Assembly (NCBI GenBank): GCA_017396025.1
Contig: JAFQNF010000046.1
Location: 18,788-82,787 of the forward strand
Origin: a bacterium
GTDB taxonomy: Bacteria > Cyanobacteriota > Vampirovibrionia > Gastranaerophilales > Gastranaerophilaceae
Length of the DNA: 64,000 nt
Direction of reading: 5' to 3'
Part shown: positions 1 through 64,000 of the stretch, one piece after another
Position numbering within the stretch: the stretch's first letter is position 1
Layout: every line of letters starts with the position of its first letter
The notes under the pieces: generated by a model
What the model saw: the letters and a program-made list of their open reading frames with translations, nothing else
The model's database searches: none
What the model was told of the DNA's origin: nothing
Program-made: the position numbers and the translations under genes

Positions 1-1908
1 TGGAAGATTTGGATTTTCTGCAGAATACAAGTCGAATCTTGAAACGCCAAGTTCTTCAGATACACTTGCTTTTTTCGCAATGTATGGAGATGTTAAAATA
101 CCCAATAAATTTGTTGCAACAGGCAATGTTTCTAATGGAACATCCATTGCTTGTTTTAAAATGTAATCTTCTGTTGAATAATCATTTCCAAAGTAGCTTT
201 GAGGATTAATATCAGAGCGCATATCCGCATCATCTAATAACCTAGAATGATAATTTCCATCTAATACATTTTTAACAACTTCTACATCAACAACATCAAG
301 AGTTGAAGCAGGCAAACTACCATCTGAAACTAATTTTCTAATATGGCTCATTGCACTATTTGCATTAGATAAGTTTGCATCAGGACCAAAAAGTTTTGAA
401 GCATATGATAATTGTGTATCAGTTGCCAATTTTGTCCAATATTTACCAGAATTGATAGCATAGTCTCTAACAGCTAAAGCACCTCTATCAAAGTTTTCAA
501 TTGCTTGTTCTTTTTGATAGTCTGGCAAATTAGAGAATCTTTCATCATCTTTATCCGCTCTATAGAAGTTCAATTTAGCAATATCAACGTTACCATCCCA
601 AACTTCTAAACCACCTGCAGCACTCTTATTTACTACATTAAAATATGTAAAGTCAGTTGCAGCTTTAATGTTATCAATTTTAGATAAATCAACTGTTCCA
701 CCATTTCTTTTAGCTAATCTGTTGATATTTCTTGATAATTCTGCAGGATTAACTTCAACTGGGAATGGATAAACTGCATCATCATGACGAGTTATATCAT
801 AAATATTATCTGTATTTTTATTTGCATATGTTGTCATATCCATTGGTTTATCAGACGCTTTTTGTTCTGGTGATGCTAATCTGTCATCATAGAATTGAAC
901 ATATGTCGGTTTCTTTGAATCATAGTTTGGATTTTTTGGAGAATATGTTCCATCAGAATCAATACTAAATGGAGCGTTAATTATCTTCATTCTTGTATAA
1001 TCACACTTATCAGGAAGAATACCCAATGAAACTTTTTCACCAGCTCTAAACATATCTTTTGAAATAGACTCTGGACCTCTTCTTAAGAATTCAGATAAAT
1101 GGATACCACCAAAACCTTCATTAACTAAAGCAGCATCTGAAATCCAGTTAATACCATGTTTAAATAATTCTTCTTGTAGTATTTTAAATTCTTCTTCTGT
1201 ACCCAAATTTGGAGCTACTCTATAAGCATTTTCCGTCCAATATAAGTGAGAAGAAATAGTATCTTTTGTAAAAGGTGTACCAACTATTCTTTTAACACCT
1301 TCTTTTTCTAGTTCTGGTAATCTTTGAATAATACCAAAGAAATTACCACCTAATTTATTAGCATGGTTTCTAACACTTGTAAGTGCTTTTGCACGTAAAC
1401 CTTCATTAATTGATGGTTTTCCATCAACATTTTCAACACCAGGATAGTACTCATCTGGCATGATTAACTGCATAGCACCATTTTTATTAATAGTTGCACG
1501 ATTATTCAATACAACATTATATTTATCATCTTCTTTATCACTAAAAATACCAATTACAGTACCATTATCAAAAGCATAAGTTGGTTGTGCTTTTTTATCA
1601 TTTTTATCAGTTAGTTTAAATCTATATGCAAATCCAATATCAGAAGTAATAGCTGTTTGAGAATCAATATCTACAGTTACATTACCGTCTTTTCCAAGTG
1701 GGAACGTTAATACTGGTTTTTCACCTTTTAATCCCAAATCACCTTTTTTATTTTTTGAAATATTATAAAGCTCAACTTCACAATTATACTTATCTGCATC
1801 GTATAAATAGAAGAACTTATGGACTGGATATCCTTGTTTATCAAGCTTTTTGCTATGTCCTTTAAATGCTAAATTTTGTGCGGTAATATTGCTTTTTTGA
1901 ATATTCAC
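1..1908 (-). CDS. Alpha-amylase-family (GH13)-like protein; the C-terminal part runs off the window start
   Basis: Open minus-strand frame from GTG at 1908 (AAGGAG 6 nt upstream) to position 1 with no stop. It is absent from the ORF track because there is no stop in the window. My translation: VNIQKSNITAQNLAFKGHSKK...GGNFFGIIQRLPELEKEGVKRIVGTPF...YWTENAYRVAPNLGTEEEFKILQEELFKHGINWISDAALVNEG. This follows the GH13 beta1-beta3 layout, but region I is NE instead of NH. Confidence 0.5.
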   Translation of the reverse strand, partial: MNIQKSNITAQNLAFKGHSKKLDKQGYPVHKFFYLYDADKYNCEVELYNISKNKKGDLGLKGEKPVLTFPLGKDGNVTVDIDSQTAITSDIGFAYRFKLTDKNDKKAQPTYAFDNGTVIGIFSDKEDDKYNVVLNNRATINKNGAMQLIMPDEYYPGVENVDGKPSINEGLRAKALTSVRNHANKLGGNFFGIIQRLPELEKEGVKRIVGTPFTKDTISSHLYWTENAYRVAPNLGTEEEFKILQEELFKHGINWISDAALVNEGFGGIHLSEFLRRGPESISKDMFRAGEKVSLGILPDKCDYTRMKIINAPFSIDSDGTYSPKNPNYDSKKPTYVQFYDDRLASPEQKASDKPMDMTTYANKNTDNIYDITRHDDAVYPFPVEVNPAELSRNINRLAKRNGGTVDLSKIDNIKAATDFTYFNVVNKSAAGGLEVWDGNVDIAKLNFYRADKDDERFSNLPDYQKEQAIENFDRGALAVRDYAINSGKYWTKLATDTQLSYASKLFGPDANLSNANSAMSHIRKLVSDGSLPASTLDVVDVEVVKNVLDGNYHSRLLDDADMRSDINPQSYFGNDYSTEDYILKQAMDVPLETLPVATNLLGILTSPYIAKKASVSEELGVSRFDLYSAENPNLP

Positions 1909-2101
1909 TTCTAACTCCTTTGCATGCAGAAATCCATATTGTCTTAATTCTTCTGAACCTATTTTCTTGCTTTATTATATCCTACCTTTTAACAAAAATT
2001 TACATAAAAAAGCTGTAAATATTTGTTAAAAAAAAATTTTAAAATTTTTAAAAAGTGACAAATCCGAATTTCTTTGTATATTATTCCTATGGGGAGTACT
2101 T

Positions 2102-2386
2102 ATGCTTAATATTATAAATACCCAAATACCCAATAATGATAACATTATTGCGGCAAGAAAAATTTCATCTTCAACAAACAGAAGAGCTGTAATTCTTGAT
2201 GCTCCACAATATGTCCCAGAATATTCAATAACAAAAAGGATGGAAGAGCAAGACTTGTTTAGAAATACAGCAATTCAAGCAAGCATTATAAAAACAGAAA
2301 ATAAAAATACAAGAAAAAGGGTTCTTAAAGGATTATTATTGACTGCTAGCGCAATAATTGGAATTATTTTATGTAAAAAATCTTAA
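2102..2386 (+). CDS. Small hypothetical protein with a C-terminal transmembrane anchor
   Basis: 94 aa ORF with GGGGAG upstream of the ATG. Hydrophobic tail LLLTASAIIGIILC followed by KKS. N-terminus MLNIINTQI resembles the leader seen on other proteins in this window. Confidence 0.4.
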   Translation: MLNIINTQIPNNDNIIAARKISSSTNRRAVILDAPQYVPEYSITKRMEEQDLFRNTAIQASIIKTENKNTRKRVLKGLLLTASAIIGIILCKKS

Positions 2387-2458
2387 CTTTAATAAAAAAA
2401 ATAACAATTTTTTATTTCATTGTTTTTATATAAAACAAATCCCCGCGGAGCATTATTA

Positions 2459-3946
2459 ATGTCAATAAATATCTCTCAAAAATTCCCTATATACAAACAA
2501 CAAGTAAATGTAGAAAGAAAAAGTCTTTCTACTAGTTTGTCTTGTGTAAACAAAGACACATTTGTTCCATCTTTTGGGTTCAAAACGAAGAGAGAAAATT
2601 ATGGACTTTTGCATTCAATAAGAAACATGTTTAATGTAGAACACACCCCAGAAATAAATCCAACTGTCGAAGAGATATTAAATAGTAATTCATCACCATA
2701 TGCAGTTGAACTTTCAAAAGGCGTAAAAGCCCGTTTTGGAGAGAATATACCAGCAAAAAATTTCGAATGCATCATGTCTCCAGATGAATTCAGGAAAAGG
2801 CTACCTGAATTGAATGAAAAAAACTTTAAAGGTACAACTGAAAACATCGTAAATGGCTTCTATTGTGCAGATTTAGATTATGCAAGTAATTTTTCAAATG
2901 GAAAAGGAAGCATTTACGACATTTTAGAAGACGTTCTAGAGTATGCAAACCAATATAAAACCAACAATCCTGATGGAGAAAAATTTATTTTTGCACTTAC
3001 CGATAGAGACTCTCTTGAAGGAATTCAACGCATAATCAAAATAGTTGGAGAAAATCCAGAAAAATTCAAAAATGTACAGATACTTCCTGCCGTAAAACTT
3101 TCATTTACGCATGAAGCGCCAGAATCCAATATTGGATTTGAGAATAGTGAAATGTTAGTTTATGGAATAAATCCATTTTCACCAGATTTAACTAAATTTA
3201 TCGAAAAATTAAGTAGCAAAAGAAAAGCAATGGTATTAGATTTCATAAGAGAAATTAATAGATTATATCCAGAATTTTCTTATAATATCTTAGATTTCGC
3301 AGAACAAAATAGCTTAAAATACCTAAAAGATTACACTACAGTATCAAACTTATACTGGAGAGCAAGAGAATATGCTGAGTCAAAAGGTGATACAGTAATC
3401 AGAGGGAAGAAACTAGTTCCTGAAAAAATAAAAAAAGATGCAGATGGAATCATACAAGAATTAGACAGAATTTATAGAGGTTCTGATGAAAGAAGTATAC
3501 CAAGGTACTCATCTAGTTTGATTGATGAAAATTCAGACTTAAACAGAGATATCAGAACTGTATTTAGCACTTTTTCAACTCATGAAGAGAAAGAAGATGG
3601 AAAAGTAACTTCTTCTGCAGAAAGTTTGTATGATGAAATGGTTGATTGTTTATCAAAAACAGAAGGAACAAAACCTATTATGGCGATATCTTCTCCATTT
3701 TATTTATCTCACTATTTTGAAAAAAGGAATACAAAAACATACGACAACGTTGTAAAATTCATAGAAAAACTTCAAAAAGAATCAAACGGAATGCTAGTTG
3801 CTTTTGAGTCTTTTTCTCCAAACTATAGAAAAGACCAATACATAGATATGGATGAAGTTGAAAGATTTAATGACTATATGAGAAAGAAAACCGGTTTGTA
3901 TGAAGTAGGTGGCGACTTCGATCACGCATTAAACGGTTCTACTTAG
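2459..3946 (+). CDS. Hypothetical protein with a degenerate PHP-like domain
   Basis: Track ORF is 2420-3946; I prefer the internal Met (MSINISQKF) at 2459. Segment ADLDYASNFSNGKGS...FALTDRDSLEG...LPAVKLSF...MLVYGINPF mirrors the PHP layout (DLH.H...SDG / iaiTDHd / GvEis / hilgyg), but the metal-binding His residues are replaced. N-terminal DTFVPSFGFK motif. Confidence 0.45.
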   Translation: MSINISQKFPIYKQQVNVERKSLSTSLSCVNKDTFVPSFGFKTKRENYGLLHSIRNMFNVEHTPEINPTVEEILNSNSSPYAVELSKGVKARFGENIPAKNFECIMSPDEFRKRLPELNEKNFKGTTENIVNGFYCADLDYASNFSNGKGSIYDILEDVLEYANQYKTNNPDGEKFIFALTDRDSLEGIQRIIKIVGENPEKFKNVQILPAVKLSFTHEAPESNIGFENSEMLVYGINPFSPDLTKFIEKLSSKRKAMVLDFIREINRLYPEFSYNILDFAEQNSLKYLKDYTTVSNLYWRAREYAESKGDTVIRGKKLVPEKIKKDADGIIQELDRIYRGSDERSIPRYSSSLIDENSDLNRDIRTVFSTFSTHEEKEDGKVTSSAESLYDEMVDCLSKTEGTKPIMAISSPFYLSHYFEKRNTKTYDNVVKFIEKLQKESNGMLVAFESFSPNYRKDQYIDMDEVERFNDYMRKKTGLYEVGGDFDHALNGST

Positions 3947-4823
3947 TATTTGCTAAGTTGTAAGTCAAAACAACATCATTACCTTGTTCTGAAATATAAA
4001 GAACTTCATTTTTTATATATAAGAAATACGGTTGTGAAACTTTTTCCATGAAAACACTTACACTTCCGCCTTTTGTAACTTTTAATATATTATTCGCATC
4101 ATAGTTTGCAATATAAATGTTGTCATAAGAATCTATTGCCAAACCAATTGGACCATCTAACAAGTAATCTTTAATAAAGTTTGTTCTGTTTTTCTTTTTA
4201 TCAATTTTTACAATTGCATTATCTGAATAACTAGCAACAAACATATTTCCCTCAGAATCAACAACCATTCCAGCAGGGGAATTAAACTTATCTATAAGAA
4301 CCTTTTTATTTTCATTTGCTGTCGTTATTTTAGCTCTTTCAATCTTATTTTTTTCAGCATCAAACAATGTTTTTGCATCACGATACATTTGATGAGCTAT
4401 ATGGAAGTATTCGTAATCTTCAGGAATATACTCTAAATATTTCATTGCTAAAGAATAATTTTTTCTATTATAAGAAATCTTTGCGGCTTGAAGAATAGAG
4501 TCATAATCCTTTGGATTAAGCGCAATAATTTTCACATAGGTTTTGTAAGCTTCATCATAATTTTTTTTAGCAACCTGAATTGATGCGATATTATAGTATG
4601 CATCTGTCATCTTAGGATTATATTTTAATGCTTCTTGAAAAGATGCTAATGCACTATCATAAGCCTTAGAACGGTATAAAGAAACTCCGGTTTTATAAGC
4701 TTTCATAGCTTGTTGCATTAATTCTTCATCAAGTTCTTCCGTATTGGCAAATGAAACCATGCCTGCCTGTAAGCAAACAACTGACATTACCAAAACTAAA
4801 CCTTGTAATATTTTTCTTTTCAT
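3939..4823 (-). CDS. Exported TPR plus NHL-repeat protein
   Basis: 294 aa with an N-terminal signal-like segment (LVLVMSVVCLQAGMVSFA). TPR-like repeats (AYDSALASFQEALKYNPKMTDAYYN..., YDEAYKTYVKIIALNPKDY). NHL-like blades (DSEGNMFVASYSDNAIVKID, DSYDNIYIANYDANNILKV). Confidence 0.7.
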   Translation of the reverse strand: MKRKILQGLVLVMSVVCLQAGMVSFANTEELDEELMQQAMKAYKTGVSLYRSKAYDSALASFQEALKYNPKMTDAYYNIASIQVAKKNYDEAYKTYVKIIALNPKDYDSILQAAKISYNRKNYSLAMKYLEYIPEDYEYFHIAHQMYRDAKTLFDAEKNKIERAKITTANENKKVLIDKFNSPAGMVVDSEGNMFVASYSDNAIVKIDKKKNRTNFIKDYLLDGPIGLAIDSYDNIYIANYDANNILKVTKGGSVSVFMEKVSQPYFLYIKNEVLYISEQGNDVVLTYNLANTK

Positions 4824-6316
4824 TACACCAACGTCATTGCGGGAACATTATATTTAAATTGTACAGCTTCTTCTAACTTAAAGGCAACATTTAACAATTT
4901 GTTTTCATTTAAGCAATTAGCTTGAAGTTGTAAACCAATTGGCATACCAGTAGAATCAAGTCCAACAGGAATATTCATAGCAGGAATACCAGCAAGGTTT
5001 GCTGTAATTGTCGCAATATCTGTTAAGTACATGCTTAATGGATCAGATACTTTTGAACCAATATCAAACGCCGTGTGTGGACAAGTTGGAGAAATTAATA
5101 CATCAACTTTTTCAAATGCATTATCAAAGTCTTGTTTTACTAATCTTCTCAACTGTTGAGCTTTTTTGTAGTAAGCATCGTAGTAACCTGAACTTAGAGC
5201 ATAAGTACCAAGCATAATTCTTCGTTTAACTTCTTCGCCAAAACCTTCAGCACGAGTTTTTACATACATATCATAAAGATTTTCTGGGCTAGCAGTTCTA
5301 TATCCATATTTAACACCATCAAATCTTGCTAAGTTTGAACTTGCTTCTGCAGTTGCAATTACATAATAAACAGCAATTGAATATTTAATTAAAGGAAGTG
5401 AAATTTCAACAATTTCAGCACCTAATGCTTTATATGTTTCGATTGTTTTTTGCATTGCAGTTGCAACATCTGGAGTTAAACCTTCAGAGCATAACTCCTT
5501 AATATAACCAATTTTTACGCCTTTTAAATCTTTTCTTAAATCAGCTGTAAAATCAGGTGTTGGACGATTTAATGATGTAGAATCTTTTTCATCATGTCCA
5601 GCGATAGCATTTAATAATAAAGCAGAGTCTTCAACTGTTCTTGTGATTGGTCCAATTTGATCTAATGATGAAGCAAAAGCAATTAAACCATATCTTGAAA
5701 CAGTACCATAAGTTGGTTTTAAACCAACCAAACCACAATAACTACCTGGCAAACGAATACTGCCACCAGTATCTGAACCTAAAGCAATAGTTGCTTCACC
5801 AGCTGCAACAGCAGCTGCACTACCACCAGAAGAACCACCAGGAACTTTATTTAAATTCCAAGGATTATGAACAATTTTTGTTGCAGAGTTTTCATTACTA
5901 GAACCCATTGCAAATTCGTCCATATTAGCTTTACCAATGATTGGTATTAAATTAGATTTTAATTTTTGTGTAACAGTTGCATCATATGGAGATACAAAAT
6001 TAGCTAGAATTTTGCTTGATGCAGTTGTTGGATAAGATTTTAAATTGATATTATCTTTTAATGCTAAAGGAATACCAGCTAAAGGAGCAATTTCTTCTCC
6101 ATTTTTAATTTTTTCATCAACTTTTTTTGCAGTTTCTAATGCAAAATCTTTTGTTAAAGAATTGTATGCACCAATTTTTTCTTCTACTGCATCAACTTGA
6201 TTATAAACAGCTTCAACTAATTCTACTGCGCTAACTTCCTTATTTAATAAAGCCTTTCTTTGTTCTGATGAAGACTTTGTGATTAATTCACGAATATCCA
6301 CTTTAATACCTCTCAT
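4823..6316 (-). CDS. gatA: Glutamyl/aspartyl-tRNA amidotransferase subunit A
   Basis: 497 aa with the amidase signature GGSSGGSAAAVAAG and GSDTGGSIRLP. Length and layout are typical of GatA. The stop overlaps the downstream start (TAATG). Confidence 0.95.
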   Translation of the reverse strand: MRGIKVDIRELITKSSSEQRKALLNKEVSAVELVEAVYNQVDAVEEKIGAYNSLTKDFALETAKKVDEKIKNGEEIAPLAGIPLALKDNINLKSYPTTASSKILANFVSPYDATVTQKLKSNLIPIIGKANMDEFAMGSSNENSATKIVHNPWNLNKVPGGSSGGSAAAVAAGEATIALGSDTGGSIRLPGSYCGLVGLKPTYGTVSRYGLIAFASSLDQIGPITRTVEDSALLLNAIAGHDEKDSTSLNRPTPDFTADLRKDLKGVKIGYIKELCSEGLTPDVATAMQKTIETYKALGAEIVEISLPLIKYSIAVYYVIATAEASSNLARFDGVKYGYRTASPENLYDMYVKTRAEGFGEEVKRRIMLGTYALSSGYYDAYYKKAQQLRRLVKQDFDNAFEKVDVLISPTCPHTAFDIGSKVSDPLSMYLTDIATITANLAGIPAMNIPVGLDSTGMPIGLQLQANCLNENKLLNVAFKLEEAVQFKYNVPAMTLV

Positions 6317-6402
6317 GCTCTAATGTAAACATTATAAATTAAAGAAACTTTTTTGTAACTTTTTTGGCATAATGTTATTATATATAAAAAGAGGGATATG
6401 AT

Positions 6403-7464
6403 TTGGCAATTATTTCAGATGATGACAATATAAAAAATGTAAAACCGCAAAAAAGTGAAGACACAACAGCGGAAGAAACTTCTTATGATATGTCATTTGA
6501 AGCGAATATCAGACCAAAACACTTTGACGATTATGTTGGTCAAGGTGCATTAAAATCTACTCTAAAAATTTCAATTGAAGCAGCGAAGAAACGTGAAATT
6601 CCATTAGACCACATTCTATTTTATGGGCCACCAGGCTTAGGGAAAACAACTCTAGCGTCTGTTATTGCAACAGAGATGGGAGCGAATATAAAAATCACTT
6701 CCGCTCCATCATTAGAGCGTCCTCGTGATATTATCGGAATTTTAATGGCATTAAAAGCTGGTGATGTTTTATTTATTGATGAAATTCATCGTTTAAACAA
6801 AATTTCAGAAGAAATTCTATATCCTGCAATGGAAGATTTTTATCTTGATATGACAACAGGAAAATCTCAAACATTAAAATCTATTAGAATACCAATCCCA
6901 AAATTCACCTTGATTGGTGCAACGACAAAGGCAGGTTCTTTATCTAGTCCATTGCGTGACCGTTTTGGAATTATCCATAGACTTGAATTTTATACAGAGG
7001 AAGAACTTACAAAAGTTATTCAAAGAACTGCCAATATTTTAGATATTGGAATAAAAGAAGAAGGTGCAAAAGCTATCGCAAAGCGCTCTCGTGGTACACC
7101 AAGAATTGCAAACAGATTAGTTAAAAGAGTTCGTGATTACGCTATTGTAAAATCAGATGGAATGATAGACGAAAAAACAGCAAACGAAGCTTTAGATATT
7201 CTGCAAATAGATAAATACGGCTTAGATAATACTGACCGTTCTTTATTAAATATCATTGCAAACAAATATAGTGGTGGTCCTGTTGGCATTGAAACTTTAG
7301 CAACAGCACTAGGAGAAGACGTTAAAACAATAGAAGATGTTTATGAACCATATTTAGTTCAACAAGGTTTTATCCAACGAACACCAAGAGGAAGAAAACT
7401 AACACCATATGCTTGTAATTGTTTTGATTTAAAAGATATCGATATTCAACAATCTTTATTTTGA
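6403..7464 (+). CDS. ruvB: Holliday junction branch migration ATPase RuvB
   Basis: TTG start. Walker [28 protein letters not shown] and the C-terminal EPYL.Q.GF..RTPRGR motif are all characteristic of RuvB. Confidence 0.95.
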
Positions 7465-8232
7465 TAGCATATTAACAATTTCTTCGTGATGATTTTTTAG
7501 CGCAATATCTAAAGGATAAAGCCCCTCAAAATTAGTAAGTTTTTTATCAACTTTTCTAGTTGATAAAAGATACTCAACAACTTTTGCCCTGCCATTTTTT
7601 GAGGCAATAAACAATGGTGTTTCTTGAAGTTCATTTTGAGAATTAATATCAGCACCATTCGCAACAAGAACTTTTACAGTTTCTAAATTTCCAAAAGAAG
7701 AAGCATAATGAAGTGCAGTATTTCCAAGTAAATTTCTCAAATTAGGTTCGGCACCAACAAAAAGTAAATACATAACAATATCATATCTATTTACAAAAAC
7801 AGCTTGAATTAATGGAGAATCACCTTTTTGATTAACAGTATTAGGATTTGCACCTTTAGAAACTAAAAAATGAACTAAATCAAAATTTCCATGATATGCA
7901 GCATAATTAAGTGCTGCATCACCAACATCTGTTTTTATATTAGGATCAGCACCAGCTATATTAACAAGTTCTTCCGCATAATAATTATTACCAGTAATAG
8001 CCGCAGCAATTAAAGGAGTAACACCTCTTTTATTTTGTTCATTTACACTTATTGTTGAATGTAAGAAATAGCGAAATGCTTGGTCATTAGATTTCATAAC
8101 AGCATCTATAAATGCCTTTATGTTGTATCTATAACCTATTCTTTTTAATTCATCTTTATAATTATTTCCAGCAGCCTGAACCATAGCTGTTGAAAGGAAT
8201 ACAAAAAGAATAAATAACGCTATTTTTTTCAC
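7456..8232 (-). CDS. Exported ankyrin-repeat protein
   Basis: Signal-like N-terminus ([17 protein letters not shown]). About 6 ankyrin repeats (G.TPL..A......iv..Ll..GA.pn pattern, e.g. [28 protein letters not shown]). Confidence 0.85.
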
Positions 8233-8349
8233 AAAAACCTCACCTTTAGCAACAATTATAGATATTTTTCATTTTTTTAGCAATTTTTTATAAAAAATTT
8301 TCTTATTATATAAACAGGTTGACAAAATGAAAAAAAGTGTTAACCTTAA

Positions 8350-8470
8350 AATTGAAGTTATTGGGAAACTCCTCGAACGAGGGACTATGCCGTAGCTGTG
8401 AGGGAAGATTTTAAATCTTCTGGAGTCAGAACACCAATTACTGTCTGGATACTTGCGAGCACGAGGTGAA
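8350..8470 (+). promoter_or_regulatory. Cobalamin (B12) riboswitch leader
   Basis: TTATTGGGAAACTCCTCGAACGAGGGACTATGCCGTAGCTGTGAGGGAAG...CTGGAGTCAGAACACCAATTA. It contains the GGGAA core, a CCGtAgCTGTgA element (consensus CCCGCaACTGTaA) and a B12-box-like AGTCAGAACACC, closed by ATTGG/CCAAT pairing. It sits directly upstream of a TonB receptor plus Btu-like ABC operon. CGAGG occurs both in the P3-like stem and in the RBS (CGAGGTG), which allows alternative pairing. Confidence 0.6.
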
Positions 8471-8474
8471 TTTT

Positions 8475-10580
8475 ATGAAAAAGATTTTAGTTTTTGCTAT
8501 GGCTGTTATGGCTATGTTTAGCGCTGTTCCTGCATATGCAGTTGAAGAAGAAGTTACACTTGATAATTCTGAAGAATCTTTGACAAATTCGCTTCTACTA
8601 TTTGGAGATGTAGAAGAGAAAGAGTTATATTCTTACAGTAATTACGCAGAATCAATTGAATCTGCAGGTGCAAGTGTTGATATTATTACAAGAAAAGATA
8701 TCGCTAAACAAGGAACACCACAGTTATCTGATTTATTAAACCAATCAGGTAGCTTGTTTGTACAAAACGGAAATGGTTCAGATGGTTCAGTCTCGTCAAT
8801 TAGAATGCGTGGCACAGATAGAGTCCGCATGACAATTGATGGAGTTAGAGCCGATAGAACCTCAACAACCAGCCCTGGGGTAGAACCTCAGTTTATTTTG
8901 GCTGATGACTTAGAAAGAATCGAAGTAATAAGAGGACCTCAAGGAAATGTAGCGGGAACTAACGCTTCTGGAGGTCTGATTGCTCTTCAAACAAGACGTG
9001 GACGTGGCCCATTATCTATTGAAATGGGTAGCGAAATGGGTAACTTAGGAACAGTAAAAGAAAGATTTGCTGTTATGGGCGGTGACCATTCGTTAGATTA
9101 CTATATGGGAGTAACTTGGTTTAAAACCGATGGTGGTATGAAAGTTACAAACATGGGTAAAGTTAAAAATGATGACTACAACAATTTAAGCGTTGTAGCA
9201 AACGTTGGTAAACGAGTACTTGATGAGAAAGCAGAAGTTCGTAATATTTTTAGATTTGCAAGAGCAAGAAAAAATATTGGTATTGGTTACCAACAAGCTG
9301 CTCCTTATGGTTTGTACCAAGCACCTAATAACTATGCATTAAATTATGACATTATGAATGTTACATCTTTTACTCATAATCCAACAGATAAATATAATTA
9401 TGATGCAAAATTTAGCATTTATCATAACGAAAACAATAGTTATATAATGCCTGATGATTTAAGCGGTGACCCTAAGTATGAATCAATTTCTAAAATCAAT
9501 TCAACAAGGTTAAATGCACAAACTCAACACAATTATAAAATTACAGACTGGAATACATTCAGCGCCGGTTATAATTTAGAAACAGAATTCATTGATGGAA
9601 ACACAAAAGATGTTGGTATGTGGAGCGGAACAGTTCTAAATGGATACTCTGGAAACACAATCCAAAATGATATTTTTGTTAATGATTCTATTAACATTAA
9701 AGACAAATTATTTATTCGTGGTGGTGCTAGGTTAATACACAATTCCGATTTTGGAACATATGTTACACCAAACGCATCTGCAGCATTAGTACTTCCTACT
9801 TTCAAACTTGCTGGTGCTAAAACTAAGTTTAGAGGTTCTTGGGGACAAAGTGTAAATAACCCAACTCTATACCAAAGATTTGGTACAGTTAATTCTGCTT
9901 ATATGAAATCTTTAGCAAATCCAAACCTAGATGCAGAAAAAATGGAAAGCTGGGATGTTGGTGTTACACAAAGCTTCTTTGAAGACAAATTATCTTTTGA
10001 TTTAGGATACTTCAATAGTAACTATAAAGATTACATCGGTCACCACGGATCAACAGACCCTGTGACTTGGATGTACACTGGTAAATATGTAAATATTGAT
10101 AGTGCAAAAATTCAAGGTACAGAAGCAAAAATCACTTGGGAACCAAAACCTTGGATTAAAGCAATTGCAAGTTATACATTTACTGATTCAGAAGATAAAT
10201 CAACAGGTCATTCACTTGCTGGCGTCCCAAAAAATTCATTAAAAGGAACAATTTATTGGACACCAAATGACATAGTGAACTTGTTTGCTGGTGTTGAAGC
10301 AAATGAAGGTCGTTATATGTCTGCAGCAACAAATGCAGAAAAAACTGGAAGCTATGTTGATGTAAAACTTGGCGGTAAAGTTAGATTAATAAAAACAGAA
10401 AACACAGAAATTGCACTAACAGGTACTGTTTATAACTTGTTAGACCAAGATATTTCAATGTATAAAGGAAGCGATGGGGTTTCATACTACGCTCCTGGAA
10501 TTCATTTCCGTGCTGGTTTAGCAATGAAATATACGCTTCCAGAAAGAGATAAAAAGAAAAAAGAAACAGAAAATCTGTGA
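8475..10580 (+). CDS. TonB-dependent outer membrane receptor (BtuB-like by context)
   Basis: I prefer the ATG at 8475 (GAGG about 8 nt upstream); the track gives GTG at 8466. Signal peptide ends AVPAYA. Plug-domain motifs (DIITRKDIAKQG, IRMRG, IEVIRGPQG). Long beta-barrel ending in an aromatic-rich segment. Confidence 0.9.
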   Translation: MKKILVFAMAVMAMFSAVPAYAVEEEVTLDNSEESLTNSLLLFGDVEEKELYSYSNYAESIESAGASVDIITRKDIAKQGTPQLSDLLNQSGSLFVQNGNGSDGSVSSIRMRGTDRVRMTIDGVRADRTSTTSPGVEPQFILADDLERIEVIRGPQGNVAGTNASGGLIALQTRRGRGPLSIEMGSEMGNLGTVKERFAVMGGDHSLDYYMGVTWFKTDGGMKVTNMGKVKNDDYNNLSVVANVGKRVLDEKAEVRNIFRFARARKNIGIGYQQAAPYGLYQAPNNYALNYDIMNVTSFTHNPTDKYNYDAKFSIYHNENNSYIMPDDLSGDPKYESISKINSTRLNAQTQHNYKITDWNTFSAGYNLETEFIDGNTKDVGMWSGTVLNGYSGNTIQNDIFVNDSINIKDKLFIRGGARLIHNSDFGTYVTPNASAALVLPTFKLAGAKTKFRGSWGQSVNNPTLYQRFGTVNSAYMKSLANPNLDAEKMESWDVGVTQSFFEDKLSFDLGYFNSNYKDYIGHHGSTDPVTWMYTGKYVNIDSAKIQGTEAKITWEPKPWIKAIASYTFTDSEDKSTGHSLAGVPKNSLKGTIYWTPNDIVNLFAGVEANEGRYMSAATNAEKTGSYVDVKLGGKVRLIKTENTEIALTGTVYNLLDQDISMYKGSDGVSYYAPGIHFRAGLAMKYTLPERDKKKKETENL

Positions 10581-10592
10581 TATAGTTAACTT

Positions 10593-11576
10593 ATGACTAA
10601 AACAAAAAAAATCACAACAATCTTTATTCTACTTGTTATATTATTAATTTCTTTGTACCTTGCAATGTACGCAGGGTACAAAGATTTTGGTTATAATATG
10701 CTATATAAAGCCTTTAATTTGGGCGAAGATACAGATAGTATGATTTTAACCGTACTTCGATATCCAAGAGCATTAAAAGCGTTTATAGCTGGTGGTTGTT
10801 TAGCTTTAGCTGGGATGTTTATGCAATCTGTATCTAAAAACCCATTAGCAGAACCTTATATCACAGGTATTTCTGCAGGCGCAGGTCTTGGAATTGTTCT
10901 ATCAATCCTGTTATTTAACAGTTCAAACTATTCAATTTTTGGATTTATTGGTGCATTAATTTCATCTGCACTAGTTATTATATTCTCTGGTTTAAGCAGA
11001 TTTTCAATAACTAAACTAATCTTAATTGGTTTATCAATGAATATATTTGTAAGTTCCTTAATTTCACTAATAATTCTAGTAAACCCATTAAAATCTTATA
11101 TGATGATGTTAATTTTATCTGGCGGAGTTACAAATAACGAAATAATTTCTAATAAAATGCTTGTTATTGTATTTTGTTTGTTAATGATTGCAAGTGCGAT
11201 TTTCATACCAAAACTAAACTATTTAAGATTAGATAGCGAACTGCTTGAAACAAATAAAAATAAAAAATATTTATACACAGTTATTGTAATTATAATTGCA
11301 TCATTTTTAACATCTTTAAGCGTATTTGCAGCAGGCATTTTAGGTTTTGTTGGTATTATCGCACCACAAATTTCAAGAATGCTTTTAGGACAAGATTATA
11401 GATGGTTATTCATTGCAAACACTCTAATCGGTGGAAGCTTGATTTTATTAGCAGACTATATAGCAAGAACAGTAATCTATCCACTTCAAGTTCCATTAGG
11501 TTTAGTTGTAGCATTTATTGGCGCACCTGTGTTTGTGTTCTTTTTAACTAGAAAAGGAGATATGTTCCGTGATTAA
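10593..11576 (+). CDS. ABC importer permease, FecCD/BtuC family
   Basis: 327 aa, multi-pass, with typical FecCD features (RYPRALKAFIAGG.LALAG..MQ, GIIAPQISRML, PLGLVVAFIGAPVFVFFL). Confidence 0.9.
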   Translation: MTKTKKITTIFILLVILLISLYLAMYAGYKDFGYNMLYKAFNLGEDTDSMILTVLRYPRALKAFIAGGCLALAGMFMQSVSKNPLAEPYITGISAGAGLGIVLSILLFNSSNYSIFGFIGALISSALVIIFSGLSRFSITKLILIGLSMNIFVSSLISLIILVNPLKSYMMMLILSGGVTNNEIISNKMLVIVFCLLMIASAIFIPKLNYLRLDSELLETNKNKKYLYTVIVIIIASFLTSLSVFAAGILGFVGIIAPQISRMLLGQDYRWLFIANTLIGGSLILLADYIARTVIYPLQVPLGLVVAFIGAPVFVFFLTRKGDMFRD

Positions 11577-12291
11577 CATTAAGAATTTATCTCTAAAAGT
11601 TGATAAGCTTACAATTTTTGAAAATGCTGATATAAATATTCCAAAAGATAAAATAACAGTCCTAGTTGGACCAAATGGCGTTGGAAAAACTACACTTTTA
11701 AAAATAATTTCTGGAATTATAAAACCTCAAACAGGTTCTATAGAAAAAAACTGCAAAGAACTATTTTATTTACCTCAAAGGATAAAATATCCTTCTGGAA
11801 TAACTCTTCAAGAATATATTGAATCATCATTTTACAAGCAAAATTGGAAATGGTTTTTATCAAAAGAAGAAAAACAAAAAATTGATGAAACACTAGAACT
11901 TTTAGAACTTACTGATAGAAAAAATACACTAATAGATAACCTAAGTTCAGGTGAACTTCAAAAAGCGAATATTGCACTAGGGCTAGTATCTAATGCCGAT
12001 GTATTTTTACTTGATGAACCAACATCCAACATGGATTTAATAAATCAAATAAAAGTTTTAGATATCATCAAAAAGCTTACAACAAAAGGTATTTCTTGTT
12101 TGATAGTGTTGCACGACATCAACCTATCAGCTAGTTATGGTGACTATTTTATCGGACTTACAAAACAAAATAGAATAATCTGTGAAGAAAAAAATAAATT
12201 TTTCACACCAGAAACACTTAATGCAATTTTTGGAATTAATTTTAAGGTAATAAACAGCGATGAAGATTTCCATATACAAATATTTAATTAG
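11569..12291 (+). CDS. ABC importer ATP-binding protein (BtuD/FecE-like)
   Basis: Walker A GPNGVGKTT, signature LSSGELQ, Walker B VFLLDEPT, H-loop LHD. The start overlaps the permease stop. Confidence 0.9.
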   Translation: MINIKNLSLKVDKLTIFENADINIPKDKITVLVGPNGVGKTTLLKIISGIIKPQTGSIEKNCKELFYLPQRIKYPSGITLQEYIESSFYKQNWKWFLSKEEKQKIDETLELLELTDRKNTLIDNLSSGELQKANIALGLVSNADVFLLDEPTSNMDLINQIKVLDIIKKLTTKGISCLIVLHDINLSASYGDYFIGLTKQNRIICEEKNKFFTPETLNAIFGINFKVINSDEDFHIQIFN

Positions 12292-13054
12292 CACTGTTTG
12301 CCTAATAATTGGATTAACTTCATATGCAACAACATATGCAAGTTTATCACCTGTTCCAACAGAAATTATTTATGCACTTAATGCTGAAAAAAATCTAGTT
12401 GGTGTTTCTACAACTTGTAATTTTCCAGAAGAAACAAAAGAAAAACCAATTATTGGCGATACCTATTTTGTTAATATGGAAATGATGGTAAAACTAAAAC
12501 CAGATTACCTTTTTACAATGTCATCTGCAAAACCAATGCTCGGACAACTATCTCAAACAAAAACAAAACCAATTTATTTTGAATTTACGAAAATAGAAGA
12601 AATTTATGATGCTATAAACTATATTGCAAAACTTACAAACACAGAAGAAAATGCACCTAAATTGATAGCTGATATAAAAAAGAAAGTCGAACAAAGCAAA
12701 ACAAAAAATTCTAAAAGAATTCTATACGTAGTTCAAACAGAACCACTAATTACAATTGGAGAGAAAAGTTTTATAACAGATATTATCGAAAAATCAGGTC
12801 ACACATCAGTTACTTCAAATATTGAACATTATTACCCTAATATTACGTTAGAGTATGCAATGAAAATGGACCCTGATGTTGTTATAATTTGTTTTCCAAC
12901 AAACGTTGAAAAAATACAAAAACTGTTGCCTAATGCTAAATTTTTATACTTAACAGAAAATCAACGTGACATAATAAACCGTTCTGGTCCAAGAGTTTAT
13001 GAAGCAGTTAAGTTATTTGCAGATTTAAACTTGAATGAAAAACCTACAAATTAA
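12260..13054 (+). CDS. Periplasmic substrate-binding protein (BtuF/class 8 SBP-like)
   Basis: Signal/lipoprotein-like N-terminus, LKPDYLF and DPDVVII motifs typical of siderophore/cobalamin-binding SBPs. Last gene of the riboswitch-led operon. Confidence 0.8.
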   Translation: MKISIYKYLISTVCLIIGLTSYATTYASLSPVPTEIIYALNAEKNLVGVSTTCNFPEETKEKPIIGDTYFVNMEMMVKLKPDYLFTMSSAKPMLGQLSQTKTKPIYFEFTKIEEIYDAINYIAKLTNTEENAPKLIADIKKKVEQSKTKNSKRILYVVQTEPLITIGEKSFITDIIEKSGHTSVTSNIEHYYPNITLEYAMKMDPDVVIICFPTNVEKIQKLLPNAKFLYLTENQRDIINRSGPRVYEAVKLFADLNLNEKPTN

Positions 13055-13922
13055 TTTTTATCTCTGTCCACTCATCACCAATTTGTTTTCCTTGAAGAGT
13101 ATTTCTCTTTAGTCTTATTTTTTTATAATGTTTATCAGAAATCAACTTTCCTGTAGAATCATAAATCTGATATAACTTTCCTTTTCTTACAAGAATATAT
13201 TCACCAAGATTTTTTATTTTGTCATATTCTGGAAATAAAATAAGCGTTCCCTTATTATTAGTTAAACCATATTTTCCAGATATTTTTAAAACATATGTGT
13301 CATAAAGTGATTTTATTTTGTCATACTCATTTTTCACTAAAATATTATTAGAACTATCCATCATTCCATAGTACCCATTTAATTTAGTGATATATAAATT
13401 TTTACCGACTTCTTCTATTGATTTATATTTTAACGGAGAAATAGTATTTTCACTTAAGTCGATAATTCCGTACTTCTTATCTGCTCGAACAAGCAACCTA
13501 TTCGGCGCAATTTCTCGCATCGATGTATATTTTCTTGATGAAATAATTTCACCATCTGCTCTCATCAAATTATATTTTTTATTTTTTCTAAATATAAAAT
13601 AATGATTTTTCTTATATACTAAATGACTTGCATTTGTACAATTATCCTGTATTATCGAACCATCTTTGTTCATCAAAGTATAATATGTATTCGAATATCT
13701 TCTACCATCTGAATAATAACGAACAACTGTTTCGGAAGTCATTTTATGTTCATCGCAATCAGAAAATTTATGTTCTTGGGAATATGAATCAGTTCTAATC
13801 AAATATGAACTTGAAGAAGAATGATGCCTGTGAGGAGGTGGAGTCTTTGGCGGCTTTGCAATTGCTAAAGAACTAAAGCAAAATATTACACATAATAGCA
13901 ATATAAATTTTTTCTTCATCAC
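13044..13922 (-). CDS. Exported WG/KWG-repeat protein
   Basis: Signal peptide (FILLLCVIFCFSSLAIA). Repeated units KYGIIDLSENTISPLKYKSIEE, YYGMMDSSNNILVKNEYDKIKS and KYGLTNNKGTLILFPEYDKIKN match the WG-containing repeat layout. Confidence 0.6.
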   Translation of the reverse strand: MMKKKFILLLCVIFCFSSLAIAKPPKTPPPHRHHSSSSSYLIRTDSYSQEHKFSDCDEHKMTSETVVRYYSDGRRYSNTYYTLMNKDGSIIQDNCTNASHLVYKKNHYFIFRKNKKYNLMRADGEIISSRKYTSMREIAPNRLLVRADKKYGIIDLSENTISPLKYKSIEEVGKNLYITKLNGYYGMMDSSNNILVKNEYDKIKSLYDTYVLKISGKYGLTNNKGTLILFPEYDKIKNLGEYILVRKGKLYQIYDSTGKLISDKHYKKIRLKRNTLQGKQIGDEWTEIKINL

Positions 13923-14008
13923 TTTTCTTCAATTCCTACATTTATTATAACGATAAACATAAATTATAGTTCAATTAGCAAGTTTGAATTTGTTCAGGTT
14001 TAAAACAT

Positions 14009-15079
14009 ATGACCATGAATATTTCTTTAAATAACACATATGGAATATTTCAATCAAGCACAGTTAAGAGAAGTGCAAATTCATCGTGCTCATTTTCGAA
14101 ATTAACATCTCAACCAACAGACGATTGTTTTATAAGAAGCACTAATTTAATAAAAAAGATTACAAATAAACAAAGACTTCAAAACTTATATAATCGAACA
14201 TATGATGATACATTAAGACTAATTACAAAAGTAAACCCTGTAGTTAGTGAATTAAAATTACAAAAACCAGAATTTAGAATAGAGAAGTTTGACGATCCAC
14301 AAAAAGGTGGTGGATACGGTTTTGCTGATAACTGCATAACCATAGCAGAAGATATGTTTGATTATTGTTCTTACATTATAGGAACGACTGATGAAAATGG
14401 AGAGATTGATAGTTTTATAGGATTTGCTTCTGAAAACAATAAAAATGAGAAAATAAAAGAAGCAAGAACTTCAACCCCTAATGCAACTCTTATCAAATTA
14501 ACTGAGGAAGAAAAAGATATATATGTTCAGTCTGCAATAGCACACGAATTAAGACACTTTGTTCAAAATCATTTAATAGCTTCAACCAAAAACTGTGGTG
14601 AAATACAAAAAGCCGGTTTTAATGATTTCTTAAAAGCCGCAAAAGATGAATTAACAAAGGTTAAAGAAGAATACATACAAGCTTGTAAAGAAGCAGGAAT
14701 CACACCAAATCCAGAAATAATAAAAGACGATACCCAATACTACGAAACCTATACCCCTAAAAAATTACTACCAGAAACTACTACATTAAAATTTTCTTGT
14801 TTTTCTGATGACAACAGAAGATTATCAGTAAAAAACCATCTATTAAAATCACAAATGGATGCAACAAAAGGAAAAGGAATTAAAAGTTACGACGATGATT
14901 ATCATTCTAGTGCATTAGAAATTGATGCTTATAATTTCCAATACGAATACCTTTTATTTACAGCAGCAACAAATAAAAATGTTAGAAAAGACGTAATTAC
15001 TGCACTATCTCTGTATCCTTGCATGAATAGAGACGACGGGTTAGAAATTATGAATAAAAGAGGAATTAACTTCGTTTAA
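14009..15079 (+). CDS. Hypothetical protein with an HExxH motif (possible zincin-like metallopeptidase)
   Basis: 356 aa with no signal peptide. It has a single AIAHELRHFVQNH motif and the N-terminal leader MTMNISLNN...SSCSFSKL. Confidence 0.45.
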   Translation: MTMNISLNNTYGIFQSSTVKRSANSSCSFSKLTSQPTDDCFIRSTNLIKKITNKQRLQNLYNRTYDDTLRLITKVNPVVSELKLQKPEFRIEKFDDPQKGGGYGFADNCITIAEDMFDYCSYIIGTTDENGEIDSFIGFASENNKNEKIKEARTSTPNATLIKLTEEEKDIYVQSAIAHELRHFVQNHLIASTKNCGEIQKAGFNDFLKAAKDELTKVKEEYIQACKEAGITPNPEIIKDDTQYYETYTPKKLLPETTTLKFSCFSDDNRRLSVKNHLLKSQMDATKGKGIKSYDDDYHSSALEIDAYNFQYEYLLFTAATNKNVRKDVITALSLYPCMNRDDGLEIMNKRGINFV

Positions 15080-15154
15080 ATAAATTTTCTTTTTTTCTAG
15101 CTTTCTTCGTAATAAAATTCTTTTTGAAACATCAAAAAGAAAGAGTTTAAGAAT

Positions 15155-16120
15155 ATGTTAAAGGATATTTTTGAAGAAAAAAAAGGTTTTAAACTTGTTT
15201 GTGGCGCAGGAAATGAAGATGCTGAAGAAGTAGAAAAATTAGTTACGATATACTCTTTAGCTGGGTGCCCATTTTTTGATGTTTGTGCAAAACCAGAAAT
15301 TGTAGATGCAGCAAAAAAAGGCTTAAAAAATGCAGGCATTACAGAAAATAGATATTTATGCGTTAGTGTAGGAATAGCTGGAGATCCGCACATAACTAAA
15401 GCAGTAATAAATGAAGAGAAATGTATCAAATGCGGAAATTGTAAAAATATTTGTCCTCATGGTGCAATTACAGATAACTTTGAAATAAAAAGAGAAAGAT
15501 GCTTAGGTTGCACTCAATGCGCAAAAGAATGTCCAACAGAAGCAATATCAATGCAATCTCAAATTCAAGACTACAAAGAAGTTTTACCGCAACTTATCGA
15601 AAAAGGAATTGATTGTATTGAATTCCACGCAATTTCAACAGATGAAAATGATGTTGATGCAAAATGGAATCAGTTGAATGAAATGTTTAACGGAATGCTT
15701 TGCATCTCACTTGACCGTTCAGAACTTGGAGACAAAAAATTGAAAGAAAGAGTTGAAAGACTTGTTTCAAAAAGAAAACCTTACACAACTATAATTCAAG
15801 CTGACGGTGTTGCAATGAGCGGCAACAATGATGAATATGGAACAACACTTCAAGCTGTGGCAACTGCTCAATTGTTCCAAAATTCTAAAATCCCAGCATA
15901 TATTATGATGTCTGGAGGAACAAATACAAAATCAACACAGCTGACAAAATTATGTGGAGTGCAACCTCATTGTTTAGCTGTTGGTTCATTTGCAAGAAAA
16001 ATTGTTAGTGACTATTTAAAACAGGATAATATTTTAGAAGATAAAAAATCCCTAAATGAAGCTGTTAAGATTGCAAAATCATTGATTGATATTTCATTGG
16101 AGAATATGAAAAATGATTAA
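15155..16120 (+). CDS. LdpA-like iron-sulfur protein (two 4Fe-4S ferredoxin motifs)
   Basis: CIKCGNCKNICPHGAI and CLGCTQCAKECPTEAI are two CxxCxxCxxxCP motifs. The N-terminus FKLVCGAGNEDAEEVEKLVTIYSLAGCPFFDVCAKPEIV resembles the cyanobacterial LdpA family as I recall it. This needs verification. Confidence 0.55.
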   Translation: MLKDIFEEKKGFKLVCGAGNEDAEEVEKLVTIYSLAGCPFFDVCAKPEIVDAAKKGLKNAGITENRYLCVSVGIAGDPHITKAVINEEKCIKCGNCKNICPHGAITDNFEIKRERCLGCTQCAKECPTEAISMQSQIQDYKEVLPQLIEKGIDCIEFHAISTDENDVDAKWNQLNEMFNGMLCISLDRSELGDKKLKERVERLVSKRKPYTTIIQADGVAMSGNNDEYGTTLQAVATAQLFQNSKIPAYIMMSGGTNTKSTQLTKLCGVQPHCLAVGSFARKIVSDYLKQDNILEDKKSLNEAVKIAKSLIDISLENMKND

Positions 16121-16886
16121 TCTTTGTACTAAAGATTGGGAAATAAACAACATTGAAACTATTCTTTTTGACAAAGATGGAACATTTATTGACCTGCATT
16201 ATTTTTGGGGTCAAATGACAGAACTAAGAGTTAAAGAAATAATAAAAAGATTCAACAAAAATAACGAAATTTTTGAGCAACTATGTCTATGTCTTGGATA
16301 TAATCCAAAAACAGGCAAAATGCTATCCGATGGAATAACTGCGCTGTACTCTCGTTCAAAAATAATAGATATTTTTAAATATGATTTAAAAAAATACGAT
16401 ATTTATACAACAGATATTGAGCTTGAAGAAATTTTTGATTATGTAAGTAATATTTTTTACGAAAATATGCAAAAATATACAAAGCCAATCACAGAAGCAA
16501 TTGAATTTATAAAAAAAGTTCGTGCATTGGGAATAAAAACAGGTATTGTCACATCTGACGCCAAAAAATCAACAGATTTAACTATAAAACATTTTCAATG
16601 GGAAAATCTTTTTGATGTTGTAATAGGAAGAGAATCATCAACAGAAACAAAGGAAAGTGGTGTTCCAACAAAAATGGCACTAAGGGAATTAAATGCAAAC
16701 CCTAAAACAACTGTTATGATTGGTGATGCACCTATGGATTATATAAGCGCAAAAAACGCAGACATTAATAAAACAATCCTTGTTGCAACTGGGCAGATTG
16801 ATGAAAACAAATTAAAAGAAACTTCTCAATATACAATCAGTAAACTTGATAAAATAGAAATAAAAAAGAAAGACCCACTTTCGTGA
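16113..16886 (+). CDS. HAD-superfamily hydrolase
   Basis: Motif I ILFDKDGTFID, motif II VTSD, motif IV GDAPMD. The start overlaps the upstream stop. Confidence 0.75.
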   Translation: MINLCTKDWEINNIETILFDKDGTFIDLHYFWGQMTELRVKEIIKRFNKNNEIFEQLCLCLGYNPKTGKMLSDGITALYSRSKIIDIFKYDLKKYDIYTTDIELEEIFDYVSNIFYENMQKYTKPITEAIEFIKKVRALGIKTGIVTSDAKKSTDLTIKHFQWENLFDVVIGRESSTETKESGVPTKMALRELNANPKTTVMIGDAPMDYISAKNADINKTILVATGQIDENKLKETSQYTISKLDKIEIKKKDPLS

Positions 16887-16910
16887 GTCTTCTTTTTATT
16901 TGCACATCTT

Positions 16911-17832
16911 TTATTTAATGAAGTCGAAACCGAATCCGCCCCAAATGCTGTTAAGAAATCTATTCCAAAAACCACCAGCATCAATTACGTCATGACCAAA
17001 TCCACCTCTAACGATATTGCCTTTGCCTTCAATTCCTATCTTATCAGAGCCTGTTCCGCCTTTTACAATATTTCCATTACCATTAGAATATACGCTGTCT
17101 TTGCCACTATCACCATCTACATAAGAGTGGTCACCATATGATGCAAGAGAATCTTTTCCACTTCCACCGTGAAGAGTGTTATGGTCACCGAGTACGTCAA
17201 CCATATCTGCACCTTTGCCACCATTAGCAATTACATGGTCACCTTTGAACTTAATGTAATCATCGCCTTTGCCACCATTGATAGAAACATGATTAATATC
17301 TTCACCATAAATTAAGTCATCGCCTTTTCCGCCAGTTACTTTTGAATGGTCAGTGTTATACAAACCAACATTGTCATCGCCCTTGCCTGCATTCACATCA
17401 ACTTTAGATGAATCTACAACAACAATATTATCATCACCTTTTCCAGCATCAATATCTATATTTTTAGAATTTGAAATACTAATATTATCTGTACCAGTAC
17501 TTCCATCAATATCTACATTTTTAGAATCTAAAACCACAAGATTAATACCTTCTGATTCCAAATCAATTTTTGCATTATCTGCTTCAGCAAATGTATATGT
17601 ACTATTTGCATTTCCACCTTCAATGCTTATATTTTTCCCATCAAAACCATCAAAAGTATATGTTCCAGTTTTTTCATCATATGAAATTGTAGGCTGATCT
17701 TCGCCCCAAGTGCCTTTCCATACAGAATCATTATCATAAGTTACTTTAGAACCATCTTTAAGAATAACTGTTGTTTGATTACCATTGTTAAACGAATGCA
17801 TAACTGCATCACTGTTGATACCGTTCATCATA
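16911..17832 (-). CDS. Beta-roll (RTX-like GGxGxD) repeat protein
   Basis: I prefer the start MMNGINSD at 17832 (AGGAGAG upstream). There are about 9 units with an 18-aa period (GGKGDDLIYGEDINHVSIN / GGKGDDYIKFKGDHVIAN / GGKGADMVDVLGDHNTLH ...). The C-terminal tail is Gly/aromatic-rich: GGFWNRFLNSIWGGFGFDFIK. Confidence 0.65.
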
Positions 17833-17949
17833 AAAAACTCTCCTCTTTCTCCAATGTATAGATATAAAGAATTTTTTATAAAAAATATTGCTTTTTTATA
17901 TACCATTTATTTAACTTTTGTTAACAAAACTCTAAAAAGCCTCTAAACA

Positions 17950-19017
17950 CTACCTATTCAGAATTTTATCAAATAGCTTTTGAAGAGGATTTCTAATATC
18001 CGTTTTTTGAAGATTAACTAAAATTGGATATAGAGAAGACGGATACTTATACATATTTTTATGATGTAGAACTTTTATAAGATTTTTATGTTCTTTATGA
18101 TTAGAATTGGTAATACATAAACTTTCATTATATTCCGTATATGCACAACAATCTTGTTTATACTCCCAAAAAATAGGAAATGCGCCATATTCATCAGCCA
18201 TATCAATAAATGCCGGCATATCCTTGTAATTGTTAGACATAACTACAAATTGAATTAAAAAATCAAAATTATATTGTTTCTTTAATCCGCTTAAATATTC
18301 TAAATTTTGAAGCAACATATCAAACAGTTTTTCACCATTTTTAACAACTTTACCATATGTTTCCTTTGTTGCAGCATGAATAGAAATACGTATAGTATCT
18401 ATCTGACTAGGATTAATATTTAACTTATTAAATATCTTTTCATTACACAAAATACCATTCGTTGTAAAATCAAACTTAAGTTCCGGATATGTTTGTGCTG
18501 CTTTTTGTATAACTTTTCTACTATGTCTTGAACCAAAAGGATCACCATGTGTATTTATAACTAAAATTTTTGTAGTTTTTAAAAATGGAATTAAAAAATC
18601 ATCAATTTTATCATCCCATTTTTGTAGTTCTTCTTTAGATAAACGTTTTACTTTGTTTCTACAGATAATACATGCAACATTACACTCATAATCATAACCA
18701 TATCTAACCCTTAATGGTAAGGTTTCCATTTTCGGTTTAAAATCACTCTGAAAATCAGAAAAAAAGTTTCTATTATGTAACATAAAGCATTTATCTGCTT
18801 TACATAAAGAATAATCATTATTTAATATTCGTTGTCTTAAATCAATTGCTTTTTCAGAGTTCCAAACATCTTCCACACTATTTTCAAAAACATTTCCTAT
18901 TGAATAATATTCATTCCAACTTGGGCAGCAAACATAAACACTACCATCTGAGAATATTTCCATTTCTTGAAAAGGTGCTGGGCAAAAATCAAATTTATAA
19001 CTCATGTTTTTATCCAC
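17950..19017 (-). CDS. Radical SAM enzyme with an N-terminal SPASM/twitch-like Cys module (paralog 1 of 3)
   Basis: N-terminus FCPAPFQEMEIFSDGSVYVCCPSW...SIGNVF...DVWNS...SLCKADKC, then the radical SAM core CNVACIIC (CxxxCxxC), HGDPF, TNGIL and IRISIHAAT. Confidence 0.75.
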   Translation of the reverse strand: MDKNMSYKFDFCPAPFQEMEIFSDGSVYVCCPSWNEYYSIGNVFENSVEDVWNSEKAIDLRQRILNNDYSLCKADKCFMLHNRNFFSDFQSDFKPKMETLPLRVRYGYDYECNVACIICRNKVKRLSKEELQKWDDKIDDFLIPFLKTTKILVINTHGDPFGSRHSRKVIQKAAQTYPELKFDFTTNGILCNEKIFNKLNINPSQIDTIRISIHAATKETYGKVVKNGEKLFDMLLQNLEYLSGLKKQYNFDFLIQFVVMSNNYKDMPAFIDMADEYGAFPIFWEYKQDCCAYTEYNESLCITNSNHKEHKNLIKVLHHKNMYKYPSSLYPILVNLQKTDIRNPLQKLFDKILNR

Positions 19018-19039
19018 ATATTAAATAACGAACATATTT

Positions 19040-20011
19040 TTATAGCATCGTTTTTCTTAATTCTTCATCAGTTTTTGAGCTCAAATATTTTGGAGCAATA
19101 TCAAAAACTGTTTTACAACCGGTTTCTCCTTCTTTTGAAAGTCTATAAATAGCCCTTGCATAAGCAACTAAAACACTTGAAGTAAACTCAGGATTTGAAT
19201 CTAATTTTAATGAATATTCTATAACGTGGTTTTTATTTCCAGCAGTTTTTCCTGTTCTTATAACAAAGCCACCATGAGGAATTCCACCATGTTTTTCATT
19301 TAATTCTTCTTCAGAAATAAAATGAACAGTTGTGTCGTAAGGCTCAAAATAATTTGGCATTGTTTTTATCTCTTGTTCAATTCTTGCTTTGTCAGCCCCT
19401 TCTTCAACAACAACAAAACATTCACGAGTATGCATTTGTCTTGCAGTAAATGTTGGATTTTCACCTTTTCTTACAGTTTCTAATGCTTCTTCAACAGGGA
19501 TTGTATATTGTTTAGCGTTTTTAACACCTTCAATTCTTCTTATCGCATCACTATGACCTTGACTAATTCCTTTTCCCCAGAAAGTATAATCTTTACCTTC
19601 TGGCAAAATTGCGTTTGCATAAAGTCTGTTTAATGAGAATAAACCTGGATCCCAGCCTGTTGAAATCAATGCCAAATGATTACCTTCTTTTGCAGCATTA
19701 TCAACATTTTCAAAATGAGTAGGAATTTGTTTATGGTTATCATAACTATCTACGACATTGAACATTTCTGCATATTTAGGAGTTTGAACAGGCAAATCAG
19801 TTGCACTACCACCACAAAGAATTAATACATCAATTTTGCCTTGCCATTGTTCAATGTCATTTAGACTAACAACTTTTGCATTTGAATTAATTTTCAAATC
19901 TGACGGATTTCTTCTTGTAAATACAGCAACTAATTCCATATCTGGATTTTGGCTAATAGCATATTCAACGCCCCTGCCAAGATTTCCATAACCTAAAATT
20001 CCTATTTTCAT
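19040..20011 (-). CDS. ddh: meso-Diaminopimelate D-dehydrogenase
   Basis: 323 aa. MKIGILGYGNLGRGVE..., STGWDPGLFS, WGKGISQGHSDAIRRI and GIPHGGFV are collinear with Corynebacterium Ddh as I recall it. Confidence 0.9.
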   Translation of the reverse strand: MKIGILGYGNLGRGVEYAISQNPDMELVAVFTRRNPSDLKINSNAKVVSLNDIEQWQGKIDVLILCGGSATDLPVQTPKYAEMFNVVDSYDNHKQIPTHFENVDNAAKEGNHLALISTGWDPGLFSLNRLYANAILPEGKDYTFWGKGISQGHSDAIRRIEGVKNAKQYTIPVEEALETVRKGENPTFTARQMHTRECFVVVEEGADKARIEQEIKTMPNYFEPYDTTVHFISEEELNEKHGGIPHGGFVIRTGKTAGNKNHVIEYSLKLDSNPEFTSSVLVAYARAIYRLSKEGETGCKTVFDIAPKYLSSKTDEELRKTML

Positions 20012-20171
20012 ATATTACCTTTTCTATTTTTCAATAACAATTCTCGAAAAAATTATTGCACAAAAACAAGTAAAGTATCAAAAAATTAAAAATATTAAAG
20101 TTTTATTTAAACATACCGATTATAAGAAAATGTATTACTTACAAATAAAATAGGTAAAATCTTTTAATATT

Positions 20172-23100
20172 ATGAGTAAAAAGAAATTTTTTGTGGAGAG
20201 CACGTGCATTTTATCTATTGCTTGTTTGTTGACTCTGACAACAAGTAGTATTAGTGCGAGTGCATACTCTCCAACACTTCAAGAGAAATCAGCTTATAGA
20301 GCAACGCCTGTCCAAGATGTTTCTAACTCAATGTTTACAATACACCAATATAACTCAGAAACAGGAATAATTGACGCAATCAATTACGAGTTAGGACTTA
20401 AAAAAACAGAATATGGAAGTGGAAATGCATCTAAAACGTATTCAATAGGAGTGTTAGAAAATTATAACATTGATATCACAGGGAAATACTCTAGTGAAAA
20501 TTTAGGCGACCATATTTACATTAAAAGTAAAGACTATTCTTCAACAAATTACACATCAGACTACGTTGAGATGAGCAAAGCTACTGTATGGTCAAGTTAC
20601 GCTTTCGGTGGTGCAATTACGAACTTTCAAGGTAAAATGGGTGATATTTCTGGTATTTTTATCGGAAACAGCGCTATAACAGACAAAAAACAAGCGTGGG
20701 CTGGTGCAATATTAGCAAGAGGAAGTATTGGAGATATAACATCTGACTTCATTGGTAATTTTGCAGATTCTAGCGTTACAGAAGCATCTGGTGGTGCTAT
20801 TGCTGCAGCACAATACAACGTAGAAAGCATTACAGGTGACTTTATTGGTAACTATGCAAAAGGAGAACTAACTTCTGGAGGATTTGGTGGTGGCTTGTAT
20901 ATTGTTAATAACTCAGTGATAAAAACAGTAACTAGTAATTTTATAGCAAACTCAGCACGTTCAGAAACTGCCGGAGCTTACGCTGGGGCAGTAGATATAT
21001 ATAGAAATAGTAAAATAGAAAACTTAACCGGTGACTTTATCGGAAACTATGCAGATGGATATAGAGAAGCTTACGCTGGTGCAATTGAAATCGTTGGTTC
21101 TGCAGATTATATAACAGGTGATTTTATAGCAAACTATGCAACATCTAAAAACGGTATTGCACTTGCAGGTGCTGTTGAAATAATGGGAACAGTTGGAGAT
21201 ATCACAGGAAACTTTATTTCAAACTACGTAAAATCAGAAAATGATTCAGCCTTTGGTGGCGCTTTTTATACAGAAGGCAGTTTAAACAATTTAAAAGGTG
21301 ATTTTTTCTCAAATTATGCTATTTCAGAAAAAGGAAACGCCTATGGTGGTGCAATATATTCATCAGACGCAATAATTAACGAAATTGATAGCAGTTTTTA
21401 CGGCAATTATGCAACAGCAAAAGAAGGAATAGCACAAGGTGGAGCTATTTATACTAATAATGATTTAAATTTCAGTGCAGATAATAAAACTATCGCATTT
21501 GCAGAAAACTACACGGAATCACAAGGTGTTCGTGACGACAATGCCGTATATGTTGATAATACTGATGCAACACTTACATTTAATTTAAAAAACAATGGTA
21601 ATCTTTTAATTAAAGATAATTTTAACGGTCAAATAGGATATAACGTTAATATAATTGGCGATGGAACAAATACCTTATTTTTACAGAACGACCTTAATAA
21701 TGCAGATGTTCTTTTTAACAATATAATGTTAAATACCATTGACGGCAAAAGCAAAGTTTACAATTTTAATTCACTTTCAATTGCAAACAATATTAATTTT
21801 ATTGCTGATGTTGATTTCCAAAAAGAAGAAATGGATAGATTCTATACAAATGATTCATATAATATTCAAAATGGTTCACAACTGAATATTAATGCCTTGA
21901 ATTTTTTAAACGAACAAAAAAAGGATAAAGTTTCTATATTTTTTGCCGAAAAAGGCTTAAAAGATAATGTCGTATATAGTGGAACAAAGAAAATTGTTAC
22001 CCCAATATATGTTTATGATATTGCATACGAAAACAAAGATGACGCTGGATATTTTGTATTTACAAGAGGTTCAGCATCAAATGGTGTTAGCGGATACAAC
22101 CCTGCAACATTGGTTTCTGAAACGAACTCAACTGTTGGTGCAATAGGTACAATGAACCAAGCTATGACTTATGCTTTTGTTCATTCTGATACAAGTATGA
22201 ACATTCCTTCTGCAATTCGTATAGGAATGAAGAATCAAAACAAATACGCTTCTGCTTCACTTGCAGATATTTCAGGTGCAGGCAGATTTTCACCACTATA
22301 TCTTCCTTCTAATGAGGGTGCAAGTTTTTGGGTAAAACCTTACGCTGTATTTGAAAACGTACCATTAAAAAATGGACCAAAAGTTTCAAACATTTCTTAT
22401 GGTACATATATCGGGTTTGATACAGATATCAAAGAACTTAGAAGAGGCTGGCAAAGCGTATATACAGGTTATATTGGATATAACGGAGCTTCTCAAAGAT
22501 ATAGTGGTATTGATACAGTACAAAATGGTGGTTTACTTGGTGGAACACTTACTTTGTATAAATGGAACTTCTTTAATGCAACAACACTAAGCGTTGGTAG
22601 TAACGTTTCTGATAGCCAAACAATGTATGGACATGATGACTATGCAACTTTATTATCTGGCATAGGGAACAAAACAGGTTATAATATTGAATTCAAAGAT
22701 GGAAAAGTTATATTACAACCAAATTTATTACTATCATATACTTTTATAAATACATTTGATTACACAAACTCTGCAGGTGTAAACATTGATAATAAACCAC
22801 TACATTCTTTACAAATTGTTCCAGGATTTAAAATCATAGGAAACCTAAATAATGGATGGCAACCTTATTTAAGCGTTTCTATGAATTGGAATCCATTAAT
22901 GGGCGCAAAAACGAAAGCAAACAATATTGAGCTCCCAAAAACAGAAATTAAACCATACGTACAATATGGAGTAGGCGTTCAAAAAACAATAAAAGACAAT
23001 TTAACAGCATACGGACAAGCAATGGTTCAAAATGGCGGAAGAAACGGTGTATCCTTAACGGCTGGAATACGTTGGCTACTTGGCAGTAAAAAAGAAAAAC

Positions 23101-23195
23101 AAGAAAAAGAAATTATAACAACTAGTAAAAAAGTTTTTAAAAAGCTATCACAAGAAGAAAAAGAAAAAATTATTAAAAAAGAATATGATGTATAA
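20172..23195 (+). CDS. Autotransporter with Pmp-type (GGAI / FxxN) passenger repeats
   Basis: Signal peptide ends SISASA. About 10 units with a roughly 28-30 aa period (GDFIGNYA...GGAI). The C-terminal roughly 280 aa is beta-barrel-like, with alternating hydrophobics, and ends GIRW. A 39-aa K/E-rich tail follows. Confidence 0.8.
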   Translation: MSKKKFFVESTCILSIACLLTLTTSSISASAYSPTLQEKSAYRATPVQDVSNSMFTIHQYNSETGIIDAINYELGLKKTEYGSGNASKTYSIGVLENYNIDITGKYSSENLGDHIYIKSKDYSSTNYTSDYVEMSKATVWSSYAFGGAITNFQGKMGDISGIFIGNSAITDKKQAWAGAILARGSIGDITSDFIGNFADSSVTEASGGAIAAAQYNVESITGDFIGNYAKGELTSGGFGGGLYIVNNSVIKTVTSNFIANSARSETAGAYAGAVDIYRNSKIENLTGDFIGNYADGYREAYAGAIEIVGSADYITGDFIANYATSKNGIALAGAVEIMGTVGDITGNFISNYVKSENDSAFGGAFYTEGSLNNLKGDFFSNYAISEKGNAYGGAIYSSDAIINEIDSSFYGNYATAKEGIAQGGAIYTNNDLNFSADNKTIAFAENYTESQGVRDDNAVYVDNTDATLTFNLKNNGNLLIKDNFNGQIGYNVNIIGDGTNTLFLQNDLNNADVLFNNIMLNTIDGKSKVYNFNSLSIANNINFIADVDFQKEEMDRFYTNDSYNIQNGSQLNINALNFLNEQKKDKVSIFFAEKGLKDNVVYSGTKKIVTPIYVYDIAYENKDDAGYFVFTRGSASNGVSGYNPATLVSETNSTVGAIGTMNQAMTYAFVHSDTSMNIPSAIRIGMKNQNKYASASLADISGAGRFSPLYLPSNEGASFWVKPYAVFENVPLKNGPKVSNISYGTYIGFDTDIKELRRGWQSVYTGYIGYNGASQRYSGIDTVQNGGLLGGTLTLYKWNFFNATTLSVGSNVSDSQTMYGHDDYATLLSGIGNKTGYNIEFKDGKVILQPNLLLSYTFINTFDYTNSAGVNIDNKPLHSLQIVPGFKIIGNLNNGWQPYLSVSMNWNPLMGAKTKANNIELPKTEIKPYVQYGVGVQKTIKDNLTAYGQAMVQNGGRNGVSLTAGIRWLLGSKKEKQEKEIITTSKKVFKKLSQEEKEKIIKKEYDV

Positions 23196-23230
23196 AAAGA
23201 AAGAGAGCTGAGCAGCTCTCTTTTTTTTAT
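23195..23230. terminator. Bidirectional rho-independent terminator
   Basis: AGAGAGC-TGAGCA-GCTCTCT hairpin (23202-23221) flanked by an A-run on the left and T8 on the right, between convergent genes. Confidence 0.65.
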
Positions 23231-23234
23231 TATT

Positions 23235-23693
23235 TTATATATTCAAATATTTAAAAAATGCCTCACATCCTTCAACTACATCATCATATGTTTCATCAAA
23301 GTTGCCTGTGTACCAAGGATCTTTAATATTTCGTGGATTATTTGTATAATCAAGAAGTCTTTTGATTTTATTATCTTTATCTTGCCCAACAATACACTCA
23401 ATATCTTCTATATTTTCAGCATCCATAGCAACAATATAATCAAAATATTCATAATCTTTTTTACGAATTTTTCGTGAATAATGTTCTTCAAAAGGAACAC
23501 CTTTTCTTCTTAAAATTTCCTTTGTTCCTCTATGAATACCGGCGTGACACATTTCGTTATAGCCTTCAGTCCCTGCAGAATCTATCTCAAAATCAGATGC
23601 AAGCCCTTTTTCATTTATCATATTTTGAAAAACCATATGTGCCATTGGGGAACGACAAATATTACCTAAACAAACAAATAAAACCTTTATCAT
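23235..23693 (-). CDS. Low-molecular-weight protein tyrosine phosphatase
   Basis: 152 aa with the active-site loop VCLGNICRSPMA and a downstream DP motif (IKDPWYT). Confidence 0.9.
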   Translation of the reverse strand: MIKVLFVCLGNICRSPMAHMVFQNMINEKGLASDFEIDSAGTEGYNEMCHAGIHRGTKEILRRKGVPFEEHYSRKIRKKDYEYFDYIVAMDAENIEDIECIVGQDKDNKIKRLLDYTNNPRNIKDPWYTGNFDETYDDVVEGCEAFFKYLNI

Positions 23694-23757
23694 AAATTCC
23701 TCATTATAAATACGAAATTACAAAACAATTATAACATCTTTCCTAAAAAGAAATATT

Positions 23758-23786
23758 TTGACTAGAATATAAATACTTAATATAAT
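23758..23786 (+). promoter_or_regulatory. Near-consensus sigma70-type promoter for radical SAM paralog 2
   Basis: TTGACT (23758-23763), a 17 nt spacer, then TATAAT (23781-23786), about 24 nt upstream of the ATG at 23810. Confidence 0.5.
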
Positions 23787-23809
23787 TTTTACATCAAAAG
23801 GGTAATAAA

Positions 23810-24775
23810 ATGTTTTGTCCACAGCCATTTGAGCAAATAGAAATATATGAAAACGGTGACGTTTATACCTGTTGCCCTAACTTTATAAATTTTTTCAGCA
23901 TTGGAAACATATACCATCAATGTTTTGATGAGATTTGGAATGGAGAAAAAGCACTTAACTTTAGAAAAAAGATTTTATCAGGCGATTTTTCACTTTGCAG
24001 TAATAATTGCAATCGTAAAACTTGTTTAAATGAACAAAAAGATTATTTAAACGAAAAAGTAACAATGTATCCAAGAGAAATTGCCGTTAGTTCTGATAAA
24101 TCTTGCAATGTTCAATGCAAAATATGCAGGGACAAACTGATAAATATTAAGCATAACGAGAACAATATTAAGGAAGAAATAGAAAAATATTGGCTACCAA
24201 TATTTAAAGATGCCCAAATTATAAGATTTGGTTGCACTGGCGAGCCGTTTTTCTCTGTCAAAGAAAAATTAATGATAAAAATGGTTGCAGATTCATATCA
24301 AAAGGCAAAATTTGATTTTCACACAAATGGCATACTCGGAAATGAAGTTCTTCTAAAAGAATTAAATGTATATAGTAGAATACGAGAAATTACAGTTAGT
24401 GTACACGCAGCTACGGAAAAAACATACAATTCTATAGTAAATGCCGGAAACTATAAAAAAGTTTTGGAAAATTTAAATTTATATTCAAAAATGAAAAAAA
24501 ATAATTTACTACACAGATTTCGTTTAATTTTTGTTGTTATGTCGTACAACTACAACGAAATGGTTGACTTTGCAAAACTATCACAAGAATTGGGTGCAGA
24601 TGTTGAATTTTGGGCATACCGCAAAAATGATACAATGCTATCTAACATTTATAATGAAGTATCAGTTGTAGAAAAAAGCAATCCGTCACACAACGATTTA
24701 CTGAAAATATTAGAAAATCCAATATTTGACAGTCAAAATGTTACTTTATACCCAGAATTAAAGAACTTACGCTAA
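23810..24775 (+). CDS. Radical SAM enzyme with an N-terminal SPASM/twitch-like Cys module (paralog 2 of 3)
   Basis: MFCPQPFEQIEIYENGDVYTCCPNF...SIGNIY...EIWNG...SLCSNNCNRKTC, then CNVQCKIC, TGEPF, TNGIL and ITVSVHAAT. Confidence 0.75.
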   Translation: MFCPQPFEQIEIYENGDVYTCCPNFINFFSIGNIYHQCFDEIWNGEKALNFRKKILSGDFSLCSNNCNRKTCLNEQKDYLNEKVTMYPREIAVSSDKSCNVQCKICRDKLINIKHNENNIKEEIEKYWLPIFKDAQIIRFGCTGEPFFSVKEKLMIKMVADSYQKAKFDFHTNGILGNEVLLKELNVYSRIREITVSVHAATEKTYNSIVNAGNYKKVLENLNLYSKMKKNNLLHRFRLIFVVMSYNYNEMVDFAKLSQELGADVEFWAYRKNDTMLSNIYNEVSVVEKSNPSHNDLLKILENPIFDSQNVTLYPELKNLR

Positions 24776-25489
24776 ATCATCCTGAATGTTTTCATCAATT
24801 TGCATTTGAACAGCTTTAATATCAGCATTGGCATCTATTGTAACAACCTTTTCTCCGTAGTAGTTTACTAAAGTATCCTTAACTCCATTGTAAACATCAA
24901 TTCTTGTTTTTAACTTATCAACAGTATCATCTTCTCTACTTTGATGCTTTGCTCTAGATGTCATTCTTTCAATTAGTTTATCTTCGTCAACCACAAGCTG
25001 AATAACTTTAATTTTCGCATTTTCTTTAGAATTTAATTCATCAATCATTTGTGCTTGTTCTTCGGTTCTTGGGAAACCGTCCAAAATATAACCATTTTGG
25101 CAATCTTCTTGAGAAATTCTATCCACTAAAATTCTGCCAAACAGTTCTGTTGGCACAAGTTTTCCATTATTCATATATTCTCGCGCTTCAAGCCCCAATT
25201 TAGTTTCATTTTTTACTTCTTCTCTCAACAAATCACCAGTTGAAATATGCGCAATATTCAATTTTTTAGCAAGTTTTTGTGCTTGAGTCCCCTTTCCACT
25301 AGCTGGCGGACCAAGAAAAATATAAATCGTTTTTTCTTTTAATCTGGATTCTTTATTCTTATCTTGAACCTTTCCACTAAAAGAAAAAGTATCAGCTTTT
25401 AATGGGCTTAACATTCCACTTCTTTGGAAAGAATAATTATTTTTATAATTGTTCACACGAAAACCACTTGTAACTTTTGAAATAAACAT
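24767..25489 (-). CDS. adk: Adenylate kinase with an N-terminal extension of about 53 aa
   Basis: Core starts IYIFLGPPASGKGTQ at about aa 55, with typical Adk motifs (GDLLR, GFPRT, R..DD). No Met lies near the P-loop, so the extension (or at least the part from M26) is encoded. The extension carries ADTFSFSGK. Confidence 0.9.
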   Translation of the reverse strand: MFISKVTSGFRVNNYKNNYSFQRSGMLSPLKADTFSFSGKVQDKNKESRLKEKTIYIFLGPPASGKGTQAQKLAKKLNIAHISTGDLLREEVKNETKLGLEAREYMNNGKLVPTELFGRILVDRISQEDCQNGYILDGFPRTEEQAQMIDELNSKENAKIKVIQLVVDEDKLIERMTSRAKHQSREDDTVDKLKTRIDVYNGVKDTLVNYYGEKVVTIDANADIKAVQMQIDENIQDDLA

Positions 25490-25669
25490 AAAACACTCCT
25501 AAACTACCTAATTACTATAATAAATTTAGCTGTATATAGCAAATATTATGATAAAAAATGTAAAGTTAAGTAGAAAAAGAGTAAACAATTCATTAAAATG
25601 AAAATACTCAAATTAAATTTTGTACAAAAAACCACTCAAATAAAATTTTACATAAAAGGAGACAAAGTT

Positions 25670-26038
25670 ATGAAATGCTTCAACCATCATGATAGAGATG
25701 CTTTTGGGATTGACATAATCACTGGAAAAGGACTTTGTTTAGAATGTCTTGAAGAGAACAAGGGTTTTATAATAGAAAAAAATAGCAAAATTTCAAAATT
25801 AGCCTCACAACATCTCGCTCGATTATATAAAAGTTCTGACCCACAAAATCTACTCAAAATATTTAAATATATTATGTTAACTAGCTCAGCACTATATTTT
25901 ACTCTTGCTGGTTATGAATACTTTGTAAAATCAGATATATATAAATGTTTAGATGATTTTATTCTTGGTTGTGTAGCGTTAGCTGCACTCTTTATTGTTT
26001 TTTCTTTTAGCAAAATTTTAAAAAGGGAAGGAAAATAA
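25670..26038 (+). CDS. Zn-ribbon/B-box-like membrane protein (tandem paralog 1)
   Basis: I prefer the start MKCFNHHDRDAF at 25670 (AAGGAG upstream). It has a C..HH...C..C N-terminal motif and two predicted TM helices. Confidence 0.55.
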   Translation: MKCFNHHDRDAFGIDIITGKGLCLECLEENKGFIIEKNSKISKLASQHLARLYKSSDPQNLLKIFKYIMLTSSALYFTLAGYEYFVKSDIYKCLDDFILGCVALAALFIVFSFSKILKREGK

Positions 26039-26415
26039 TGAAATGTTTTAATCATCACGATAGAGATGCTTTTAGCATTGATCCAATTACAGGCAAAGGC
26101 CTTTGCGTAGAATGTCTTGAAGATTGGCAAGGGCACTTAATTGAAAAAAGTAATAAAACATCACGAAATGGAGTACAATACAAAATCAAAGCAATAAAAT
26201 ATAGTAAAATGCTTACATTAAGTAGTATATTATTTGGCTTATTTGCAGGTGCCCATTTTTTCTATTTATTTGTATGCTTTTATTTCTTTACAGAAGAAAA
26301 AACGATATATGGATCTTTTATTTCTCTATTAGGTACAGTCACTATGTTTTATTTCTTAATTGATGCAATAAAATACGGTTATTTACAGATAAAAAACAAA
26401 ACTACTCGTTTGTAG
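26038..26415 (+). CDS. Zn-ribbon/B-box-like membrane protein (tandem paralog 2)
   Basis: MKCFNHHDRDAFSIDPITGKGLCVECLED is near-identical to the N-terminus of paralog 1, followed by two TM helices. The last 7 codons lie within the left 20-nt direct repeat. Confidence 0.6.
   Translation: MKCFNHHDRDAFSIDPITGKGLCVECLEDWQGHLIEKSNKTSRNGVQYKIKAIKYSKMLTLSSILFGLFAGAHFFYLFVCFYFFTEEKTIYGSFISLLGTVTMFYFLIDAIKYGYLQIKNKTTRL
26391..26410 (+). repeat. Left copy of a perfect 20-nt direct repeat (putative attL core)
   Basis: AAAAAACAAAACTACTCGTT, identical to 33061-33080. Confidence 0.8.
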
Positions 26416-26420
26416 AAAAT

Positions 26421-26471
26421 CTGGCAATTTCATAGCAAATGTAATTGAAAATTAATCGCTAGAATGTTTGA
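26421..26471 (+). repeat. Imperfect direct repeat, left arm copy
   Basis: CTGGCAATTTCATAGCAAATGTAATTGAAAATTAATCGCTAGAATGTTTGA aligns with 32974-33027 at roughly 70 percent identity by eye. Confidence 0.5.
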
Positions 26472-26520
26472 TTTGTTTGAACTTGAGGCTAACTTCCCGC
26501 AGTACCATAGCAAAATTTTA

Positions 26521-26602
26521 TTTTTGCCACTTTTGCCGAATTCTTGCCAAAGTTTTTGCCGTTTTTTCAGTTGTCCTTGTTGCATTTTGGCGATTTTTGG
26601 CT
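26521..26602 (+). repeat. Helically phased T-tract/GCC motif array
   Basis: TTGCC at 26524, 26533, 26544 and 26556, then TTGGC at 26587 and 26597. Spacing is 9-12 nt. The segment is locally more GC-rich than its surroundings. Confidence 0.5.
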
Positions 26603-26662
26603 TGAGCTTTGAGAGATATTAAAGGAAATTACGGTTAAAGATAGCAATTAAGCACGCTATTT

Positions 26663-27223
26663 TTATGTTATTTCATCAATTTTTTTTATTATAATTTCAT
26701 CAACAACTTTAAAAGCCTCTCGTAATGTCATATGTTTGTCATTTGTTGTGAGTAAGTCGTCGTTACTGATAATTGTAATATCTGTAAAATATTGCATAAT
26801 ATCAGCTATTGAATAAATTGCTTGGTTAATACGTTTTCTTCCTTCAAAATTAAAGGGAACAGTAACAATTATTTCTGTATTAATTCCCATATCTTTTGCG
26901 ATTTTTGCTATTACAGGTGTAGCTCCAGAACCTGTTCCGCCACCTAAACAACTATAAAGAATTAATGTTTCTGTATCATTAATAAGTTCTTTAATTTGGT
27001 CTTTTGCAAGTTCTGCCCAAGCTTTTCCTTTATTAGGATTGCCACCTGCACAATGACCGTCATCTCCAATTATTAATTTTTTATCAGCGAGGCTTAATTC
27101 CATCAATTTCTCGTCGCTGCCAATTGAAATAAGTTCATAGTTGCTAATATGGCTTTCTTTTAATGTTTTTGTAATTCTGATAGCACCTGAACCAACAGTA
27201 ACTATTTTAATTTTCTTTTTCAT
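26663..27223 (-). CDS. Stand-alone FtsZ/tubulin GTPase domain (no C-terminal domain)
   Basis: 186 aa. Tubulin signature GGGTGSG, AGGNPNKG (T3), VTVPFNFEGRKR (T5) and ISNDDLL (T6). It is collinear with E. coli FtsZ residues of about 10-200 and ends at helix H7, before the T7 loop. The T1 loop is degenerate (GSGAIR instead of GGGGGN). Confidence 0.75.
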   Translation of the reverse strand: MKKKIKIVTVGSGAIRITKTLKESHISNYELISIGSDEKLMELSLADKKLIIGDDGHCAGGNPNKGKAWAELAKDQIKELINDTETLILYSCLGGGTGSGATPVIAKIAKDMGINTEIIVTVPFNFEGRKRINQAIYSIADIMQYFTDITIISNDDLLTTNDKHMTLREAFKVVDEIIIKKIDEIT

Positions 27224-27303
27224 GAGTTATCCTCCAATTTTTTATTATAATTTGAGAATAATGCATGAACATGTCAGTTATGGACGCAACTAATAAAAAA
27301 TAT

Positions 27304-28083
27304 CTATTTTATTTCGTAAATGTATTTTTCACGAGTTGTATCTACATTTATATTTTGAAGCGTTACCTTTTTTTTATCATTTAAAACTTTTTTTCTAGCT
27401 AAAAGATGATATGGTTTTTCATTTATTTCGTGAAAAAATGTTTTAAATTGGCAATTAGAGTAGTGGCTTTTAATTAAATTAATTATTGTTCTTTCATCAA
27501 AATCATTGTTTCCAAATGCAAGAACAAAGTCTTTTGATATTTTTGTTTCAAGATATTTTTTTATAAAAGATATATTATCTTCTTTTTCATAATTTGTTGG
27601 GATTTTTTCTTCGTTACTTAAAATCCTTTTCAGTTCATTAGGGCAATGATGTCTGTATGAATATAAGTTAATGACAGCAAAATATTTAAATCCAACATTT
27701 TCTTCATTATTACAAACCATTGTTGCCCACTTCCTCGCTCTATTCATTGTGGGGTCAGATTCGTTTGAAGATGCATACGATGGATTTAACATTATATAAG
27801 TTAAAATTCCTTTTCGTGTCTTATAAAAATTGTCGTTAGTTATTTCTTCAATATAAAAATATCTTGAACAAGGAATATTCTGCATGTTTTCATAAATATT
27901 TTTTAGACACTTTTCATTTTTATAGGCTTTGAATAATTTCTCTTTTTCTTTTTTTTTATATTTTTCTTTTGAAAAAATAATAAAACCTTTAATTTGTTTT
28001 TCTATATCTTTTATTTCATATTTTTTTGGTTCAAGTTTTTCTTCTATTATACCTTTTATTGTATTTATATCCTCTATTTCCAA
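27304..28083 (-). CDS. DUF1643-like protein with a K/E-rich N-terminal extension
   Basis: LTYIMLNPSYASSNESDPTMNRARKWA...YFAVINLYSYRHHCPNEL matches the DUF1643 layout as I recall it (mlNPS.a....DpT.rrc..fa......v.NLfa.r...p..l). It lies upstream of, and co-oriented with, the mini-FtsZ gene. Confidence 0.5.
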   Translation of the reverse strand: MEIEDINTIKGIIEEKLEPKKYEIKDIEKQIKGFIIFSKEKYKKKEKEKLFKAYKNEKCLKNIYENMQNIPCSRYFYIEEITNDNFYKTRKGILTYIMLNPSYASSNESDPTMNRARKWATMVCNNEENVGFKYFAVINLYSYRHHCPNELKRILSNEEKIPTNYEKEDNISFIKKYLETKISKDFVLAFGNNDFDERTIINLIKSHYSNCQFKTFFHEINEKPYHLLARKKVLNDKKKVTLQNINVDTTREKYIYEIK

Positions 28084-28236
28084 AATTAAAATCCTTTGTT
28101 TAAAAATTCTTTATCAATAATACTTTCTTAATTATATTTGTTTCTTCTTAAAATTCAAATTAATTTAATCTTTGTTATTGTATGTCCATATGTGACGCAT
28201 ATTTGTTCTATTGTTTATATAGGAGAACTAATCTTA

Positions 28237-29450
28237 TGAAATTAGAACAAATAAAAAATTGCAAAGACGAATATTGTACACAATTTACATTTAATCTTAT
28301 AAAAATATTAAAAAAAGAGTGTAATCTCCCAAATAATGTGAGACTTTTTTGTTTATCGTATAGAAATTTAGTTTATTATTTCTTTTATAAAAATATTGTT
28401 TTTGCTGTATCTGGAATTACCGTTGAAAACAAAAAAGAAATTAAAAATATCGATTGTATCTATAAAATTATTCTATTAAAAAATACGCCAATTTCTGTGG
28501 ATGATATTGAAGTTGAAGTAGTAAAGTCTAATTCTGATAATAAATATTCACTAGAAAATTTTTTAGATTTTTTAAATAGTCCTTCAAATATAACCGAAGA
28601 CATTGATTTGCCCTATTATAAAATCATATATTTATTTCATCAGATAAATAGAACTAGATTTGAATATGGTGATTTCGTTTTTTATATAAAGCGTGATAAT
28701 GACTACTCTCTTTATTTAAATCTTTATGCTAAAAATAAAAAAAATAATAATATTGTAAAATTATATCTTCCATATATTTGGGAAAGAGATGAAAAAACTT
28801 TTCTTTTTTATAAAAAGATACCAACTAACTTAAGAAAAATATATGTGGATGATTTTTCTAAAAATTTATCTGATTATCAAAAGAGAAAATTTAAAACAAG
28901 TCTTCTAAAATTTATACAAGAAGAAAATAAATTTTTTAATATTAAAAATTTTTATGTAATTTATTTAATAAAACAAATTATTCAACCTGTTGAATTTGAT
29001 ACAGGATGGATGGCACTTCGTATTTTTCGTTCATGTTCTGAGTTTTCGAATATATGGGTTGATGACTTTTTATCTTACGGTAATAAACCTTATTTCTTAA
29101 TTGCAAATAGTAGCAATGTATACGACATTACTAAAATCGCTATTATTGACTTTAAAGAACCCAAATATGTTACTAAAGATATATATAAACAAAATCTTAT
29201 CAAATTTCTTCATTGGGAACTTTCAAAGGATTATTTAAAAAAGTTAGTTGAATTTTTAAAACAACCATATAATGGGTGGGATTCTCTTTCTATAAAAAAT
29301 GGAGTAAAAACAAATTGGCAAAAATTAATATTTAAATATAACTTTAATACTGTTCTTGCTTGTGATTTGGAAAATAAAAACGCCATATTGGACTATGAAA
29401 TTTTGCCATTAGATTTACCAATTCCTGATTATACAAAATTATTGAATTAA
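28237..29450 (+). CDS. Orphan protein (island operon gene 1)
   Basis: I prefer the start MKLEQIKN at 28237 (TAGGAG upstream); the track ORF starts at 28182. About 404 aa, K/N/Y-rich, with no motif I recognise. Confidence 0.5.
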
Positions 29451-29472
29451 TATAAAAACATAGGAATGGATT

Positions 29473-30000
29473 ATGAAAAATAAAAATAAACAAAAAAATA
29501 ATACAGAATTTAATCAAGATGAAATTATAGAAATGGATAAGCGTGCTGCATTAATTGGAAAAGCAGATACATATTCTTCAGAAGAAATATTGAAAGAATT
29601 TGGTTATTTTAGCTTGAAAGATGAACTAGTCAAAACTCATTTATTTAATGCTGAGAATAATGAAACTCCAGAAGAAACTGAAAGTTTTTTTCTAACACCA
29701 TTGAAGCAAGATGAAATAGGGCTTCCAATGTGTGTGCATCTTCGATGTATACCAAATAAAGGAGAACCTCCTTTTTTACGTTTTCAAAATGATAGAAATA
29801 ATACATTGAACAGTAATTGGGTAAAAATCTATATTGATGGTCAAATCGACAATTATGAAAACAAAAAATTAGTTTTTACACAGTCCGAATTAAATGATTT
29901 AAAAGATTGGATAAATTTAAATAAAGAAGTCATAACAAAACATTATTATAAAGTTTATAGTTCGTTGGAAGTTTGTCACAAGTTAAGAAAATTCAAGTAA
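29473..30000 (+). CDS. Orphan protein (island operon gene 2)
   Basis: 175 aa, 22 nt after gene 1. No confident family assignment. Confidence 0.5.
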   Translation: MKNKNKQKNNTEFNQDEIIEMDKRAALIGKADTYSSEEILKEFGYFSLKDELVKTHLFNAENNETPEETESFFLTPLKQDEIGLPMCVHLRCIPNKGEPPFLRFQNDRNNTLNSNWVKIYIDGQIDNYENKKLVFTQSELNDLKDWINLNKEVITKHYYKVYSSLEVCHKLRKFK

Positions 30001-30033
30001 GAATATTTAAGAAAAATTATAAGGAGCAAAACA

Positions 30034-30381
30034 ATGACAAAAGAAGAAAACAAAAAACGAATGTATTTTCACGGCGAATGTGTAATTGCTGAAATTACAA
30101 AATTACCTAAAAATCTCAAGGCTAGAAATGACAAAGATTCTATAATGATTGCTGAGTCAGAAACAGTCGGCAATGAACATAGAATTAGAGTCAAAGAAGG
30201 TGTTGAATTTTATGAAGATGCACACGGGATTCTGTATATGAAAAATACTGTTCCAACAGAGGTTTATTGCTTACACGCAGAACGCCACGATACAATCACT
30301 CTTCCCGAAGGACTCTGGCAAATCGACAAAGCTCAAGAGTATGATTATTTAACTGCAAAAATTGTATATGTTGCAGATTAA
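30034..30381 (+). CDS. Small phage-type beta-rich protein (island operon gene 3)
   Basis: 115 aa with AAGGAG upstream. FHGECVIAEITKLPKNLK...MIAESETVGNEHRI...LHAERHDTITLPEGLWQIDKAQEYD matches a small protein family common in phages (GDVll..v..lP.....vLA.GE.TGH.H.....H.eH..i.lp.G.y.v..QrEy). This is from memory only. Confidence 0.5.
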   Translation: MTKEENKKRMYFHGECVIAEITKLPKNLKARNDKDSIMIAESETVGNEHRIRVKEGVEFYEDAHGILYMKNTVPTEVYCLHAERHDTITLPEGLWQIDKAQEYDYLTAKIVYVAD

Positions 30382-30397
30382 GGAGAGTTTATTTACA

Positions 30398-31678
30398 ATG
30401 ACAATTCCAAATGTTTATATAATTAAATCGGATAATGTTGACGAGATTGTAAATGAACTAAAACTCTACAGGCATAAATGTCAATTTTCTATTGTTGAGT
30501 CAAATAGTGCAAAAGATCTTCTTGCACAAATTGGTATTCTAGAAGAAGACAAGAAAATTTTTCAAGATTTAAATAAGCGCCATTCCCAAATAATTACAGA
30601 AAACTATAACAAAGCAGTTGAAAATATCAGATACAATAAAAAAATTGAACAAAGAATGGCGATAAAAAAATACATTGATTCTATTTTAATGGATGACACA
30701 AGACAATTATATGATGATCAAATCAAAGCACTTTGTAATGAATTTTATTTTGAATTTATTTATTCAAATAAAAAATTGTGTACACAGTTACCAAAACCCA
30801 ATATAAAAATTTTAAATTATTTTGATAAAGACATTCTAAAATCTTTACTTACAACTAATGCTTATAAAAAAGTTTTTAATAATTATTTTAAAAAAACATT
30901 TAAATATATAAAAAGACCACCTTATGAAGAAATATATTTCCCTTATTATGACCGTTTTGAGAATTGTGATAATGGGGTTTTGAATTATTATTCAAGTTTT
31001 GGTGGTGTTTTTCAAGCTCCGGAAGGATATTATAATCTATATTTTGGCGATTTCAGAGAAATTGATTCTAAATGTGAAATATTTCTTAATTGGTATAAAA
31101 AAGCTTTTAATGTACTTGCAATGTTTTATAACGAAAACAATAACACTATTTATGTTATAAAGCGTCCCCCAAAAGGCTGTTTTACGATGGCAGAAAATGG
31201 TGATATTACCATTATTTCTGAGAATAAAAAACAATTTATTAAAGGTCATTTATCATTTGACTATATAGTTAGAACCCCTGCAGAAGAGTTAGATATCAAA
31301 GACTATGCATCAATAAGAAATGCAGATGCAAAGGCTAAATTTGTCGAGAAAGTTGGATTTGAGAAATTATTTAAATTTGGCATTTTAATTGATACTTATG
31401 AAAATTATCCGGAAAATGAAATGTGGGCAAAATCCGAATATAAAATTATCGATATGCATAAAATTATTCCTCCGAGAAGAAAACAAAGCCAAGTTGGCGC
31501 CAGTATGGGCATTGCAGAGCGTTTTTCATACGCCCCATTTTTATACATGAAAAACCAAACAACAGGTGTTTATCATTTGGAAGGCTTGCACCCACGTTGC
31601 AAAACTCTCTATGATGCACTCAAAATGCGTTATAACGGTTTAAACATCAAAGATTATGACATTAAAGATATTAAATAG
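30398..31678 (+). CDS. Orphan protein, C-terminal half possibly DUF6745-like (island operon gene 4)
   Basis: I prefer the start MTIPNVYIIK at 30398 (AAGGAGAG about 11 nt upstream). The C-terminal IRNADAKAKFVEKVGFEKLF...FLYMKNQTTGVYHLEGLHPRCKTLYDALKMRYNG resembles a domain with the pattern NaevRr..iErvG.erf ... v.N.t..dG......l.Vp....a.eAvAwt. Low certainty. Confidence 0.45.
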   Translation: MTIPNVYIIKSDNVDEIVNELKLYRHKCQFSIVESNSAKDLLAQIGILEEDKKIFQDLNKRHSQIITENYNKAVENIRYNKKIEQRMAIKKYIDSILMDDTRQLYDDQIKALCNEFYFEFIYSNKKLCTQLPKPNIKILNYFDKDILKSLLTTNAYKKVFNNYFKKTFKYIKRPPYEEIYFPYYDRFENCDNGVLNYYSSFGGVFQAPEGYYNLYFGDFREIDSKCEIFLNWYKKAFNVLAMFYNENNNTIYVIKRPPKGCFTMAENGDITIISENKKQFIKGHLSFDYIVRTPAEELDIKDYASIRNADAKAKFVEKVGFEKLFKFGILIDTYENYPENEMWAKSEYKIIDMHKIIPPRRKQSQVGASMGIAERFSYAPFLYMKNQTTGVYHLEGLHPRCKTLYDALKMRYNGLNIKDYDIKDIK

Positions 31679-31727
31679 TTTATAACTATTTTAAAATAAA
31701 ATATAATTATATAGAAAGTGATAAGTA

Positions 31728-32960
31728 ATGAATAATAATTTTGCTGATTTTTCTTGTGTAAGAATGGATGAACAAAACCCAAAATGGGAACACTCTATTT
31801 CTCGTGAAATTGAAATATATAAAAAAGATTATGATATAAGAAACCCATTTGAACGTGATTTACATAGACTTACTCACTCAAATGGTTATAGAAGATTAAA
31901 GAATAAAACACAAGTATTCTTTGCACCACAAAATGACCATATTTGTACAAGAATAGAACATGTTACACATGTTTCTTTAGTTGCTGAAACTATTGCAAGA
32001 TATTTAAGATTAAATACTGATTTAGTACGAGCAATAGCGACAGGTCACGATATAGGGCACGCACCTTTTGGACATCAAGGCGAAACTATTCTTAATGAGA
32101 TAGCTAAAAAATACGAGCTAAAAAAATTCTGGCACGAAGGAAACAGCTTACATTTTATTGATAATATTGAAACTCTACCAGACTATCAAGGTTATCAAAG
32201 AAACTTAGATTTAAGTTATGCAGTTCGTGATGGAATAGTTTGTCATTGTGGAGAAGTCGATGATAAAATTCTTTTACCGCGCAATTCAGAAAGAATTTTA
32301 AGTGAAATTAAAAGAGAAGAAAAAGAATGTGCATTTACATATGAGGGTTGTGTTGTAAAAATTTCAGATAAGATTGGTTATATTGGTCGTGATATTGAAG
32401 ATGCACTATCTTATGGCATATTGTCCGAATATCAAATACAAGAATTAGAAGATATTATTCAAAATACATACAAAGATTTAAAATTAACTGAAATAAATAC
32501 AACAGTTTTAATGCATAAATTCATCATAGACTTGTGCGAAAATTCATCACCAGAATTGGGTTTGTGTTTTTCTGATGATTGCTTTAAAGCATTGCTAAGA
32601 ATTAAAAAGTTTAATTATGAAAATATCTACAACCACTCAAGGCTATTACCATTTAAAAACTATGCAAGACTTATCATAAATACAATTTTTGATAAACTTG
32701 ATGAACTCTATGGAATAAATTTAGTTTTAAATTTTAAAAAAGAAAAAAACTTTTTCCCTGAGCTAATTAAACATTTTGAAGATTGGTTAATAAAATATTC
32801 AAACTATGATTTAGAAAAGAAAAAAGAACTTAAATTAGAAAATAAAATTGTTTATAACTTAGAAGAACAAGACGAATATCGAAAAGCTATTATAGACTTT
32901 ATTTCAGGAATGAGTGATAACTTCGCCATTGCAACATTTAACGAAATAATTAGTTTTTAA
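31728..32960 (+). CDS. dGTPase-like HD-domain triphosphohydrolase (island operon gene 5)
   Basis: RDLHRLTHSNGYRRLKNKTQVF, TRIEHVTHVS, GHDIGHAPFGHQGE and the C-terminal DFISGMSDNFA are all typical of the Dgt/dGTPase-like family. Confidence 0.85.
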   Translation: MNNNFADFSCVRMDEQNPKWEHSISREIEIYKKDYDIRNPFERDLHRLTHSNGYRRLKNKTQVFFAPQNDHICTRIEHVTHVSLVAETIARYLRLNTDLVRAIATGHDIGHAPFGHQGETILNEIAKKYELKKFWHEGNSLHFIDNIETLPDYQGYQRNLDLSYAVRDGIVCHCGEVDDKILLPRNSERILSEIKREEKECAFTYEGCVVKISDKIGYIGRDIEDALSYGILSEYQIQELEDIIQNTYKDLKLTEINTTVLMHKFIIDLCENSSPELGLCFSDDCFKALLRIKKFNYENIYNHSRLLPFKNYARLIINTIFDKLDELYGINLVLNFKKEKNFFPELIKHFEDWLIKYSNYDLEKKKELKLENKIVYNLEEQDEYRKAIIDFISGMSDNFAIATFNEIISF

Positions 32961-32973
32961 GCAAATTTAGAGC

Positions 32974-33027
32974 CTGTAGCGATTCCATAGAAAATGAATT
33001 GCAAACCCTTGCTATGAAACTGTTTGA
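32974..33027 (+). repeat. Imperfect direct repeat, right arm copy
   Basis: CTGTAGCGATTCCATAGAAAATGAATTGCAAACCCTTGCTATGAAACTGTTTGA aligns with 26421-26471. Confidence 0.5.
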
Positions 33028-33060
33028 CACTTTTTATAAAACTGCAAGACTGTTGTTAAC

Positions 33061-33080
33061 AAAAAACAAAACTACTCGTT
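33061..33080 (+). repeat. Right copy of the perfect 20-nt direct repeat (putative attR core)
   Basis: AAAAAACAAAACTACTCGTT, identical to 26391-26410. Confidence 0.8.
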
Positions 33081-33100
33081 AAAATACAACAACGAAACAA

Positions 33101-33148
33101 AAAAGAGAGCCTTTCGACTCTCTTTTATTAATCTGGGGCGGAAGGATT
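33101..33148 (-). repeat. Duplicated tRNA-Gln 3' fragment plus terminator (copy A)
   Basis: AAAAGAGAGCCTTTCGACTCTCTTTTATTAATCTGGGGCGGAAGGATT is near-identical to 33288-33336. It contains the last 16 nt of tRNA-Gln and a GAGAGTC-GAAA-GGCTCTC terminator hairpin (minus-strand sense). Confidence 0.8.
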
Positions 33149-33285
33149 GTCTTGAATTTGCTCCACGCTCACAGAGTATCGCCTTTGTGGCTTTGCCACA
33201 GTCGGCTTTTTCTGTTCGCTATCCGGCATAAATGCCGTACGCAAATCCGCTCGAACCTCCTTCTCCGATTCTCTTCCTTCCGCAT
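33149..33285 (-). other. GC-rich spacer between the two tRNA-3'/terminator copies (integration scar or structured RNA)
   Basis: It contains GGAGGTTCGA (minus sense, 33251-33260), which is the 5' half of the tRNA-Gln T-arm. Hairpins at 33186-33200 and 33224-33237. An 8-bp inverted repeat, GCGGAAGG (33138-33145) / CCTTCCGC (33276-33283), brackets it. Confidence 0.4.
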
Positions 33286-33321
33286 AAAAAAAGAGAGCCT
33301 TTCGACTCTCATTTTATTATT

Positions 33322-33394
33322 CTGGGGCGGAAGGATTCGAACCTCCGAGATGCCTGGACCAAAACCAGGTGCCTTACCACTTGGCGACGCCCCA
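33322..33394 (-). tRNA. tRNA-Gln (anticodon UUG)
   Basis: Minus-strand TGGGGCGTCGCCAAGTGGTAAGGCACCTGGTTTTGGTCCAGGCATCTCGGAGGTTCGAATCCTTCCGCCCCAG folds as a cloverleaf. Acceptor is TGGGGCG/CGCCCCA, the anticodon stem is CCTGG/CCAGG with loop TTTTGGT, and the T-arm is GGAGG-TTCGAAT-CCTTC. It is near-collinear with E. coli tRNA-Gln. No CCA is encoded. A GAAA-tetraloop terminator follows (33286-33310). Confidence 0.92.
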
Positions 33395-33422
33395 ATAAGG
33401 CTGTCTGTCTCTCGACTCTTAT

Positions 33423-33451
33423 ATATTATTAAGACCATACACAAAAGTCAA
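33423..33451 (-). promoter_or_regulatory. Near-consensus promoter for tRNA-Gln
   Basis: Minus sense: TTGACT (33446-33451), a 17 nt spacer, then TAATAT (33423-33428), about 28 nt upstream of the tRNA 5' end. Confidence 0.5.
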
Positions 33452-33538
33452 GAGATTTTTTAAATTTTTCTATACTTTTAATTATTTTTATGGCTTAATT
33501 AGTATAAACATACACGACACAAAAAAAGGAAATTAAAT

Positions 33539-34195
33539 ATGCAAGCAAGACGTGCTGCCAGAGAATTAGCTTTAATATTATTTTCTCAAATGGATACAAT
33601 AGAAAACCTTAACAAATGGGATTTTCAAGATATAGTTCTGAAATCAGTTAGAACACTCACAAACAATTCCGCTGACGAATTAAAAGCTGCTTCAGCTGCA
33701 ATTATGGAAATGAAAGAATACATTGAAGAATACGAAGCAAATCATCCAAAAAATTTGGAAAGACCAATTGATGTTTCAAATGTGCCAGTTCCAATGCCAA
33801 TGACATCAGATATGCAAGGCAGATTAGATGATTTATTAAATATTGCAGAAAAAACAATGTTGGCTCTAGAAATTGCTGAAATGGCAACTTTAGAAGAGAA
33901 TTCTGATGTAAAAGAATACATTGTTAAAATTGCAAATGCCTTCAAGGCAAATAAAAATACAATCGATGAACAAATTAAAAAATTCGCTTTCGGTTGGGAT
34001 ATCAATCGTTTAGTTAAAATGGATAAAGATATTCTAAGAATTGCAATCTGCGAACTTTTATATGTTCAAGATGCACCTTTAAAAGTTATTATTGATGAAG
34101 CCCTAGAATTAGCTAAAAAATACTCAACAGACGATTCTGCTGCATTTGTTAACGGCATTTTAGGCAAAGTGGTTATTGAAAATAACTTAAAATAA
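33539..34195 (+). CDS. nusB: Transcription antitermination factor NusB (long form)
   Basis: N-terminal RRAARELALILFSQ and C-terminal ILRIAICELLY...P..V.IDEALELAKKY......FVNGILG. At 218 aa it has an internal insertion compared with the roughly 140 aa typical NusB. Confidence 0.85.
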   Translation: MQARRAARELALILFSQMDTIENLNKWDFQDIVLKSVRTLTNNSADELKAASAAIMEMKEYIEEYEANHPKNLERPIDVSNVPVPMPMTSDMQGRLDDLLNIAEKTMLALEIAEMATLEENSDVKEYIVKIANAFKANKNTIDEQIKKFAFGWDINRLVKMDKDILRIAICELLYVQDAPLKVIIDEALELAKKYSTDDSAAFVNGILGKVVIENNLK

Positions 34196-34210
34196 ACTTA
34201 GGATTAATCA

Positions 34211-35194
34211 ATGTTTAATTTCTTTAAAAAGAACGATTCCAATAATGAACAAATTGAACAAAAACAAGAAAGTTCAAAGTCATTTTGGAATTTTTCTTTT
34301 GAGGGACTAAAAAAAACAATCTCAAATACAACTCAAAACCTTGTAAACGACGTTGTTGCAAGTATTGAAGAAGAAGAAGAATTTGATGATTTTATCCTTG
34401 ATGATATGGAAGACCTATTAATTAAGGCTGATTTAGGTGTAGGATTAGCTTCATCAATTACAGATAAACTTAGAAAACAAACAAAAGTTAAACCATCACA
34501 AATAAAACAATTTTTAAAAGAAGAATTTTCTGCAATTTTATCAACAGCTGGCTCATCTGATTTAAATATTTCAGACAACGAACTAAACATATTTTTTATA
34601 ACAGGTGTAAATGGCGCAGGGAAAACAACATTAATTGCAAAACTAGCAAATAACTTTCGACTTTCTGGCAAAAAAGTTTTAGTTGCAGCAGGCGATACTT
34701 TTAGGGCTGCAGCCGAAGAACAACTTGATATTTGGGCACAACGTGCACAAGTTGATATTGTTAGAAAAGACGGAATTGATTCAGCTGCTGTTGTTTATGA
34801 CGCAATAAAAAAAGCACAAAATGAAAACTATGATATATTATTAATCGATACAGCGGGCAGGCTTCAAAACAAACGTAACCTAATGGAAGAGTTAAACAAA
34901 GTAAAAGCTGTTATAGATAAACTTGCACCAAACTGTTTAAAAGAAAGTATGCTTGTTTTAGACGCAAATACAGGCCAAAATGGTTTATCTCAAGCAAAAT
35001 TATTTTCTGAAGCTGTTAATCTTACATCTGTTGCGCTAACAAAATTAGATGGAAGTGCAAAAGGTGGCATAATTATCGCAATAGCAAAAGAATTTCAACT
35101 TCCTGTAAAATTAATTGGCGTTGGAGAAAAAATAGACGATTTAAAACTTTTCAATCCTAACGACTTTTTAAACGCTCTTTTCGAAAAAAAATAA
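34211..35194 (+). CDS. ftsY: Signal recognition particle receptor FtsY
   Basis: NG domain motifs: GVNGAGKTTLIAKLA, AAGDTFRAAA.EQL, DTAGRLQN, TKLDGSAKGG. Confidence 0.92.
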   Translation: MFNFFKKNDSNNEQIEQKQESSKSFWNFSFEGLKKTISNTTQNLVNDVVASIEEEEEFDDFILDDMEDLLIKADLGVGLASSITDKLRKQTKVKPSQIKQFLKEEFSAILSTAGSSDLNISDNELNIFFITGVNGAGKTTLIAKLANNFRLSGKKVLVAAGDTFRAAAEEQLDIWAQRAQVDIVRKDGIDSAAVVYDAIKKAQNENYDILLIDTAGRLQNKRNLMEELNKVKAVIDKLAPNCLKESMLVLDANTGQNGLSQAKLFSEAVNLTSVALTKLDGSAKGGIIIAIAKEFQLPVKLIGVGEKIDDLKLFNPNDFLNALFEKK

Positions 35195-35249
35195 AATTTC
35201 AGGCAATTTCTTTTCTTCAGTTGTTTTACAAAGACAAAAGGAGAAAAGT

Positions 35250-35834
35250 ATGAGCATAATCAAACCAGGAATTGATACGCCACATATCATAAGGCAAGCA
35301 TTAAATGCCAAAGGTCTTGCAACATTAGCACGCGAAGAAGATACTCTGCAAGCAAGAAATTCAAAACCAAAATCAACACAATACGCAAAAACGAGCCAAT
35401 TTTGTCCGCAAGATAAAGGGAAATACACAGACAAATCCCCAGAAGAAATTTTTGACAGAGCTGGAATCAGAACAAAAAAACTACAAGATGGAACTTTGGC
35501 TATTTCTGAATACTATAAACCAGATTTATGGTTAACTTATAAAGAATTAGGTATAGATGAAGAAAGACTTGTTGCGAATGTAAGCAAAGTTTTAGGTAAT
35601 ATGAACTTGGTAGATTCAAGCCTTAAAACAACAGGTGGAATAAAAGTAGTTCAAGGAGATCTTTCTATTCCTGCTGATTGTAAAATGGAAGACATGAGTT
35701 CTATAAAAGAAGTTTATGGAAGTGTCCTAATCCACTCCGATACAAAAGAAGAAGCAAAATCAATGCTAAAGAAAATGAAATTTAGACCAGATTTTGTGGG
35801 CGGAAAAGCAATAATTCTTCCAAAAAAAATCTAA
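35250..35834 (+). CDS. Hypothetical protein
   Basis: 194 aa ORF with AAAGGAGAAAAG upstream. No recognisable motif. Confidence 0.4.
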   Translation: MSIIKPGIDTPHIIRQALNAKGLATLAREEDTLQARNSKPKSTQYAKTSQFCPQDKGKYTDKSPEEIFDRAGIRTKKLQDGTLAISEYYKPDLWLTYKELGIDEERLVANVSKVLGNMNLVDSSLKTTGGIKVVQGDLSIPADCKMEDMSSIKEVYGSVLIHSDTKEEAKSMLKKMKFRPDFVGGKAIILPKKI

Positions 35835-36565
35835 GCTGAAATAAAATCCAAAATAGCATTAATAAAGGTTAATGGGTGAACCGGACAACCTGGAATGTAT
35901 AAATCAATAGGGTATTTTTCTAAAAATGCCCTATTTAATTTTGTAGAATTTTGGAATACACCACCAGATATTGCGCACGCGCCACAAAGCACAACTATTT
36001 TAGGAGCTGGGGTAGATTTATAACAATCTTCTAACGCATGTGCCATATTTTCTGAAATTGGACCTGTTATAACAATACCATCTGCGTGTCTTGGTGAGGC
36101 AACAAAGTCTATTCCAAATCGGCCCATATCAAAGTTTACGTTAGAGCAAGCATTTAGCTCCATTTCACAACCATTACATCCGCCAGCTGAAACTTGTCTT
36201 AATTTTAATGACTTACCAAAAACCTTTTTTATTTCTTTTCGAACTTCAAAAGCAACTTTATTATATTCTTCACCAGTCATATTTGGTGTAATAATCAACT
36301 TATTTCTATCTGTAGAGGCTAATTTATAGTAGTTAGAAAACTTTATTGAACTACATTTTCTTGCACAAGCACCGCAAAAAGTACATTTTCCCATGTCAAT
36401 TGATAATGGATTATTTGAAATAGCACCCGTTGGACATATTCCAACATCAACCTGAGCATCAACAATTGTAGGAAAACCTCTAAACTGTTCTCTCATTTGA
36501 GCATTTGGAATATCTTTTATAAATTGTTGTCCTTGATATATTCTTAATTTTAAAGTTTCTAACAT
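35831..36565 (-). CDS. NuoB/HycG-like small subunit with an N-terminal 4Fe-4S ferredoxin-like extension
   Basis: CTFCGACARKC (CxxCxxCxxxC) is preceded by CPTGAI. NuoB-like cluster ligands follow: GGCNGCEME, GACAISGG and IPGCPVHP. Confidence 0.8.
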   Translation of the reverse strand: MLETLKLRIYQGQQFIKDIPNAQMREQFRGFPTIVDAQVDVGICPTGAISNNPLSIDMGKCTFCGACARKCSSIKFSNYYKLASTDRNKLIITPNMTGEEYNKVAFEVRKEIKKVFGKSLKLRQVSAGGCNGCEMELNACSNVNFDMGRFGIDFVASPRHADGIVITGPISENMAHALEDCYKSTPAPKIVVLCGACAISGGVFQNSTKLNRAFLEKYPIDLYIPGCPVHPLTFINAILDFISA

Positions 36566-36575
36566 AATCTATTCC

Positions 36576-38039
36576 TTATAAATCGTTTCCACAATATGAA
36601 AGATTAAAACTCTTATTACATAATGGGAAATCTGAAATTCCATTATTTCTAACTGCCATAGCTAAAGCAAACCAATTATTGAAAGATGGGTCTTTTATTT
36701 TATAGCGAGACAAATTCCCCTGAGAATCTGTTAAAGCAATATGAACGACTTCACCTCTCCAACCTTCAGTAATCGAAATAACAAAACTATCTGGTTTTGA
36801 AGATGATACATATACATTCATAGGCTCATCATTATATGTTTCTAGTTTTGATAACAATTTTTTTATAATATGGAATGATTGTTTTATTTCCTTATATCTT
36901 AAACGAGTTCTTGAATAAACATCACCTTCTGCTTTTATTGTTCTGTTTTCAACATCTTGATACCACTTATCTGGAAAATCAAAACGAGAATCTAAATTAA
37001 TACCAGAAGCTTTTGCAGCCATACCAACAAGCCCTAAACTTTTTGCTTGTTCTTCACTTACAACACCAGTTTTTTCAAGTCTAGAAGAAACTGTAGGCGA
37101 TTTAAGCATTGTTTTAATTGTTCTTTCAACATCTGTTGCTACTTTATTTAAAACTGAAACAATTTTTTCTGATAACTGTTTATCAATATCAAAATTAACA
37201 CCACCAGTCGTAATTAAGCCACGACCAAAACGGCTTCCTGATATTTCTAACATTGTGTTAATAACTAAAGTTCTTGTTGCTCCAAAAATAGATGCACCCA
37301 TTAAATAAGCAATATCACCAGCAATTGCACCTAAATCACCAATATGTATTGCACTTCTTTCCATTTCTAATGCAATTAGCCTAATCAACTGTGCTTTATT
37401 AGAAATTTCACAATCTCCCAAAGCTTCCATTGCATTTGAATATGCTAAATTGTATGCAATTACGCTATCTCCACAAATAGATTCTGCTAATTGATTTGAA
37501 GGCGAAGATATCATTAATTCTTCAACACCTCTATGTTGCCAACCAAGTTGAATTTCTAAATCATATATTTTTTCACCATGACACATAAATCTAAAATGAC
37601 CTGGTTCAATAACACCTGCGTGAATTGGTCCTACTGCAACTTGGTGAACTTCATCCCCTTCCATTTCAAAAAATTTATAATCATTTTTATGATTTCTCAT
37701 TGGTTTTAACCAAGGATGATTTTTTGGTTCAATTCCAAATTCTTCATAAAATTCACGCTCAAACACATGAAAAGCAGGAATTTCTTGTGTAATAGATTCA
37801 TATTCTTTCTCTTCTTTTGCAAAAACAGAAGATGAAATATAAAGTTTGCCTTCTATATCATCAGCCATTACAACAAATAATCGAACATTTTCTTCTTCTT
37901 GCTTACCAAAGAATCCAATAACTCTTTTGTTGATTTTAATTATTTCCTCTCTTAAATTTGGAAAATTTAAAACAGGAATTTCTGATATATTAACTCTTTT
38001 TTTATTTTCTGTAATTAACCAATTCATAATTAAACTCAC
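36576..38039 (-). CDS. NuoC-NuoD fusion / HycE-like large subunit lacking canonical NiFe ligands
   Basis: NuoC-like FEREFYEEFGIEPKNHPWLKP. NuoD/HycE-like GPIHAGVIEPGHFRF and WQHRGVEEL. The L1 motif reads CGDSVIAY (canonical CGIC...H). The C-terminus NLSYCGNDL replaces DPCxxCxxR. Confidence 0.8.
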   Translation of the reverse strand: MSLIMNWLITENKKRVNISEIPVLNFPNLREEIIKINKRVIGFFGKQEEENVRLFVVMADDIEGKLYISSSVFAKEEKEYESITQEIPAFHVFEREFYEEFGIEPKNHPWLKPMRNHKNDYKFFEMEGDEVHQVAVGPIHAGVIEPGHFRFMCHGEKIYDLEIQLGWQHRGVEELMISSPSNQLAESICGDSVIAYNLAYSNAMEALGDCEISNKAQLIRLIALEMERSAIHIGDLGAIAGDIAYLMGASIFGATRTLVINTMLEISGSRFGRGLITTGGVNFDIDKQLSEKIVSVLNKVATDVERTIKTMLKSPTVSSRLEKTGVVSEEQAKSLGLVGMAAKASGINLDSRFDFPDKWYQDVENRTIKAEGDVYSRTRLRYKEIKQSFHIIKKLLSKLETYNDEPMNVYVSSSKPDSFVISITEGWRGEVVHIALTDSQGNLSRYKIKDPSFNNWFALAMAVRNNGISDFPLCNKSFNLSYCGNDL

Positions 38040-39474
38040 AGTCCTAAAATACTTAATTGTATTAATTCATTTAAATGCAACGGAATATATATTCCAAGGA
38101 TAAAAGCAATAACTAAAAGACATACTTGAGGCGCATACATAGAGAATGTAAGCTCTTTTGTTTTTTCTATTAATAAATCTTTTTTATCCAATGAGATTTC
38201 ACCATAGCACATTTTTAAAACAGCTTTAGCAAGTCCATACAATATGATTGTCAAAAGAACCAAAAATGCTATACATAAGAAATATTGTTCTTTTTGAATC
38301 ATAGTTTGAACCATCAAAAATTCTGAAATAAAAAGAACTGATGGAGGGAACGCTGTAATTCCAATCATTGATAATACCCACAACCAACCAGTCTTCTTAT
38401 CAACAGATAAAAGCCCATTAATTTTTTTTATCTTTTTTGTTCCATAAATTTCTAAAATATTGCCAGATGTTAGGAAGAATGCTGCTTTTATCAATGAATG
38501 TCCAACAAGATGAACTACAGCAGCAAACATACCAACACCACCAAGAGCACATCCAATAACTAAAATACCCATATTTTCGATAGATGAATAAGCAAGCATC
38601 CTTTATAATTATTAATATGGTAAATAAATACAGCTGCAACAAACAAGGATAAAAAGCCCATAACAAACATCATTATTCTTGCATAACTATCACATTGTGC
38701 AGCAACCATAATATTAAATACTTTTAAAATTACAAAAAATGCAGAATTTAAAAGTGTTGCAGATAATAATGCAGAAGCTGGTGATGGTGCTTCAGAGTGT
38801 GCATCAGGCAACCAAAAATGAACAGGTGCTAGTCCCATTTTTGTACCAAAACCAAACAAAATAAAAATAAAAGATAACTTCAACCAAAAATGATTAAAAG
38901 TTTGTGCATTTAAAATCAAGTCATAGAAATTAAGAGAATTTAAATCACCAGTGGCAATTGAAAGTATAATTATTCCAACAAATGCAAGCGCAATACCAAT
39001 AGAGCATATGAATACATATTTCCAAGCCGCTTCTATTGAAGTTTTTGTTTTGGAAAAATAAATCAAATAAGCACTAGCCAGCGTTGTTGCTTCAACTAAA
39101 ACCCAGGATAAACCAAGATTATTACTTACAATTACACCGGTCATTGCCATTACAAAGATTAATAACATATATGTATAATGTCTTTTTCTTCGAACAGCGA
39201 CATCTTCTAAATTCATATAACGTTTGTTATAAATTGCAACAGCAAGGAAAATAACTGATAAAACCATTAAAAATATCACATTAGAATTATCTATATGACA
39301 ATATCTATCAGTAAAACGCGCTGTCTCATTTATAAAATAATATCCGCTAACAATAAAATGTATTATTGCATATACAATCACGAAAAAATTATTTAATTTT
39401 TCTTGTTTAAATAAAAACAACAAAATACAAGCTAATATTGGCAATACTAAAAGCAAATTAATCATCATATTCAC
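38036..39474 (-). pseudogene. NuoN/HyfF-like antiporter subunit, interrupted by a 1-nt frameshift
   Basis: ORFs 38560-39474 (N-terminal part: GTKMGLAPVHFWLPDAHSEAPSPASALLSA) and 38036-38599 (C-terminal part: MLAYSSIENMG...HLVGHSLIKAAFF) are consecutive parts of one protein. Adding one A to the AAA run at 38602-38604 restores ...NNYKRMLAYSSIENMG... Confidence 0.7.
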
Positions 39475-40108
39475 AATCCCTCAAATCAGATAAATGAGAT
39501 ACTTCTAAATCATCAAATTTGGTATTTATATGTTTTACAAGTAAGCCCAAAATAAATACCGCAATAAATAAATCAAGAAGTACGCCAAGATTAACTATCA
39601 TTGGCATTTCTTTTGCAACGGATAAAGAAAGCAAGAAAATACCATTTTCCATTGTAATAAAATCAATTACATTGGAAACAACTTTATGTTTTACAGTAAT
39701 TAAAATCAAACTAATTATAATTACAGCAATTGAAACACCAAAATACAATGGATTAATCATCTTCATTGCTGGCATGTTAATACTTGAAACTAAAAAACCA
39801 GCAAAAAGAATTACAGTCGCAATAAATAAGCTATAAAAGTGATGAATATTCGCTTCTGTATCTCTATATTCTTTTGTACGTTTAATCAATCCACCTAAAA
39901 AAGTTGGTATAATAACAGATTTAATTAGTAATGTTTCAAATGCAATGAACAATAAATTGAATACAGAAAACTCATTCATTCCCAAAACACAAATCAAAAA
40001 CAATAATATACCTTGCAAAACAAGAACATTTACATGAGCAGCCAATCTACTTGTAGCTGCAACATATAACATTGTAAAACCAAATAATATTATAAATGCA
40101 TTTTCCAT
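39458..40108 (-). CDS. HyfE-like small membrane subunit (NuoK-related)
   Basis: 216 aa, about 7 TM helices, positioned as in hyf operons. Assignment rests on size and context. Confidence 0.65.
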   Translation of the reverse strand: MENAFIILFGFTMLYVAATSRLAAHVNVLVLQGILLFLICVLGMNEFSVFNLLFIAFETLLIKSVIIPTFLGGLIKRTKEYRDTEANIHHFYSLFIATVILFAGFLVSSINMPAMKMINPLYFGVSIAVIIISLILITVKHKVVSNVIDFITMENGIFLLSLSVAKEMPMIVNLGVLLDLFIAVFILGLLVKHINTKFDDLEVSHLSDLRDCEYDD

Positions 40109-40111
40109 AGT

Positions 40112-41035
40112 TTAACCACCATAAATCCTAATTGTAATCAAAGATAAAATAACTAGCGCCACAGCCGACATTGCAAAAACGAACTCAAAAACATGCGACA
40201 TTCTAAATCTTGCAATAGCAGATTCTATTGTACCAATTAGAAATGCAATGAACATTAATAATACAATATACAAAGCAATTGAAATTCCGAATGGTAGATT
40301 ATAAGGAATTACAAGATTTGCAATTATGGACGAAATCAAAACCATTTTAATTGCACTAGCCCAGCTTAAAAAAGCCAAATCACAACCAGAGTTATCTAGA
40401 ATCATTACTTCATGAATCATTGTAAGTTCCAAGTGTGTTGCTGGGTCATCAACAGGAACTCTAGATGTTTCTGTAAGCAACATTATCATTAACGCAACAA
40501 CAGCAAGTATAATAATACAAAGACCTAAAATATCAGCATTATATAAAAATACATTTAAACTTTGGAACGTATAAAAACCAGCAACCGCACCAATAGATGC
40601 CATTATTATAAAAAATGCAGGTTCAATCAATGAAGTAAAACAAGCTTCTCTTGATGCACCCATACCTTCAAAACTACTACCTGTATCCATCGCACTAATT
40701 ACGGCGAAAAACTTACCAAGTCCTAATATATAAGCAAAAACAATAAAAGCAAAATCAATGTTTATAATACTAAAGCCCATAACTGTTGGAACAAATAAGC
40801 CTGCTGTTATAGAAGTTGCTAGCGCAATAACGGGCGCAAGCTTGAATACAAATGAGGTTGTTGAACTAACAACAGGCTGTTTTTTTAATAATCTTACAAA
40901 ATCATACAGAGGTTGTAATAACACAACACCTTTTCTTCCACCCCAAAATGCTTTTGTTTTTTTTATAATTCCAAGCATTATAAAAGGAAAGAATAAAATT
41001 AATATCAAATTTAATAAAATAAGCAATATAATCAT
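40112..41035 (-). CDS. NuoH/HycD-like membrane subunit
   Basis: 307 aa, multi-pass. GGRKGVVLLQPLYDFVRLLKKQ is typical of the NuoH/HycD N-terminal region. Confidence 0.8.
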   Translation of the reverse strand: MIILLILLNLILILFFPFIMLGIIKKTKAFWGGRKGVVLLQPLYDFVRLLKKQPVVSSTTSFVFKLAPVIALATSITAGLFVPTVMGFSIINIDFAFIVFAYILGLGKFFAVISAMDTGSSFEGMGASREACFTSLIEPAFFIIMASIGAVAGFYTFQSLNVFLYNADILGLCIIILAVVALMIMLLTETSRVPVDDPATHLELTMIHEVMILDNSGCDLAFLSWASAIKMVLISSIIANLVIPYNLPFGISIALYIVLLMFIAFLIGTIESAIARFRMSHVFEFVFAMSAVALVILSLITIRIYGG

Positions 41036-43014
41036 CCTAAAAATACCACTCCTACTAGCGCTAAAATTAAGAATATTAATCCATACAAAATATAATGTTG
41101 AATATTTCCATCTTGAAGACGTTCAAACTTTGACAAGAATTTTTCATCAAATTTAACTATAGGATTAATTAGGTATGCTTCTTCTACATCTTCAATCGAT
41201 GAATTATAATGAGCATCCTTAGGGAACAATCCTTTTGGTTTTTTTACATCAAATATTTTTTTAAATAATGGAGTCATTATTGAAGAAAATGGACCAATAT
41301 ATGATGAAGCTGTGTATTGAATATGATTATTTCCTTTATCATATCCACATCCCCAAGTATTATAAACAATAGACTTTCTGCAAATTAGCATTCTAACAAC
41401 ATAAACTATTACAAAAATTAGAATAAACAATCCAAAACAAAGGAATAATTTAACAAGAACAGAAAGTATTGCAACGAAATCTGTATAGAAATATTGAACA
41501 CCAACAAAATCGGCAACTGAACAAGAAACAGGAACAAAGACAATTGGTGCACTTATACCAATAAGCAATGTTAATAATGCTAAACAACCCATTGGAATCA
41601 ACATTGTCTTAGAAACATCCGCATCTACTTTTTGGCTACATTCATGTCGTGGCAAGCCTAGAAATGTAATTGAAAATATTTTTGTAAAACATAATAAAGC
41701 TAAAGTTCCAACAAGAGCCAATCCAGCTGCTGACAATATAATTAGTATAAATAAGCCAGAAGTATCCATTTTTAATGAACCAAATAAGCCTAAATAGATT
41801 AAGAATTCGCCAATAAACCCGTTAAAAGGAGGCAATGCACAAATAGAAAGACAAGCGATTAAGAAAAATACTGCAGTCTTCGGCATTGATTTTATAAGCC
41901 CACCTAATTTTTCAATATTTTTAGTATGAGTTTTCAAATAAACACTACCTGCGCCCATAAATAATAATGACTTAAATATTGAGTGATTCAAAATATGGAA
42001 AATAGCACCAGAGAAGCCAAGCAATGTAACAACCGAATTATTGTAGAACATTCCTATCATTCCAACACCAATCCCAATACCTGCAATACCAATATTTTCT
42101 ACAGAGGAATATGCCAAAATCTTTTTAATATCTTTTTGAGTAACAGCATAAACTATTCCATACAACGCTGTTAATACAGAAACACAAAGCATAAAAAATG
42201 CAATTAAGGCCGTTGGCTTATCTATAATTAATAAGACTCTTAAAATACCATATAGTCCTGTCTTAATCATAACAGCAGACATAATTGCAGAAACATGGCT
42301 AGGTGCAACAGGATGTGCATCAGGTAACCAATTGTGCATTGGAACAAAACCAGCTTTTGTTCCAAATCCTAAAAATGCCAAGAAAAATATAATATCTTTC
42401 AAATAAGGTTTTTCAATAAAAATTGTTTTAAATGTTTCAAAGTCATAACTTCCTGCCTTAACAGACATCAAAGCCATTAATGCAATAATAAATACTACAG
42501 ATATATGCATATAAATTAAATACTTAATACCAGCAGATAAAACTTCTTTTTTATCATCTTCAAAAATAACAAGAAAGAAAGAAGATAAAGACATTAATTC
42601 CCATACAACTAAGAAAAATAATGCATTCTGCACTACTGTAACAAGAAGCATAGATGCTGTTAACATTGGTAAAAAGAAACAATGAGATGCAAATTTTTTA
42701 GATTTGCCCTCATACGGTTTCATATATCCATTTGAATATAAAACACCTAAAAAACTAACGAATGAAATTATAATTATAAAGAAAGCACTTAAAATATCTA
42801 TTACAAACGGAACTTCTCCGAAAACACCATTCCAATTACAAATCAATCCTTCTGGCAACCCCAAAAGCAAAGTTTTAAACGCTGGAATAATTGCAAATAT
42901 AGAAGCAAAAAAAGACAATACAGTTATCATTTTTAACTTTATATTTTCTCGACAAAAAAGCGAAAACACTCCGCTTAAAACGAATAATAAAATCCCTATA
43001 AAAAATATTTCCAT
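41032..43014 (-). CDS. NuoL/HyfB-like antiporter subunit
   Basis: 660 aa. GTKAGFVPMHNWLPDAHPVAPSHVSAIMSA and ILAYSSVENIG...HILNHSIFKSLLFMGAGS. Confidence 0.85.
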   Translation of the reverse strand: MEIFFIGILLFVLSGVFSLFCRENIKLKMITVLSFFASIFAIIPAFKTLLLGLPEGLICNWNGVFGEVPFVIDILSAFFIIIISFVSFLGVLYSNGYMKPYEGKSKKFASHCFFLPMLTASMLLVTVVQNALFFLVVWELMSLSSFFLVIFEDDKKEVLSAGIKYLIYMHISVVFIIALMALMSVKAGSYDFETFKTIFIEKPYLKDIIFFLAFLGFGTKAGFVPMHNWLPDAHPVAPSHVSAIMSAVMIKTGLYGILRVLLIIDKPTALIAFFMLCVSVLTALYGIVYAVTQKDIKKILAYSSVENIGIAGIGIGVGMIGMFYNNSVVTLLGFSGAIFHILNHSIFKSLLFMGAGSVYLKTHTKNIEKLGGLIKSMPKTAVFFLIACLSICALPPFNGFIGEFLIYLGLFGSLKMDTSGLFILIILSAAGLALVGTLALLCFTKIFSITFLGLPRHECSQKVDADVSKTMLIPMGCLALLTLLIGISAPIVFVPVSCSVADFVGVQYFYTDFVAILSVLVKLFLCFGLFILIFVIVYVVRMLICRKSIVYNTWGCGYDKGNNHIQYTASSYIGPFSSIMTPLFKKIFDVKKPKGLFPKDAHYNSSIEDVEEAYLINPIVKFDEKFLSKFERLQDGNIQHYILYGLIFLILALVGVVFLG

Positions 43015-43089
43015 AACTCTCTTCTGTTATTTTGTTTCAACTAACAGCTTAATTATTACGCTAATAAAAATTTAATACAAGCAAATTTT

Positions 43090-43746
43090 TCAAAAAATAA
43101 AAACACATATTACAGTTGTTAATATTCCAATTACAATCAATGCTAAAGTAGCCAAAACAACTTGTTTTGGGCGTTTCTTCTCAATGCAAGTTGACGTACC
43201 AAGAACATGGCTTGTAGAACCAATTGCAAGTCCCGTTGCAATATCACTTTTTATCTTAAAAACTTTTAAGATTTTATGACTAAACACTGCACCATAAATA
43301 CCAGTCAAACAAACAAAACAAGCTGTAAGTTCGGGAATACCACCAATTGCCTTTGATATTTCTATAGCAATTGGCGTTGTTACAGTCTTAGGCATTAATG
43401 ATGTTATAAGCTGCCAATCTACATGAAAAATTTTTCCCAAAACTATTGTTGTAATAATAGCTGTAACTACGGAAATAACGAACCCAAAATAAATTGCTCT
43501 CTTATTTTTTAGTAAAATTTTAGCGTTATCAGATAGTGGAAGTGCAAGTGCAATAGTTGCTGGGCCAAGCAATAAAGTTAAGAAACAAGCAGATTCATTA
43601 TATGAATTATAATCAATTTTAAATGTACATAAAATAACAATCAAAATTATACTTGTCATCATCATTGCTGGAATTTTAATACACTTAATTCTTTTTACAA
43701 CTTCAAAAATTAAGATAGTTAAAATAAGTCCCCAAACGTTAATCAT
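43090..43746 (-). CDS. lrgB: LrgB-like membrane protein
   Basis: 218 aa, multi-pass. PKTVTTPIAIEIS and GSTSHVLGTS are typical of LrgB/CidB. It overlaps the upstream lrgA-like gene. Confidence 0.8.
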   Translation of the reverse strand: MINVWGLILTILIFEVVKRIKCIKIPAMMMTSIILIVILCTFKIDYNSYNESACFLTLLLGPATIALALPLSDNAKILLKNKRAIYFGFVISVVTAIITTIVLGKIFHVDWQLITSLMPKTVTTPIAIEISKAIGGIPELTACFVCLTGIYGAVFSHKILKVFKIKSDIATGLAIGSTSHVLGTSTCIEKKRPKQVVLATLALIVIGILTTVICVFIF

Positions 43747-44131
43747 TTTTCAATTTCCTCATTTTTTGGAGCCTTACAAATTTTATAACATTTTCTACAA
43801 AGATTGCTGTTAAAAGTAAAGTAAGAGTCGTTGTAACAACAACATTAATTAATATTGGAATTAAATTTTTTTCAATAACACCATAATATGTAATAATACC
43901 AACAGCTAAAGGAACAAAAAGTAATGGCATATATTTAAGAATACAGTCGCAAATATCCTTAATCCACTCACGTTTAAGGAAATTCAATTGCAATAACAAA
44001 AACATAACAATAATACCCAATATCGGTGCAGGAAATGGAATATTTGAAAATTTCACAAATAAATTACACATAAACTGAATTGTGCAAAGTATAACAAAAC
44101 CTATTAAACATCTTAAAACTCGGCTAATCAT
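43739..44131 (-). CDS. lrgA: LrgA/CidA holin-like protein
   Basis: 130 aa, 4 TM helices, immediately upstream of lrgB and overlapping it. Confidence 0.7.
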   Translation of the reverse strand: MISRVLRCLIGFVILCTIQFMCNLFVKFSNIPFPAPILGIIVMFLLLQLNFLKREWIKDICDCILKYMPLLFVPLAVGIITYYGVIEKNLIPILINVVVTTTLTLLLTAIFVENVIKFVRLQKMRKLKND

Positions 44132-44153
44132 AAAATTATGTTAGCACGAAAAT

Positions 44154-44891
44154 TTATTTAACAGTAAATGTAGCAGTTACTGTTGCAACAACTTTTTTCT
44201 CAACAGCGGTTGTATCATTAATTCCATAGTCATTTACTTCTGTTGAATCAACTGGAACAATTTGAAATACACCCATTCTTGCAGAATTCATAACGCCAAT
44301 TTTACCATTTGTACCAGAAACAATGCTTTCGGCTCTTAATTTAGCGTTTTTTGAAGCTTCTCCAACCATTTGAATTTTAATATCATCTAAATTAGAAACA
44401 AAATACTGGATTCTTTCTGCATTCAAATTAATATCTTTATTAACAAGCTCATCAACTTTTTTTGACATTTCTGTAAATTTATTTATATCGTTAGATTTTA
44501 CAGTAACACTTTGATAAACAGTATATGTATCAACATCATTAGACGTATGTCCATTAGGCAATCTTTTATAATTTTCATAACTATTTATTGATGAAAAAGA
44601 AATATCATTTTCTTCTATACCATTTACAATCAAAAATTCTTTTATTAACTTTGCATCAGAATTTAGTTTTGCATATCCATCCTTAAGCAAAGGTTGTTTT
44701 GTTCTAAAATTAATAGTCCAAGAAGCACTATCAGATGTTACCTTTTGGCTTGCACTACCGGTAACTCTTATTGTTTGATTTTGCAATTTTTGAAATTCAA
44801 CAACAGATTTAGATAAAATCCATGTTGAACAAACACTACCCAAAGCAATTAATAATCCCAATATAACAATCTGATAATCTTTAATTTGCAT
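44154..44891 (-). CDS. SIMPL/DUF541-family periplasmic protein
   Basis: 245 aa with an N-terminal anchor. IRVTGSASQKVTSDSA... and the C-terminal VVATVTATFTV fit the SIMPL layout. Confidence 0.65.
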   Translation of the reverse strand: MQIKDYQIVILGLLIALGSVCSTWILSKSVVEFQKLQNQTIRVTGSASQKVTSDSASWTINFRTKQPLLKDGYAKLNSDAKLIKEFLIVNGIEENDISFSSINSYENYKRLPNGHTSNDVDTYTVYQSVTVKSNDINKFTEMSKKVDELVNKDINLNAERIQYFVSNLDDIKIQMVGEASKNAKLRAESIVSGTNGKIGVMNSARMGVFQIVPVDSTEVNDYGINDTTAVEKKVVATVTATFTVK

Positions 44892-44902
44892 ATAAATATC
44901 CT

Positions 44903-45994
44903 TCAGTCAAACATTAAACTGTACAATCTAGGTGTAAAATTATCTTTATATTTCATACATAGAGGATTTCTTAAAACCTTTTTTAAATCTTCATGCAAAG
45001 GATGATCTGGTTCAACAATAAAGTCATTATCTAAAGCAGTATAATTATATTGAACCTGCCGCAATTCCCAAAAAAATGGACGAGCACCAAAATGTTCTGC
45101 CATTCCTATAAAATCTGGTATTTCTTTGTAATTGACTGCAGATACAACAAAATGAAGAAAAAACATAAAACTATGTTTTTCTCGAGCCAAAGACAAAAAT
45201 TTAAGATTTTCCAAAATAACAGGAAAAAATTTCTCGCCATTTTGAACTATTTTCGAATAAGTTTCTGCAGTTGCAGCATGAATAGAAACCCTTATTGCAT
45301 ATATACGATCAAGTGAAATTTTTAACTGTTTCAACATATTCTCAGTACAAAGAATACCATTTGTTTGGAAATCAAATTTTATATGCTTATACTTTTTTGC
45401 AACTTTTTCTGCTAGTAAACGACTATGTCTTGAAGCAAAAGGATCACCTTTTACATTAACCTCTAATACTTGAACATCATTAAGAAGTGGTATAAGCAAA
45501 GAATCTATTCTAGAATTAAACAATTGTAATTCTTCATCAGAAAGACAAATAATTTTATCTCTACACATTTTACAAGCGATGTTACATTCAGAATCATATC
45601 CAAGCTTAACAGAAACTGGACTTTTTTTCATATGAATTTGAAAAGAGGGATGATCTTTCTTCCAAAAAGATTTTTTTAAAGTTCTTTTTGAAAGAGGAAA
45701 CAACTGCCTTTTACAATATGGACAAGAATTCTTATCACATAAAGAATAATCTTTATTTAAAATTCTTTTCCTAAGTTCCTTTACACGTTCCGGATTCCAA
45801 ATTTCTTCATAATTATCAGAAAATATGTTTCCAATCGAATAAAAATTATTCCAATTAGGGCAACAACAATATACATCACCATTTGAACCAACTTCAAAAG
45901 TTTCAAATGGCAACGTACAAATATGTTCAAAACGTTCTTTATTTTCTGAAAAATTGCTATTCAAGCTCATCTGTTTCTTCAGCCCCAGCTTCAT
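44903..45994 (-). CDS. Radical SAM enzyme with an N-terminal SPASM/twitch-like Cys module (paralog 3 of 3)
   Basis: ICTLPFETFEVGSNGDVYCCCPNW...SIGNIF...EIWNP...SLCDKNSCPYC, then CNIACKMC, KGDPF, TNGIL and IRVSIHAAT. The start may be the internal Met at 45970. It overlaps the nusA stop region. Confidence 0.75.
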   Translation of the reverse strand: MKLGLKKQMSLNSNFSENKERFEHICTLPFETFEVGSNGDVYCCCPNWNNFYSIGNIFSDNYEEIWNPERVKELRKRILNKDYSLCDKNSCPYCKRQLFPLSKRTLKKSFWKKDHPSFQIHMKKSPVSVKLGYDSECNIACKMCRDKIICLSDEELQLFNSRIDSLLIPLLNDVQVLEVNVKGDPFASRHSRLLAEKVAKKYKHIKFDFQTNGILCTENMLKQLKISLDRIYAIRVSIHAATAETYSKIVQNGEKFFPVILENLKFLSLAREKHSFMFFLHFVVSAVNYKEIPDFIGMAEHFGARPFFWELRQVQYNYTALDNDFIVEPDHPLHEDLKKVLRNPLCMKYKDNFTPRLYSLMFD

Positions 45995-47195
45995 CGTTTT
46001 CGAATGCTGCTACATCTTCTTCATCCATAGCATATTCTTCTTCTTCACGAATTTCTTCAGCAATTTCATCAACTTCATCTTCAACAACGTCTTCTTCATA
46101 GTCATCTTGATGTTGAGCGTGTGGAGCATATTCCATTTTTGCTGCTTGAGATTCACTCTTAATATCTATCTTCCAGCCTGTTAATTTGTGAGCCAATCTT
46201 ACATTTTGACCGTCACGACCAATAGCTAAGCTTAATTGATCATCTGGAACGATAACAAAAGCTTCTCTTGAATATTCATCATCAGCTAATATATCTACAG
46301 AAACAATTCTTGCTGGAGATAATGCGTTTACAATGTATTCAACAGGGTTTTCGCTATATCTTACAATATCAATTTTTTCATTTTTAAGTTCGCCAATGAT
46401 AGTTTGAATTCTGCTACCTCTTGGTCCGATACAAGCACCTACTGAATCTACGTCTGGATCATTACTTGTAACTGCAATTTTTGTTCTGTAACCAGCTTCA
46501 CGAGAAATTGATTTAATTTCAACAATTCCATCTTCAATTTCTGGAACTTCAAGTTCAAATAATTCTCTAACAATTTCAGCGTGTGCATGAGAAACAATAA
46601 CTTGAGGTAATCTTGATGTTTCTTTTACGTTAAGAACAAATACTCTGATTCTGTTGCCAGATTTATAGTATTCACCAGGAATTTGTTCTTTTTGAGGCAT
46701 AATCGCATCTGTTTTACCGATGTTTACGATTACGTTTCTATTTTCAACACGTTGAATGATACCAGTTGTTAGAGTACCTTTCTTTTCCATAAATTCATCA
46801 AGAACAAGTTTTCTTTCAGCTTCTCTAATTCTTTGAGTAATAACTTGTTTTGCACTTTGAGCTGCAATACGACCAAAGTTTTCAGGAGTTACTTCAATTT
46901 TAACTTCGTCTTCTAATTCAACTTCGTCATCAAGTTCTTTTGCATCTTCTAAAGAAATTTCTAAATCTGCATCTTGTACTTCTTCAACAACTAATTTTGT
47001 TCTGAATACACCGATTTCACCAGATTGTTCATCTAAAATAGCTTCAACATTTGGAACTTCTTTTTGTTTTAAATGTTTTTTATAAGCTGTAACCATAGCA
47101 TCACATAAAGAAGCAATAATAACATCTTTAGATATGCCTTTTTCTCTTTCAAGTTCTTCACAAGCTTCAAATAACGCTGTTCCGATTTTAATCAT
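45957..47195 (-). CDS. nusA: Transcription termination/antitermination factor NusA
   Basis: 412 aa. S1 domain (TGIIQRVENRNVIVNIG) and KH domains (GACIGPRGSRIQ, AIGRDGQNVRLA). Acidic D/E-rich C-terminal tail. Confidence 0.95.
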   Translation of the reverse strand: MIKIGTALFEACEELEREKGISKDVIIASLCDAMVTAYKKHLKQKEVPNVEAILDEQSGEIGVFRTKLVVEEVQDADLEISLEDAKELDDEVELEDEVKIEVTPENFGRIAAQSAKQVITQRIREAERKLVLDEFMEKKGTLTTGIIQRVENRNVIVNIGKTDAIMPQKEQIPGEYYKSGNRIRVFVLNVKETSRLPQVIVSHAHAEIVRELFELEVPEIEDGIVEIKSISREAGYRTKIAVTSNDPDVDSVGACIGPRGSRIQTIIGELKNEKIDIVRYSENPVEYIVNALSPARIVSVDILADDEYSREAFVIVPDDQLSLAIGRDGQNVRLAHKLTGWKIDIKSESQAAKMEYAPHAQHQDDYEEDVVEDEVDEIAEEIREEEEYAMDEEDVAAFENDEAGAEETDELE

Positions 47196-47206
47196 TGTGT
47201 CCTCTC

Positions 47207-47740
47207 CTATATCTCACTTGAATATAATTTTGCTGAAATAATATTTTCTTTTTTAATCAAAATATCTTGTTTATCTTTGTAAGCAAATACTGTTAAACCT
47301 TCTTTTTCATCAAAATCAACAATTTTTGCTACAAACTGTTTTTCACCAGATTCATCAACTGCTTCTTTTAGTTTTAAGTTGATATCCTTGCCTTTAAAAA
47401 TCAAATACTCTTTATCTGATTTTAATTTTCTTTCAATTCCTGGAGTACTAACTTCTAGGTAGTATTTGAATGGAATCAACTCTTCTAAAAAATCTGATAG
47501 ACTTCTTGAAACATTTTCACAATCATCAAGTCCAACATTTCTTTCAGTTGAGTATATGAATATTCTTAGAAACCATCTGTGATTTTCACGAACTAGCTCA
47601 ACTTCAACAGGAATTAAACCAAAACGCATTAACGTATTATCAATTAATGGCTCTAATTTTTCCATTAACTCTCTTTTATTTACGTACTCAAATGGCGCAT
47701 TATCACTTGACTGAGATTTATGGTGTTTATCTCGTTTCAT
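47207..47740 (-). CDS. rimP: Ribosome maturation factor RimP
   Basis: Located immediately upstream of nusA. LEVSTPGIERKLK is the conserved RimP motif. Confidence 0.85.
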   Translation of the reverse strand: MKRDKHHKSQSSDNAPFEYVNKRELMEKLEPLIDNTLMRFGLIPVEVELVRENHRWFLRIFIYSTERNVGLDDCENVSRSLSDFLEELIPFKYYLEVSTPGIERKLKSDKEYLIFKGKDINLKLKEAVDESGEKQFVAKIVDFDEKEGLTVFAYKDKQDILIKKENIISAKLYSSEI

Positions 47741-47774
47741 GGTACCTTCCTTTCCGCAACTAAAACCGTTAAGT

Positions 47775-47802
47775 AAATAAAAAAGAAACGGGGCTCCGTT
47801 TC
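47775..47802 (-). terminator. Rho-independent terminator
   Basis: Minus sense: GAAACGG-AGCC-CCGTTTC followed by a T-rich run. It lies between the 113-aa gene and rimP. Confidence 0.55.
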
Positions 47803-47883
47803 TCTAATCAACATAACTATATATTATCATAAGATATTTTTTTTTGAAACAATCTTTTTATATGTTTAATTAAAATTAACAAA

Positions 47884-48225
47884 TTAATTATACAATTCTT
47901 TTTCTCTTGGTTTTCCAGCTTTTTGTTTACCTTTTTGTGAATAATCAAATTTAGAAAGAGCTTTTTTAATATATTCATCTATTTTTTCTTTTGGTAAATT
48001 CTCAGCATCAAATTTTTGATATTGTTTATAGCCAATACCTTTTAAATCTTTCTCAAATTTATCATCTAATTCATTCGGCAATGATACTCTAGCTGCACCC
48101 GTTTTAGAAGAACTAATCAAACCACCATATTGTTGAGTTAATGTTCTTAATTTATCTTTCTTTGCATTATTAACTCCAGGTTGAGTTATTGGCACTCTAT
48201 ATGTAGATGAAAAACTTACGTTCAT
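47884..48225 (-). CDS. Hypothetical basic protein
   Basis: I prefer the start MNVSFSSTY at 48225 (AAGGGA upstream). 113 aa, K-rich. Confidence 0.45.
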   Translation of the reverse strand: MNVSFSSTYRVPITQPGVNNAKKDKLRTLTQQYGGLISSSKTGAARVSLPNELDDKFEKDLKGIGYKQYQKFDAENLPKEKIDEYIKKALSKFDYSQKGKQKAGKPREKELYN

Positions 48226-48317
48226 AATATCCCTTTCTTTTCTCTCAACAGAAATAAAACACATAATAATATTTTTTGCTAAAAATTGGGTATAATATAT
48301 ATAAGAGGTGAAGAATT

Positions 48318-49124
48318 ATGAAATCAGTAAAAGAAATAGCAACAGAATCCAAAATATTAGAAAGACTTAAGGATTTTCCTATGTGCACGGAAATCGTTAA
48401 GTACTTATTTGCTGATGAAGAATTGCAAGAAATGCAAGAATACGCAAACAATGTTTCTATCAAACGTCTTGGTTATAACGACCACGGACCTGTTCATATG
48501 AAGCAAGTTGCAAGCAATTCTATTAAAATGCTAAATATTCTTCACGAAGCTGGTATTAAAACATCTTTAGAAGAAGAAGAAATTGGTTCTTTTGAAGATA
48601 GTATGTGCGGGGTTGTTATTGCCTGCCTAATGCACGATTTAGGAATGATGATAGGAAGACAAGGACACGAAGAAATGTCTGTTCGTCTTGCTTTACCATT
48701 AATAGATAGAACCCTAATTAAATTTTTCCCAGATGATATTCATAAACGAGTTGTTATAAAATCACTTGCACTAGAATCTATTATTGGACATATGTCAACA
48801 AGAAAAATCCACTCATTAGAAGCTGGCATAATCTTGATTGCAGACGGTTGTGATATGACAAAAGGTAGAGCAAGAATACCAATGGCACTTAATAGCACAC
48901 CAAAAGCTGGTGACATCCACAAATATTCAGCCAGTGCAATTACAAGAGTTAAAATTTATCACGGAGAAAATAAACCAATCAAAGTTGATGTTGAAATGGC
49001 AACAGAAGTTGGTTTCTTCCAAGTTGAAGAAGTTCTTTTAACAAAAGTTGAAGCTAGTACTGCAAAACAATTTGTTGAACTATATGCAGGTGTTACTGGA
49101 GAAGAAAGAAAACGTTATTTGTAA
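48318..49124 (+). CDS. HD-domain phosphohydrolase
   Basis: HGPVHMKQV ... CLMHDLGM (the H...HD metal motif). 268 aa. Confidence 0.7.
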   Translation: MKSVKEIATESKILERLKDFPMCTEIVKYLFADEELQEMQEYANNVSIKRLGYNDHGPVHMKQVASNSIKMLNILHEAGIKTSLEEEEIGSFEDSMCGVVIACLMHDLGMMIGRQGHEEMSVRLALPLIDRTLIKFFPDDIHKRVVIKSLALESIIGHMSTRKIHSLEAGIILIADGCDMTKGRARIPMALNSTPKAGDIHKYSASAITRVKIYHGENKPIKVDVEMATEVGFFQVEEVLLTKVEASTAKQFVELYAGVTGEERKRYL

Positions 49125-52100
49125 CTTTTTCTTTCAGCAAACTGAACAAAAGAACCAAACTCCCTTAACTGTTCAAACGACAATTTAACTTTAACACACC
49201 CCCAAGGATCAAAAACGTTATAACTTAATATATTTCCTTGTTTATCAGTTTCAGCAGGAGTGATAGGATATGCATGATTTTCATGTATACCTAGTGTTTC
49301 ATAATTATTATTTCTCAAGCCTTCTTTTGTGGTCCACACTACAATATACTTATCAAAAGTTTTTGGATTTGTTACATTCTCTTGAGTTTTTTTATCCGCA
49401 ATATGTTCCCAAAACGAATTTTGATATCCTATTCTTTGATAGAACTTTATAGTATCACCACCATTGCGGCCTTGGGTTTCGGCAGTATTATAGCCATCTA
49501 TTGTTTCTTTGAACACATAACATTCCCATTCATCAGTTTTATCATTTCTTCTAACAACAAGATTTTCAATACCTAATTCTATTAATTTTTGTATTTCCTG
49601 TAATTTTTCTTGTGCAATTTTCTTTTCATCATCAGTCTGACCACTGGCAAGTTCTTTCAATAAATATAAGAAATAATTTTTTATACGATAAGCTTGTAAT
49701 TCTTTTCCATCAGCATATTCTAATAATTTAAACCCCTTTGCTCCTTTTGAATAATTTTTAGCCAACTCAGAAGAGGGAAGATTTCCATTTTCAAATCTTA
49801 TTTCTTCATATTCCCCTTTTGGAAACTTTATTAAAATATCATCACCATCTTGATAAAACATTTTTAAGATATTTACACGTTCATTTGCATCTCTAAAAAT
49901 AGAATTCATGCCCGCCATTTGCCAACAATTACCAATTTGACCCTGAGTTGTTGCATATCTTTCTACTGGCGGAAATAAATCAAAATAGGTTTGTTTTGAA
50001 ATATTTAACTGAGTTGAAGTATTTTTACCAGTAACAATACGAATATATTCTTCATCTTCCAATTCAAAAACATCACCGACTTTTAATTGTTTCAATGCAT
50101 CATTTTCCTTTACAAAAGTAGGGATAAAAGCATCAATTGGCTCTGTTCCATTTATATATGCTTCATACAGTAAATCAATATCAGAAACAACAAGAGAGTT
50201 TAACTCAACCTGCGTTGGCAAATAATCAAATACATGCTTATCAACAACTCCATTTAAAACCAAATCAAGTAACATTTGCATATTACTCGCATTAACAGAC
50301 GCTGGATTAATATTTAACATATATTTAAATGCTTCTAATTGGCAAATTTCTTGCTGTTTTTGAGGAAAAACAGGTTCCCCATTTACATCTCTTAATTCTT
50401 GAAAATATGACAAAGCGTCCATTCTTTGAATAGAATCGTATCTATCCGCAGCAAAACAAGAAACAAAATCTAAAATTTCAAACAACTCATATCGCGTATA
50501 AAAATCTATTCTAGATTTAATATCAGTTACGAAATCTAAAACACTATTCGGATCAAATTCTTTAGAGTAAAAAATATCTGAAAAGTTTTTTTCTGCCAAA
50601 AATTTTTCTAAGAAAGTGCTATCGTTGTATCTTTGCTTATTATCAAATAAAAAAACAAAATCACTCCAAGATTCTGGATCAAAATCTTTTTCAGCAACAA
50701 AAGAAAAGTCATTTAATTGAGATAATAATGTTTCACCATTTGCATAAGTCGTACCTAACAAATTTAGGAAACTTGCCATGTTTTTTATATAATCAAAATT
50801 TATATTTTCAAATTCCCCTGTTTTTGTGAGTAATCTAGCAAAATAAGTTCCTTTTTTATCAACAGAGTTAATATGTTTTATAACTTGATTATCCAACATT
50901 CTTAAAAACTTTAGTGCATCCATATGAACTTCTGTTTCAGAAAATCCAGCATCTTTTACTAACGAAGGAGACAGTGATTTTTTTCTCAATGTTCCATTTA
51001 AAGTTATTTGACGGCCCTTAAATGACACTGTTTGTTTTCCAGTCAAATTATTTTTTTTAGCAATATCAACAATTCCGCCAATTTCTTTTATTTGTTCATA
51101 ACTAATAGGAATTTCTATTATGCTATGAGGATCTATAAGTTTAAATTTTGAGACTCGTCCATTTTCATCCACATCTAATGGATACATTCGGTAAGAATGG
51201 TCAACAAGCAAACCTTCTGGCGCTTTTTCCTGAGGGAAACCTCTTGGTATGCCATAAGTCACAACATTATTTTCAAAATTTCCCGCATAAGATATAAAGT
51301 CATTTCTCGCCATTTCATCCTTGTTATAAACCTCTATAGGATATAAAAGACGCATAAATAACTCTGAAGAATTGCCACCATCTCTACTCACTGTTGATCC
51401 ACTATCAAAGCCGTGCTTTTCTTTTTTCCATTCTTCAAAAGTCCAGTCTTGTTTTTCATCCAGAGAGACAACAACACTATCCCAATTTTCTTCAAGTAAA
51501 TCTATTAATCTTGATGCTTTTTCATCAATAAGTCTTTTCTCATTTTCTGTTTTTGCAGAATCATAAGCCTGTCTATATTGAAGCATTAAAAATCTAATTT
51601 TATCGGCATGAGATTCTTTCCCGTCCGCAAACTCCAAAAGTCTAATACCCTTTGCACCACGAGAGAAATATCGTTTATCTGATTTTGGAGGCAAATTCCC
51701 ATTTTTAAAAATATGTTTCGTATAATTTCCATTAGGGAATCGAATTACAACATCATTACCTTCTTGAGAAAATAGCCCAAGTATTTTTTCTCTTTCTTGT
51801 GGGTCAGCAAACAAAGCATTTAAAGCAGTTAACTCCCAACAATTACCAACATCTCCTTGCGTAGATGCATACCTTTCAATTGGAGGAAAAAGGTCAAAAT
51901 ATGTTTTTTTATCTAGTCCAAGCTGTGTTGATAAACCGTATCTATTTACGATGAAAATTTTATCTTCACCATCCAGTTCATAAACATCACCCATTTTTAG
52001 ATTATTTTGTGCATCTCGTTTTGTTTTATAAGTAGGAACAAAGGCATCAATTGGTTTTACACTCGTTGAATAAGCAACATACAATTTATCAATATCATCT

Positions 52101-52888
52101 AAAACCAAAGAATTTATTTTTCCTTTTACGGGAATGTTATTAAATACATGAATACCAACAACGCCATCTTGAACTAGTTCTAAAAGCATCTCAAGATTGC
52201 TTGTATCTACACTTCCCTTATCAACACTTAAGACATATTTTAGTGCATTAATTTGATTCTTACCCATTCCTCCATTACGTTCAGCAAGAACACTTTGTCC
52301 ATCTTTAGTCATTAGAGAACGAAAATAGAATAAATCATGAACAAATTCTTCTACAGGTTCTTTTGACTTTGCAGCTTCAATCATAAAATCAAGTTGCGCT
52401 TTTATAGGGAATTTACTTATTTCTTCATCATCTCGGTTATAATATTCATCCAAAAATTCAATAGCTTTATTAGGTTTAAAATCTTTTTCATTGAATAATT
52501 CAGAAATTGGTTTTACTGAATTTAAAAGTTCTAAAAAAGATTTTTCATAAACTGTTGTTTCATTTTCAAATAAAGCAGTAGCACTATCCATCTCTGAAAG
52601 GAAATTTGTCCAAGCCGGAATATCAAACCCCTTATCAAAAGCAAAAGTATAACCATTTAATCTACTAGCTAATGATTCGTTTTCAATCTTAATTGTCTTT
52701 AAAAAGTCAAAAAATTTCTTCATTTCAGGAGACATTCTATCCACTAATGAAGGAGGTGCATACTTAGCACGAATGTTTTCACTGCTATATTGAGAATATG
52801 GCACAATAACATTTGGAGTATTTTTATTACTCACTTTCTTATTCTTAAAAGATATAACTTTCTCTGTATTACTAATCGCGTGTATTTG
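49115..52888 (-). CDS. Internally duplicated calpain-like (C2-type) cysteine protease
   Basis: I prefer the start MQIHAISN at 52888; the track starts at 52927. There are two collinear modules of about 630 aa. Each has TQG.(V/I)GNCW (Cys at track aa 363 and aa 1001), (D/N)H(S/A)Y (His577 and His1218) and DP(H/W)(S/G) (Asp599 and Asp1240). Each module begins with a [V/I]SFK motif. Confidence 0.7.
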   Translation of the reverse strand, partial: QIHAISNTEKVISFKNKKVSNKNTPNVIVPYSQYSSENIRAKYAPPSLVDRMSPEMKKFFDFLKTIKIENESLASRLNGYTFAFDKGFDIPAWTNFLSEMDSATALFENETTVYEKSFLELLNSVKPISELFNEKDFKPNKAIEFLDEYYNRDDEEISKFPIKAQLDFMIEAAKSKEPVEEFVHDLFYFRSLMTKDGQSVLAERNGGMGKNQINALKYVLSVDKGSVDTSNLEMLLELVQDGVVGIHVFNNIPVKGKINSLVLDDIDKLYVAYSTSVKPIDAFVPTYKTKRDAQNNLKMGDVYELDGEDKIFIVNRYGLSTQLGLDKKTYFDLFPPIERYASTQGDVGNCWELTALNALFADPQEREKILGLFSQEGNDVVIRFPNGNYTKHIFKNGNLPPKSDKRYFSRGAKGIRLLEFADGKESHADKIRFLMLQYRQAYDSAKTENEKRLIDEKASRLIDLLEENWDSVVVSLDEKQDWTFEEWKKEKHGFDSGSTVSRDGGNSSELFMRLLYPIEVYNKDEMARNDFISYAGNFENNVVTYGIPRGFPQEKAPEGLLVDHSYRMYPLDVDENGRVSKFKLIDPHSIIEIPISYEQIKEIGGIVDIAKKNNLTGKQTVSFKGRQITLNGTLRKKSLSPSLVKDAGFSETEVHMDALKFLRMLDNQVIKHINSVDKKGTYFARLLTKTGEFENINFDYIKNMASFLNLLGTTYANGETLLSQLNDFSFVAEKDFDPESWSDFVFLFDNKQRYNDSTFLEKFLAEKNFSDIFYSKEFDPNSVLDFVTDIKSRIDFYTRYELFEILDFVSCFAADRYDSIQRMDALSYFQELRDVNGEPVFPQKQQEICQLEAFKYMLNINPASVNASNMQMLLDLVLNGVVDKHVFDYLPTQVELNSLVVSDIDLLYEAYINGTEPIDAFIPTFVKENDALKQLKVGDVFELEDEEYIRIVTGKNTSTQLNISKQTYFDLFPPVERYATTQGQIGNCWQMAGMNSIFRDANERVNILKMFYQDGDDILIKFPKGEYEEIRFENGNLPSSELAKNYSKGAKGFKLLEYADGKELQAYRIKNYFLYLLKELASGQTDDEKKIAQEKLQEIQKLIELGIENLVVRRNDKTDEWECYVFKETIDGYNTAETQGRNGGDTIKFYQRIGYQNSFWEHIADKKTQENVTNPKTFDKYIVVWTTKEGLRNNNYETLGIHENHAYPITPAETDKQGNILSYNVFDPWGCVKVKLSFEQLREFGSFVQFAERKSYK

Positions 52889-53018
52889 CATATAAGACCT
52901 TACGCAAATACAATAACCAAACAGCATTTTTTTTGCGCGAAATAATATTCAAATTAAAAGACGGTAACATTTTTTGAAGACTTAGCAATTTTAGATATTT
53001 TTGAACCTTATATAGAAT

Positions 53019-54047
53019 ATGAACATTGGCAAAAGTAGTTCAAATATAACAAGTCAAATTGTAAAAAAAGGTGTTGATTACGCAAAATCAACATCAATTA
53101 AGCTGAGTTCAATTGCGGATGATACAGTATCTTTTACTCAAAAAGCAGCATCTGGAGCATTAACAAAACTATCAAAAGTTGCCAATTTTCGACCAACTAA
53201 TAAGGAATACAGAATTATTTCTCTACCTCAAGGCTTAGATATAATTGACGGAAAAATAGATGGAAAAACTTCTGTTCCAACAATGGCAATTATCGATGTT
53301 TTTAGCGATTTTGGGAACTATAAAATTGGAAAAAAAGTAAAATTACCTCACGGAAAAATTGTTTCAAAATTTGCCACATCTGGTCTAGATGATAAAGTTG
53401 GTGTTTTAGCCTTTGATACTACCCCAAAGGGCAAAAATGAATGGCAAGCAATGCAAGATTCATTAGAAGACCTTGTAAAAATTGTAAAAAATGGAAATGA
53501 TGTTAAAGCGTTAAACTTATCTGTAGGTGTTCCGGCAGATTTTGAAAAAATTTCAAATACAGTGGGCGAACTTATTACAGAAAAAAATGTAAGTGAATAC
53601 AAAACAAAAATATTAGAAGAATTAAAAAAATCAAAAACACAAAAAGATAAAAACACAGTCGGAATGATTAATGCAATAAACGAACTTGTTGAAAATGGAG
53701 TGGAAGTTTTTGCTGCATCTGGAAATAATCAAGGAAGAGGTATTGATTTACTTTCATTATCAAATGCACAACACATTGTTGGAGCAGATGATTATGCAAA
53801 AGCAACACAAGCATTCTCAAATTCAACATCAAAAGGCGTTCATACTTTTGAAATGCTATATGATAACGCTGGTAACTTAAAAGGATTAACCAACGGAACA
53901 ATAAGTTTTGATACAAGTGATATACCTAACCTACCAAAGAAAAATGGATTTCTAGGACAAATATTACAAGAAAAAAATGCCACCATAAAAGGTACATCTT
54001 TTTCTTGTCCAACAGCACTGAATGAATATTTAAAAAAGATTCTTTAA
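53019..54047 (+). CDS. Subtilisin-like (S8) serine protease, divergent, no signal peptide
   Basis: AIIDVFSD (Asp), LPHGKIV (His), AASGNNQG (oxyanion Asn), GTSFSCPTA (Ser). N-terminal DDTVSFTQK motif. Confidence 0.55.
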   Translation: MNIGKSSSNITSQIVKKGVDYAKSTSIKLSSIADDTVSFTQKAASGALTKLSKVANFRPTNKEYRIISLPQGLDIIDGKIDGKTSVPTMAIIDVFSDFGNYKIGKKVKLPHGKIVSKFATSGLDDKVGVLAFDTTPKGKNEWQAMQDSLEDLVKIVKNGNDVKALNLSVGVPADFEKISNTVGELITEKNVSEYKTKILEELKKSKTQKDKNTVGMINAINELVENGVEVFAASGNNQGRGIDLLSLSNAQHIVGADDYAKATQAFSNSTSKGVHTFEMLYDNAGNLKGLTNGTISFDTSDIPNLPKKNGFLGQILQEKNATIKGTSFSCPTALNEYLKKIL

Positions 54048-57000
54048 CTATTTTTTCTTAAATGCATTTTTGGCAAGTTCTTTAAATTCCGTTTCCCAGA
54101 ATGTTTCCCAATCTATTTCTTTACCCTGAACCATGCTTGATACGGTTCTTGACGCTGTTTTACCTGTAGCATTCGCGATTCTTGCCATAATTTCCTCATA
54201 AACAGTATCAATTTCACCTTTTATAGCATTGGATGAAGCATTATGAACGGCTTCTCTTAATTTCTTGCCAGCAGTAGCATTAAATGTTTCAAATAACGAC
54301 AATAAAACACCAGTCACTAGACCACTAATAGCTCCAGACTTAACAGCATCTAATAATCCATCTTTGAATTTTTCTATTTCTTCATCAGTAACTTCTTCAC
54401 CGCTAAGTAATTTTTTAACAAAATTTTCATTTTCTTCGCTATCCATTATGAAGTTAACCGCATCTTTTATAACACCAGCAGTTACACCTTTAATACCAAT
54501 TAATTCTACATATTTCGGAAGTAATGATTTAAGAGTCTCACTACTCCAATTCTGAGTTAATTTTTTTATTGCATAGTTAAGAGAATAATTTGTTCCCGGA
54601 ACTTTCAAATTCATAATATGTTTTGCCGCACCTTGGAATACCGCAGATACAAAACCGGATGTCATGTTTGCTAAAATTTCTTCACCTGATTGTCTTTGTG
54701 AACCTTGCGCATTTGAATTTGCTGCACTGGCCATTAATTCAACAGCTGCGCCAACCGTTCCACAAATCAAGATACCCGCACCCGTTGCAGAAACAGCAGC
54801 AACAGCAGCCGTTCTTGCTAAATCAACAATAAAATCTCGATGTTCAGTTACTGTATTAGCATAATCATCTATTGTTTTACCAAGCGTTGAATTGTCCGCA
54901 GCAAGTCCTTCTGAATATGATGCTTTTATTAATGTTCTTAAATTATCATAGTCTAATTTTGTATATGGGTAAGTTGCATATGGTACACCACCAGGGAAAG
55001 GAGGTGGCATCATTTCCATTCTTGAATAATCAGTAACATGTGCATCTTGAAGATTTATACCTAAATTTTCGGCTTCTTCAAGTAATTCTTCTTCAGACAT
55101 AGAATCGGCATAATTACATAATACTTGAGCCGAATATAAATTTTGTAATACTTCGTCTGAAAAATCATCACCAGTTAACGCTTTAAAGTTCGAAACGAAT
55201 TCATCTCCTTTTAAAGTTGGAAGTTCTCTGAGTTTTTGTTCGTACATTTGGAACATTTGTTCTACTTCAGCTTCGCTTGTACCCAAACCAAAGATATTAC
55301 ACATAGAAACAATTCTATCAAATGAACCCATATTTTCTTTGTACATTTCATATTGTTCTCTCAGTTCATCCATTTGACATAACAATATTTCACTATATGT
55401 TTCAGGGACATCAGTTTCATAATCAAAGTCATCTCTAATAGCAAATTGTTCACCAACAAGATCATCACCCATTTCGCTATAGAATTGTCTTGCACGTTGT
55501 ATTTCCATAAGCTCATAACTAAAAGAATTATGAGAATCGTCAGGATATAACCTTTCATTTATTTTTTCATAAATTGCCTGTATTTTATTTATATCACCAC
55601 TATTTATAGCTTCATCTAATTGTTCTTGAAGTTTTTCTTTATCCTTAAAATCCATATTCATTAAAGAAAGTTTTGCATTTAACTCTGAACCAATAGAGGT
55701 TATCATTTCATCACTTAATTTTGTTACTTGACCATCAACCAAAGGAAGTGATGCTTTCATTAAATCATATAACTCATCAGAATTAATATCTAAACCACTA
55801 TTAGCTAAGGCATCTTGAATTGTTTCAGAAGCTTGAAGTTCTTCATTTAATGGATATGCTTGTTTTAAAAGACTTAGCAAGTCTGTTGTTGTTCTAGTTT
55901 GCAGAATAACATTATTTCTTGCATCTTTTTGCGTCACATATTCTTCCATAAAAGTGCAAACAGTTGGATTTTCTGGGTCATCATAAAGCAAGTTTGTTAT
56001 TTTTTCTTCACTACGTCCATCTTCACCAGTTGCTTTCACATATTCTTGAATAACATTTCCATTTTCATCTAGTTTTTGTGCAATTCTTAAAGTTTCATTA
56101 CCATCACTATCATAGGTAACTGAAATTTGTTCTCTAAGTTCTCCATTTTCATCATAAACATATAAAACCGATGTCGTACCAATCAAATTACCATTCAAAT
56201 CATAGTTTTTTGACTCAGAACTTAAAAAATCACCATTAGAATTATATTTAACATCAGAACTTGAATGACCAGTTATCTTACCTTCTTCATCATAATTTCT
56301 ACTTTGTTCTTCAACAGTGTTACCCACAGCTGTGTTGTATTCATCACCATATTTTGTTCTATCAGAAGAAAACCAAGTATTAACAGTTATAATATCATTA
56401 TCATCAGATTCCGAGATACTACCAGTTATAACCGAATCAGTAATTGTAATTTTATCTTGACCATATCCTGTATAAATATCAGATACTGTCGAATCATTAT
56501 TAATAACAACTTTATCAGAGCCATCATCGCCTAACATTGGGTTATTAGAGTATAAAAAGTCTACTTCAGAATTACTAACAAATATATTATCATTACCCAA
56601 ATTACCAACTAGATATTCAACATCAGAAGAATTAACACTTATTGTGTCATCTCCAGAACCAGCATTAAGTTCTCCAATTTCTGAATCTTTAACGGTAATT
56701 TTTTGACTACCTTCACCTGAATAAAGAGAATCTACATTAGAATTATTAATCTCTATATTATCATCACCCCAAGAATTTGAGACATCCTCAACAGTTGAAT
56801 TTTCTATATACAGATTATCATTACCGGTTCCTAAAAAAAGATAATCAACTGTACTATCATATACACTAATTTTCGAAGATACATCACTACCATAAATAGT
56901 TGCATCCTTTGCACCAATAATTACAACTTCACCAGTTTCACTATTTTGATATACTTCAACACCATCAAGATCTTTTAATTCAATAGTTGTACCATCTGCG

Positions 57001-57218
57001 GTAGTAAAGGTGTATTTACCAGTATTCCAAAATAAAAATTTATTGGCTTCTGGTTCTACAGCTTCCCAACCATTTTCTTCAGAATAAAGTTCTTCTGATA
57101 TGCTTCCAGCATCTTGTTCAGAATCAAATAAAGAAACTTCGTCATCAACATTACCAGTACCAGGAGTATTAGCAACATACATATACTCGTCGGCGAGTGC
57201 AGTTTTCCTTATTTCCAT
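54048..57218 (-). CDS. Large beta-roll plus YD-repeat protein with a C-terminal Gly/Ala-rich hydrophobic region (toxin-like)
   Basis: The N-terminal third has units with a roughly 19-20 aa period (GTGNDNLYIENSTVEDV, AGSGDDTISVNSSDVEYL, GNLGNDNIFVSNSEVDFL). The middle has YD repeats (YDEEGKITG, YDLNGNLIG, YDENGEL, YDSDGNE). The C-terminus has AAVAAVSATGAGILICGTVGAAVELMASAA and GAISGLVTGVLLSLF. Confidence 0.6.
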   Translation of the reverse strand: MEIRKTALADEYMYVANTPGTGNVDDEVSLFDSEQDAGSISEELYSEENGWEAVEPEANKFLFWNTGKYTFTTADGTTIELKDLDGVEVYQNSETGEVVIIGAKDATIYGSDVSSKISVYDSTVDYLFLGTGNDNLYIENSTVEDVSNSWGDDNIEINNSNVDSLYSGEGSQKITVKDSEIGELNAGSGDDTISVNSSDVEYLVGNLGNDNIFVSNSEVDFLYSNNPMLGDDGSDKVVINNDSTVSDIYTGYGQDKITITDSVITGSISESDDNDIITVNTWFSSDRTKYGDEYNTAVGNTVEEQSRNYDEEGKITGHSSSDVKYNSNGDFLSSESKNYDLNGNLIGTTSVLYVYDENGELREQISVTYDSDGNETLRIAQKLDENGNVIQEYVKATGEDGRSEEKITNLLYDDPENPTVCTFMEEYVTQKDARNNVILQTRTTTDLLSLLKQAYPLNEELQASETIQDALANSGLDINSDELYDLMKASLPLVDGQVTKLSDEMITSIGSELNAKLSLMNMDFKDKEKLQEQLDEAINSGDINKIQAIYEKINERLYPDDSHNSFSYELMEIQRARQFYSEMGDDLVGEQFAIRDDFDYETDVPETYSEILLCQMDELREQYEMYKENMGSFDRIVSMCNIFGLGTSEAEVEQMFQMYEQKLRELPTLKGDEFVSNFKALTGDDFSDEVLQNLYSAQVLCNYADSMSEEELLEEAENLGINLQDAHVTDYSRMEMMPPPFPGGVPYATYPYTKLDYDNLRTLIKASYSEGLAADNSTLGKTIDDYANTVTEHRDFIVDLARTAAVAAVSATGAGILICGTVGAAVELMASAANSNAQGSQRQSGEEILANMTSGFVSAVFQGAAKHIMNLKVPGTNYSLNYAIKKLTQNWSSETLKSLLPKYVELIGIKGVTAGVIKDAVNFIMDSEENENFVKKLLSGEEVTDEEIEKFKDGLLDAVKSGAISGLVTGVLLSLFETFNATAGKKLREAVHNASSNAIKGEIDTVYEEIMARIANATGKTASRTVSSMVQGKEIDWETFWETEFKELAKNAFKKK

Positions 57219-57296
57219 TACAAAGACCCTTACATTAGAACACTTATTACTATATCGGTAATATTACAAGATATCTTTAAAAAAACAATCAATTTG

Positions 57297-57659
57297 TTAA
57301 GAAAATATAAGTTTATCCATCAATCCACAAAGTTCAGCATAGCGCTCTTTATTATAAACATAATTGTATCCAAGAACAACTTCTAATGATGTTGCAGTTG
57401 AGTGAAGCGCTCTATCTATTCTTCGTGATGATGAAGTTGGAATATTTCTCGCTCTACGTGCAAGTTCAATTTCTTGTTCTGTCAAGGACGGCATTAATTT
57501 TTCTAATAATTCTGTTTGAAATTTTGCATTTACATATCCCACCGTTAATTTATGCAAACGTTGAAGATTTGATGTCATAAAAATTGTACGCTCACGAATA
57601 AAAACTTCGTAAACAGCATCTCCAATATGAGCATAATTTTTAATATTTAATTCCTGCAA
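57297..57659 (-). CDS. mrnC: Mini-ribonuclease III
   Basis: YAHIGDAVYEVFIRE and ARRARN are conserved Mini-III motifs. I prefer a TTG start at 57659, because the track's ATG at 57824 would overlap the divergent glycosyltransferase gene. Confidence 0.7.
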   Translation of the reverse strand: MQELNIKNYAHIGDAVYEVFIRERTIFMTSNLQRLHKLTVGYVNAKFQTELLEKLMPSLTEQEIELARRARNIPTSSSRRIDRALHSTATSLEVVLGYNYVYNKERYAELCGLMDKLIFS

Positions 57660-57703
57660 AATCGTCTTTCCGTTTTTTACAATAATATAGTAATATTTAT
57701 AAT

Positions 57704-58774
57704 ATGAAAATACTTTTTGTAACAGATTTATACCCAATAGGTGAAGAAAAAATAGCAAAGGCACTATTTTACTTTGTGCAAGAATGGCAAAAATTAGGGC
57801 ACGAAGTTGATGTAATAAGAGCAAATTTTATTACTAATACATTACTTCGAGGACGCAAAATTACAGAAGAAAAATTATATGAAGAAAGCGGAACGAAAAT
57901 ATACAATCTAAATTTTCATACTCCGTTTTTCTTTAACGTTTATAACAAACTACCAAAAGATTTTTCACTAAAAAACTATGATGTAATGATTTCTCATATG
58001 CCTTGCGGGGCTTTAATGGCACAAAAACTTTTAAAAAAAGAAAAAATAAAATACATTTGCAGCGTTCACGCTTCAGACATCACTGTTTTAACAGATTTTA
58101 AATATCTACCTTTCAGAAACAGCTTAAAAAAAGCATACAAATTAGCAGATAAAATTTCTGCAAGAAGCCCTATTTTAAAAGAAAAAATAGAAAAAATCAT
58201 TCCAAATAATAAAACTTTTGTAGCGTATTCTGGAATAGATATTGAACCAATTGAAAAACCACTAAATAAAGAACTAACTATCACAACTGTTGCATCTTTA
58301 ATTAAAAGAAAAAACATTGATGTAATTATAAAAGCATTAAATGAAATGCCACAAATAAAATTAAATATTATTGGTAGTGGACCAGAAGAAAAAAACTTAA
58401 AAAAACTTGCTAATGGTTCAAATATTCAGTTTTTAGGGCAATTACAAAAACCTTTAGTTATTGAACAACTAAACAAATCAGACATTTTTGTTTTGCTTAG
58501 TGATAACGAAACTTTTGGATTAAGTTATTTAGAAGCTATGGCAACTGGAAATATTGTTATAGGTAAAAAGGGTGATGGTATAGATGGTATTTTAAAAGAC
58601 AATGAAAACGGATTTTTGATAAATCCAAATAGCGAAGAATTAAAGAAATGTATAGATAAAATTCTTTCTATGAAAGAAGATGAAATATCAACAATTAAGG
58701 CTAATTGCGCAAAAACAATCAAAGAATTAACAAGCCAATCAGCAGCAGAGAACTATCTAAAAAACATACAATAA
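57704..58774 (+). CDS. GT4-family glycosyltransferase
   Basis: MKILFVTDLYP..., and the C-terminal ETFGLSYLEAMATGNIVIG (E-x7-E motif). Confidence 0.85.
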   Translation: MKILFVTDLYPIGEEKIAKALFYFVQEWQKLGHEVDVIRANFITNTLLRGRKITEEKLYEESGTKIYNLNFHTPFFFNVYNKLPKDFSLKNYDVMISHMPCGALMAQKLLKKEKIKYICSVHASDITVLTDFKYLPFRNSLKKAYKLADKISARSPILKEKIEKIIPNNKTFVAYSGIDIEPIEKPLNKELTITTVASLIKRKNIDVIIKALNEMPQIKLNIIGSGPEEKNLKKLANGSNIQFLGQLQKPLVIEQLNKSDIFVLLSDNETFGLSYLEAMATGNIVIGKKGDGIDGILKDNENGFLINPNSEELKKCIDKILSMKEDEISTIKANCAKTIKELTSQSAAENYLKNIQ

Positions 58775-58827
58775 TTTTGTTTGTTATATAATTAATTTCG
58801 TTGCGCAAAAAAGAAACACAAGGAAGA

Positions 58828-60357
58828 ATGAAAAATAAAACATTAGCTGTAATTAAAAATATGCTCAGCAAAAAATCAACTGACGCTTTTATTGCTGAGA
58901 GTAAGTCAACAGAATTAAAAAAGACTTTAAATATATTTGATTTATTAATTTTAGGTGTTAGTGCGGTTGTTGGTACCGGTATTTTTACAATTATTGGTAG
59001 TGCAATTGTTGGTAGTGCAGATGGTGCTGGAGCAGGAACTGCCGTTGTAATTTCAATGTTAATTGCTGCAACAGCAAGCTTATTTTCAGCATTAGCATAC
59101 TCAGAAATTGCCGCAATGATACCTGTTGCAGGTAGCGCATATACTTTCACTTATGCAACAATGGGTGAATTTATGGCGTGGATGGTTGGTTGGGTATTAA
59201 TGCTAGAATACGCAATCGGAAACATAACAGTTGCAACAGCTTGGACTGGATATTTAACTCAATTATTAAAAGGTTTCAAACACATTCTTCCTGATTTTGT
59301 TGTTAATTGCCCTCTTTGGCTTAGAAACGATTTTCGTTCTATGTATGCAATGTGCGACAAATACGGATGGGATGTTCACGACAAAATGCCTTTTGTTCAA
59401 TTACCTTTCGGTGTTGAAATGCCAATCGCAATAAATATTCCCGCTATTTTTATAGTTTTAGTTCTTACAATTCTTCTAATCAGAGGGGTTAAAGAGTCAA
59501 CAAGGGTAGCTGGTTTGATGGTTTTTGTTAACCTATCAATAATTATTTCATTTGTTCTTGTTGGTGCAAAATATGTTGCACCAGAAAATTGGACTCCATT
59601 CGCACCAAACGGATTAGAAGGTATTTTAGCGGGTACATTTATTATCTTCTTTGCTTATATCGGATTTGACGCTATTTCAACTGCCGCAGAAGAAACTGAA
59701 AATCCACAAAGAGATTTACCTGTTGCTATTTTAGGAACACTTACTCTTTGCACAATTTTATATGTATCAGTTGCCTTAGTTTTAACAGGTGTAATTCCAC
59801 TTGATAGTATTAACACCCAAGCCCCATTAGCTGATGCAATGAGAGCTATCGGTAAGAACTGGTATGCAGGCGCGATATCTGTTGGCGCACTTTGCGCATT
59901 AACATCTGTATTATTAGTTTACCAATTAGGTACAACAAGAATTTTCTACGCTATTGCAAGAGATAACTTCTTACCTAAAAATATAATGAAAATAAATAAA
60001 AAATATCAAACTCCACACATTATTACTTGGATTTCTGGTTTAATAGTTATAATTGGTTCATTGTTTATGGACTTAAATATTTCTGCAGAACTATGTAACT
60101 ACGGTACATTTGCTTCATTTGTAATTATATGTATTGAAGTTCTTATTTTAAGAAAAACAGAACCAAATAGACATAGACCATTCAAAGTTCCTTTCTGCCC
60201 ATTATTCCCAATTTTAGGCATTGTGATGTGCAGTTGTTTTATGATTTATAAAGGGATGTCTGGTGGCACTTCATCACTTTACTTCCTATTGTGGATTGCA
60301 ATGGGATTAGCAATTTATATTGCTTACGGTTACAAAAATAAACGATTAAACGACTAA
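58828..60357 (+). CDS. APC-superfamily amino acid permease
   Basis: I prefer the ATG at 58828 (AGGAAG upstream). 12 or more TM helices, with FAYIGFDAISTAAEE typical of the APC/CAT family. Confidence 0.85.
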   Translation: MKNKTLAVIKNMLSKKSTDAFIAESKSTELKKTLNIFDLLILGVSAVVGTGIFTIIGSAIVGSADGAGAGTAVVISMLIAATASLFSALAYSEIAAMIPVAGSAYTFTYATMGEFMAWMVGWVLMLEYAIGNITVATAWTGYLTQLLKGFKHILPDFVVNCPLWLRNDFRSMYAMCDKYGWDVHDKMPFVQLPFGVEMPIAINIPAIFIVLVLTILLIRGVKESTRVAGLMVFVNLSIIISFVLVGAKYVAPENWTPFAPNGLEGILAGTFIIFFAYIGFDAISTAAEETENPQRDLPVAILGTLTLCTILYVSVALVLTGVIPLDSINTQAPLADAMRAIGKNWYAGAISVGALCALTSVLLVYQLGTTRIFYAIARDNFLPKNIMKINKKYQTPHIITWISGLIVIIGSLFMDLNISAELCNYGTFASFVIICIEVLILRKTEPNRHRPFKVPFCPLFPILGIVMCSCFMIYKGMSGGTSSLYFLLWIAMGLAIYIAYGYKNKRLND

Positions 60358-60400
60358 TTTTTTTGTTTGTTTTAAAATGTTGTAAAACAAGGATATAAAG

Positions 60401-62011
60401 ATGAAGCACTCAAAATATTCTGCTGTAGTTGTTGGAAGCGGTATAGCTGGTCTATATGCAGCAATTAAGCTTCATAAAGAAGCCCATTTACCTAATGGAA
60501 TATTAATAATTACAAAAACAAAATTAATTGAGTCTAATTCTAAATATGCACAAGGTGGTATGGTTAGCGTTATGCCAGAAAACAAGTTAGATTCTTGTTC
60601 TCTCCATATTGAAGATACAATAAAAGCTGGTGCTGGGCTTACCGACGCTAAAGTTGCAGAATATATTTCTAAAAGAAGTGCACAAGTCGTAAAAGAATTA
60701 CAAAATTTTGGCGTTGATTTTGATAGAGATGAAAACAATCAACTTAAATTTACAAAAGAGGCTGCTCACAGTGTAAATCGTATTTTACACGCTGGTGGAG
60801 ACGCAACCGGTTTTTGTATGGAAAACGCACTTGTTAAATACTTAATATCAAAAAAAGACATTAAAGTATATGAACAAACCCTAGCTGTTGAGCTTTTAAA
60901 AAATTCAAAAAACATATGCCAAGGCTTGATAACATACAACTATGAAGAAAATGAATATGAGATAATTGAATCTCCAGCAGTTATCCTTGCAACAGGCGGT
61001 GTTGGTCAATTGTACAAATATACAACAAACCCAGACATTACAACAGGTGACGGTATTGCCCTAGCATATAGAGCTGGTGCTATTGTAAAAGATATGGAAT
61101 TTGTCCAATTTCACCCAACAGCATTCGCACTTGGCGACAATGGAACAATGTTCTTGATTTCAGAAGCCGTAAGAGGAGAAGGCGCAAAACTAGTTGATAA
61201 AAATGGAAAAACGTTTATGGAAAAATACGATAAACGTTTAGAATTAGCACCTCGAGATATCGTAACAAGAGCTATTTTCAACGAAATGCAACTTACAGGC
61301 GCTAAAAATGTTTATTTAGACGCAACACACATAAACGAATTGAAATTTGAAAAACGTTTTCCAACAATTTATGGCACTTGCAGAGAATACAACATAAATC
61401 CTGCAGAAAACTATATTCCTGTTTCACCATCTGCACACTATTATATGGGCGGAATTAAAACAAAAGTTGATGGAACAACATCTATGGAAGGTTTATATGC
61501 TATTGGAGAAGCTGCTTGCACAGGCTTACACGGAGCAAATAGACTTGCTTCAAACTCTATTTTAGAATGTGCAGTAACTGCTTTTGAACTTGTTGAATCA
61601 TTGAAAAATAAAAATTTATCTAATAATTTTGTTCAAGACGAAAAAACACAAAAAACAATTAATTTCTACAAAGAAGAAACAATAAAAACAGAACATCAAA
61701 ATGTTGACGCAATTTTAAAACATTTAAAAGAATTAATGTGGGATAAAGTTGGAATTATAAGAAACCAACAAAAACTTGAAGTTGCAAAAGCAGAAATCGA
61801 AAATTTAAAAGAACAATTTGCGTTTGCATACAAATGTCCAAACCGAAACCACTATGAATTAAGAAATCTATTAACAATTGCAGAACTTATAGTTGAATTT
61901 GCACTTAATAGAAAAGAATCTAGAGGTGCTCATTTTAGAGAAGACTATCCACAAAAAGATTTGATAGCAGAATCTCACCAATTATCAAGAAGTACAAGAA
62001 TGAAAGGGTAA
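60401..62011 (+). CDS. nadB: L-aspartate oxidase
   Basis: FAD motif VVGSGIAGLYAA, plus HYYMGGI, GLHGANRLASNS and ESRGAHFRED. It is followed by nadC. Confidence 0.95.
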   Translation: MKHSKYSAVVVGSGIAGLYAAIKLHKEAHLPNGILIITKTKLIESNSKYAQGGMVSVMPENKLDSCSLHIEDTIKAGAGLTDAKVAEYISKRSAQVVKELQNFGVDFDRDENNQLKFTKEAAHSVNRILHAGGDATGFCMENALVKYLISKKDIKVYEQTLAVELLKNSKNICQGLITYNYEENEYEIIESPAVILATGGVGQLYKYTTNPDITTGDGIALAYRAGAIVKDMEFVQFHPTAFALGDNGTMFLISEAVRGEGAKLVDKNGKTFMEKYDKRLELAPRDIVTRAIFNEMQLTGAKNVYLDATHINELKFEKRFPTIYGTCREYNINPAENYIPVSPSAHYYMGGIKTKVDGTTSMEGLYAIGEAACTGLHGANRLASNSILECAVTAFELVESLKNKNLSNNFVQDEKTQKTINFYKEETIKTEHQNVDAILKHLKELMWDKVGIIRNQQKLEVAKAEIENLKEQFAFAYKCPNRNHYELRNLLTIAELIVEFALNRKESRGAHFREDYPQKDLIAESHQLSRSTRMKG

Positions 62012-62013
62012 TT

Positions 62014-62856
62014 ATGTCATCAGTTTTATTACACGATTTTATAGTTGAAGAACACGTTAAAAATGCACTTAAAGAAGACATCGGTTTTGGTGACATAACA
62101 ACTGATTATTTAGTTCCAGAAGATGAAGTAATTACTGCGAAACTAAACTCCCGAGAAGATGGTATTTTATGTGGTATAGATATAGTCGAAATGGTATTTA
62201 AAACATTATCAAAAGAAGTTAGGATTGAAAAATACTTTAAAGATGGAGAAAAAATAAAAAAAGGTGATACATTAGCTGTCATTACAGGCCCAGCAAGAGC
62301 AATCTTAATTGGAGAAAGGACAGCATTAAACTATGTTCAACGTTTAAGCGGTATCGCAACAGAAACAAACAAATACCAAGTTGCAATCGGCAACAATAAA
62401 GCAAGAATAACTGATACAAGAAAAACAACACCAGGCTTTAGAATGTTTGAAAAATACGCTGTATTTACAGGTGGTGCTAGACTTCACCGTTTCAACTTAG
62501 CAGATTGCGTTATGATTAAAGATAACCATATTCAATTTGCAGGCTCAATTACTAACGCTGTAAATAAAATTAGAGAAAGATTATCTCATACTCACAAAAT
62601 TGAAATTGAATGTGACACAATTGAACAAGTTAAAGAAGCAATTAATGCAAAAGCTGACATCATTATGCTAGATAATATGAACTGCGATTTAATGAAACAA
62701 TGTGTTGAATTAATTGGTGACAAAGCAATGGTTGAAGCAAGCGGTAATGTTACAATCGAAACAATTGGAGAAATAGCAAAAACAGGTGTTGACGTTATTT
62801 CATCAAGCGCAATCGTTGCAAAAGCTAAAACTCTTGACGTAGCATTAGACATGTAG
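62014..62856 (+). CDS. nadC: Nicotinate-nucleotide pyrophosphorylase (quinolinate phosphoribosyltransferase)
   Basis: GERTALNYVQRLSGIAT, DTRKTTPG, MIKDNH, IMLDNM. Confidence 0.95.
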   Translation: MSSVLLHDFIVEEHVKNALKEDIGFGDITTDYLVPEDEVITAKLNSREDGILCGIDIVEMVFKTLSKEVRIEKYFKDGEKIKKGDTLAVITGPARAILIGERTALNYVQRLSGIATETNKYQVAIGNNKARITDTRKTTPGFRMFEKYAVFTGGARLHRFNLADCVMIKDNHIQFAGSITNAVNKIRERLSHTHKIEIECDTIEQVKEAINAKADIIMLDNMNCDLMKQCVELIGDKAMVEASGNVTIETIGEIAKTGVDVISSSAIVAKAKTLDVALDM

Positions 62857-62898
62857 TTATTTTTGTTGCAAAATAAAGATAGTAAAGGGGTTAAATAT

Positions 62899-63675
62899 TT
62901 GAATATTGTTGTATTTGTCAAACAAGTTCCTGATACAAATGACGTAAAATGGACCGAAAATAATAATATAGACAGAACCAATATGGAATCTGTTATTAAC
63001 CCTGCGGATAGACAAGCCCTAGAAGCAGCATTAATTTTAAAAGATAGATATGGCGCAACTATATCAGCAATTGCAATGGGACCAGCAAAAGCTGTTGAAG
63101 TTTTAAAAGAAGCCATTGCAATGGGAGTTGATGATGCTTTTTTATTGTGCGACTCAAAATTCGCTGGTTCTGATACTTGTGCAACATCAAAAGTTTTAGC
63201 TGCTGCAGTTAAAGAAAAACTACCACAAACTGATTTAATTCTTTTTGGACAAACAGCAATTGATGGGGAAACTGGACAAACAGGGCCATCAACAGCAACA
63301 AGACTAGGATTAACATCAATATCCAATGTAATTGAAATCATTGAAATTAATGAAAAGTCAATTATTGTTAACACAGAAACTGAAAAAGAAAAAATAACAT
63401 TAAAAACAGAATTACCTTGTGCCTTATGTATTAACAACTACGTATTTAAGCCGCGAGTTCCAAGAATTAATGGTTATATTAAAGCACAAGATTATGATTA
63501 TAAATCTTACAACATATATGACTTAAATCTTACAACAGATGATGCAGGTGTAAAAGGTTCACCTACTTACGTTTCAAAAGTATTTAAAAATAAAGAAGGA
63601 AGAAATTGTAAACTTTTGAATTATGAAGATGAGGGTTGTATAGAATCACTTAAAAAAGAAATATTGGAGCAGTAA
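62899..63675 (+). CDS. etfB: Electron transfer flavoprotein beta subunit
   Basis: NIVVFVKQVPDT, INPADRQALEAAL and GQTAIDGETGQ. I prefer the TTG at 62899 (AAAGGGG upstream); the track starts at 62863. Confidence 0.85.
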   Translation: MNIVVFVKQVPDTNDVKWTENNNIDRTNMESVINPADRQALEAALILKDRYGATISAIAMGPAKAVEVLKEAIAMGVDDAFLLCDSKFAGSDTCATSKVLAAAVKEKLPQTDLILFGQTAIDGETGQTGPSTATRLGLTSISNVIEIIEINEKSIIVNTETEKEKITLKTELPCALCINNYVFKPRVPRINGYIKAQDYDYKSYNIYDLNLTTDDAGVKGSPTYVSKVFKNKEGRNCKLLNYEDEGCIESLKKEILEQ

Positions 63676-64000
63676 TGGAACCAAACGGCATTTTGATATA
63701 TGGCGAATTAAATGAAGATTTGAACGTTCATAACGTTGTTCTTGAGCTACTAACAAAAGCCAGAGAATTAAAAACAAAAATCTGGAATCAAAGAATTATG
63801 GTTTGCATTATCGGAAAAAGAATGAACTATGAACCAATAATTCAAGAATTAGGAAATCACGGTGCAAACGATGTTGTATTAATAACAGATGACAGATTAG
63901 CAGAATACAACAATAATTATTACGGAGAGATTTTCACACAAATAGCAAAAAAATATCCACCAAGAATAATTTTAATTGGTGCAACAAATCAAGGCAAAGA
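63675..64000 (+). CDS. etfA: Electron transfer flavoprotein alpha subunit (N-terminal part, truncated by the window end)
   Basis: The ATG overlaps the etfB stop (TAATG). The frame stays open to the window end: MEPNGILIYGELNEDLNVHNVVLELLTKAREL...IILIGATNQGK, which is typical of the EtfA N-terminal domain and context. Confidence 0.75.
   Translation, partial: MEPNGILIYGELNEDLNVHNVVLELLTKARELKTKIWNQRIMVCIIGKRMNYEPIIQELGNHGANDVVLITDDRLAEYNNNYYGEIFTQIAKKYPPRIILIGATNQGK

Follow-up and report, generated by a model that had tools for sequence, protein, structure and literature searches.

Why do proteins of unrelated fold, encoded within one stretch of bacterial DNA, begin with a similar N-terminus that has none of the features of an ordinary signal peptide? 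The question arises from a 64,000-nucleotide stretch of Gastranaerophilales DNA (contig JAFQNF010000046.1, positions 18,788 to 82,787; hereafter the window). The Gastranaerophilales, non-photosynthetic relatives of Cyanobacteria, are uncultured bacteria with a wide distribution in the guts of humans, ruminants and rabbits, and to our knowledge almost nothing is known about their interactions with hosts or neighbours. The initial annotation of the window quoted eight N-termini and described them as 'MNI..S.N' followed by [T/V]-x-SF-x-[G/K]. All eight quoted peptides could be located where they had been placed, and a ninth leader, which had not been listed, was found on an RTX-like protein whose GGxGxD repeats reach the C-terminus. 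A Shine-Dalgarno-like sequence lies upstream of six leader starts in the window. The leaders and their motifs are the following.

1846..1908, minus strand: leader of the GH13-like protein, (V->M)NIQKSNITAQNLAFKGHSKK, with Phe as residue 15
1858-1872, minus strand: LAFKG of the GH13-like protein
2459..2593, plus strand: leader of a 495-aa orphan protein (initially 'PHP-like'), MSINISQKF...KDTFVPSFGFKTKR
2567-2581, plus strand: PSFGF of the 495-aa orphan protein
14009..14104, plus strand: leader of a 356-aa HELRH-motif protein, MTMNISLNN...SSCSFSKL
14087-14101, plus strand: CSFSK of the 356-aa HELRH-motif protein
17775..17831, minus strand: leader of the RTX-like beta-roll protein, MMNGINSDAVMHSFNNGNQ, with an AGGAGA Shine-Dalgarno sequence upstream and the gene end at 16911
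25331..25489, minus strand: 55-residue N-terminal extension of adenylate kinase, MFISKV...KADTFSFSGKVQDK
25370-25393, minus strand: DTFSFSGK of adenylate kinase
48190..48225, minus strand: N-terminus of a 113-aa protein (p113), MNVSFSSTYRVP
50972..51058, minus strand: inter-module linker of the calpain-like two-module protein, with the internal relic motif KKNNLTGKQTVSFKGRQ...
51014-51031, minus strand: TVSFKG in the calpain-like inter-module linker
52835..52891, minus strand: leader of calpain-like module 1, MQIHAISNTEKVISFKNKK
52841-52858, minus strand: VISFKN of calpain-like module 1
53019..53144, plus strand: leader of a subtilase-like 342-aa protein, MNIGKSSSN...IADDTVSFTQK
53121-53144, plus strand: DTVSFTQK of the subtilase-like 342-aa protein

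The fold labels first given to these proteins fared differently. GH13, adenylate kinase and calpain hold: the GH13-like protein, whose gene extends past the window edge and has a full length of 1335 aa, matches Pfam Alpha-amylase, and a calpain protease core is supported in the calpain-like cargo. The HELRH motif is likewise present in the 356-aa protein, the leader of which reaches 14.5 bits against a PSSM built solely from the calpain family. The label 'S8-like' draws its sole support from an invariant Asp/His/Ser pattern (GTSFSCP), and 'PHP-like' found none. The protein so labelled, the 495-aa orphan, had no match in Pfam, NCBIfam or PDB and with its degenerate motif appears to be a weak member of the leader family. 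The membership of p113 seems doubtful because its motif, at residues 3-6, is a family-specific conserved N-terminus.

The leader that emerges from unrelated Gastranaerophilales proteins has two parts. Its extreme N-terminus, rich in Ser, Asn and Thr, follows the consensus M-[KNQ]-[IV]-x-x-[IVL]-[SN], and downstream of it lies a Phe motif with the consensus [VIPL]-[SAT]-F-[KSG]-[G/S/N]. The motif stands 8-69 residues from the start, just before the folded domain irrespective of the length of the leader, which can reach ~70 residues; in ~40% of leaders the Phe is found at residues 8-25. Position -1 relative to the Phe is Ser, Thr or Ala, position +1 is Lys, Ser or Gly, and roughly every second motif (17/40) has Gly at position +2, usually with basic residues next. 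The pattern first proposed is too narrow and partly wrong, its literal regular expression fitting only two of its eight examples. Many calpain-family leaders contain an amphipathic stretch, S.E.LRA.Y, and then ...SFKG. The alternation of T-V-S-F-K-G in the Phe motif is beta-strand-like. Neither Pfam nor NCBIfam has a model that covers it. The leader is predicted to be disordered, as seen from the low AF2 confidence for residues 1-44 of the adenylate kinase leader (pLDDT<50) and from the low pLDDT of the calpain junction.

The literal pattern SF.[GK], put forward initially as an N-terminal feature, shows no N-terminal enrichment in the window (3 occurrences in the first 60 residues and 10 in the rest, ratio 1.3). 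Window statistics alone would be insufficient to establish the feature. Among 149 calpain-like representatives with a pairwise identity of at most 50%, SFKG is 15.7x enriched in the first 80 residues and belongs to the top 4-mers there, and SF.G is ~8x (8.1x) enriched in the same region (p=2e-8). The core motif by itself is 1.6-3.2x enriched in an independent sample of the PGK region; in a sample of the nusA region the enrichment rises to as much as 6.3x when the PSSM threshold is set highest. A Gibbs sampler yielded a motif not clearly better than shuffled controls. We take the resemblance between the leaders to be non-random, exceeding chance, and the case for this rests on data from outside the window.

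Conservation points in the same direction. The GH13-like orthologues P0001-P0009 retain M[ND]I...N.[AS]F[SKT]GH, of which [AS]F.G is invariant while the remaining leader positions drift. N-extended adenylate kinases (62-100% identity) retain DT[FV][ST]F[ST]GKV, whereas ordinary adenylate kinases have no N-terminal extension, and D[TV]V[SC]F is kept in 10 of 12 subtilase-like homologues. These alignments indicate real selection on the leader motif. The leader had also been described as a portable unit, and this description has gained ground: besides the GH13-like, adenylate kinase, calpain-like, subtilase-like and RTX-like proteins, carriers in other genomes comprise an amidohydrolase (with ISFKGKIIDSHTH, where the Phe motif abuts the folded domain), HAD-like proteins, PGK and many orphan proteins. 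A leader-bearing PGK occurs in one lineage, whereas the PGKs of ~50 other lineages have no leader and start with MKKSIKDL; the leader-bearing adenylate kinase and PGK are encoded by adjacent genes. As first reported, the motif heads each module of the duplicated protease. A relative possesses three separate tandem calpain-like genes, every one with a full leader of its own, so that the internal copy in the two-module protein is a gene-fusion relic. This internal SFKG, ~620 residues into the fused protein and within a linker of pLDDT<50, persists in a 39%-identical two-module homologue. The cargo looks extracellular in character (beta-roll, calpain-like, amylase-like and subtilase-like proteins), and some leader-bearing proteins have transmembrane segments.

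Which kind of signal could this be? A hydrophobic 12-residue window with at least 9 hydrophobic residues, as expected of a Sec-type peptide, is absent from every leader, in line with the original statement that hydrophobic signal peptides are missing. Neither an RR motif (Tat) nor a lipobox was found in the leaders by direct reading. Classical signal peptides are present on other proteins of the window. The compositional rules for type III substrates (Ser making up at least 10% of residues 1-50, position 3/4 aliphatic or Pro, the first 12 residues non-acidic) describe the window leaders well: their Ser content is 14% versus 7% in same-genome controls, and 88% have an aliphatic residue at position 3/4 versus 53% of these controls. 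Acidic residues are absent from the first 12 positions in 63-75% of leaders (window 75%) versus 29% of controls, and Ile or Val occupies position 3 in 56-75% versus 23%. These rules are permissive, and conformity with them is thus no proof.

The most probable role of the leader, in our view, is that of a hitherto undescribed signal for export or processing by which the secreted enzymes of the lineage are marked. The specific form that we favour, with a probability of roughly 0.4, is a clade-specific leader that directs export independently of Sec and contains a motif for docking or cleavage; the flagellar type III apparatus may be the route. In such a mechanism roughly 2% of the proteome would bear the leader as a mark for Sec-independent export, and many of these proteins would be extracellular-type enzymes or 'effector-like' orphans. 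The extreme N-terminus would engage the export gate, most plausibly that of the flagellar type III export apparatus, and the Phe motif would be where the gate or a multi-cargo chaperone docks, and/or where the leader is cleaved off. The first suggestion made for this DNA, a targeting or secretion tag or a propeptide cleavage site, is consistent with the missing Sec core, with a leader predicted to be disordered, with cargo of extracellular type and with the SFKG that is conserved inside a fused protein.

Early flagellar substrates use a two-part N-terminal signal (PMC8983047). The leader resembles it: the N-terminus is unstructured, small hydrophobic residues occupy positions 2-6, a Phe-centred motif follows some tens of residues further on, and neither of the two has a cleavable Sec peptide. 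Partial to complete flagellar gene sets have been reported for Gastranaerophilales (PMC5877343); the genome of the window appears to be that of a flagellated member, for immediately to the left of the window stand an SLT gene and genes for rod proteins of the FlgB, FlgC and FlgF/G type. The export-gate genes flhA, flhB and fliPQR lie outside the sampled DNA. The FlgB of this genome contains ...KDISFSQYL at residue 40, which may be likened to the flagellar two-part signal. More generally, the leader N-termini resemble those of flagellar proteins of the organism: flagellins of the clade, as seen in a relative, begin with MAIVINTNMASIKIQHDL, and one leader reads MQINTNVNSIKQNINQNL. SF[KS]G is absent from the rod proteins of the window's genome, and no sigma-28-type promoter common to the leader genes was seen upstream of them.

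Several observations speak against the flagellar type III reading. The Phe motif does not fit the known gate and chaperone docking patterns. In contrast to the flagellar gate-recognition motif (GRM, FxxxΦ), the hydrophobic residue at F+4 is missing (6 of 36 leaders have one, against a background of 31%), and the leaders favour Gly at +2 together with basic residues. Salmonella FlgD needs a spacing of 19-24 residues (PMC8983047), whereas many Phe motifs stand 8-25 residues in, often at less than 19; the cargo is, moreover, non-flagellar. The leader motif is also retained internally, and an N-terminal export signal leaves the SFKG conserved at an internal junction unexplained. Adenylate kinase and PGK are cytoplasmic housekeeping enzymes, an observation against export. 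Injectisome effectors, the N-termini of which obey the same type III composition rules, combine a secretion signal in about the first 20 residues with a chaperone-binding stretch that is conserved and spans residues 25-45 (PMC3280449), but the class IB CCBD pattern (LMIF)xxx(IV)xx(IV)xN is missing from the leaders (0/36, compared with 4/347 controls). Neither an injectisome nor a class IB chaperone was seen in the sampled DNA of the lineage. We know of none reported from it.

Rather more tentatively, the leader could belong to a new sorting system of the Gastranaerophilales, perhaps of all Vampirovibrionia, in which a dedicated machinery, neither Sec/Tat nor a known type III docking mechanism, reads M-x-I…ΦSFKG and cuts at SFKG. 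If this were true, M-x-I…ΦSFKG would delimit, directly from sequence, all secreted or effector proteins of this uncultured lineage of human and animal guts, including calpain-like proteases, glycosidases and an exported adenylate kinase and PGK.

The best placed of the alternatives, which we nevertheless regard as unlikely, is a cleavable pro-sequence. Here hydrophobic-SF[KS]G would be recognised by an endopeptidase of its own (Prp-like, calpain-like or of another type) that trims the extension and splits fused modules, and activation or maturation would take place with or without export. This would account for the SFKG kept at an internal junction of 39%-identical proteins in a low-confidence linker, for the motif directly before the folded domain at any leader length and for cytoplasmic enzymes such as adenylate kinase and PGK among the carriers. 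There is also a precedent: Prp (DUF464), a cysteine protease whose gene normally lies between rplU and rpmA, cleaves N-terminal extensions of L27 and of staphylococcal phage capsid and scaffold proteins after a conserved Phe. Like the leader, these extensions are short, occur on unrelated proteins and have a conserved Phe site and then small or basic residues, and for a protease internal and terminal placement are both workable. On closer comparison, little remains of the analogy with L27 and Prp that was drawn at the outset: the Phe alone is common to both sites, and the leader differs from Prp-processed extensions in its length of up to 70 residues, its conserved extreme N-terminus and its mostly extracellular-type cargo. 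A pure cleavage site leaves that N-terminus (Ile or Val at position 3, no acidic residues) unexplained, as it does the extracellular character of the cargo. L27, L21 and a Prp-like catalytic signature were not found in 1.5 Mb of sampled DNA, which excludes the L21-L27 operon.

Unlikely to a slightly greater degree is export by another machine, be it a peptidase-containing ABC exporter that reads a variant of the double-glycine leader, a contractile injection system whose cargo is loaded through disordered N-terminal tags or an entirely undescribed sorting device of Vampirovibrionia. Double-glycine leaders are cut by C39-peptidase ABC exporters and have GG, GA or GS at -2/-1 and hydrophobic residues at -4, -7 and -12. 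They are N-terminal, non-hydrophobic and 15-60 residues long, often form an amphipathic helix and end in Gly; the calpain-family leaders, with their amphipathic stretch before SFKG, recall such an arrangement of helix and cleavage site, about half of the motifs end in Gly, and the failure to match known type III docking motifs or any Pfam or NCBIfam model also favours another machine. However, the Gly is not invariant in the leaders, and because +1 of the Phe is Lys, Ser or Gly and +2 is Gly, the residue that precedes the Gly is Lys or Ser. GG, GA or GS at -2/-1 is hence not what the leaders show: their -2 is Lys, Ser or Thr rather than Gly or Ala, and the conserved Phe at -3 lies outside the consensus. 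Large enzymes of 600-1335 residues are, furthermore, atypical cargo for peptidase-ABC exporters, and genes for such a transporter or injection system were not present in the window or the annotated loci, a small part of any genome. The leader thus matches neither GRM nor CCBD nor double-glycine motif.

An intracellular targeting or docking peptide, which would load proteins into a shell or bind a scaffold by beta-strand addition, appears distinctly improbable. The ATP-handling adenylate kinase and PGK with their adjacent genes would fit such a role, the alternating T-V-S-F-K-G is typical of strand-addition peptides, and there is a loose likeness to the cargo-loading peptides of encapsulins (…GSLKG type). 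But most of the cargo is of extracellular type (calcium-requiring beta-roll, large hydrolases, proteases) and some has transmembrane segments. Encapsulin peptides are usually C-terminal, serve few dedicated cargo proteins and have an HK97-fold shell gene nearby, and no such shell gene was seen among the annotated neighbours in the sampled DNA.

That the leader has no function and is a by-product of a K/N/S/I/F-rich, AT-rich genome and of ancestry within families is largely refuted, since the unenriched literal pattern in the window, the modest enrichment of the core motif and the indecisive Gibbs sampler are outweighed by the 8-16x enrichment (p ~1e-8) in 149 divergent proteins, the motif kept in orthologues with drifting flanks and at an internal junction, its acquisition by a housekeeping PGK in one lineage, and N-terminal residue preferences unlike those of same-genome controls.

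With a leader defined by sequence, the exported Gastranaerophilales proteome could be listed from metagenomes alone. Calpain-like cysteine proteases would enter such a list by the dozen, together with large amylase-like enzymes, beta-roll proteins that bind calcium and enzymes that handle nucleotides, and the leader would provide a handle toward the machinery that recognises it. As an export signal of a type III-like or new kind, it would be unusual in having a conserved and searchable motif. Natural experiments in signal portability are offered by the PGK that gained a leader and by the fused gene in which the motif was kept. In quasi-random genomic samples ~2% of gene families have a convincing leader; the window, with 8-9 leaders in 58 ORFs, is a hot spot.

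All eight N-termini on which the initial annotation had based a recurrent leader were found in the window, its positions marking the motif itself. They open a GH13-like, a 'PHP-like' and an HExxH protein, an adenylate kinase (ADK), a 113-aa protein, modules 1 and 2 of a calpain-like protein and an 'S8-like' (subtilase-like) protein. The leader consists of two parts, an N-terminus of the form M-[KNQ]-[IV]-x-x-[IVL]-[SN] and a subsequent Phe motif, [VIPL]-[SAT]-F-[KSG]-[G/S/N]. Shine-Dalgarno-like sequences lie upstream of six leader starts, and a ninth example that had been missed, an RTX-like beta-roll protein (16911-17831(-)), starts with MMNGINSDAVMHSFNNGNQ and has an AGGAGA site upstream. 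The reported absence of signal peptides was confirmed, as none of the leaders contains a hydrophobic stretch. Since classical signal peptides open several other proteins of the window, the organism uses Sec normally and the leaders form a separate class. The proposed pattern fared less well: the complete form [TV].SF.[GK] matches only two of the eight examples, and SF.[GK] occurs in the window three times in the first 60 residues versus ten times elsewhere (ratio 1.3). The window alone thus does not show the leader to be beyond chance.

The fold labels stood in part. Alpha-amylase (weakly), adenylate kinase (strongly), calpain (weakly by Pfam) and the sequence HELRH were recovered, and calpain was confirmed structurally (Foldseek probability 1.0 versus calpain protease cores); 'PHP-like' is unsupported. 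The 'S8-like' protein has no database match, although Asp93, His111 and Ser327 are invariant in its family and stand in a GTSFSCP context. Neither the 'PHP-like' nor the 'HExxH' or 'S8-like' protein could be assigned a fold by sequence searches of Pfam, NCBIfam and PDB. The GH13-like gene is cut by the window edge and encodes 1335 residues in full, according to an exact-protein look-up. The 113-aa protein (47884-48225(-)) belongs to a group of small basic proteins (~105-113 aa) whose N-terminus, M(N)[VI][SN]F[SGTC]S[ST]YR[VIF]P, is invariant and whose tail is Lys-rich. Its homologues were found in the sampled loci L001, L002, L036, L064, L069, L077, L091 and L131, often beside rimP-nusA, and it may have a role in translation instead of being cargo.

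Pure chance is essentially excluded by comparison with relatives. Nine homologues of the GH13-like protein (52-75% identical) share M[ND]I.[KN]......N.[AS]F[SKT]GH, of which the [AS]F.G core is unchanging while other leader residues vary. The 55-residue extension of the ADK is shared by about 20 ADKs (62-100% identity), and in every one DT[FV][ST]F[ST]GKV is retained behind a variable segment; the best-matching ADKs after these, from Corynebacterium and Clostridiales, have no extension. Likewise, [DE]D[TV]V[SC]F is kept in 10 of 12 subtilase-like homologues. An exhaustive search with calpain-like module 1 yielded 425 proteins, of which the best 149 were analysed, as representatives at most 50% identical to each other. 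Blind enumeration of their first 80 residues placed SFKG among the most enriched 4-mers (six proteins versus three occurrences in 120,000 other positions, 15.7-fold). SF.G was present in 16 of the 149 N-termini (8.1-fold, Fisher p = 2e-8) and the broader motif class in 42 (4.2-fold, p = 1e-12). A Gibbs sampler with one site per sequence did barely better on calpain-family N-termini than on shuffles (IC 7.5 versus 7.0) and was replaced by k-mer and regex enrichment; raw k-mer enrichment over window and loci was swamped by orthologue redundancy, and exact k-mers at the family level were underpowered.

The leader is also found on unrelated proteins of other genomes, for example an amidohydrolase (MINVDATRISFKGK), a HAD-like protein (MKINTITAFSLKNQTRNNISFKAGK), proteins with MNISSIGSNYTNINTSQSFKGL, MSISRVNNNISFKQT and MLVNNIGKPSFKGT, and many orphans. 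The neighbourhoods of nusA and of the phosphoglycerate kinase (PGK) gene served as quasi-random genomic samples, each of ~470-500 gene families. Taken by itself, the core motif was only 1.6-3.2-fold enriched in the independent PGK-region sample; in the nusA-region sample its enrichment rose to 6.3-fold when the highest PSSM threshold was applied. The short core motif is degenerate, and a convincing leader is carried by only ~2% of gene families; hot spots are the window (8-9 of 58 ORFs) and the matching syntenic region of a relative, with 6 of 14 genes. The leader is spanned by no model in Pfam or NCBIfam, and full-text literature searches turned up no description of the motif.

An alignment of 43 leaders from different families defines its anatomy. 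Residue 1 is Met and residue 2 Lys, Asn or Gln, followed by Ile at residue 3 in 24 of 43 (Val in three), an aliphatic residue at position 6 in 21 of 43, and Ser or Asn at residues 7-9. Relative to the Phe, position -2 is Val, Ile, Pro or Leu, -1 is Ser (31/40) or else Thr or Ala, +1 is Lys, Ser or Gly, and +2 is Gly in 17 of 40, with a Lys-rich sequence thereafter. The distance of the Phe from the start ranges from 8 to 69 residues, with clusters at 8-31 and 47-58, and in the longer calpain-family leaders an amphipathic S.E.LRA.Y stretch often immediately precedes the motif. The leader is predicted to be disordered, with pLDDT below 50 over residues 1-44 of the ADK model and above 85 in the kinase core. 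It also evolves faster than the domain behind it (non-synonymous codons 25 of 50 aligned versus 44 of 185).

Portability is seen in one lineage, L087, where PGK has a 70-residue extension (MSIQRIALS…YMSNISFKGINND) and its gene adjoins that of a leader-bearing ADK:
L087 10786-12189, minus strand, leader-bearing PGK
L087 10001-10720, plus strand, neighbouring leader-bearing ADK
A search for orthologues of this PGK gave only leaderless ones, which begin directly with MKKSIKDLGD in ~50 other Gastranaerophilales contigs, and this is evidence for portability. The L087 gene has Leu in place of the canonical PGK start, possibly an internal TTG or CTG start, which hints at two isoforms, with and without leader, from one gene. 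The claim that the duplicated protease carries the motif ahead of each module also holds: QTVSFKG stands internally in the two-module calpain-like protein, whose counterpart in a syntenic relative is a tandem array of three separate genes that all carry a full leader of their own. The internal copy is therefore a relic of gene fusion. A two-module homologue (39% identical) has kept …NNGPSFKGIKE at the junction, a low-confidence linker between two well-folded modules in AF2 models, while the remaining linker diverged. The Phe motif is thus maintained where it is unable to serve in an N-terminal signal.

We rate the element as an N-terminal non-Sec export or processing leader; it is not a Sec, Tat or lipoprotein signal. 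The empirical composition rules of type III secretion signals fit leader N-termini far better than same-genome controls: an aliphatic residue at position 3/4 is present in 78-88% of leaders versus 53% of controls, the first 12 residues are acid-free in 63-75% versus 29%, and the Ser content of the first 50 residues is at least 10%. The clade's own flagellar N-termini resemble the leader (FlgB MNSISRT, FlgC MSIFNAM), and flagellin MAIVINTNMASIKIQHDL resembles the leader MQINTNVNSIKQNINQNL of a protein that NCBI assigns to Candidatus Gastranaerophilales. In early flagellar substrates a hydrophobic signal at the N-terminus is combined with a gate-recognition motif (PMC8983047), and in injectisome effectors a secretion signal is joined, at residues 25-45, by a conserved sequence that binds chaperones (PMC3280449); non-flagellar proteins are exported via flagellar type III systems (PMC2764114, PMC5223770, PMC7688988). 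By analogy with these two-part signals, and given the composition and the flagellar-like N-termini, we favour a Sec-independent export leader that would act in the manner of a type III signal combined with a docking motif. Known docking motifs do not coincide with it: a hydrophobic residue at F+4, as in the flagellar gate-recognition motif F-x-x-x-hydrophobic, occurs in only 6 of 36 leaders (background 31%), the spacing is often too short, and the pattern of the class IB chaperone-binding domain was found in none of the 36.

The internally conserved SFKG and its constant position just before the domain would fit better with a cleavage site, and export signal and processing site are compatible ideas. 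Regarding the analogy to Prp, the protease trimming L27 and phage capsid N-extensions, neither L27/L21 (tblastn) nor the Prp catalytic motif (regex) was matched in 1.5 Mb of sampled DNA outside the L21-L27 operon. A different exporter is a possibility, either a peptidase-ABC transporter with a double-glycine-like leader or a contractile injection system with an N-terminal loading tag; an intracellular targeting peptide is a less probable one. That the leader marks an undescribed sorting system is a real possibility. A likeness to the TonB box (D-T-Φ-x-V) was rejected, as the window's own TonB-dependent receptor has no similar box and the proteins have no route to the periplasm.

Cargo folds that can be named are usually those of hydrolases or extracellular-type proteins, such as the 1335-aa amylase-like protein, the subtilase-like protein, the amidohydrolase and the calpain-like proteases, a very large family reaching 5,900 residues. 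The GGxGxD calcium-binding repeats of the RTX-like protein extend to the C-terminus and leave no space for a C-terminal type I signal. The remaining cargo are mostly orphans without Pfam matches, some with transmembrane segments. ADK and PGK are the surprising members. Note that a second recurrent N-terminus, M..Y[IV][NT]PF[EK] and/or an acidic [DE].[VS]S[IVL]F[DENS] located 25-70 residues in, is found on giant proteins (1000-5900 aa) that have repeats or contain calpain, many of them among proteins P0138-P0260. It is also present in the window's 1056-aa beta-roll-like protein (54048-57218(-)), as DDEVSLFDSE at 57117-57146. Reading of the regions upstream of leader genes revealed no shared sigma-28-type promoter; the sole sigma-28-like site, TAAA-N17-CCGATAT, precedes the gene of this 1056-aa protein.

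The window has a G+C content of ~30%, and its NusA retrieved 80 loci (78-97% identity), nearly all of them from gut MAGs of Candidatus Gastranaerophilales / Melainabacteria. Exact-protein look-ups identified flagellar rod genes (FlgB, FlgC and two of FlgF/G type) and an SLT gene left of the window on the same contig, and the organism is thus probably flagellated or at least retains flagellar export genes; published Gastranaerophilales genomes hold partial to complete flagellar gene sets (PMC5877343). The rimP-nusA region of a Gastranaerophilales MAG from horse faeces is adjoined by three flagellin genes in tandem (L065, 273-3328(-)), and flagellin copy number is thus expanded in some members.

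Several other genes of the window deserve mention. An ankyrin-repeat protein (7456-8232(-)) with at least five repeats and a classical signal peptide, kept in contigs of the same species, has a eukaryote-like domain and is probably exported via Sec. The low-GC stretch at 24-32 kb (GC 0.26-0.29) contains a 186-aa FtsZ/tubulin GTPase-domain protein (26663-27223(-)) amid orphan genes and two tandem zinc-ribbon paralogues (25598-26038 and 26038-26415), and is possibly a mobile or defence island. Recognised from sequences only, a hydrogenase-4/Ech-type membrane-bound [NiFe] hydrogenase cluster (35831-43014(-)) comprises the large subunit, a 4Fe-4S subunit and several antiporter-like membrane subunits and is followed by LrgA/LrgB-like genes (43090-44131). 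Three paralogues (17950-19017(-), 23810-24775(+) and 44903-45994(-)) have a permuted order, with an N-terminal SPASM iron-sulfur domain followed by radical SAM; two of them directly adjoin leader genes, those of the RTX-like protein and ADK, and a similar gene is present in L094.

Follow-up and report, generated by a model that had tools for sequence, protein, structure and literature searches.

A strain-variable insertion bounded by a perfect 20-bp direct repeat, without a recognizable recombinase gene, in a Gastranaerophilales chromosome

A strain-variable insertion of 6,670 bp (26411-33080) was found in an uncultured gut member of the Gastranaerophilales, within a chromosomal window of 64,000 nucleotides, which is the whole stretch of DNA that was analyzed (Table 1). 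This island lies in the 3' end of a gene encoding a Zn-ribbon membrane protein, for which the Pfam and NCBIfam searches gave no match, and carries seven genes between two non-coding arms. Its GC content is 26.8%, compared with 30.7% and 30.9% in the 10-kb flanks.

Table 1. Coordinates, within the window, of the target gene, the island and the adjoining relic.
Feature	Position	Strand	Evidence or remarks
Target gene, Zn-ribbon membrane protein, 125 aa	26038..26415	+	tandem paralogue of 25598-26038; last codons inside left repeat
attL core, left copy of the perfect 20-bp direct repeat	26391..26410	+	2 matches, 0.00 expected; junction identical in L001-L008
Left non-coding arm, 252 bp	26411..26662	.	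inner repeat 26424-26471
CATAGCAAA motifs in left arm	26430-26439 and 26505-26514
137-nt left-arm block	26474-26610		85% identical in variant island L018
Four TTGCCR repeats in left arm	26524-26561		spacing 9, 11 and 12 nt
FtsZl, FtsZ/tubulin GTPase domain alone, 186 aa	26663..27223	-	Pfam Tubulin 2.7e-26
DUF1643 protein, 259 aa	27304..28083	-	N-terminal extension ~90 aa; Pfam PF07799 2.6e-12; phrog_3230 2e-13
o422, no family match	28182..29450	+	gene-caller start 28236 (404 aa); 99.5% identical in variant island L018
o175, first gene of conserved trio	29473..30000	+	58-63% identical homologues adjoin o115 in L108, L113, L114, L117
o115, small all-beta protein, most conserved cargo gene	30034..30381	+	78-83% identical across contexts
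o438	30362..31678	+	gene callers: 426 aa from 30398
dGTPase-family HD phosphohydrolase, 410 aa	31728..32960	+	Pfam HD and HD_assoc; PADLOC dGTPase 8.8e-52
Right non-coding arm, 100 bp	32961..33060	.	inner repeat 32979-33027
CCATAGAAAA in right arm	32985-32994
Inverted TTTCATAGCAA in right arm
Palindrome TTGTTAACAA at boundary of right arm and repeat	33053-33062
attR core, right copy of the 20-bp direct repeat	33061..33080	+	repeat search and junction comparison
Older relic adjoining the island, outside it	33098..33395	-	found at empty and occupied sites alike
Relic part: terminator and 17-nt copy of tRNA-Gln 3' end	33098-33150
Relic part: GC-rich segment, 135 nt	33151-33285
Relic part: second terminator and intact tRNA-Gln	33286-33395

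The first-pass annotation of this DNA had described a perfect 20-nt repeat around the segment and had proposed a search for empty sites in relatives and for further copies of the repeat. Both copies of the 20-mer, AAAAAACAAAACTACTCGTT, were recovered at a spacing of 6,670 bp and on the forward strand, with no further match in the window even when two mismatches were allowed; shuffles expect 0.00. Across 119 fetched loci, the 20-mer was found only at the homologous att positions, except for one viral contig that had been retrieved via that same pattern and is otherwise unrelated. A precise empty site was present in L009, L010, L014 and L015. The empty site of conspecific strains matched the prediction exactly, reading cagatAAAAAACAAAACTACTCGTTaaaatacaac in L015, the same sequence but with ...CTCATT in L009 and L010, and ...ACTATTCGTT in L014. 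When the empty-site contigs were compared with the window by BLAST, the alignment ended at 26407-26410 and restarted at 33061, and the flanks were 98.4-99.6% identical. Since conspecific strains carry exactly the predicted empty site, the segment is a real strain-variable insertion.

The left repeat copy encodes the C-terminus of the target ORF (...KNKTTRL*). The right copy, followed by AAA, would read ...KNKTTR* and has no coding role. At empty sites the ORF has 124 aa and ends in KNKTTR*, or in KNKTTH* (L009 and L010), which bore out the earlier proposal that the insertion restores the 3' end of its target. A tRNA-Gln(ttg) is located on the minus strand at 33321-33395, and 17 nt from its 3' end are repeated perfectly at 33132-33148, 51 bp beyond the right repeat. 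This tRNA-Gln 3' fragment, which had been associated with the right end of the island, is real but forms part of an older, distinct relic that empty sites carry too. The imperfect direct repeats noted inside both ends were recovered as well, and the local alignment of 26424-26471 with 32979-33027 reached a score of 30, while shuffles gave 15.7 +/- 2.5 with a maximum of 27.

Regarding the cargo, the original calls of a FtsZ/tubulin GTPase domain, a DUF1643 protein and a dGTPase-family HD protein were reproduced, and the other four proteins had no match in Pfam, NCBIfam or PADLOC. FtsZl ends after helix H7 and has neither the T7 loop nor the C-terminal domain; it scored 149 bits against TIGR00065 (cut-off 295), covering model positions 17-203 of 353. 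Its family comprises 12 clusters of 186-191 aa, and alignment of the family profile with the FtsZ of S. aureus extended no further than H7 (E 2.7e-40). The AF2 models of o115 (pLDDT 82.5) and o438 (pLDDT 78) gave no fold match in the PDB, and in BFVD the o115 fold matched an uncultured Caudovirales protein (TM 0.74, E 4e-5). The o438 family has 265 cluster representatives at E<=1e-3; its members have in common a C-terminal domain that is conserved over about 140 aa and is DUF6745-like in relatives, where matches to DUF6745 were obtained.

The HD protein is the only one with a match to a defence model (PADLOC, Table 1). It resembles the anti-phage dGTPases of dNTP-depletion defence (PADLOC dGTPase model; NCBIfam NF041026) in its membership of the HD-domain dGTP triphosphohydrolase family and its location on a mobile island. 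Nevertheless, it clears only the generic TIGR01353 cut-off (153.0 bits against 152.35) and misses that of the NCBI anti-phage dGTPase model NF041026 (111 against 400 bits), and the defence system suggested in the first pass was not upheld.

In related genomes, o175, o115 and o438 have homologues that follow immediately after a large serine recombinase (Pfam Resolvase 4e-40 and Recombinase 2e-18) on its downstream side, usually accompanied by a short FtsZ-like GTPase, at the tRNA-abutting end of prophage-like elements. These three genes, previously taken for orphans, are therefore a recurrent trio. The gene order in L108-110 is terminase, ParB-methylase, short tubulin, DUF2924, WG repeat, recombinase, o175-like, o115 and o438, and the arrangement is the same in L114-116 and L117-119. 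The elements stop at tRNA 3' ends, and L108 and L109 use two different tRNAs. With these temperate phages bearing large serine integrases the island shares the short tubulin/FtsZ GTPase, an o175-like gene, o115 (about 80% identical) and o438 (37-43%), which all sit at the end with the attachment site. In contrast, it has no recombinase, DUF2924, WG-repeat, terminase or ParB-methylase gene, its arms are unrelated in sequence and its target is a protein-coding 3' end instead of a tRNA. The HD protein was missing from every other context of the trio. In the window, FtsZl and DUF1643 lie in inverted orientation with respect to the trio; hence, simple deletion from an L108-type prophage does not account for the island. 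Since the trio recurs downstream of a large serine recombinase, the island is best seen as a recombinase-less derivative of this prophage-like family.

Part of the cargo was also observed at a second locus. L123 and L124 contain window positions 29016-33040 at 99.5% identity (4 kb) followed by a different flank, the homology with variant island L123 stopping at 33040. In L018-L023, o422 is 99.5%, FtsZl 90% and the 137-nt arm block 85% identical to the window, and unrelated genes adjoin. L018 and L123 may be two ends of one insertion and come from the same species, or not. The sample ERZ28593681 contained both the empty Zn-ribbon site (L010) and a variant island (L019). The claim of mobility was thus supported, in the evolutionary sense, by cargo 99.5% identical between different flanks. 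The core-proximal 20-60 bp differ between the variant and the window islands, so one recombinase would not obviously serve both. A second copy of the left arm was located at L123:4904-4994, 880 bp past the variant island, as a sign of tandem arms.

A recombinase or transposase could be recognized neither in the seven island genes, in agreement with the first-pass annotation, nor in any window ORF of 80 aa or more. The reading that we favor, with a probability of about 0.6, is that the island is a mosaic, recombinase-less offshoot of temperate elements, inserted site-specifically and moved only by a recombinase from elsewhere. Its ancestors would have been temperate elements with a large serine recombinase, and the cassette a mosaic derivative that lacks it. 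For entry, an attP-like junction made up of right arm, 20-bp core and left arm would have recombined, site-specifically and conservatively, with the Zn-ribbon gene at its 3' end, the arm repeats CATAGCAAA and TTGCCR being predicted protein-binding sites for this integration reaction. Subsequent movement would depend on a matching recombinase acting in trans, or in cis from an accreted element. The motif enrichment and the structure of the arms count in favor of this reading, whereas the reconstructed attP and attB showed no significant dyad symmetry and the arms are unlike the ends of the serine-recombinase elements, which count against it. The earlier idea of a non-autonomous island or satellite stood as regards a discrete, repeat-bounded insertion that lacks a recombinase and is mobile in evolution, but not as regards a satellite or a defence function.

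The island could instead be a dead relic, left by a single insertion through an element-borne recombinase that has since been lost, and now an immobile remnant of a prophage or island that varies from strain to strain only by loss or homologous replacement. The absence of a recombinase from island and window would agree with this, as would the lack of a circular or attP junction in the JGI contigs, which seem not to contain this organism, the element decay at the locus shown by the adjoining 135-bp relic between tRNA-Gln fragments, and the splitting of o422 by a 70-bp gap in L126. We consider it unlikely, given that neither att copy has departed from the perfect 20-mer, all seven ORFs remain intact in over ten assemblies and the 99.5% identical cargo at the second locus points to a recent move. 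It is improbable that the island is autonomous, with integration and excision catalyzed by the unannotated o422, by o438 with its conserved C-terminal domain or by DUF1643: o115, o438 and o175 are found alongside a genuine large serine recombinase, and hence are not substitutes for one, the DUF1643 counterparts in L018, L024 and L111 share no more than 26-35% identity between islands that are 80-90% alike in their arms and in FtsZl, and no catalytic motif of the known recombinase classes was found. Nevertheless, a family could not be assigned to four of the seven proteins, o115 and o438 lack a fold match in the PDB, and the invariant polar residues of o438 form an enzyme-like set. DUF1643, moreover, is carried by every island that lacks a serine recombinase (window, L018, L024 and L111), is absent where one is present (L108, L114 and L117), and accompanies ccr recombinases and also occurs inside an ISL3 element.

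A functional phage satellite of the PICI, P4 or PLE type, induced, replicated and packaged by a helper phage, appears very improbable, because no integrase, regulator (repressor/HTH), replication (primase, Rep), capsid-remodelling or packaging-hijack gene was detected in the island, and GenBank phages and IMG/VR gave no match. In its favor are the size of the island, which is within the satellite range, the phage-related cargo (phrog matches; the BFVD match of o115), the iteron-like TTGCCR repeats adjoining a tubulin-family gene and the location of the relatives in prophages. If the segment were ancestral and the repeat pre-existing, slippage or recombination between the 20-bp copies would produce precisely the observed empty site, with no insertion at any time. 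Such a history is highly implausible, since chance would not be expected to yield a perfect pair of 20-mers, the right copy plays no part in coding, the GC content is below that of the flanks, the cargo also occurs at another locus and in prophage-like elements, and it lies upstream of tRNA-Gln and NusB in 0 of the 80 related loci fetched from GTDB species representatives. Finally, a chimeric join in a metagenome-assembled contig might be suspected in an uncultured lineage in which many contigs break within the island or at the tRNA-Gln. This can practically be discounted: identical left and right junctions, with about 100% identity, were independently assembled in at least ten contigs by different assemblers and from different samples, including L008, a 125-kb scaffold covering the entire island and both flanks.

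The model of movement in cis or in trans follows the behavior of the cis-mobilizable elements (CIMEs) of streptococci, as defined in PMC5704250, and of the pseudo-SCC cassettes. Like CIMEs, the island has a perfect att-type direct repeat at a gene 3' end and no recombinase of its own, recombinase-bearing related elements exist and there are signs of tandem arms (L123:4904-4994). CIMEs, however, derive from conjugative ICEs or from IMEs and their cis-mobilization has been demonstrated experimentally, whereas the island has phage-like relatives, with a terminase in L108, and lacks conjugation genes, and its mobilization is inferred. The SCC cassettes of staphylococci are inserted in the 3' end of an ORF, which the insertion regenerates, and are bounded by direct repeats some 15-20 bp long; this family uses a large serine recombinase, which pseudo-SCC cassettes do not carry. 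The island shares with them the position in an ORF 3' end that is regenerated, the direct repeats, a DUF1643 gene and, in its relatives, a recombinase of the large serine type. It differs in that its target is not rlmH, its host belongs to a different phylum and it has no cch/polA replication genes. Furthermore, the insertion may have been made by a tyrosine rather than a serine recombinase: the common cores left by large serine recombinases are usually short, so that the 20-bp repeat fits a tyrosine recombinase equally well or better. DUF1643 is a mobile-element accessory gene, found in the conserved accessory set of the SCC ccr complex (PMC10581047) and as ISL3 cargo (PMC13231603).

The growing end of FtsZ is the one that exposes the C-terminal interface, and capping is an established mode of inhibition (PMC9897490). 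Because the GTP-binding face is kept and the T7 loop and C-terminal interface are absent, FtsZl is a candidate capper, and its end just before the T7 loop suggests that it would cap filament ends. As a hypothesis, this resembles MciZ, MipZ, lambda Kil and T7 Gp0.4 in an element-encoded block of host FtsZ polymer growth at the (+) end (PMC9897490, PMC3961180, PMC13423816); none of the known inhibitors is a truncated FtsZ, which FtsZl is; they are ParA-like ATPases or small, unrelated proteins.

The island is a hitch-hiking mobile cassette of a general kind already known, with uncharacterized cargo. Judging by the families involved, these accessory genes would serve the element or its lysogen: the HD protein would hydrolyze dNTPs, and FtsZl could dock on the growing (+) end of the host FtsZ filaments and cap them.

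The first-pass annotation had placed seven cargo genes between two copies of a 20-nt direct repeat, and its description of both was confirmed. The cargo consists of a stand-alone FtsZ GTPase domain (FtsZl), a DUF1643 protein, a dGTPase-family HD protein and four proteins (o422, o175, o115 and o438) with no match in Pfam, NCBIfam or PADLOC. The repeat, AAAAAACAAAACTACTCGTT, was perfect and occurred exactly twice in the window; no further copy was present at up to two mismatches, and shuffled sequences led us to expect none. Its left copy supplies the last codons of a Zn-ribbon membrane ORF, which is a tandem paralogue of the ORF preceding it, and its right copy is followed by AAA. The imperfect repeats proposed just inside both ends were significant as well (score 30 vs 15.7 +/- 2.5 in shuffles). 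The GC content was 26.8% in the island and about 30.8% in the flanks.

Features of the island, its target gene and the surrounding region (window coordinates)
Feature	Position	Strand	Remark
WG_beta_rep protein, chromosomal	13044-13922	-
Second strain-variable indel	20172-23195		1007-aa ORF
Both tandem paralogues	25598-26415
Tandem paralogue of the target ORF	25598-26038
Target ORF, Zn-ribbon membrane protein	26038-26415		125 aa
20-mer, left copy (attL core)	26391-26410
20-mer, right copy (attR core)	33061-33080
Island	26411-33080		6,670 bp
Left arm, non-coding	26411-26662		252 bp
Right arm, non-coding	32961-33060		100 bp
Imperfect inner repeats	26424-26471 and 32979-33027
Four TTGCCR repeats	26524-26561		spacings 9-12 nt
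tRNA-Gln 3'-end copy	33132-33148		perfect, 17 nt
Folding region (core 33151-33285)	33098-33338	-
tRNA-Gln(ttg)	33321-33395	-	Rfam
Reconstructed attP junction			...ACTGTTGTTAAC-AAAAAACAAAACTACTCGTT-TGTAGAAAATCTGG...
Reconstructed attB junction			...TTTACAGAT-core-AAAATACAAC...

Both alleles of the site were retrieved from public assemblies by exact look-up of the flanking proteins. Occupied sites with the same junctions as the window came from several samples and assemblers (contigs L001-L008, L013 and L120-L122), and in contigs L009, L010, L014 and L015 the site was empty, the Zn-ribbon gene leading directly into the tRNA-Gln/NusB region. The predicted empty site was found exactly, since L015 reads cagatAAAAAACAAAACTACTCGTTaaaatacaac; the core carried a single-base change in L009 and L010 (CATT) and a different one in L014. 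When the empty contigs were compared with the window by BLAST, the alignment broke at 26407-26410 and restarted at 33061, and the identity of the flanks (98.4-99.6%) indicated that these contigs come from conspecific strains. The cargo was found upstream of tRNA-Gln and NusB in 0 of the 80 related loci fetched from GTDB species representatives. An IMG/VR contig containing the 20-mer (L107) had unrelated flanks and proteins, and this match was taken as chance. The 20-mer is not frequent, empty sites exist and the 80 related loci lack the cargo at this position, so that the conditions named in the first-pass annotation for its refutation do not hold. Its structural interpretation is right.

The two tandem paralogues at the target both encode small CxxC membrane proteins. 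They share about 50% of their residues, and a 102-nt repeat in their DNA is 79% identical. In a contig of another species (L048), the interval between the LMW phosphatase and tRNA-Gln lacks both paralogues, along with the rSAM and adenylate-kinase genes.

The lack of a recombinase in the island was borne out by Pfam, PHROGs and NCBIfam, in which 0/7 cargo proteins matched a recombinase or transposase family. Pfam detected none among the 56 ORFs of 80 aa or more in the window either, part of this search having been run at E<=1e-8, where a very weak match could be missed. A crude phmmer comparison with E. coli XerD, lambda Int and Hin gave no match in the window; the sole match was in contig L100, at an unrelated locus. 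Dyad symmetry was not significant in the reconstructed attP and attB (spacers of 2, 6, 7 and 8; arms of 12 and 22), a result that points to no particular class of recombinase. The arms of the island are unlike the ends of the serine-recombinase elements described below, and a common core of 20 bp is long for a serine integrase. Of the five matches to YCATAGMAAA in the window, three lie in the arms, as do the four TTGCCR repeats; the 20-60 bp next to the core differ between the window and a variant island considered below. The attP-junction pattern had 0 matches in the JGI metagenome contigs, which seem not to contain this organism. Given the perfect 20-bp repeat, the regenerated ORF, the precise empty site and the arms with repeated motifs, the insertion would be read most economically as a conservative site-specific event in which an attP-like junction recombined with the 3' end of the Zn-ribbon gene.

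Housekeeping functions are encoded in the flanks of the island (DAP dehydrogenase, LMW phosphatase, adenylate kinase, NusB, FtsY, a Nuo/Mrp-type complex), and NusB was 91% identical to that of MAGs named Gastranaerophilales (Cyanobacteria/Melainabacteria group). To the right of the island, a 53-bp repeat pair formed by a terminator and the tRNA 3' end (last 17 nt) brackets a GC-rich segment of 135 nt. The tRNA-Gln fragment was considered as an end of the island and rejected, since this structure is also present at the empty sites. A third allele (L012:1-650, compared with the window at about 33286) had a right flank 99.8% identical, another hairpin abutting the tRNA 3' end, and a different minus-strand gene at tRNA-Gln, of at least 149 aa and with no Pfam match. 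Many MAG contigs of other Gastranaerophilales species break at or inside tRNA-Gln, which suggests that this flank is an integration hotspot.

The minus strand around the 135-nt segment forms a fold of -56 kcal/mol (z = -4.8), closed by a stem to which the tRNA-derived 3' end contributes. Three between-strain SNPs preserve the pairing; the segment is species-specific and missing in L012. Rfam found only the tRNA and had no match for the segment, which may be what is left of an element that had integrated at tRNA-Gln, or else a gene for a small tRNA-derived RNA. The second strain-variable indel of the window lies further to the left and holds an ORF with no match in Pfam or NCBIfam. It is absent in the conspecific L009 and L010, where the DAP dehydrogenase gene directly adjoins that of the LMW phosphatase, and no repeat was seen flanking it.

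FtsZl is a protein of 186 aa that contains only the FtsZ/tubulin GTPase domain (Pfam Tubulin, 2.7e-26). Its alignment with the FtsZ of S. aureus begins where the GTPase domain starts and extends to helix H7; the protein ends before the T7 loop, and against TIGR00065 it covered positions 17-203 of 353 with 149 bits, the cut-off being 295. FtsZl has neither the T7 synergy loop nor the C-terminal domain (PF12327), on which the lower interface and the hydrolysis of GTP within the polymer depend. The family comprised 12 clusters of 186-191 aa, 56-98% identical and with an invariant GGGTGSG signature, all of them from ENA or Logan gut metagenomes; searches of GTDB species representatives, JGI metagenomes and IMG/VR found none. 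FtsZl is not FtsZ, TubZ or PhuZ. TubZ and PhuZ are two-domain tubulins with a C-terminal tail, an adaptor and a centromere, whereas FtsZl is single-domain, the island has no TubR-like gene, and the match to the PhuZ phrog was weak (2e-4). FtsZ filaments grow at the end exposing the C-terminal (T7) interface, and capping at this end is a known form of assembly inhibition (PMC9897490). The activity considered most likely is that FtsZl, having the nucleotide face only, could dock at the growing end of FtsZ and block its extension.

Protein o438 had been listed as an orphan, a description that did not hold: a full HMMER scan retrieved 265 cluster representatives with its C-terminal domain of about 140 aa, and some relatives reach Pfam DUF6745. 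Around homologues of o438 and o115 a recurrent gene order was observed, namely a short tubulin/FtsZ GTPase (180-219 aa), DUF2924, a WG-repeat protein, a large serine recombinase, an o175-like protein, o115, o438 and the end of the element. Ahead of the short GTPase, those elements have a ParB-methylase and DUF5681 on one strand; L108 has a terminase there as well. The large serine recombinase has 525-569 aa and matches Pfam Resolvase (4e-40) and Recombinase (2e-18). One and the same element ends at the 3' ends of two different tRNA genes in L108 and L109, and the elements of L117 and L113 likewise end at a tRNA. Identity across contexts was 78-83% for o115, 37-43% for o438 and 25-30% for FtsZl. 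The recurrent order indicates that the window island holds genes usually found next to the integrase, at the attachment-site end; it would be the accessory part of temperate, prophage-like elements of this bacterial group, minus the integrase. This link to serine-integrase elements is new with respect to the first-pass annotation.

The AlphaFold model of o115 was all-beta (pLDDT 82.5) and that of o438 had a pLDDT of 78; neither gave a significant Foldseek match in the PDB. In BFVD, o115 matched two uncultured Caudovirales proteins. The PDB sequence matches of o438 were restricted to low-complexity pentatricopeptide repeats (PPR) and were rejected. The island had no match to GenBank phages in DNA or protein, and IMG/VR yielded nothing with FtsZl, o438, the o115 alignment or the conserved arm word. 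The last 30 or so residues of o175 recur in separate mini-ORFs of 48-86 aa that are dispersed within the elements with a serine recombinase (L108:7507-7599 and 10554-10640; L114:7203-7307 and 8719-8802). A pair formed by a reverse transcriptase (RVT_1) and a DnaB_C-like ATPase adjoins FtsZl in one contig (L025:550-2279) and the o175-o115-o438 trio in another (L114:12651-14354); it is a possible defence-type module of this element family. The window also encodes a chromosomal WG_beta_rep protein, whose repeat family is the one found alongside the serine recombinase in related elements.

A variant island was found in contigs L018-L023, which carry a 90%-identical FtsZl, a 99.5%-identical o422 and a 31%-identical DUF1643 protein in a different gene neighbourhood, together with a 137-nt left-arm stretch at 85% identity to the window. 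Contigs L123 and L124 match window positions 29016-33040, from o422 to the dGTPase gene and most of the right arm, at 99.5%, and then continue into unrelated sequence. A second left-arm terminus about 880 bp beyond (L123:4904-4994, equal to L018:2542-2452 at 96.7%) suggests that the elements are arranged in tandem or accreted. Downstream of the variant island (L123:4024-6409, and L124), some 880 bp of non-coding-looking sequence are followed by the left-arm copy and by unrelated minus-strand ORFs; a 92-aa ORF of L123 considered as an IS200/RAYT-like fragment was dropped after Pfam gave nothing. From one sample, ERZ28593681, came a contig in which the Zn-ribbon site is empty (L010) and another with the variant island (L019). 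FtsZl was present in yet other contexts (L024, L025 and L111), of which L111 is a small recombinase-less island with RtcB, DUF1643, FtsZl, o115 and o438, around which no flanking repeat was found. The variant-island contigs point to a mosaic cargo and to the recent occupation of at least two loci, L018 and L123 being only candidate ends of one insertion. A 70-bp gap breaks o422 in one sample, where it is called as two ORFs (L126:668-680, window about 28657-28727), which may reflect decay of that cargo gene.

The HD protein scored 153.0 bits against the generic dGTPase family, barely reaching the cut-off of 152.35, and 111 bits against the anti-phage dGTPase NF041026, below the cut-off of 400. 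PADLOC assigned it to dGTPase at 8.8e-52, with a model that does not separate housekeeping Dgt, and also, much more weakly, to Cas3b (HD-domain); among the contexts compared, the protein was restricted to this island. PADLOC recognised nothing in the other cargo proteins. The label of a defence system, proposed earlier, was consequently not upheld, and defence is an association, not a finding, resting on the neighbours seen in related elements: DarT-NADAR, a reverse transcriptase with a DnaB_C-like ATPase, UvrD-PDDEXK and WCX proteins. The DUF1643 protein, which might have a UDG-like fold (a possibility given no weight here), gave no match in PDB searches. DUF1643 occurs in the islands with no serine recombinase (the window, L018, L024 and L111), and the elements with one (L108, L114 and L117) carry DUF2924 and a WG-repeat protein and no DUF1643. 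This split, of 4 vs 3 cases, may be a coincidence or mark an alternative mobility module.

Several known kinds of element share part of this organization. Lacking a recombinase, the island corresponds to the streptococcal elements termed CIME (PMC5704250) and to the pseudo-SCC cassette of staphylococci, which also carries DUF1643 (PMC10581047). Like a CIME, it has retained attL and attR as direct repeats at one defined target, for which precise empty sites exist, and its seven genes have no recombinase, relaxase or type IV secretion match. A CIME derives from an ICE or IME and is mobilised in cis by accretion with an incoming element; the relatives of the island are prophage-like and not conjugative, and the tandem arm copy in L123 hints at accretion. 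With SCC and pseudo-SCC cassettes it shares the flanking direct repeats and the DUF1643 accessory gene, but SCC has the 3' end of rlmH (orfX) as its target and CcrAB or CcrC as its recombinase, and here the target is a Zn-ribbon membrane ORF and no ccr gene is present.

The other candidates fit less well. The island had been proposed as a satellite, but phage satellites (PICI, P4-like, PLE) have their own integrase, regulator, replication module and helper-packaging genes, and Pfam, PHROGs and NCBIfam detected no such hallmark gene, so this label is not supported. A prophage with a large serine integrase would have a Resolvase and Recombinase protein and virion or packaging genes, which are absent from the window and present in the relatives L108, L114 and L117. 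An element targeting a tRNA inserts in the tRNA 3' end and has a tRNA-fragment repeat at its far side, while the island is bounded by the 20-mer instead. By its behaviour and anatomy, the island would be an integrative cassette that has no recombinase and resembles a CIME or a pseudo-SCC cassette, probably derived from phage-like and not conjugative elements: a known kind of cassette, here in a poorly studied phylum.

A broader reading, to which we give roughly one chance in five, joins two proposals. At the integration end of gut Melainabacteria temperate elements, the half-length proteins of about 180-190 aa (GTPase domain and H7, no T7 loop) would be "bottomless" FtsZ subunits that act sub-stoichiometrically as caps where the filaments of host FtsZ grow, and arrest division, and the extremely conserved o115 with o175 and o438 would form an undescribed accessory system of large serine recombinase modules, able to detach and spread as recombinase-less cassettes.

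The Gastranaerophilales and other Melainabacteria are uncultured and, to our knowledge, their mobile elements are almost undescribed. At this locus, the occupied and the empty site form a clean natural pair in which the 20-bp core and the arms are defined, and which could serve as a direct substrate for candidate recombinases. The locus also provides evidence that accessory modules of serine-integrase prophages can detach and circulate as recombinase-less cassettes beside a tRNA-Gln hotspot, and it ties two little-explored protein sets, the half-length FtsZ family and the unusually conserved o175-o115-o438 trio, to temperate elements. Should none of this hold, the island would be just another decayed integrative element; if a half-FtsZ does cap host filaments, mobile elements would have in it a new means, transparent in its mechanism, of controlling the division of their host.

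Follow-up and report, generated by a model that had tools for sequence, protein, structure and literature searches.

The 64-kb window, by which we mean the whole stretch of DNA analysed here, carries on its minus strand a gene for a stand-alone nucleotide-binding domain of FtsZ, which we call FtsZN. The host is a Gastranaerophilales bacterium, one of the gut Melainabacteria, which are non-photosynthetic relatives of cyanobacteria, and the NCBI entry for the protein (MBQ4078781.1) is annotated "hypothetical protein". The gene and the features around it are the following.

26474..26610, no strand assigned: conserved non-coding block with phased GGCAAAA/GCCAAAA repeats, downstream of FtsZN and 85% identical to related loci L001-L004
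26663..27223, minus strand: FtsZN coding sequence, stand-alone FtsZ nucleotide-binding domain (S1-H7), 186 aa, ATG start
27231..27235, minus strand: Shine-Dalgarno sequence GGAGG, 7 nt 5′ of the FtsZN ATG, kept in clade-1 loci
27255..27287, minus strand: promoter-like element, consisting of the palindrome GCGTC-N7-GACAT (27287..27271), 10 nt and the -10 box TATTCT (27260..27255)
27304..28083, minus strand: DUF1643 gene, 259 aa (Pfam PF07799, E=2.6e-12; phrog_3230), directly upstream of FtsZN
28182..29450, plus strand: divergent gene, 422 aa, the conserved left flank of a swapped DUF1643 cassette

The FtsZN protein

The original prediction described the 186-aa ORF as collinear with the N-terminal domain of FtsZ, and the motifs that it quoted, the Pfam and TIGRFAM profiles and the PDB alignment all agree with this description. 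The protein has the motifs VGSGAIR (T1), CAGGNP (T3), GGGTGSG (T4), PFNFEGRKR (T5) and ISNDDLL (T6). It matches the Pfam Tubulin profile PF00091 (E=2.7e-26, profile positions 1-187 of 190) and TIGR00065 ftsZ (149.2 bits, E=1.9e-43, model positions 17-203 of 353), in the latter case below the equivalog cutoff of 295.2 bits. Its best PDB match by phmmer is S. aureus FtsZ (E=1.7e-32), and it scores as FtsZ proper, with a GTPase signature of the GGGTG[ST]G type (GGGTGSG).

The phmmer alignment pairs FtsZN residues 5-182 with positions 6-186 of the S. aureus FtsZ chain (residues 14-194). According to this alignment, FtsZN falls approximately four residues short of the end of H7 and lacks the T7 loop (NLDFAD). 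The AlphaFold2 model (pLDDT 88.9) closes with a helix formed by residues 167-185. The top Foldseek matches of this model are all FtsZ, with TM scores of approximately 0.9 when normalised to the query and 0.56 when normalised to the target, a gap to be expected of half a protein. The final residues are ...KKIDEIT, with nothing beyond H7; FtsZN lacks the C-terminal linker and the conserved tail peptide for the membrane tethers FtsA, ZipA and SepF. These results support the earlier claim of a domain-precise truncation, running from S1 to H7 and stopping before the T7 loop. The gene also has the start codon, ribosome-binding site and promoter region of its own that had been claimed for it, namely the ATG, the GGAGG 7 nt upstream and the promoter-like element.

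The original prediction had named a continuation of the C-terminal domain in another frame as one result that would count against it, and tblastn and HMM searches of the whole window found none. The FtsZ_C profile (PF12327) has no match in FtsZN. When eight full-length FtsZ proteins were compared with the window by tblastn, only the N-domain was matched and a C-domain remnant appeared in no frame; a full-length FtsZ HMM matched the window only over positions 3-191 of 309. A split gene with its C-domain encoded nearby was rejected, given that none lies within the window. An 85-aa ORF that heads an RtcB operon in loci L006/L007 does match the final stretch of the C-terminal domain of FtsZ (Pfam FtsZ_C, E=9.4e-5; 19.8 bits with a purpose-built HMM, compared with a maximum of 10.8 in 2000 shuffles). 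This ORF was found in that one lineage only, remote from FtsZN, and it is absent from the window.

Conservation of the family and its residues

FtsZN belongs to an unannotated family of approximately 15 clusters (90% identity), whose members measure 186-191 aa and share a common end point. At least 12 relatives agree in length and end point, at 56-98% identity, the dN/dS ratios of 0.11-0.27 indicate purifying selection, and both the conserved length and the selection persist down to 37% identity. Members of the family score at least 284 bits, compared with 156 bits for the nearest full-length FtsZ, which leaves a gap of more than 120 bits, and FtsZN reaches no more than about 37-42% identity with a full-length FtsZ. 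In leave-one-out HMM tests, the clade of the window, P0059 and P0064 group together. Two sets of candidate relatives were rejected: P0058 and P0060-62 (731-840 aa) are duplicated or fused full-length FtsZ, and the short proteins P0013, P0027, P0029, P0115 and P0162 are contig-end fragments of ordinary FtsZ. Because further N-domain-only FtsZ-like groups occur (P0038/P0040, and P0053 with a Tat-like signal), truncation of FtsZ has taken place more than once.

The family is rare. Its specific peptide patterns have no match in GTDB species genomes, IMG/VR or JGI metagenomes, and all of the gene contexts described here come from ENA and Logan contigs. Searches of phage and plasmid collections by tblastn returned only ordinary full-length ftsZ on chromids or in mis-binned records; neither these searches of the phage collections nor the IMG/VR pattern scan found a phage-borne relative.

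Canonical FtsZ has 49 N-domain columns that are conserved at a level of 85% or above, and FtsZN retains 32 of them. These include G72 and P75 of T3, the GGG-G-G of T4, P135, F136, E139, G140 and R143 of T5, and N166 of T6, and the guanine contacts F183 and D187 are kept as well. The top-face hydrophobic residue L178 of E. coli corresponds to L167 of FtsZN, as read by eye from the S. aureus FtsZ alignment, and is also kept. Overall, the nucleotide pocket and the top face retain most of their residues. The residues that face the missing domain have been remodelled: H7 position G193, for example, is an invariant Lys across the family. W69, K65, E176 and K181 are invariants of the family that canonical FtsZ does not have. 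The degeneracy of the T1 phosphate loop (GSGAIR) noted by the original prediction holds throughout the family, in which G21 and G23 are lost, and in the P0064 subgroup N166 and D187 are changed too. Some members of the family may therefore bind nucleotide weakly or have no need to bind it.

Since relatives of the same length exist, the dN/dS ratios are 0.11-0.27 and identity to full-length FtsZ is only about 37-42%, FtsZN is not a frameshifted ftsZ. It is a real conserved gene and not, as the original prediction had also argued, a random pseudogene fragment. A recent pseudogene fragment or frameshifted copy of the real ftsZ has nothing in its favour beyond the truncation itself, and the empty search for a C-domain in any frame of the window, the common end point of the relatives, the selection and the change of G193 to Lys all speak against it. 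We consider this reading to be refuted by the present results, with practically no probability left to it.

The promoter-like element and the neighbouring genes

When the upstream regions of FtsZN genes were aligned, a 17-bp palindrome, ACGTC-N7-GACRT, was found, followed at fixed spacing by N10 and a -10 box, TAnnnT. A sigma-70 scan found no standard promoter at this element, which has no -35 box at sigma-70 spacing. In the 64-kb window, the pattern CGTC-N7-GACR-N11-TAnnnT has a single match (0.01 expected from shuffles), which lies directly upstream of FtsZN, and the element precedes FtsZN in every locus with upstream sequence; it was seen before FtsZN in 11 loci, down to 36% protein identity. 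The same element precedes [small ORF]-RtcB-(HTH-WYL-WCX) operons and DUF1643 genes in related genomes. A promoter-like element common to FtsZN, RtcB-WYL operons and DUF1643 genes is new here. HTH_11+WYL+WCX proteins are encoded in the element-bearing RtcB operons of L096-L098 and L102 and also in L006; within the window neither a WYL regulator nor RtcB is encoded.

Judged from its sequence, the element has the geometry of promoters that are served by WYL activators (PafBC, DriD, SiwR), in which an activator site lies at a fixed distance from a -10 box and a -35 box is missing. PafBC promoters read tGTCgg-N10-tAnnnT and carry a -26 element, the -35 being absent (PMC8635444). In the didA promoter the arrangement is that seen at FtsZN: a palindrome, here the site of a WYL activator, keeps a constant spacing to the -10 box, and the -35 is missing. 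The DriD site of this promoter is ACGAC-N7-GTCG, and DNA damage leads DriD to induce DidA, a division inhibitor (PMC13004042). Judged by its geometry, the palindrome of FtsZN may be bound by a WYL regulator. A LexA or Cheo box upstream of FtsZN was rejected because neither fits by eye. The original prediction missed both this WYL-type element and the link to DUF1643 and RtcB, which together speak for a checkpoint induced by stress and not for an island toxin that is expressed constitutively.

The DUF1643 gene that lies directly upstream of FtsZN has its own sigma-70-like promoter (28158..28131). The two genes are adjacent in the window, L001, L005 and L092, although the FtsZN of L092 is only 37% identical, and in L006/L007 DUF1643 lies 2 kb upstream of FtsZN, with an insertion between the two genes. 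A UDG gene (PF03167) adjoins FtsZN in L008 and L093, and the short contigs recovered for L094 and L095 hold neither DUF1643 nor UDG. DUF1643 genes also form tandem arrays of five diversified paralogues beside Fic, AAA/nSTAND and UvrD-PDDEXK genes, and such arrays occur without FtsZN. The invariant DUF1643 motifs (LNPS...D.T, NL..YR, A.G, P.H) are collinear with the motifs of UDG, a superfamily marked by an alpha/beta fold with motif A (xxNPx) and motif B (His), and the hhalign comparison with the two UDG neighbours is weak (E=0.008, probability 5%). The AlphaFold2 model of DUF1643 has a pLDDT of 45, and a profile search of the PDB returned no match.

The 422-aa divergent gene, which has no Pfam, PADLOC or PHROG match, is 95% identical in DNA and 100% identical in protein to the start of L001. 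Between this gene and FtsZN, the DUF1643 of the window is only 31% identical to the L001 copy, whereas FtsZN is about 88-90% identical, which argues against a tight co-evolving protein pair. The mobile island proposed by the original prediction stands in part: the region is variable and low in GC, and its DUF1643 cassette has been swapped between strains, but no integrase or transposase was found and the region is syntenic with a related contig. The idea that the non-coding block after FtsZN encodes a small RNA or forms a terminator was rejected, since the block has no Rfam match, no significant RNA fold on either strand (fold z-scores of approximately +0.4) and no terminator. PADLOC-DB v2 has no match for FtsZN or DUF1643; the matches that it does return are a neighbouring HD protein (dGTPase model) and the RT of L006 (retron RT models).

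A candidate division brake and its alternatives

We regard FtsZN as a candidate for a built-in division brake that stands behind a promoter of the damage-response type. In our main reading, to which we give a probability of roughly 0.4, FtsZN is an inducible protein with the nucleotide face of FtsZ and without its T7 face, and it caps or sequesters the host FtsZ. It would be transcribed from its own promoter, in which the 17-bp palindrome takes the place of a -35 box, and a WYL-domain activator would switch it on after nucleic-acid damage or phage attack. The induced protein would bind guanine nucleotide and dock with its intact top (nucleotide) face on host FtsZ, on the side that carries the T7 loop, at the growing end of a filament or on free monomers. 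Because FtsZN has no T7 loop, GTPase-activating domain, bottom face or membrane-tether tail, the next subunit could not be added, and assembly of the Z-ring would stall until FtsZN was removed. FtsZN would then be a division checkpoint analogous to SulA, DidA or MciZ, but made from FtsZ itself. By function it would join the FtsZ assembly inhibitors (SulA, MciZ, MinC, ARC3), a class defined by direct binding to FtsZ and inhibition of its polymerisation. The identity of the regulator, induction by damage, nucleotide binding, host FtsZ binding and filament capping are what we infer.

By analogy, the capping idea is plausible and fits the literature on the polarity of FtsZ interfaces. At the longitudinal interface, the lower subunit contributes its NBD and the upper subunit its C-terminal (GTPase-activating) domain with the T7 loop, the growing end is the one that exposes T7, and monomers join it through a pre-organised GTP-bound top surface (PMC8936486). 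Bottom-interface FtsZ mutants are toxic and block division, and MciZ caps filaments; these bottom-face (T7-side) mutants and MciZ leave an end that engages one longitudinal interface and is not extendable, as is proposed for FtsZN (PMC8936486). However, the mutants are full-length FtsZ with point mutations made in the laboratory, and MciZ is an unrelated 40-aa peptide on the bottom face of FtsZ, whereas FtsZN is a natural, separately encoded half-protein that would occupy the T7 face of its partner.

SulA (LexA-controlled) and DidA (DriD/WYL-controlled) are likewise small inducible proteins that halt division in the response to nucleic-acid damage, but they have no relationship to FtsZN in sequence or fold, and the induction of FtsZN is putative. 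SulA sequesters FtsZ monomers via the T7 face, and DidA acts on late divisome proteins and is not known to act on FtsZ. ARC3 of plant chloroplasts can be likened to FtsZN at the general FtsZ level: it is a large multidomain protein (FtsZ-like, middle and MORN domains) under the control of ARC6 and Min, whereas FtsZN consists of a single 186-aa domain and comes from a non-photosynthetic cyanobacterial relative. FtsZ3 of Agrobacterium tumefaciens (Atu_4215) resembles FtsZN in being a naturally occurring additional paralogue of FtsZ that has only part of the GTPase domain and neither linker nor C-terminal tail. It shows diffuse localisation, and deleting it has no phenotypic effect; in contrast to FtsZN, it has not been described as having a conserved family, a promoter element or a gene neighbourhood. 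FtsZl1 and FtsZl2 (Makarova & Koonin, 2010) are divergent members of the FtsZ-tubulin superfamily that also lack the canonical FtsZ C-terminal domain, but FtsZl1 has a coiled-coil and an alpha-helical C-terminal domain and is without T6-H7 (PMC2875224), whereas FtsZN has T6 (NDD) and H7, no extension and a TIGR00065 match of E=1.9e-43.

Several observations were counted against the capping reading: the low identity of FtsZN to any full-length FtsZ (about 37-42%), the T1 losses and the P0064 changes, the lack of a deletion phenotype for FtsZ3 of A. tumefaciens, and the absence of a WYL regulator or RtcB from the window. The link to DUF1643 and UDG also counts against it, because it is accounted for by co-regulation and not by capping. 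A wider version, in which a WYL-controlled regulon of damage or phage alarm contains RtcB, DUF1643-type genes and FtsZN, and the half-FtsZ arrests division by capping the T7-exposing end, is possible but doubtful.

The same neighbourhood could be taken to mean that FtsZN is part of an anti-phage or DNA-surveillance module with DUF1643/UDG enzymes, as a nucleotide-binding sensor, regulator or abortive-infection effector whose main role would not lie in the control of normal division. DUF1643 or UDG lies beside or near FtsZN in several of the loci named above, the DUF1643 arrays stand near Fic, AAA/nSTAND and UvrD-PDDEXK genes, strains have exchanged the cassette, and the neighbourhood includes a retron-type RT and a homologue of dGTPase. 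SCCmec elements, IS cargo and phages are all reported to contain DUF1643. Glycosylases of the UDG superfamily are an established type of defence (Brig1, PMC11078745), and WYL regulators govern defence systems too (PMC11662680). Nevertheless, we consider this reading unlikely. PADLOC recognises neither FtsZN nor DUF1643, arrays without FtsZN and the L094 and L095 contigs separate the partners, DUF1643 could be replaced by a 31%-identical copy while FtsZN stayed steady, and its membership of the UDG fold is not confirmed by hhalign, the model or the PDB search; moreover, the retained FtsZ-specific top-face and pocket residues are left without explanation.

These residues also bear on the view that FtsZN is the remaining half of an old split or decayed FtsZ paralogue in an RtcB-adjacent region, either weakly functional or with a filament-unrelated role as a small GTP/GDP-binding regulator. 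The C-domain-like ORF of L006/L007, the other N-domain-only groups, the degenerate T1 loop, the family-specific invariants and the silent deletion of FtsZ3 would all suit such a history. However, length and purifying selection are conserved down to 37% identity, a dedicated promoter element is conserved, the FtsZ-specific pocket residues are kept, and the C-domain fragment is confined to one lineage and absent from the window, so we hold this view to be quite unlikely. Very improbable, in our judgement, is a decoy that soaks up phage FtsZ inhibitors of the Kil or Gp0.4 type or poisons phage tubulins (PhuZ/TubZ). A variable, island-like context, a predicted inducible promoter of the WYL type and an FtsZ-like surface could serve such a role, and WYL regulators respond to phage-induced ssDNA (PMC11662680). 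Yet FtsZN is far closer to FtsZ (E=1.7e-32) than to TubZ (4xcq, E=0.0048) or PhuZ (phrog, E=2e-4), and co-assembly with phage tubulins is unlikely; at about 37% identity it would be a poor mimic of FtsZ, no phage-borne relative turned up in IMG/VR or the phage and plasmid collections, and no PADLOC link or evident effector was found. The suggestion of a decoy against PhuZ/TubZ in the original prediction thus finds no support.

If FtsZN caps filaments, as in our main reading, evolution has reused half of a division protein as its own inhibitor. FtsZN would then be the first checkpoint inhibitor in bacteria to have arisen from FtsZ, and a natural counterpart to the engineered poisons of the bottom face with which the polarity of FtsZ filaments was established. 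It would offer a clean natural tool for studying how filaments are polarised and how they treadmill, and FtsZ inhibitors, whether peptides or proteins, could be modelled on it. To our knowledge, nothing is currently known about responses to damage or phage in uncultured gut Melainabacteria, and together with the common promoter element, FtsZN would mark an undescribed stress regulon (RtcB, DUF1643, FtsZN and a WYL regulator) in these organisms. Even without capping, the FtsZN family represents a conserved, unannotated stand-alone use of the tubulin/FtsZ GTP-binding domain.

An FtsZ nucleotide-binding domain as a gene family

Features around FtsZN, the stand-alone FtsZ nucleotide-binding domain, compared with L001, another contig carrying relatives of the window genes
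26663..27223, minus strand: FtsZN coding sequence, 186 aa, ATG start, GGAGG 7 nt upstream
27286..26613, minus strand: FtsZN cassette, 87.5% DNA identity to L001
26474..26610: non-coding block 3′ of FtsZN, 85% DNA identity to L001
27304..28083, minus strand: DUF1643 gene, a swapped copy relative to L001 (31% protein identity, no DNA similarity)
28182..29450, plus strand: divergent gene of 422 aa, 95% DNA identity to L001

All of the motifs listed for FtsZN in the original prediction are present in this reading frame, which is recorded at NCBI as MBQ4078781.1, "hypothetical protein IJD15_06335 [bacterium]". The Pfam Tubulin/FtsZ GTPase domain is matched over profile positions 1-187 of 190 (E=2.7e-26), and the NCBIfam ftsZ equivalog is covered only at positions 17-203 of 353, with 149 bits against a cutoff of 295. 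The best PDB sequence matches are all FtsZ (S. aureus FtsZ, E=1.7e-32). Because residues 5-182 align with residues 14-194 of the S. aureus protein, FtsZN stops approximately four residues before the end of H7 and thus before the T7 loop, as had been proposed. A confident AlphaFold2 model built from the family alignment (pLDDT 88.9) has a long C-terminal helix (residues 167-185), and Foldseek searches with this model returned only FtsZ structures, with a TM-score of ~0.9 when normalised by the query and ~0.56 by the target, which is the expectation for half a protein. The original prediction had named a C-terminal domain continuing in another frame as counter-evidence; neither tblastn with eight full-length FtsZ proteins nor a full-length FtsZ HMM detected C-terminal-domain sequence in any frame of the 64-kb window.

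A search of 5.8 billion proteins returned 12 close relatives (56-98% identity), all of 186-191 aa and with an identical end point, and the addition of distant members by profile search brought the family to 15 clusters. Members score at least 284 bits versus 156 for the nearest full-length FtsZ, a gap of more than 120 bits; these nearest proteins are ~306 aa long, derive from Patescibacteria and DPANN, and match at about 35-39% identity. Pairwise dN/dS among close members is 0.11-0.27. Judged by its sequences, FtsZN is a gene family and not a fragment. Peptide patterns specific to the family had no match in 185,579 GTDB species genomes, in IMG/VR or in the JGI metagenomes, so the gene occurs only sporadically.

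HMMER, run exhaustively against 1.84 billion representatives, identified further stand-alone N-domain proteins of ~187-203 aa. In leave-one-out HMM tests, two of the representatives, P0059 and P0064, grouped firmly with the FtsZN family, and P0063, P0066, P0082 and P0102 were borderline and may be independent truncations of FtsZ. A group of FtsZ-like, N-domain-only proteins of 245-251 aa (P0038, P0040 and P0042), in which H7 is followed by a low-complexity tail, occurs on contigs of up to 181 kb, and P0053, a high-GC N-domain-only FtsZ-like protein of 242 aa with a Tat-like RRxFL signal, has the same T1 loop, GSGAIR, as FtsZN. Several separate truncations of FtsZ to its N-domain seem to have occurred.

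The family was compared with 107 canonical FtsZ proteins at the 49 N-domain columns where these reach a conservation of at least 85%; 32 are kept, 5 partly kept and 12 lost. The kept residues include D46, G72 and P75 of T3, the GGG-G-G of T4, P135, F136, E139, G140 and R143 of T5, N166 of T6, and the H7 guanine contacts F183 and D187; by eye in the PDB alignment, the top-face hydrophobic residue L178 of E. coli is also kept, as L167. The lost residues include T2 N44 and T45, G104, L127, and the T1 glycines G18, G21 and G23, whose absence throughout the family bears out the description of this loop as degenerate. Moreover, G193 of H7, which in FtsZ is turned towards the C-terminal domain, is replaced by an invariant Lys in FtsZN, a change that fits long adaptation to the absence of that domain. 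In the more distant P0064 subgroup N166 and D187 are changed too; therefore, nucleotide binding is perhaps dispensable in part of the family and may not be essential throughout it.

A shared palindromic promoter element

The main new finding is a shared promoter element. Similarity among all FtsZN loci starts at one exact point, 63 nt before the start codon (window 27286). The conserved element is the palindrome ACGTC-N7-GACRT with a TAnnnT box behind it at a constant spacing of 10 nt. The window version reads GCGTC...GACAT with the box TATTCT, and that of loci L092 and L093 reads TGTCC...; a promoter scan found no -35 box at sigma-70 spacing. The pattern CGTC-N7-GACR-N11-TAnnnT occurs once in the 64-kb window, at 27286..27255, where shuffles predict 0.01 occurrences. 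All 11 independent FtsZN loci with upstream sequence carry the element ahead of the gene (exact matches in L094 and L095, one mismatch in L092 and L093). The element is found, too, before DUF1643 genes (L092, L096-L098, L102) and before operons consisting of a small ORF and RtcB (L006, L008, L096-L098, L102). In L096-L098 and L102 these operons additionally encode a "WCX" protein, an HTH_11 + WYL + WCX regulator of 319-324 aa. The window encodes neither RtcB nor a WYL protein, and its DUF1643 promoter is ordinary and sigma-70-like.

The same layout has been described for WYL activators. PafBC promoters read tGTCgg-N10-tAnnnT and have a -26 element but no -35 box, a mechanism named "sigma adaptation" (PMC8635444); SiwR binds a palindrome at -26 (PMC10693628); and the DriD site in the didA promoter, which also has no -35 box, is ACGAC-N7-GTCG (PMC13004042). 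The division inhibitor DidA is induced by DriD upon DNA damage (PMC13004042), and ssDNA-sensing WYL regulators govern damage responses as well as phage defence (PMC11662680, PMC11804915). By analogy, the FtsZN promoter looks damage- or alarm-inducible.

Genomic setting of FtsZN

The window derives from the chromosome of a diderm (~31% GC), with gatA, nusA, nadB, ftsY, nusB, adk, hydrogenase-4-type subunits and a TonB-dependent receptor among its genes. At 97% identity, its NusA matches that of a roe-deer caecum Gastranaerophilales MAG, and almost all of the 80 matches listed (78-97% identity) are from Gastranaerophilales, Melainabacteria or non-photosynthetic 'Cyanobacteria' MAGs, with a few other labels. 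Around FtsZN (25.6-31.7 kb) the GC content falls to 0.23, several ORFs lack a family match, and no integrase or transposase was seen.

FtsZN is directly preceded by a same-strand DUF1643 gene in the window, L001, L005 and L092, the FtsZN of L092 being only 37% identical to that of the window. In L006 and L007 DUF1643 lies 2 kb upstream, with a retron-type RT and a DnaB_C-only ATPase inserted between, and the neighbour of FtsZN in L008 and L093 is instead a UDG-superfamily gene (PF03167). The insertion (L006:550-2279, minus strand; also L007 and L010) encodes a PADLOC RT_II-A (169 bits) and an ATPase of 274 aa, and in L006 it is flanked by two promoter-element copies, at 406 and 2341. In related genomes, up to five DUF1643 paralogues form tandem arrays, without FtsZN, next to RtcB, WYL regulator, Fic, AAA/nSTAND and UvrD-PDDEXK genes. 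The paralogues of the arrays in L096 (5205-9280), L097, L098 and L102 are diversified (22-26% identical to the window copy), several have their own palindrome promoter copy, and these arrays adjoin an Xre-type HTH gene and a 114-aa ORF-RtcB-WYL/WCX operon. Reported locations of DUF1643 are SCCmec elements, IS cargo and phages. Profile comparisons did not confirm a UDG fold for DUF1643: hhalign against the two UDG neighbours gave E=0.008 at 5% probability, and a profile search of the PDB had no match.

The block at 26474-26610, ~85% conserved with L001-L004, contains phased GGCAAAA/GCCAAAA repeats (three exact copies within 40 nt) and has no Rfam match, significant RNA fold or terminator. Convergent with FtsZN are two tandem paralogous genes (25598-26038 and 26038-26415, plus strand; 50% identical over 86 aa), whose small products have a Cys/His-rich N-terminus (MKCFNHHDRDAF..GKGLC.EC), hydrophobic C-terminal segments and no Pfam match. 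On the other side, a very low-GC stretch (28182-31678 and 31728-32960, plus strand; 0.23 at 28-30 kb) holds ORFs of 422, 175, 115 and 438 aa; the shortest of these had no match in Pfam, the one database against which it was scanned, and the other three had none in Pfam, PADLOC or PHROGs. This stretch (28182-32960) may be horizontally acquired. It is followed by an HD-domain protein (PADLOC dGTPase model, 175 bits) adjoining tRNA-Gln (33321-33395, minus strand). The adenylate kinase (24767-25489, minus strand) has an unusual N-terminal extension of ~58 aa, its ADK domain spanning residues 59-214 of 240. Several radical-SAM/SPASM proteins flank the region (17950-19017, minus strand; 23810-24775, plus strand) and also occur in the partly syntenic L005 (2746-9532), which suggests a peptide-maturation or cofactor cluster nearby.

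Possible roles of FtsZN

To the longitudinal interface of FtsZ, the lower subunit contributes its nucleotide-binding domain and the upper subunit its GTPase-activating domain, and free monomers add through their pre-organised, GTP-bound top surface to the T7-exposing, growing end; bottom-interface mutations block division and are toxic, and MciZ is a filament capper (PMC8936486). FtsZN would in effect be the lower half of this interface with nothing beneath it. It could presumably dock onto a T7 face, but would then accept no next subunit, activate no hydrolysis and have no reach to membrane tethers. Because of this lower-half interface and the inducible-looking promoter, we consider an inducible FtsZ capper or sequestrator the most economical model, with a probability of roughly 0.4. 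Beyond the domain identity, the conservation and the shared promoter element, we infer every step of it. FtsZN is only about 37-42% identical to any full-length FtsZ and its T1 loop is degenerate, both of which call for caution, and A. tumefaciens FtsZ3 is a negative precedent. A sister-order Melainabacterium carries ftsZ and minCDE (PMC4451040).

A role in defence or DNA surveillance together with the DUF1643/UDG enzymes would account for the gene neighbourhood. However, it leaves the retention of FtsZ-specific residues unexplained and is weakened by the DUF1643 swap and by the arrays that lack FtsZN, and we regard it as doubtful. It is unlikely that FtsZN is the surviving half of a decayed FtsZ paralogue reused for a non-filament purpose, although an 85-aa ORF in L006 (4596-4853, minus strand) and L007 speaks for this reading. 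The match of the ORF is to the final beta-alpha-beta unit in the C-terminal domain of FtsZ, without T7 and H8 (Pfam FtsZ_C E=9.4e-5, 23 bits, under the gathering score of 27; purpose-built HMM 19.8 bits versus at most 10.8 in 2000 shuffles), and the ORF may be what is left of a full-length protein ancestral to FtsZN; the window has no copy of it. Where it occurs, it follows the shared palindrome promoter and is the first gene of an operon with a 73-aa ORF and RtcB. A role as decoy for phage factors is improbable, and a recent pseudogene can in practice be excluded.

Truncated FtsZ paralogues and FtsZ-derived inhibitors are already known in outline (A. tumefaciens FtsZ3, ARC3, FtsZl1), and the libraries and literature searched describe no conserved, separately regulated N-domain-only FtsZ family with such a promoter and neighbourhood. 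As an inducible capper or sequestrator, FtsZN would serve as a checkpoint protein, with SulA, DidA and MciZ as its analogues and the chloroplast FtsZ-like inhibitor ARC3 as a conceptual one, and this proposal is directly testable.
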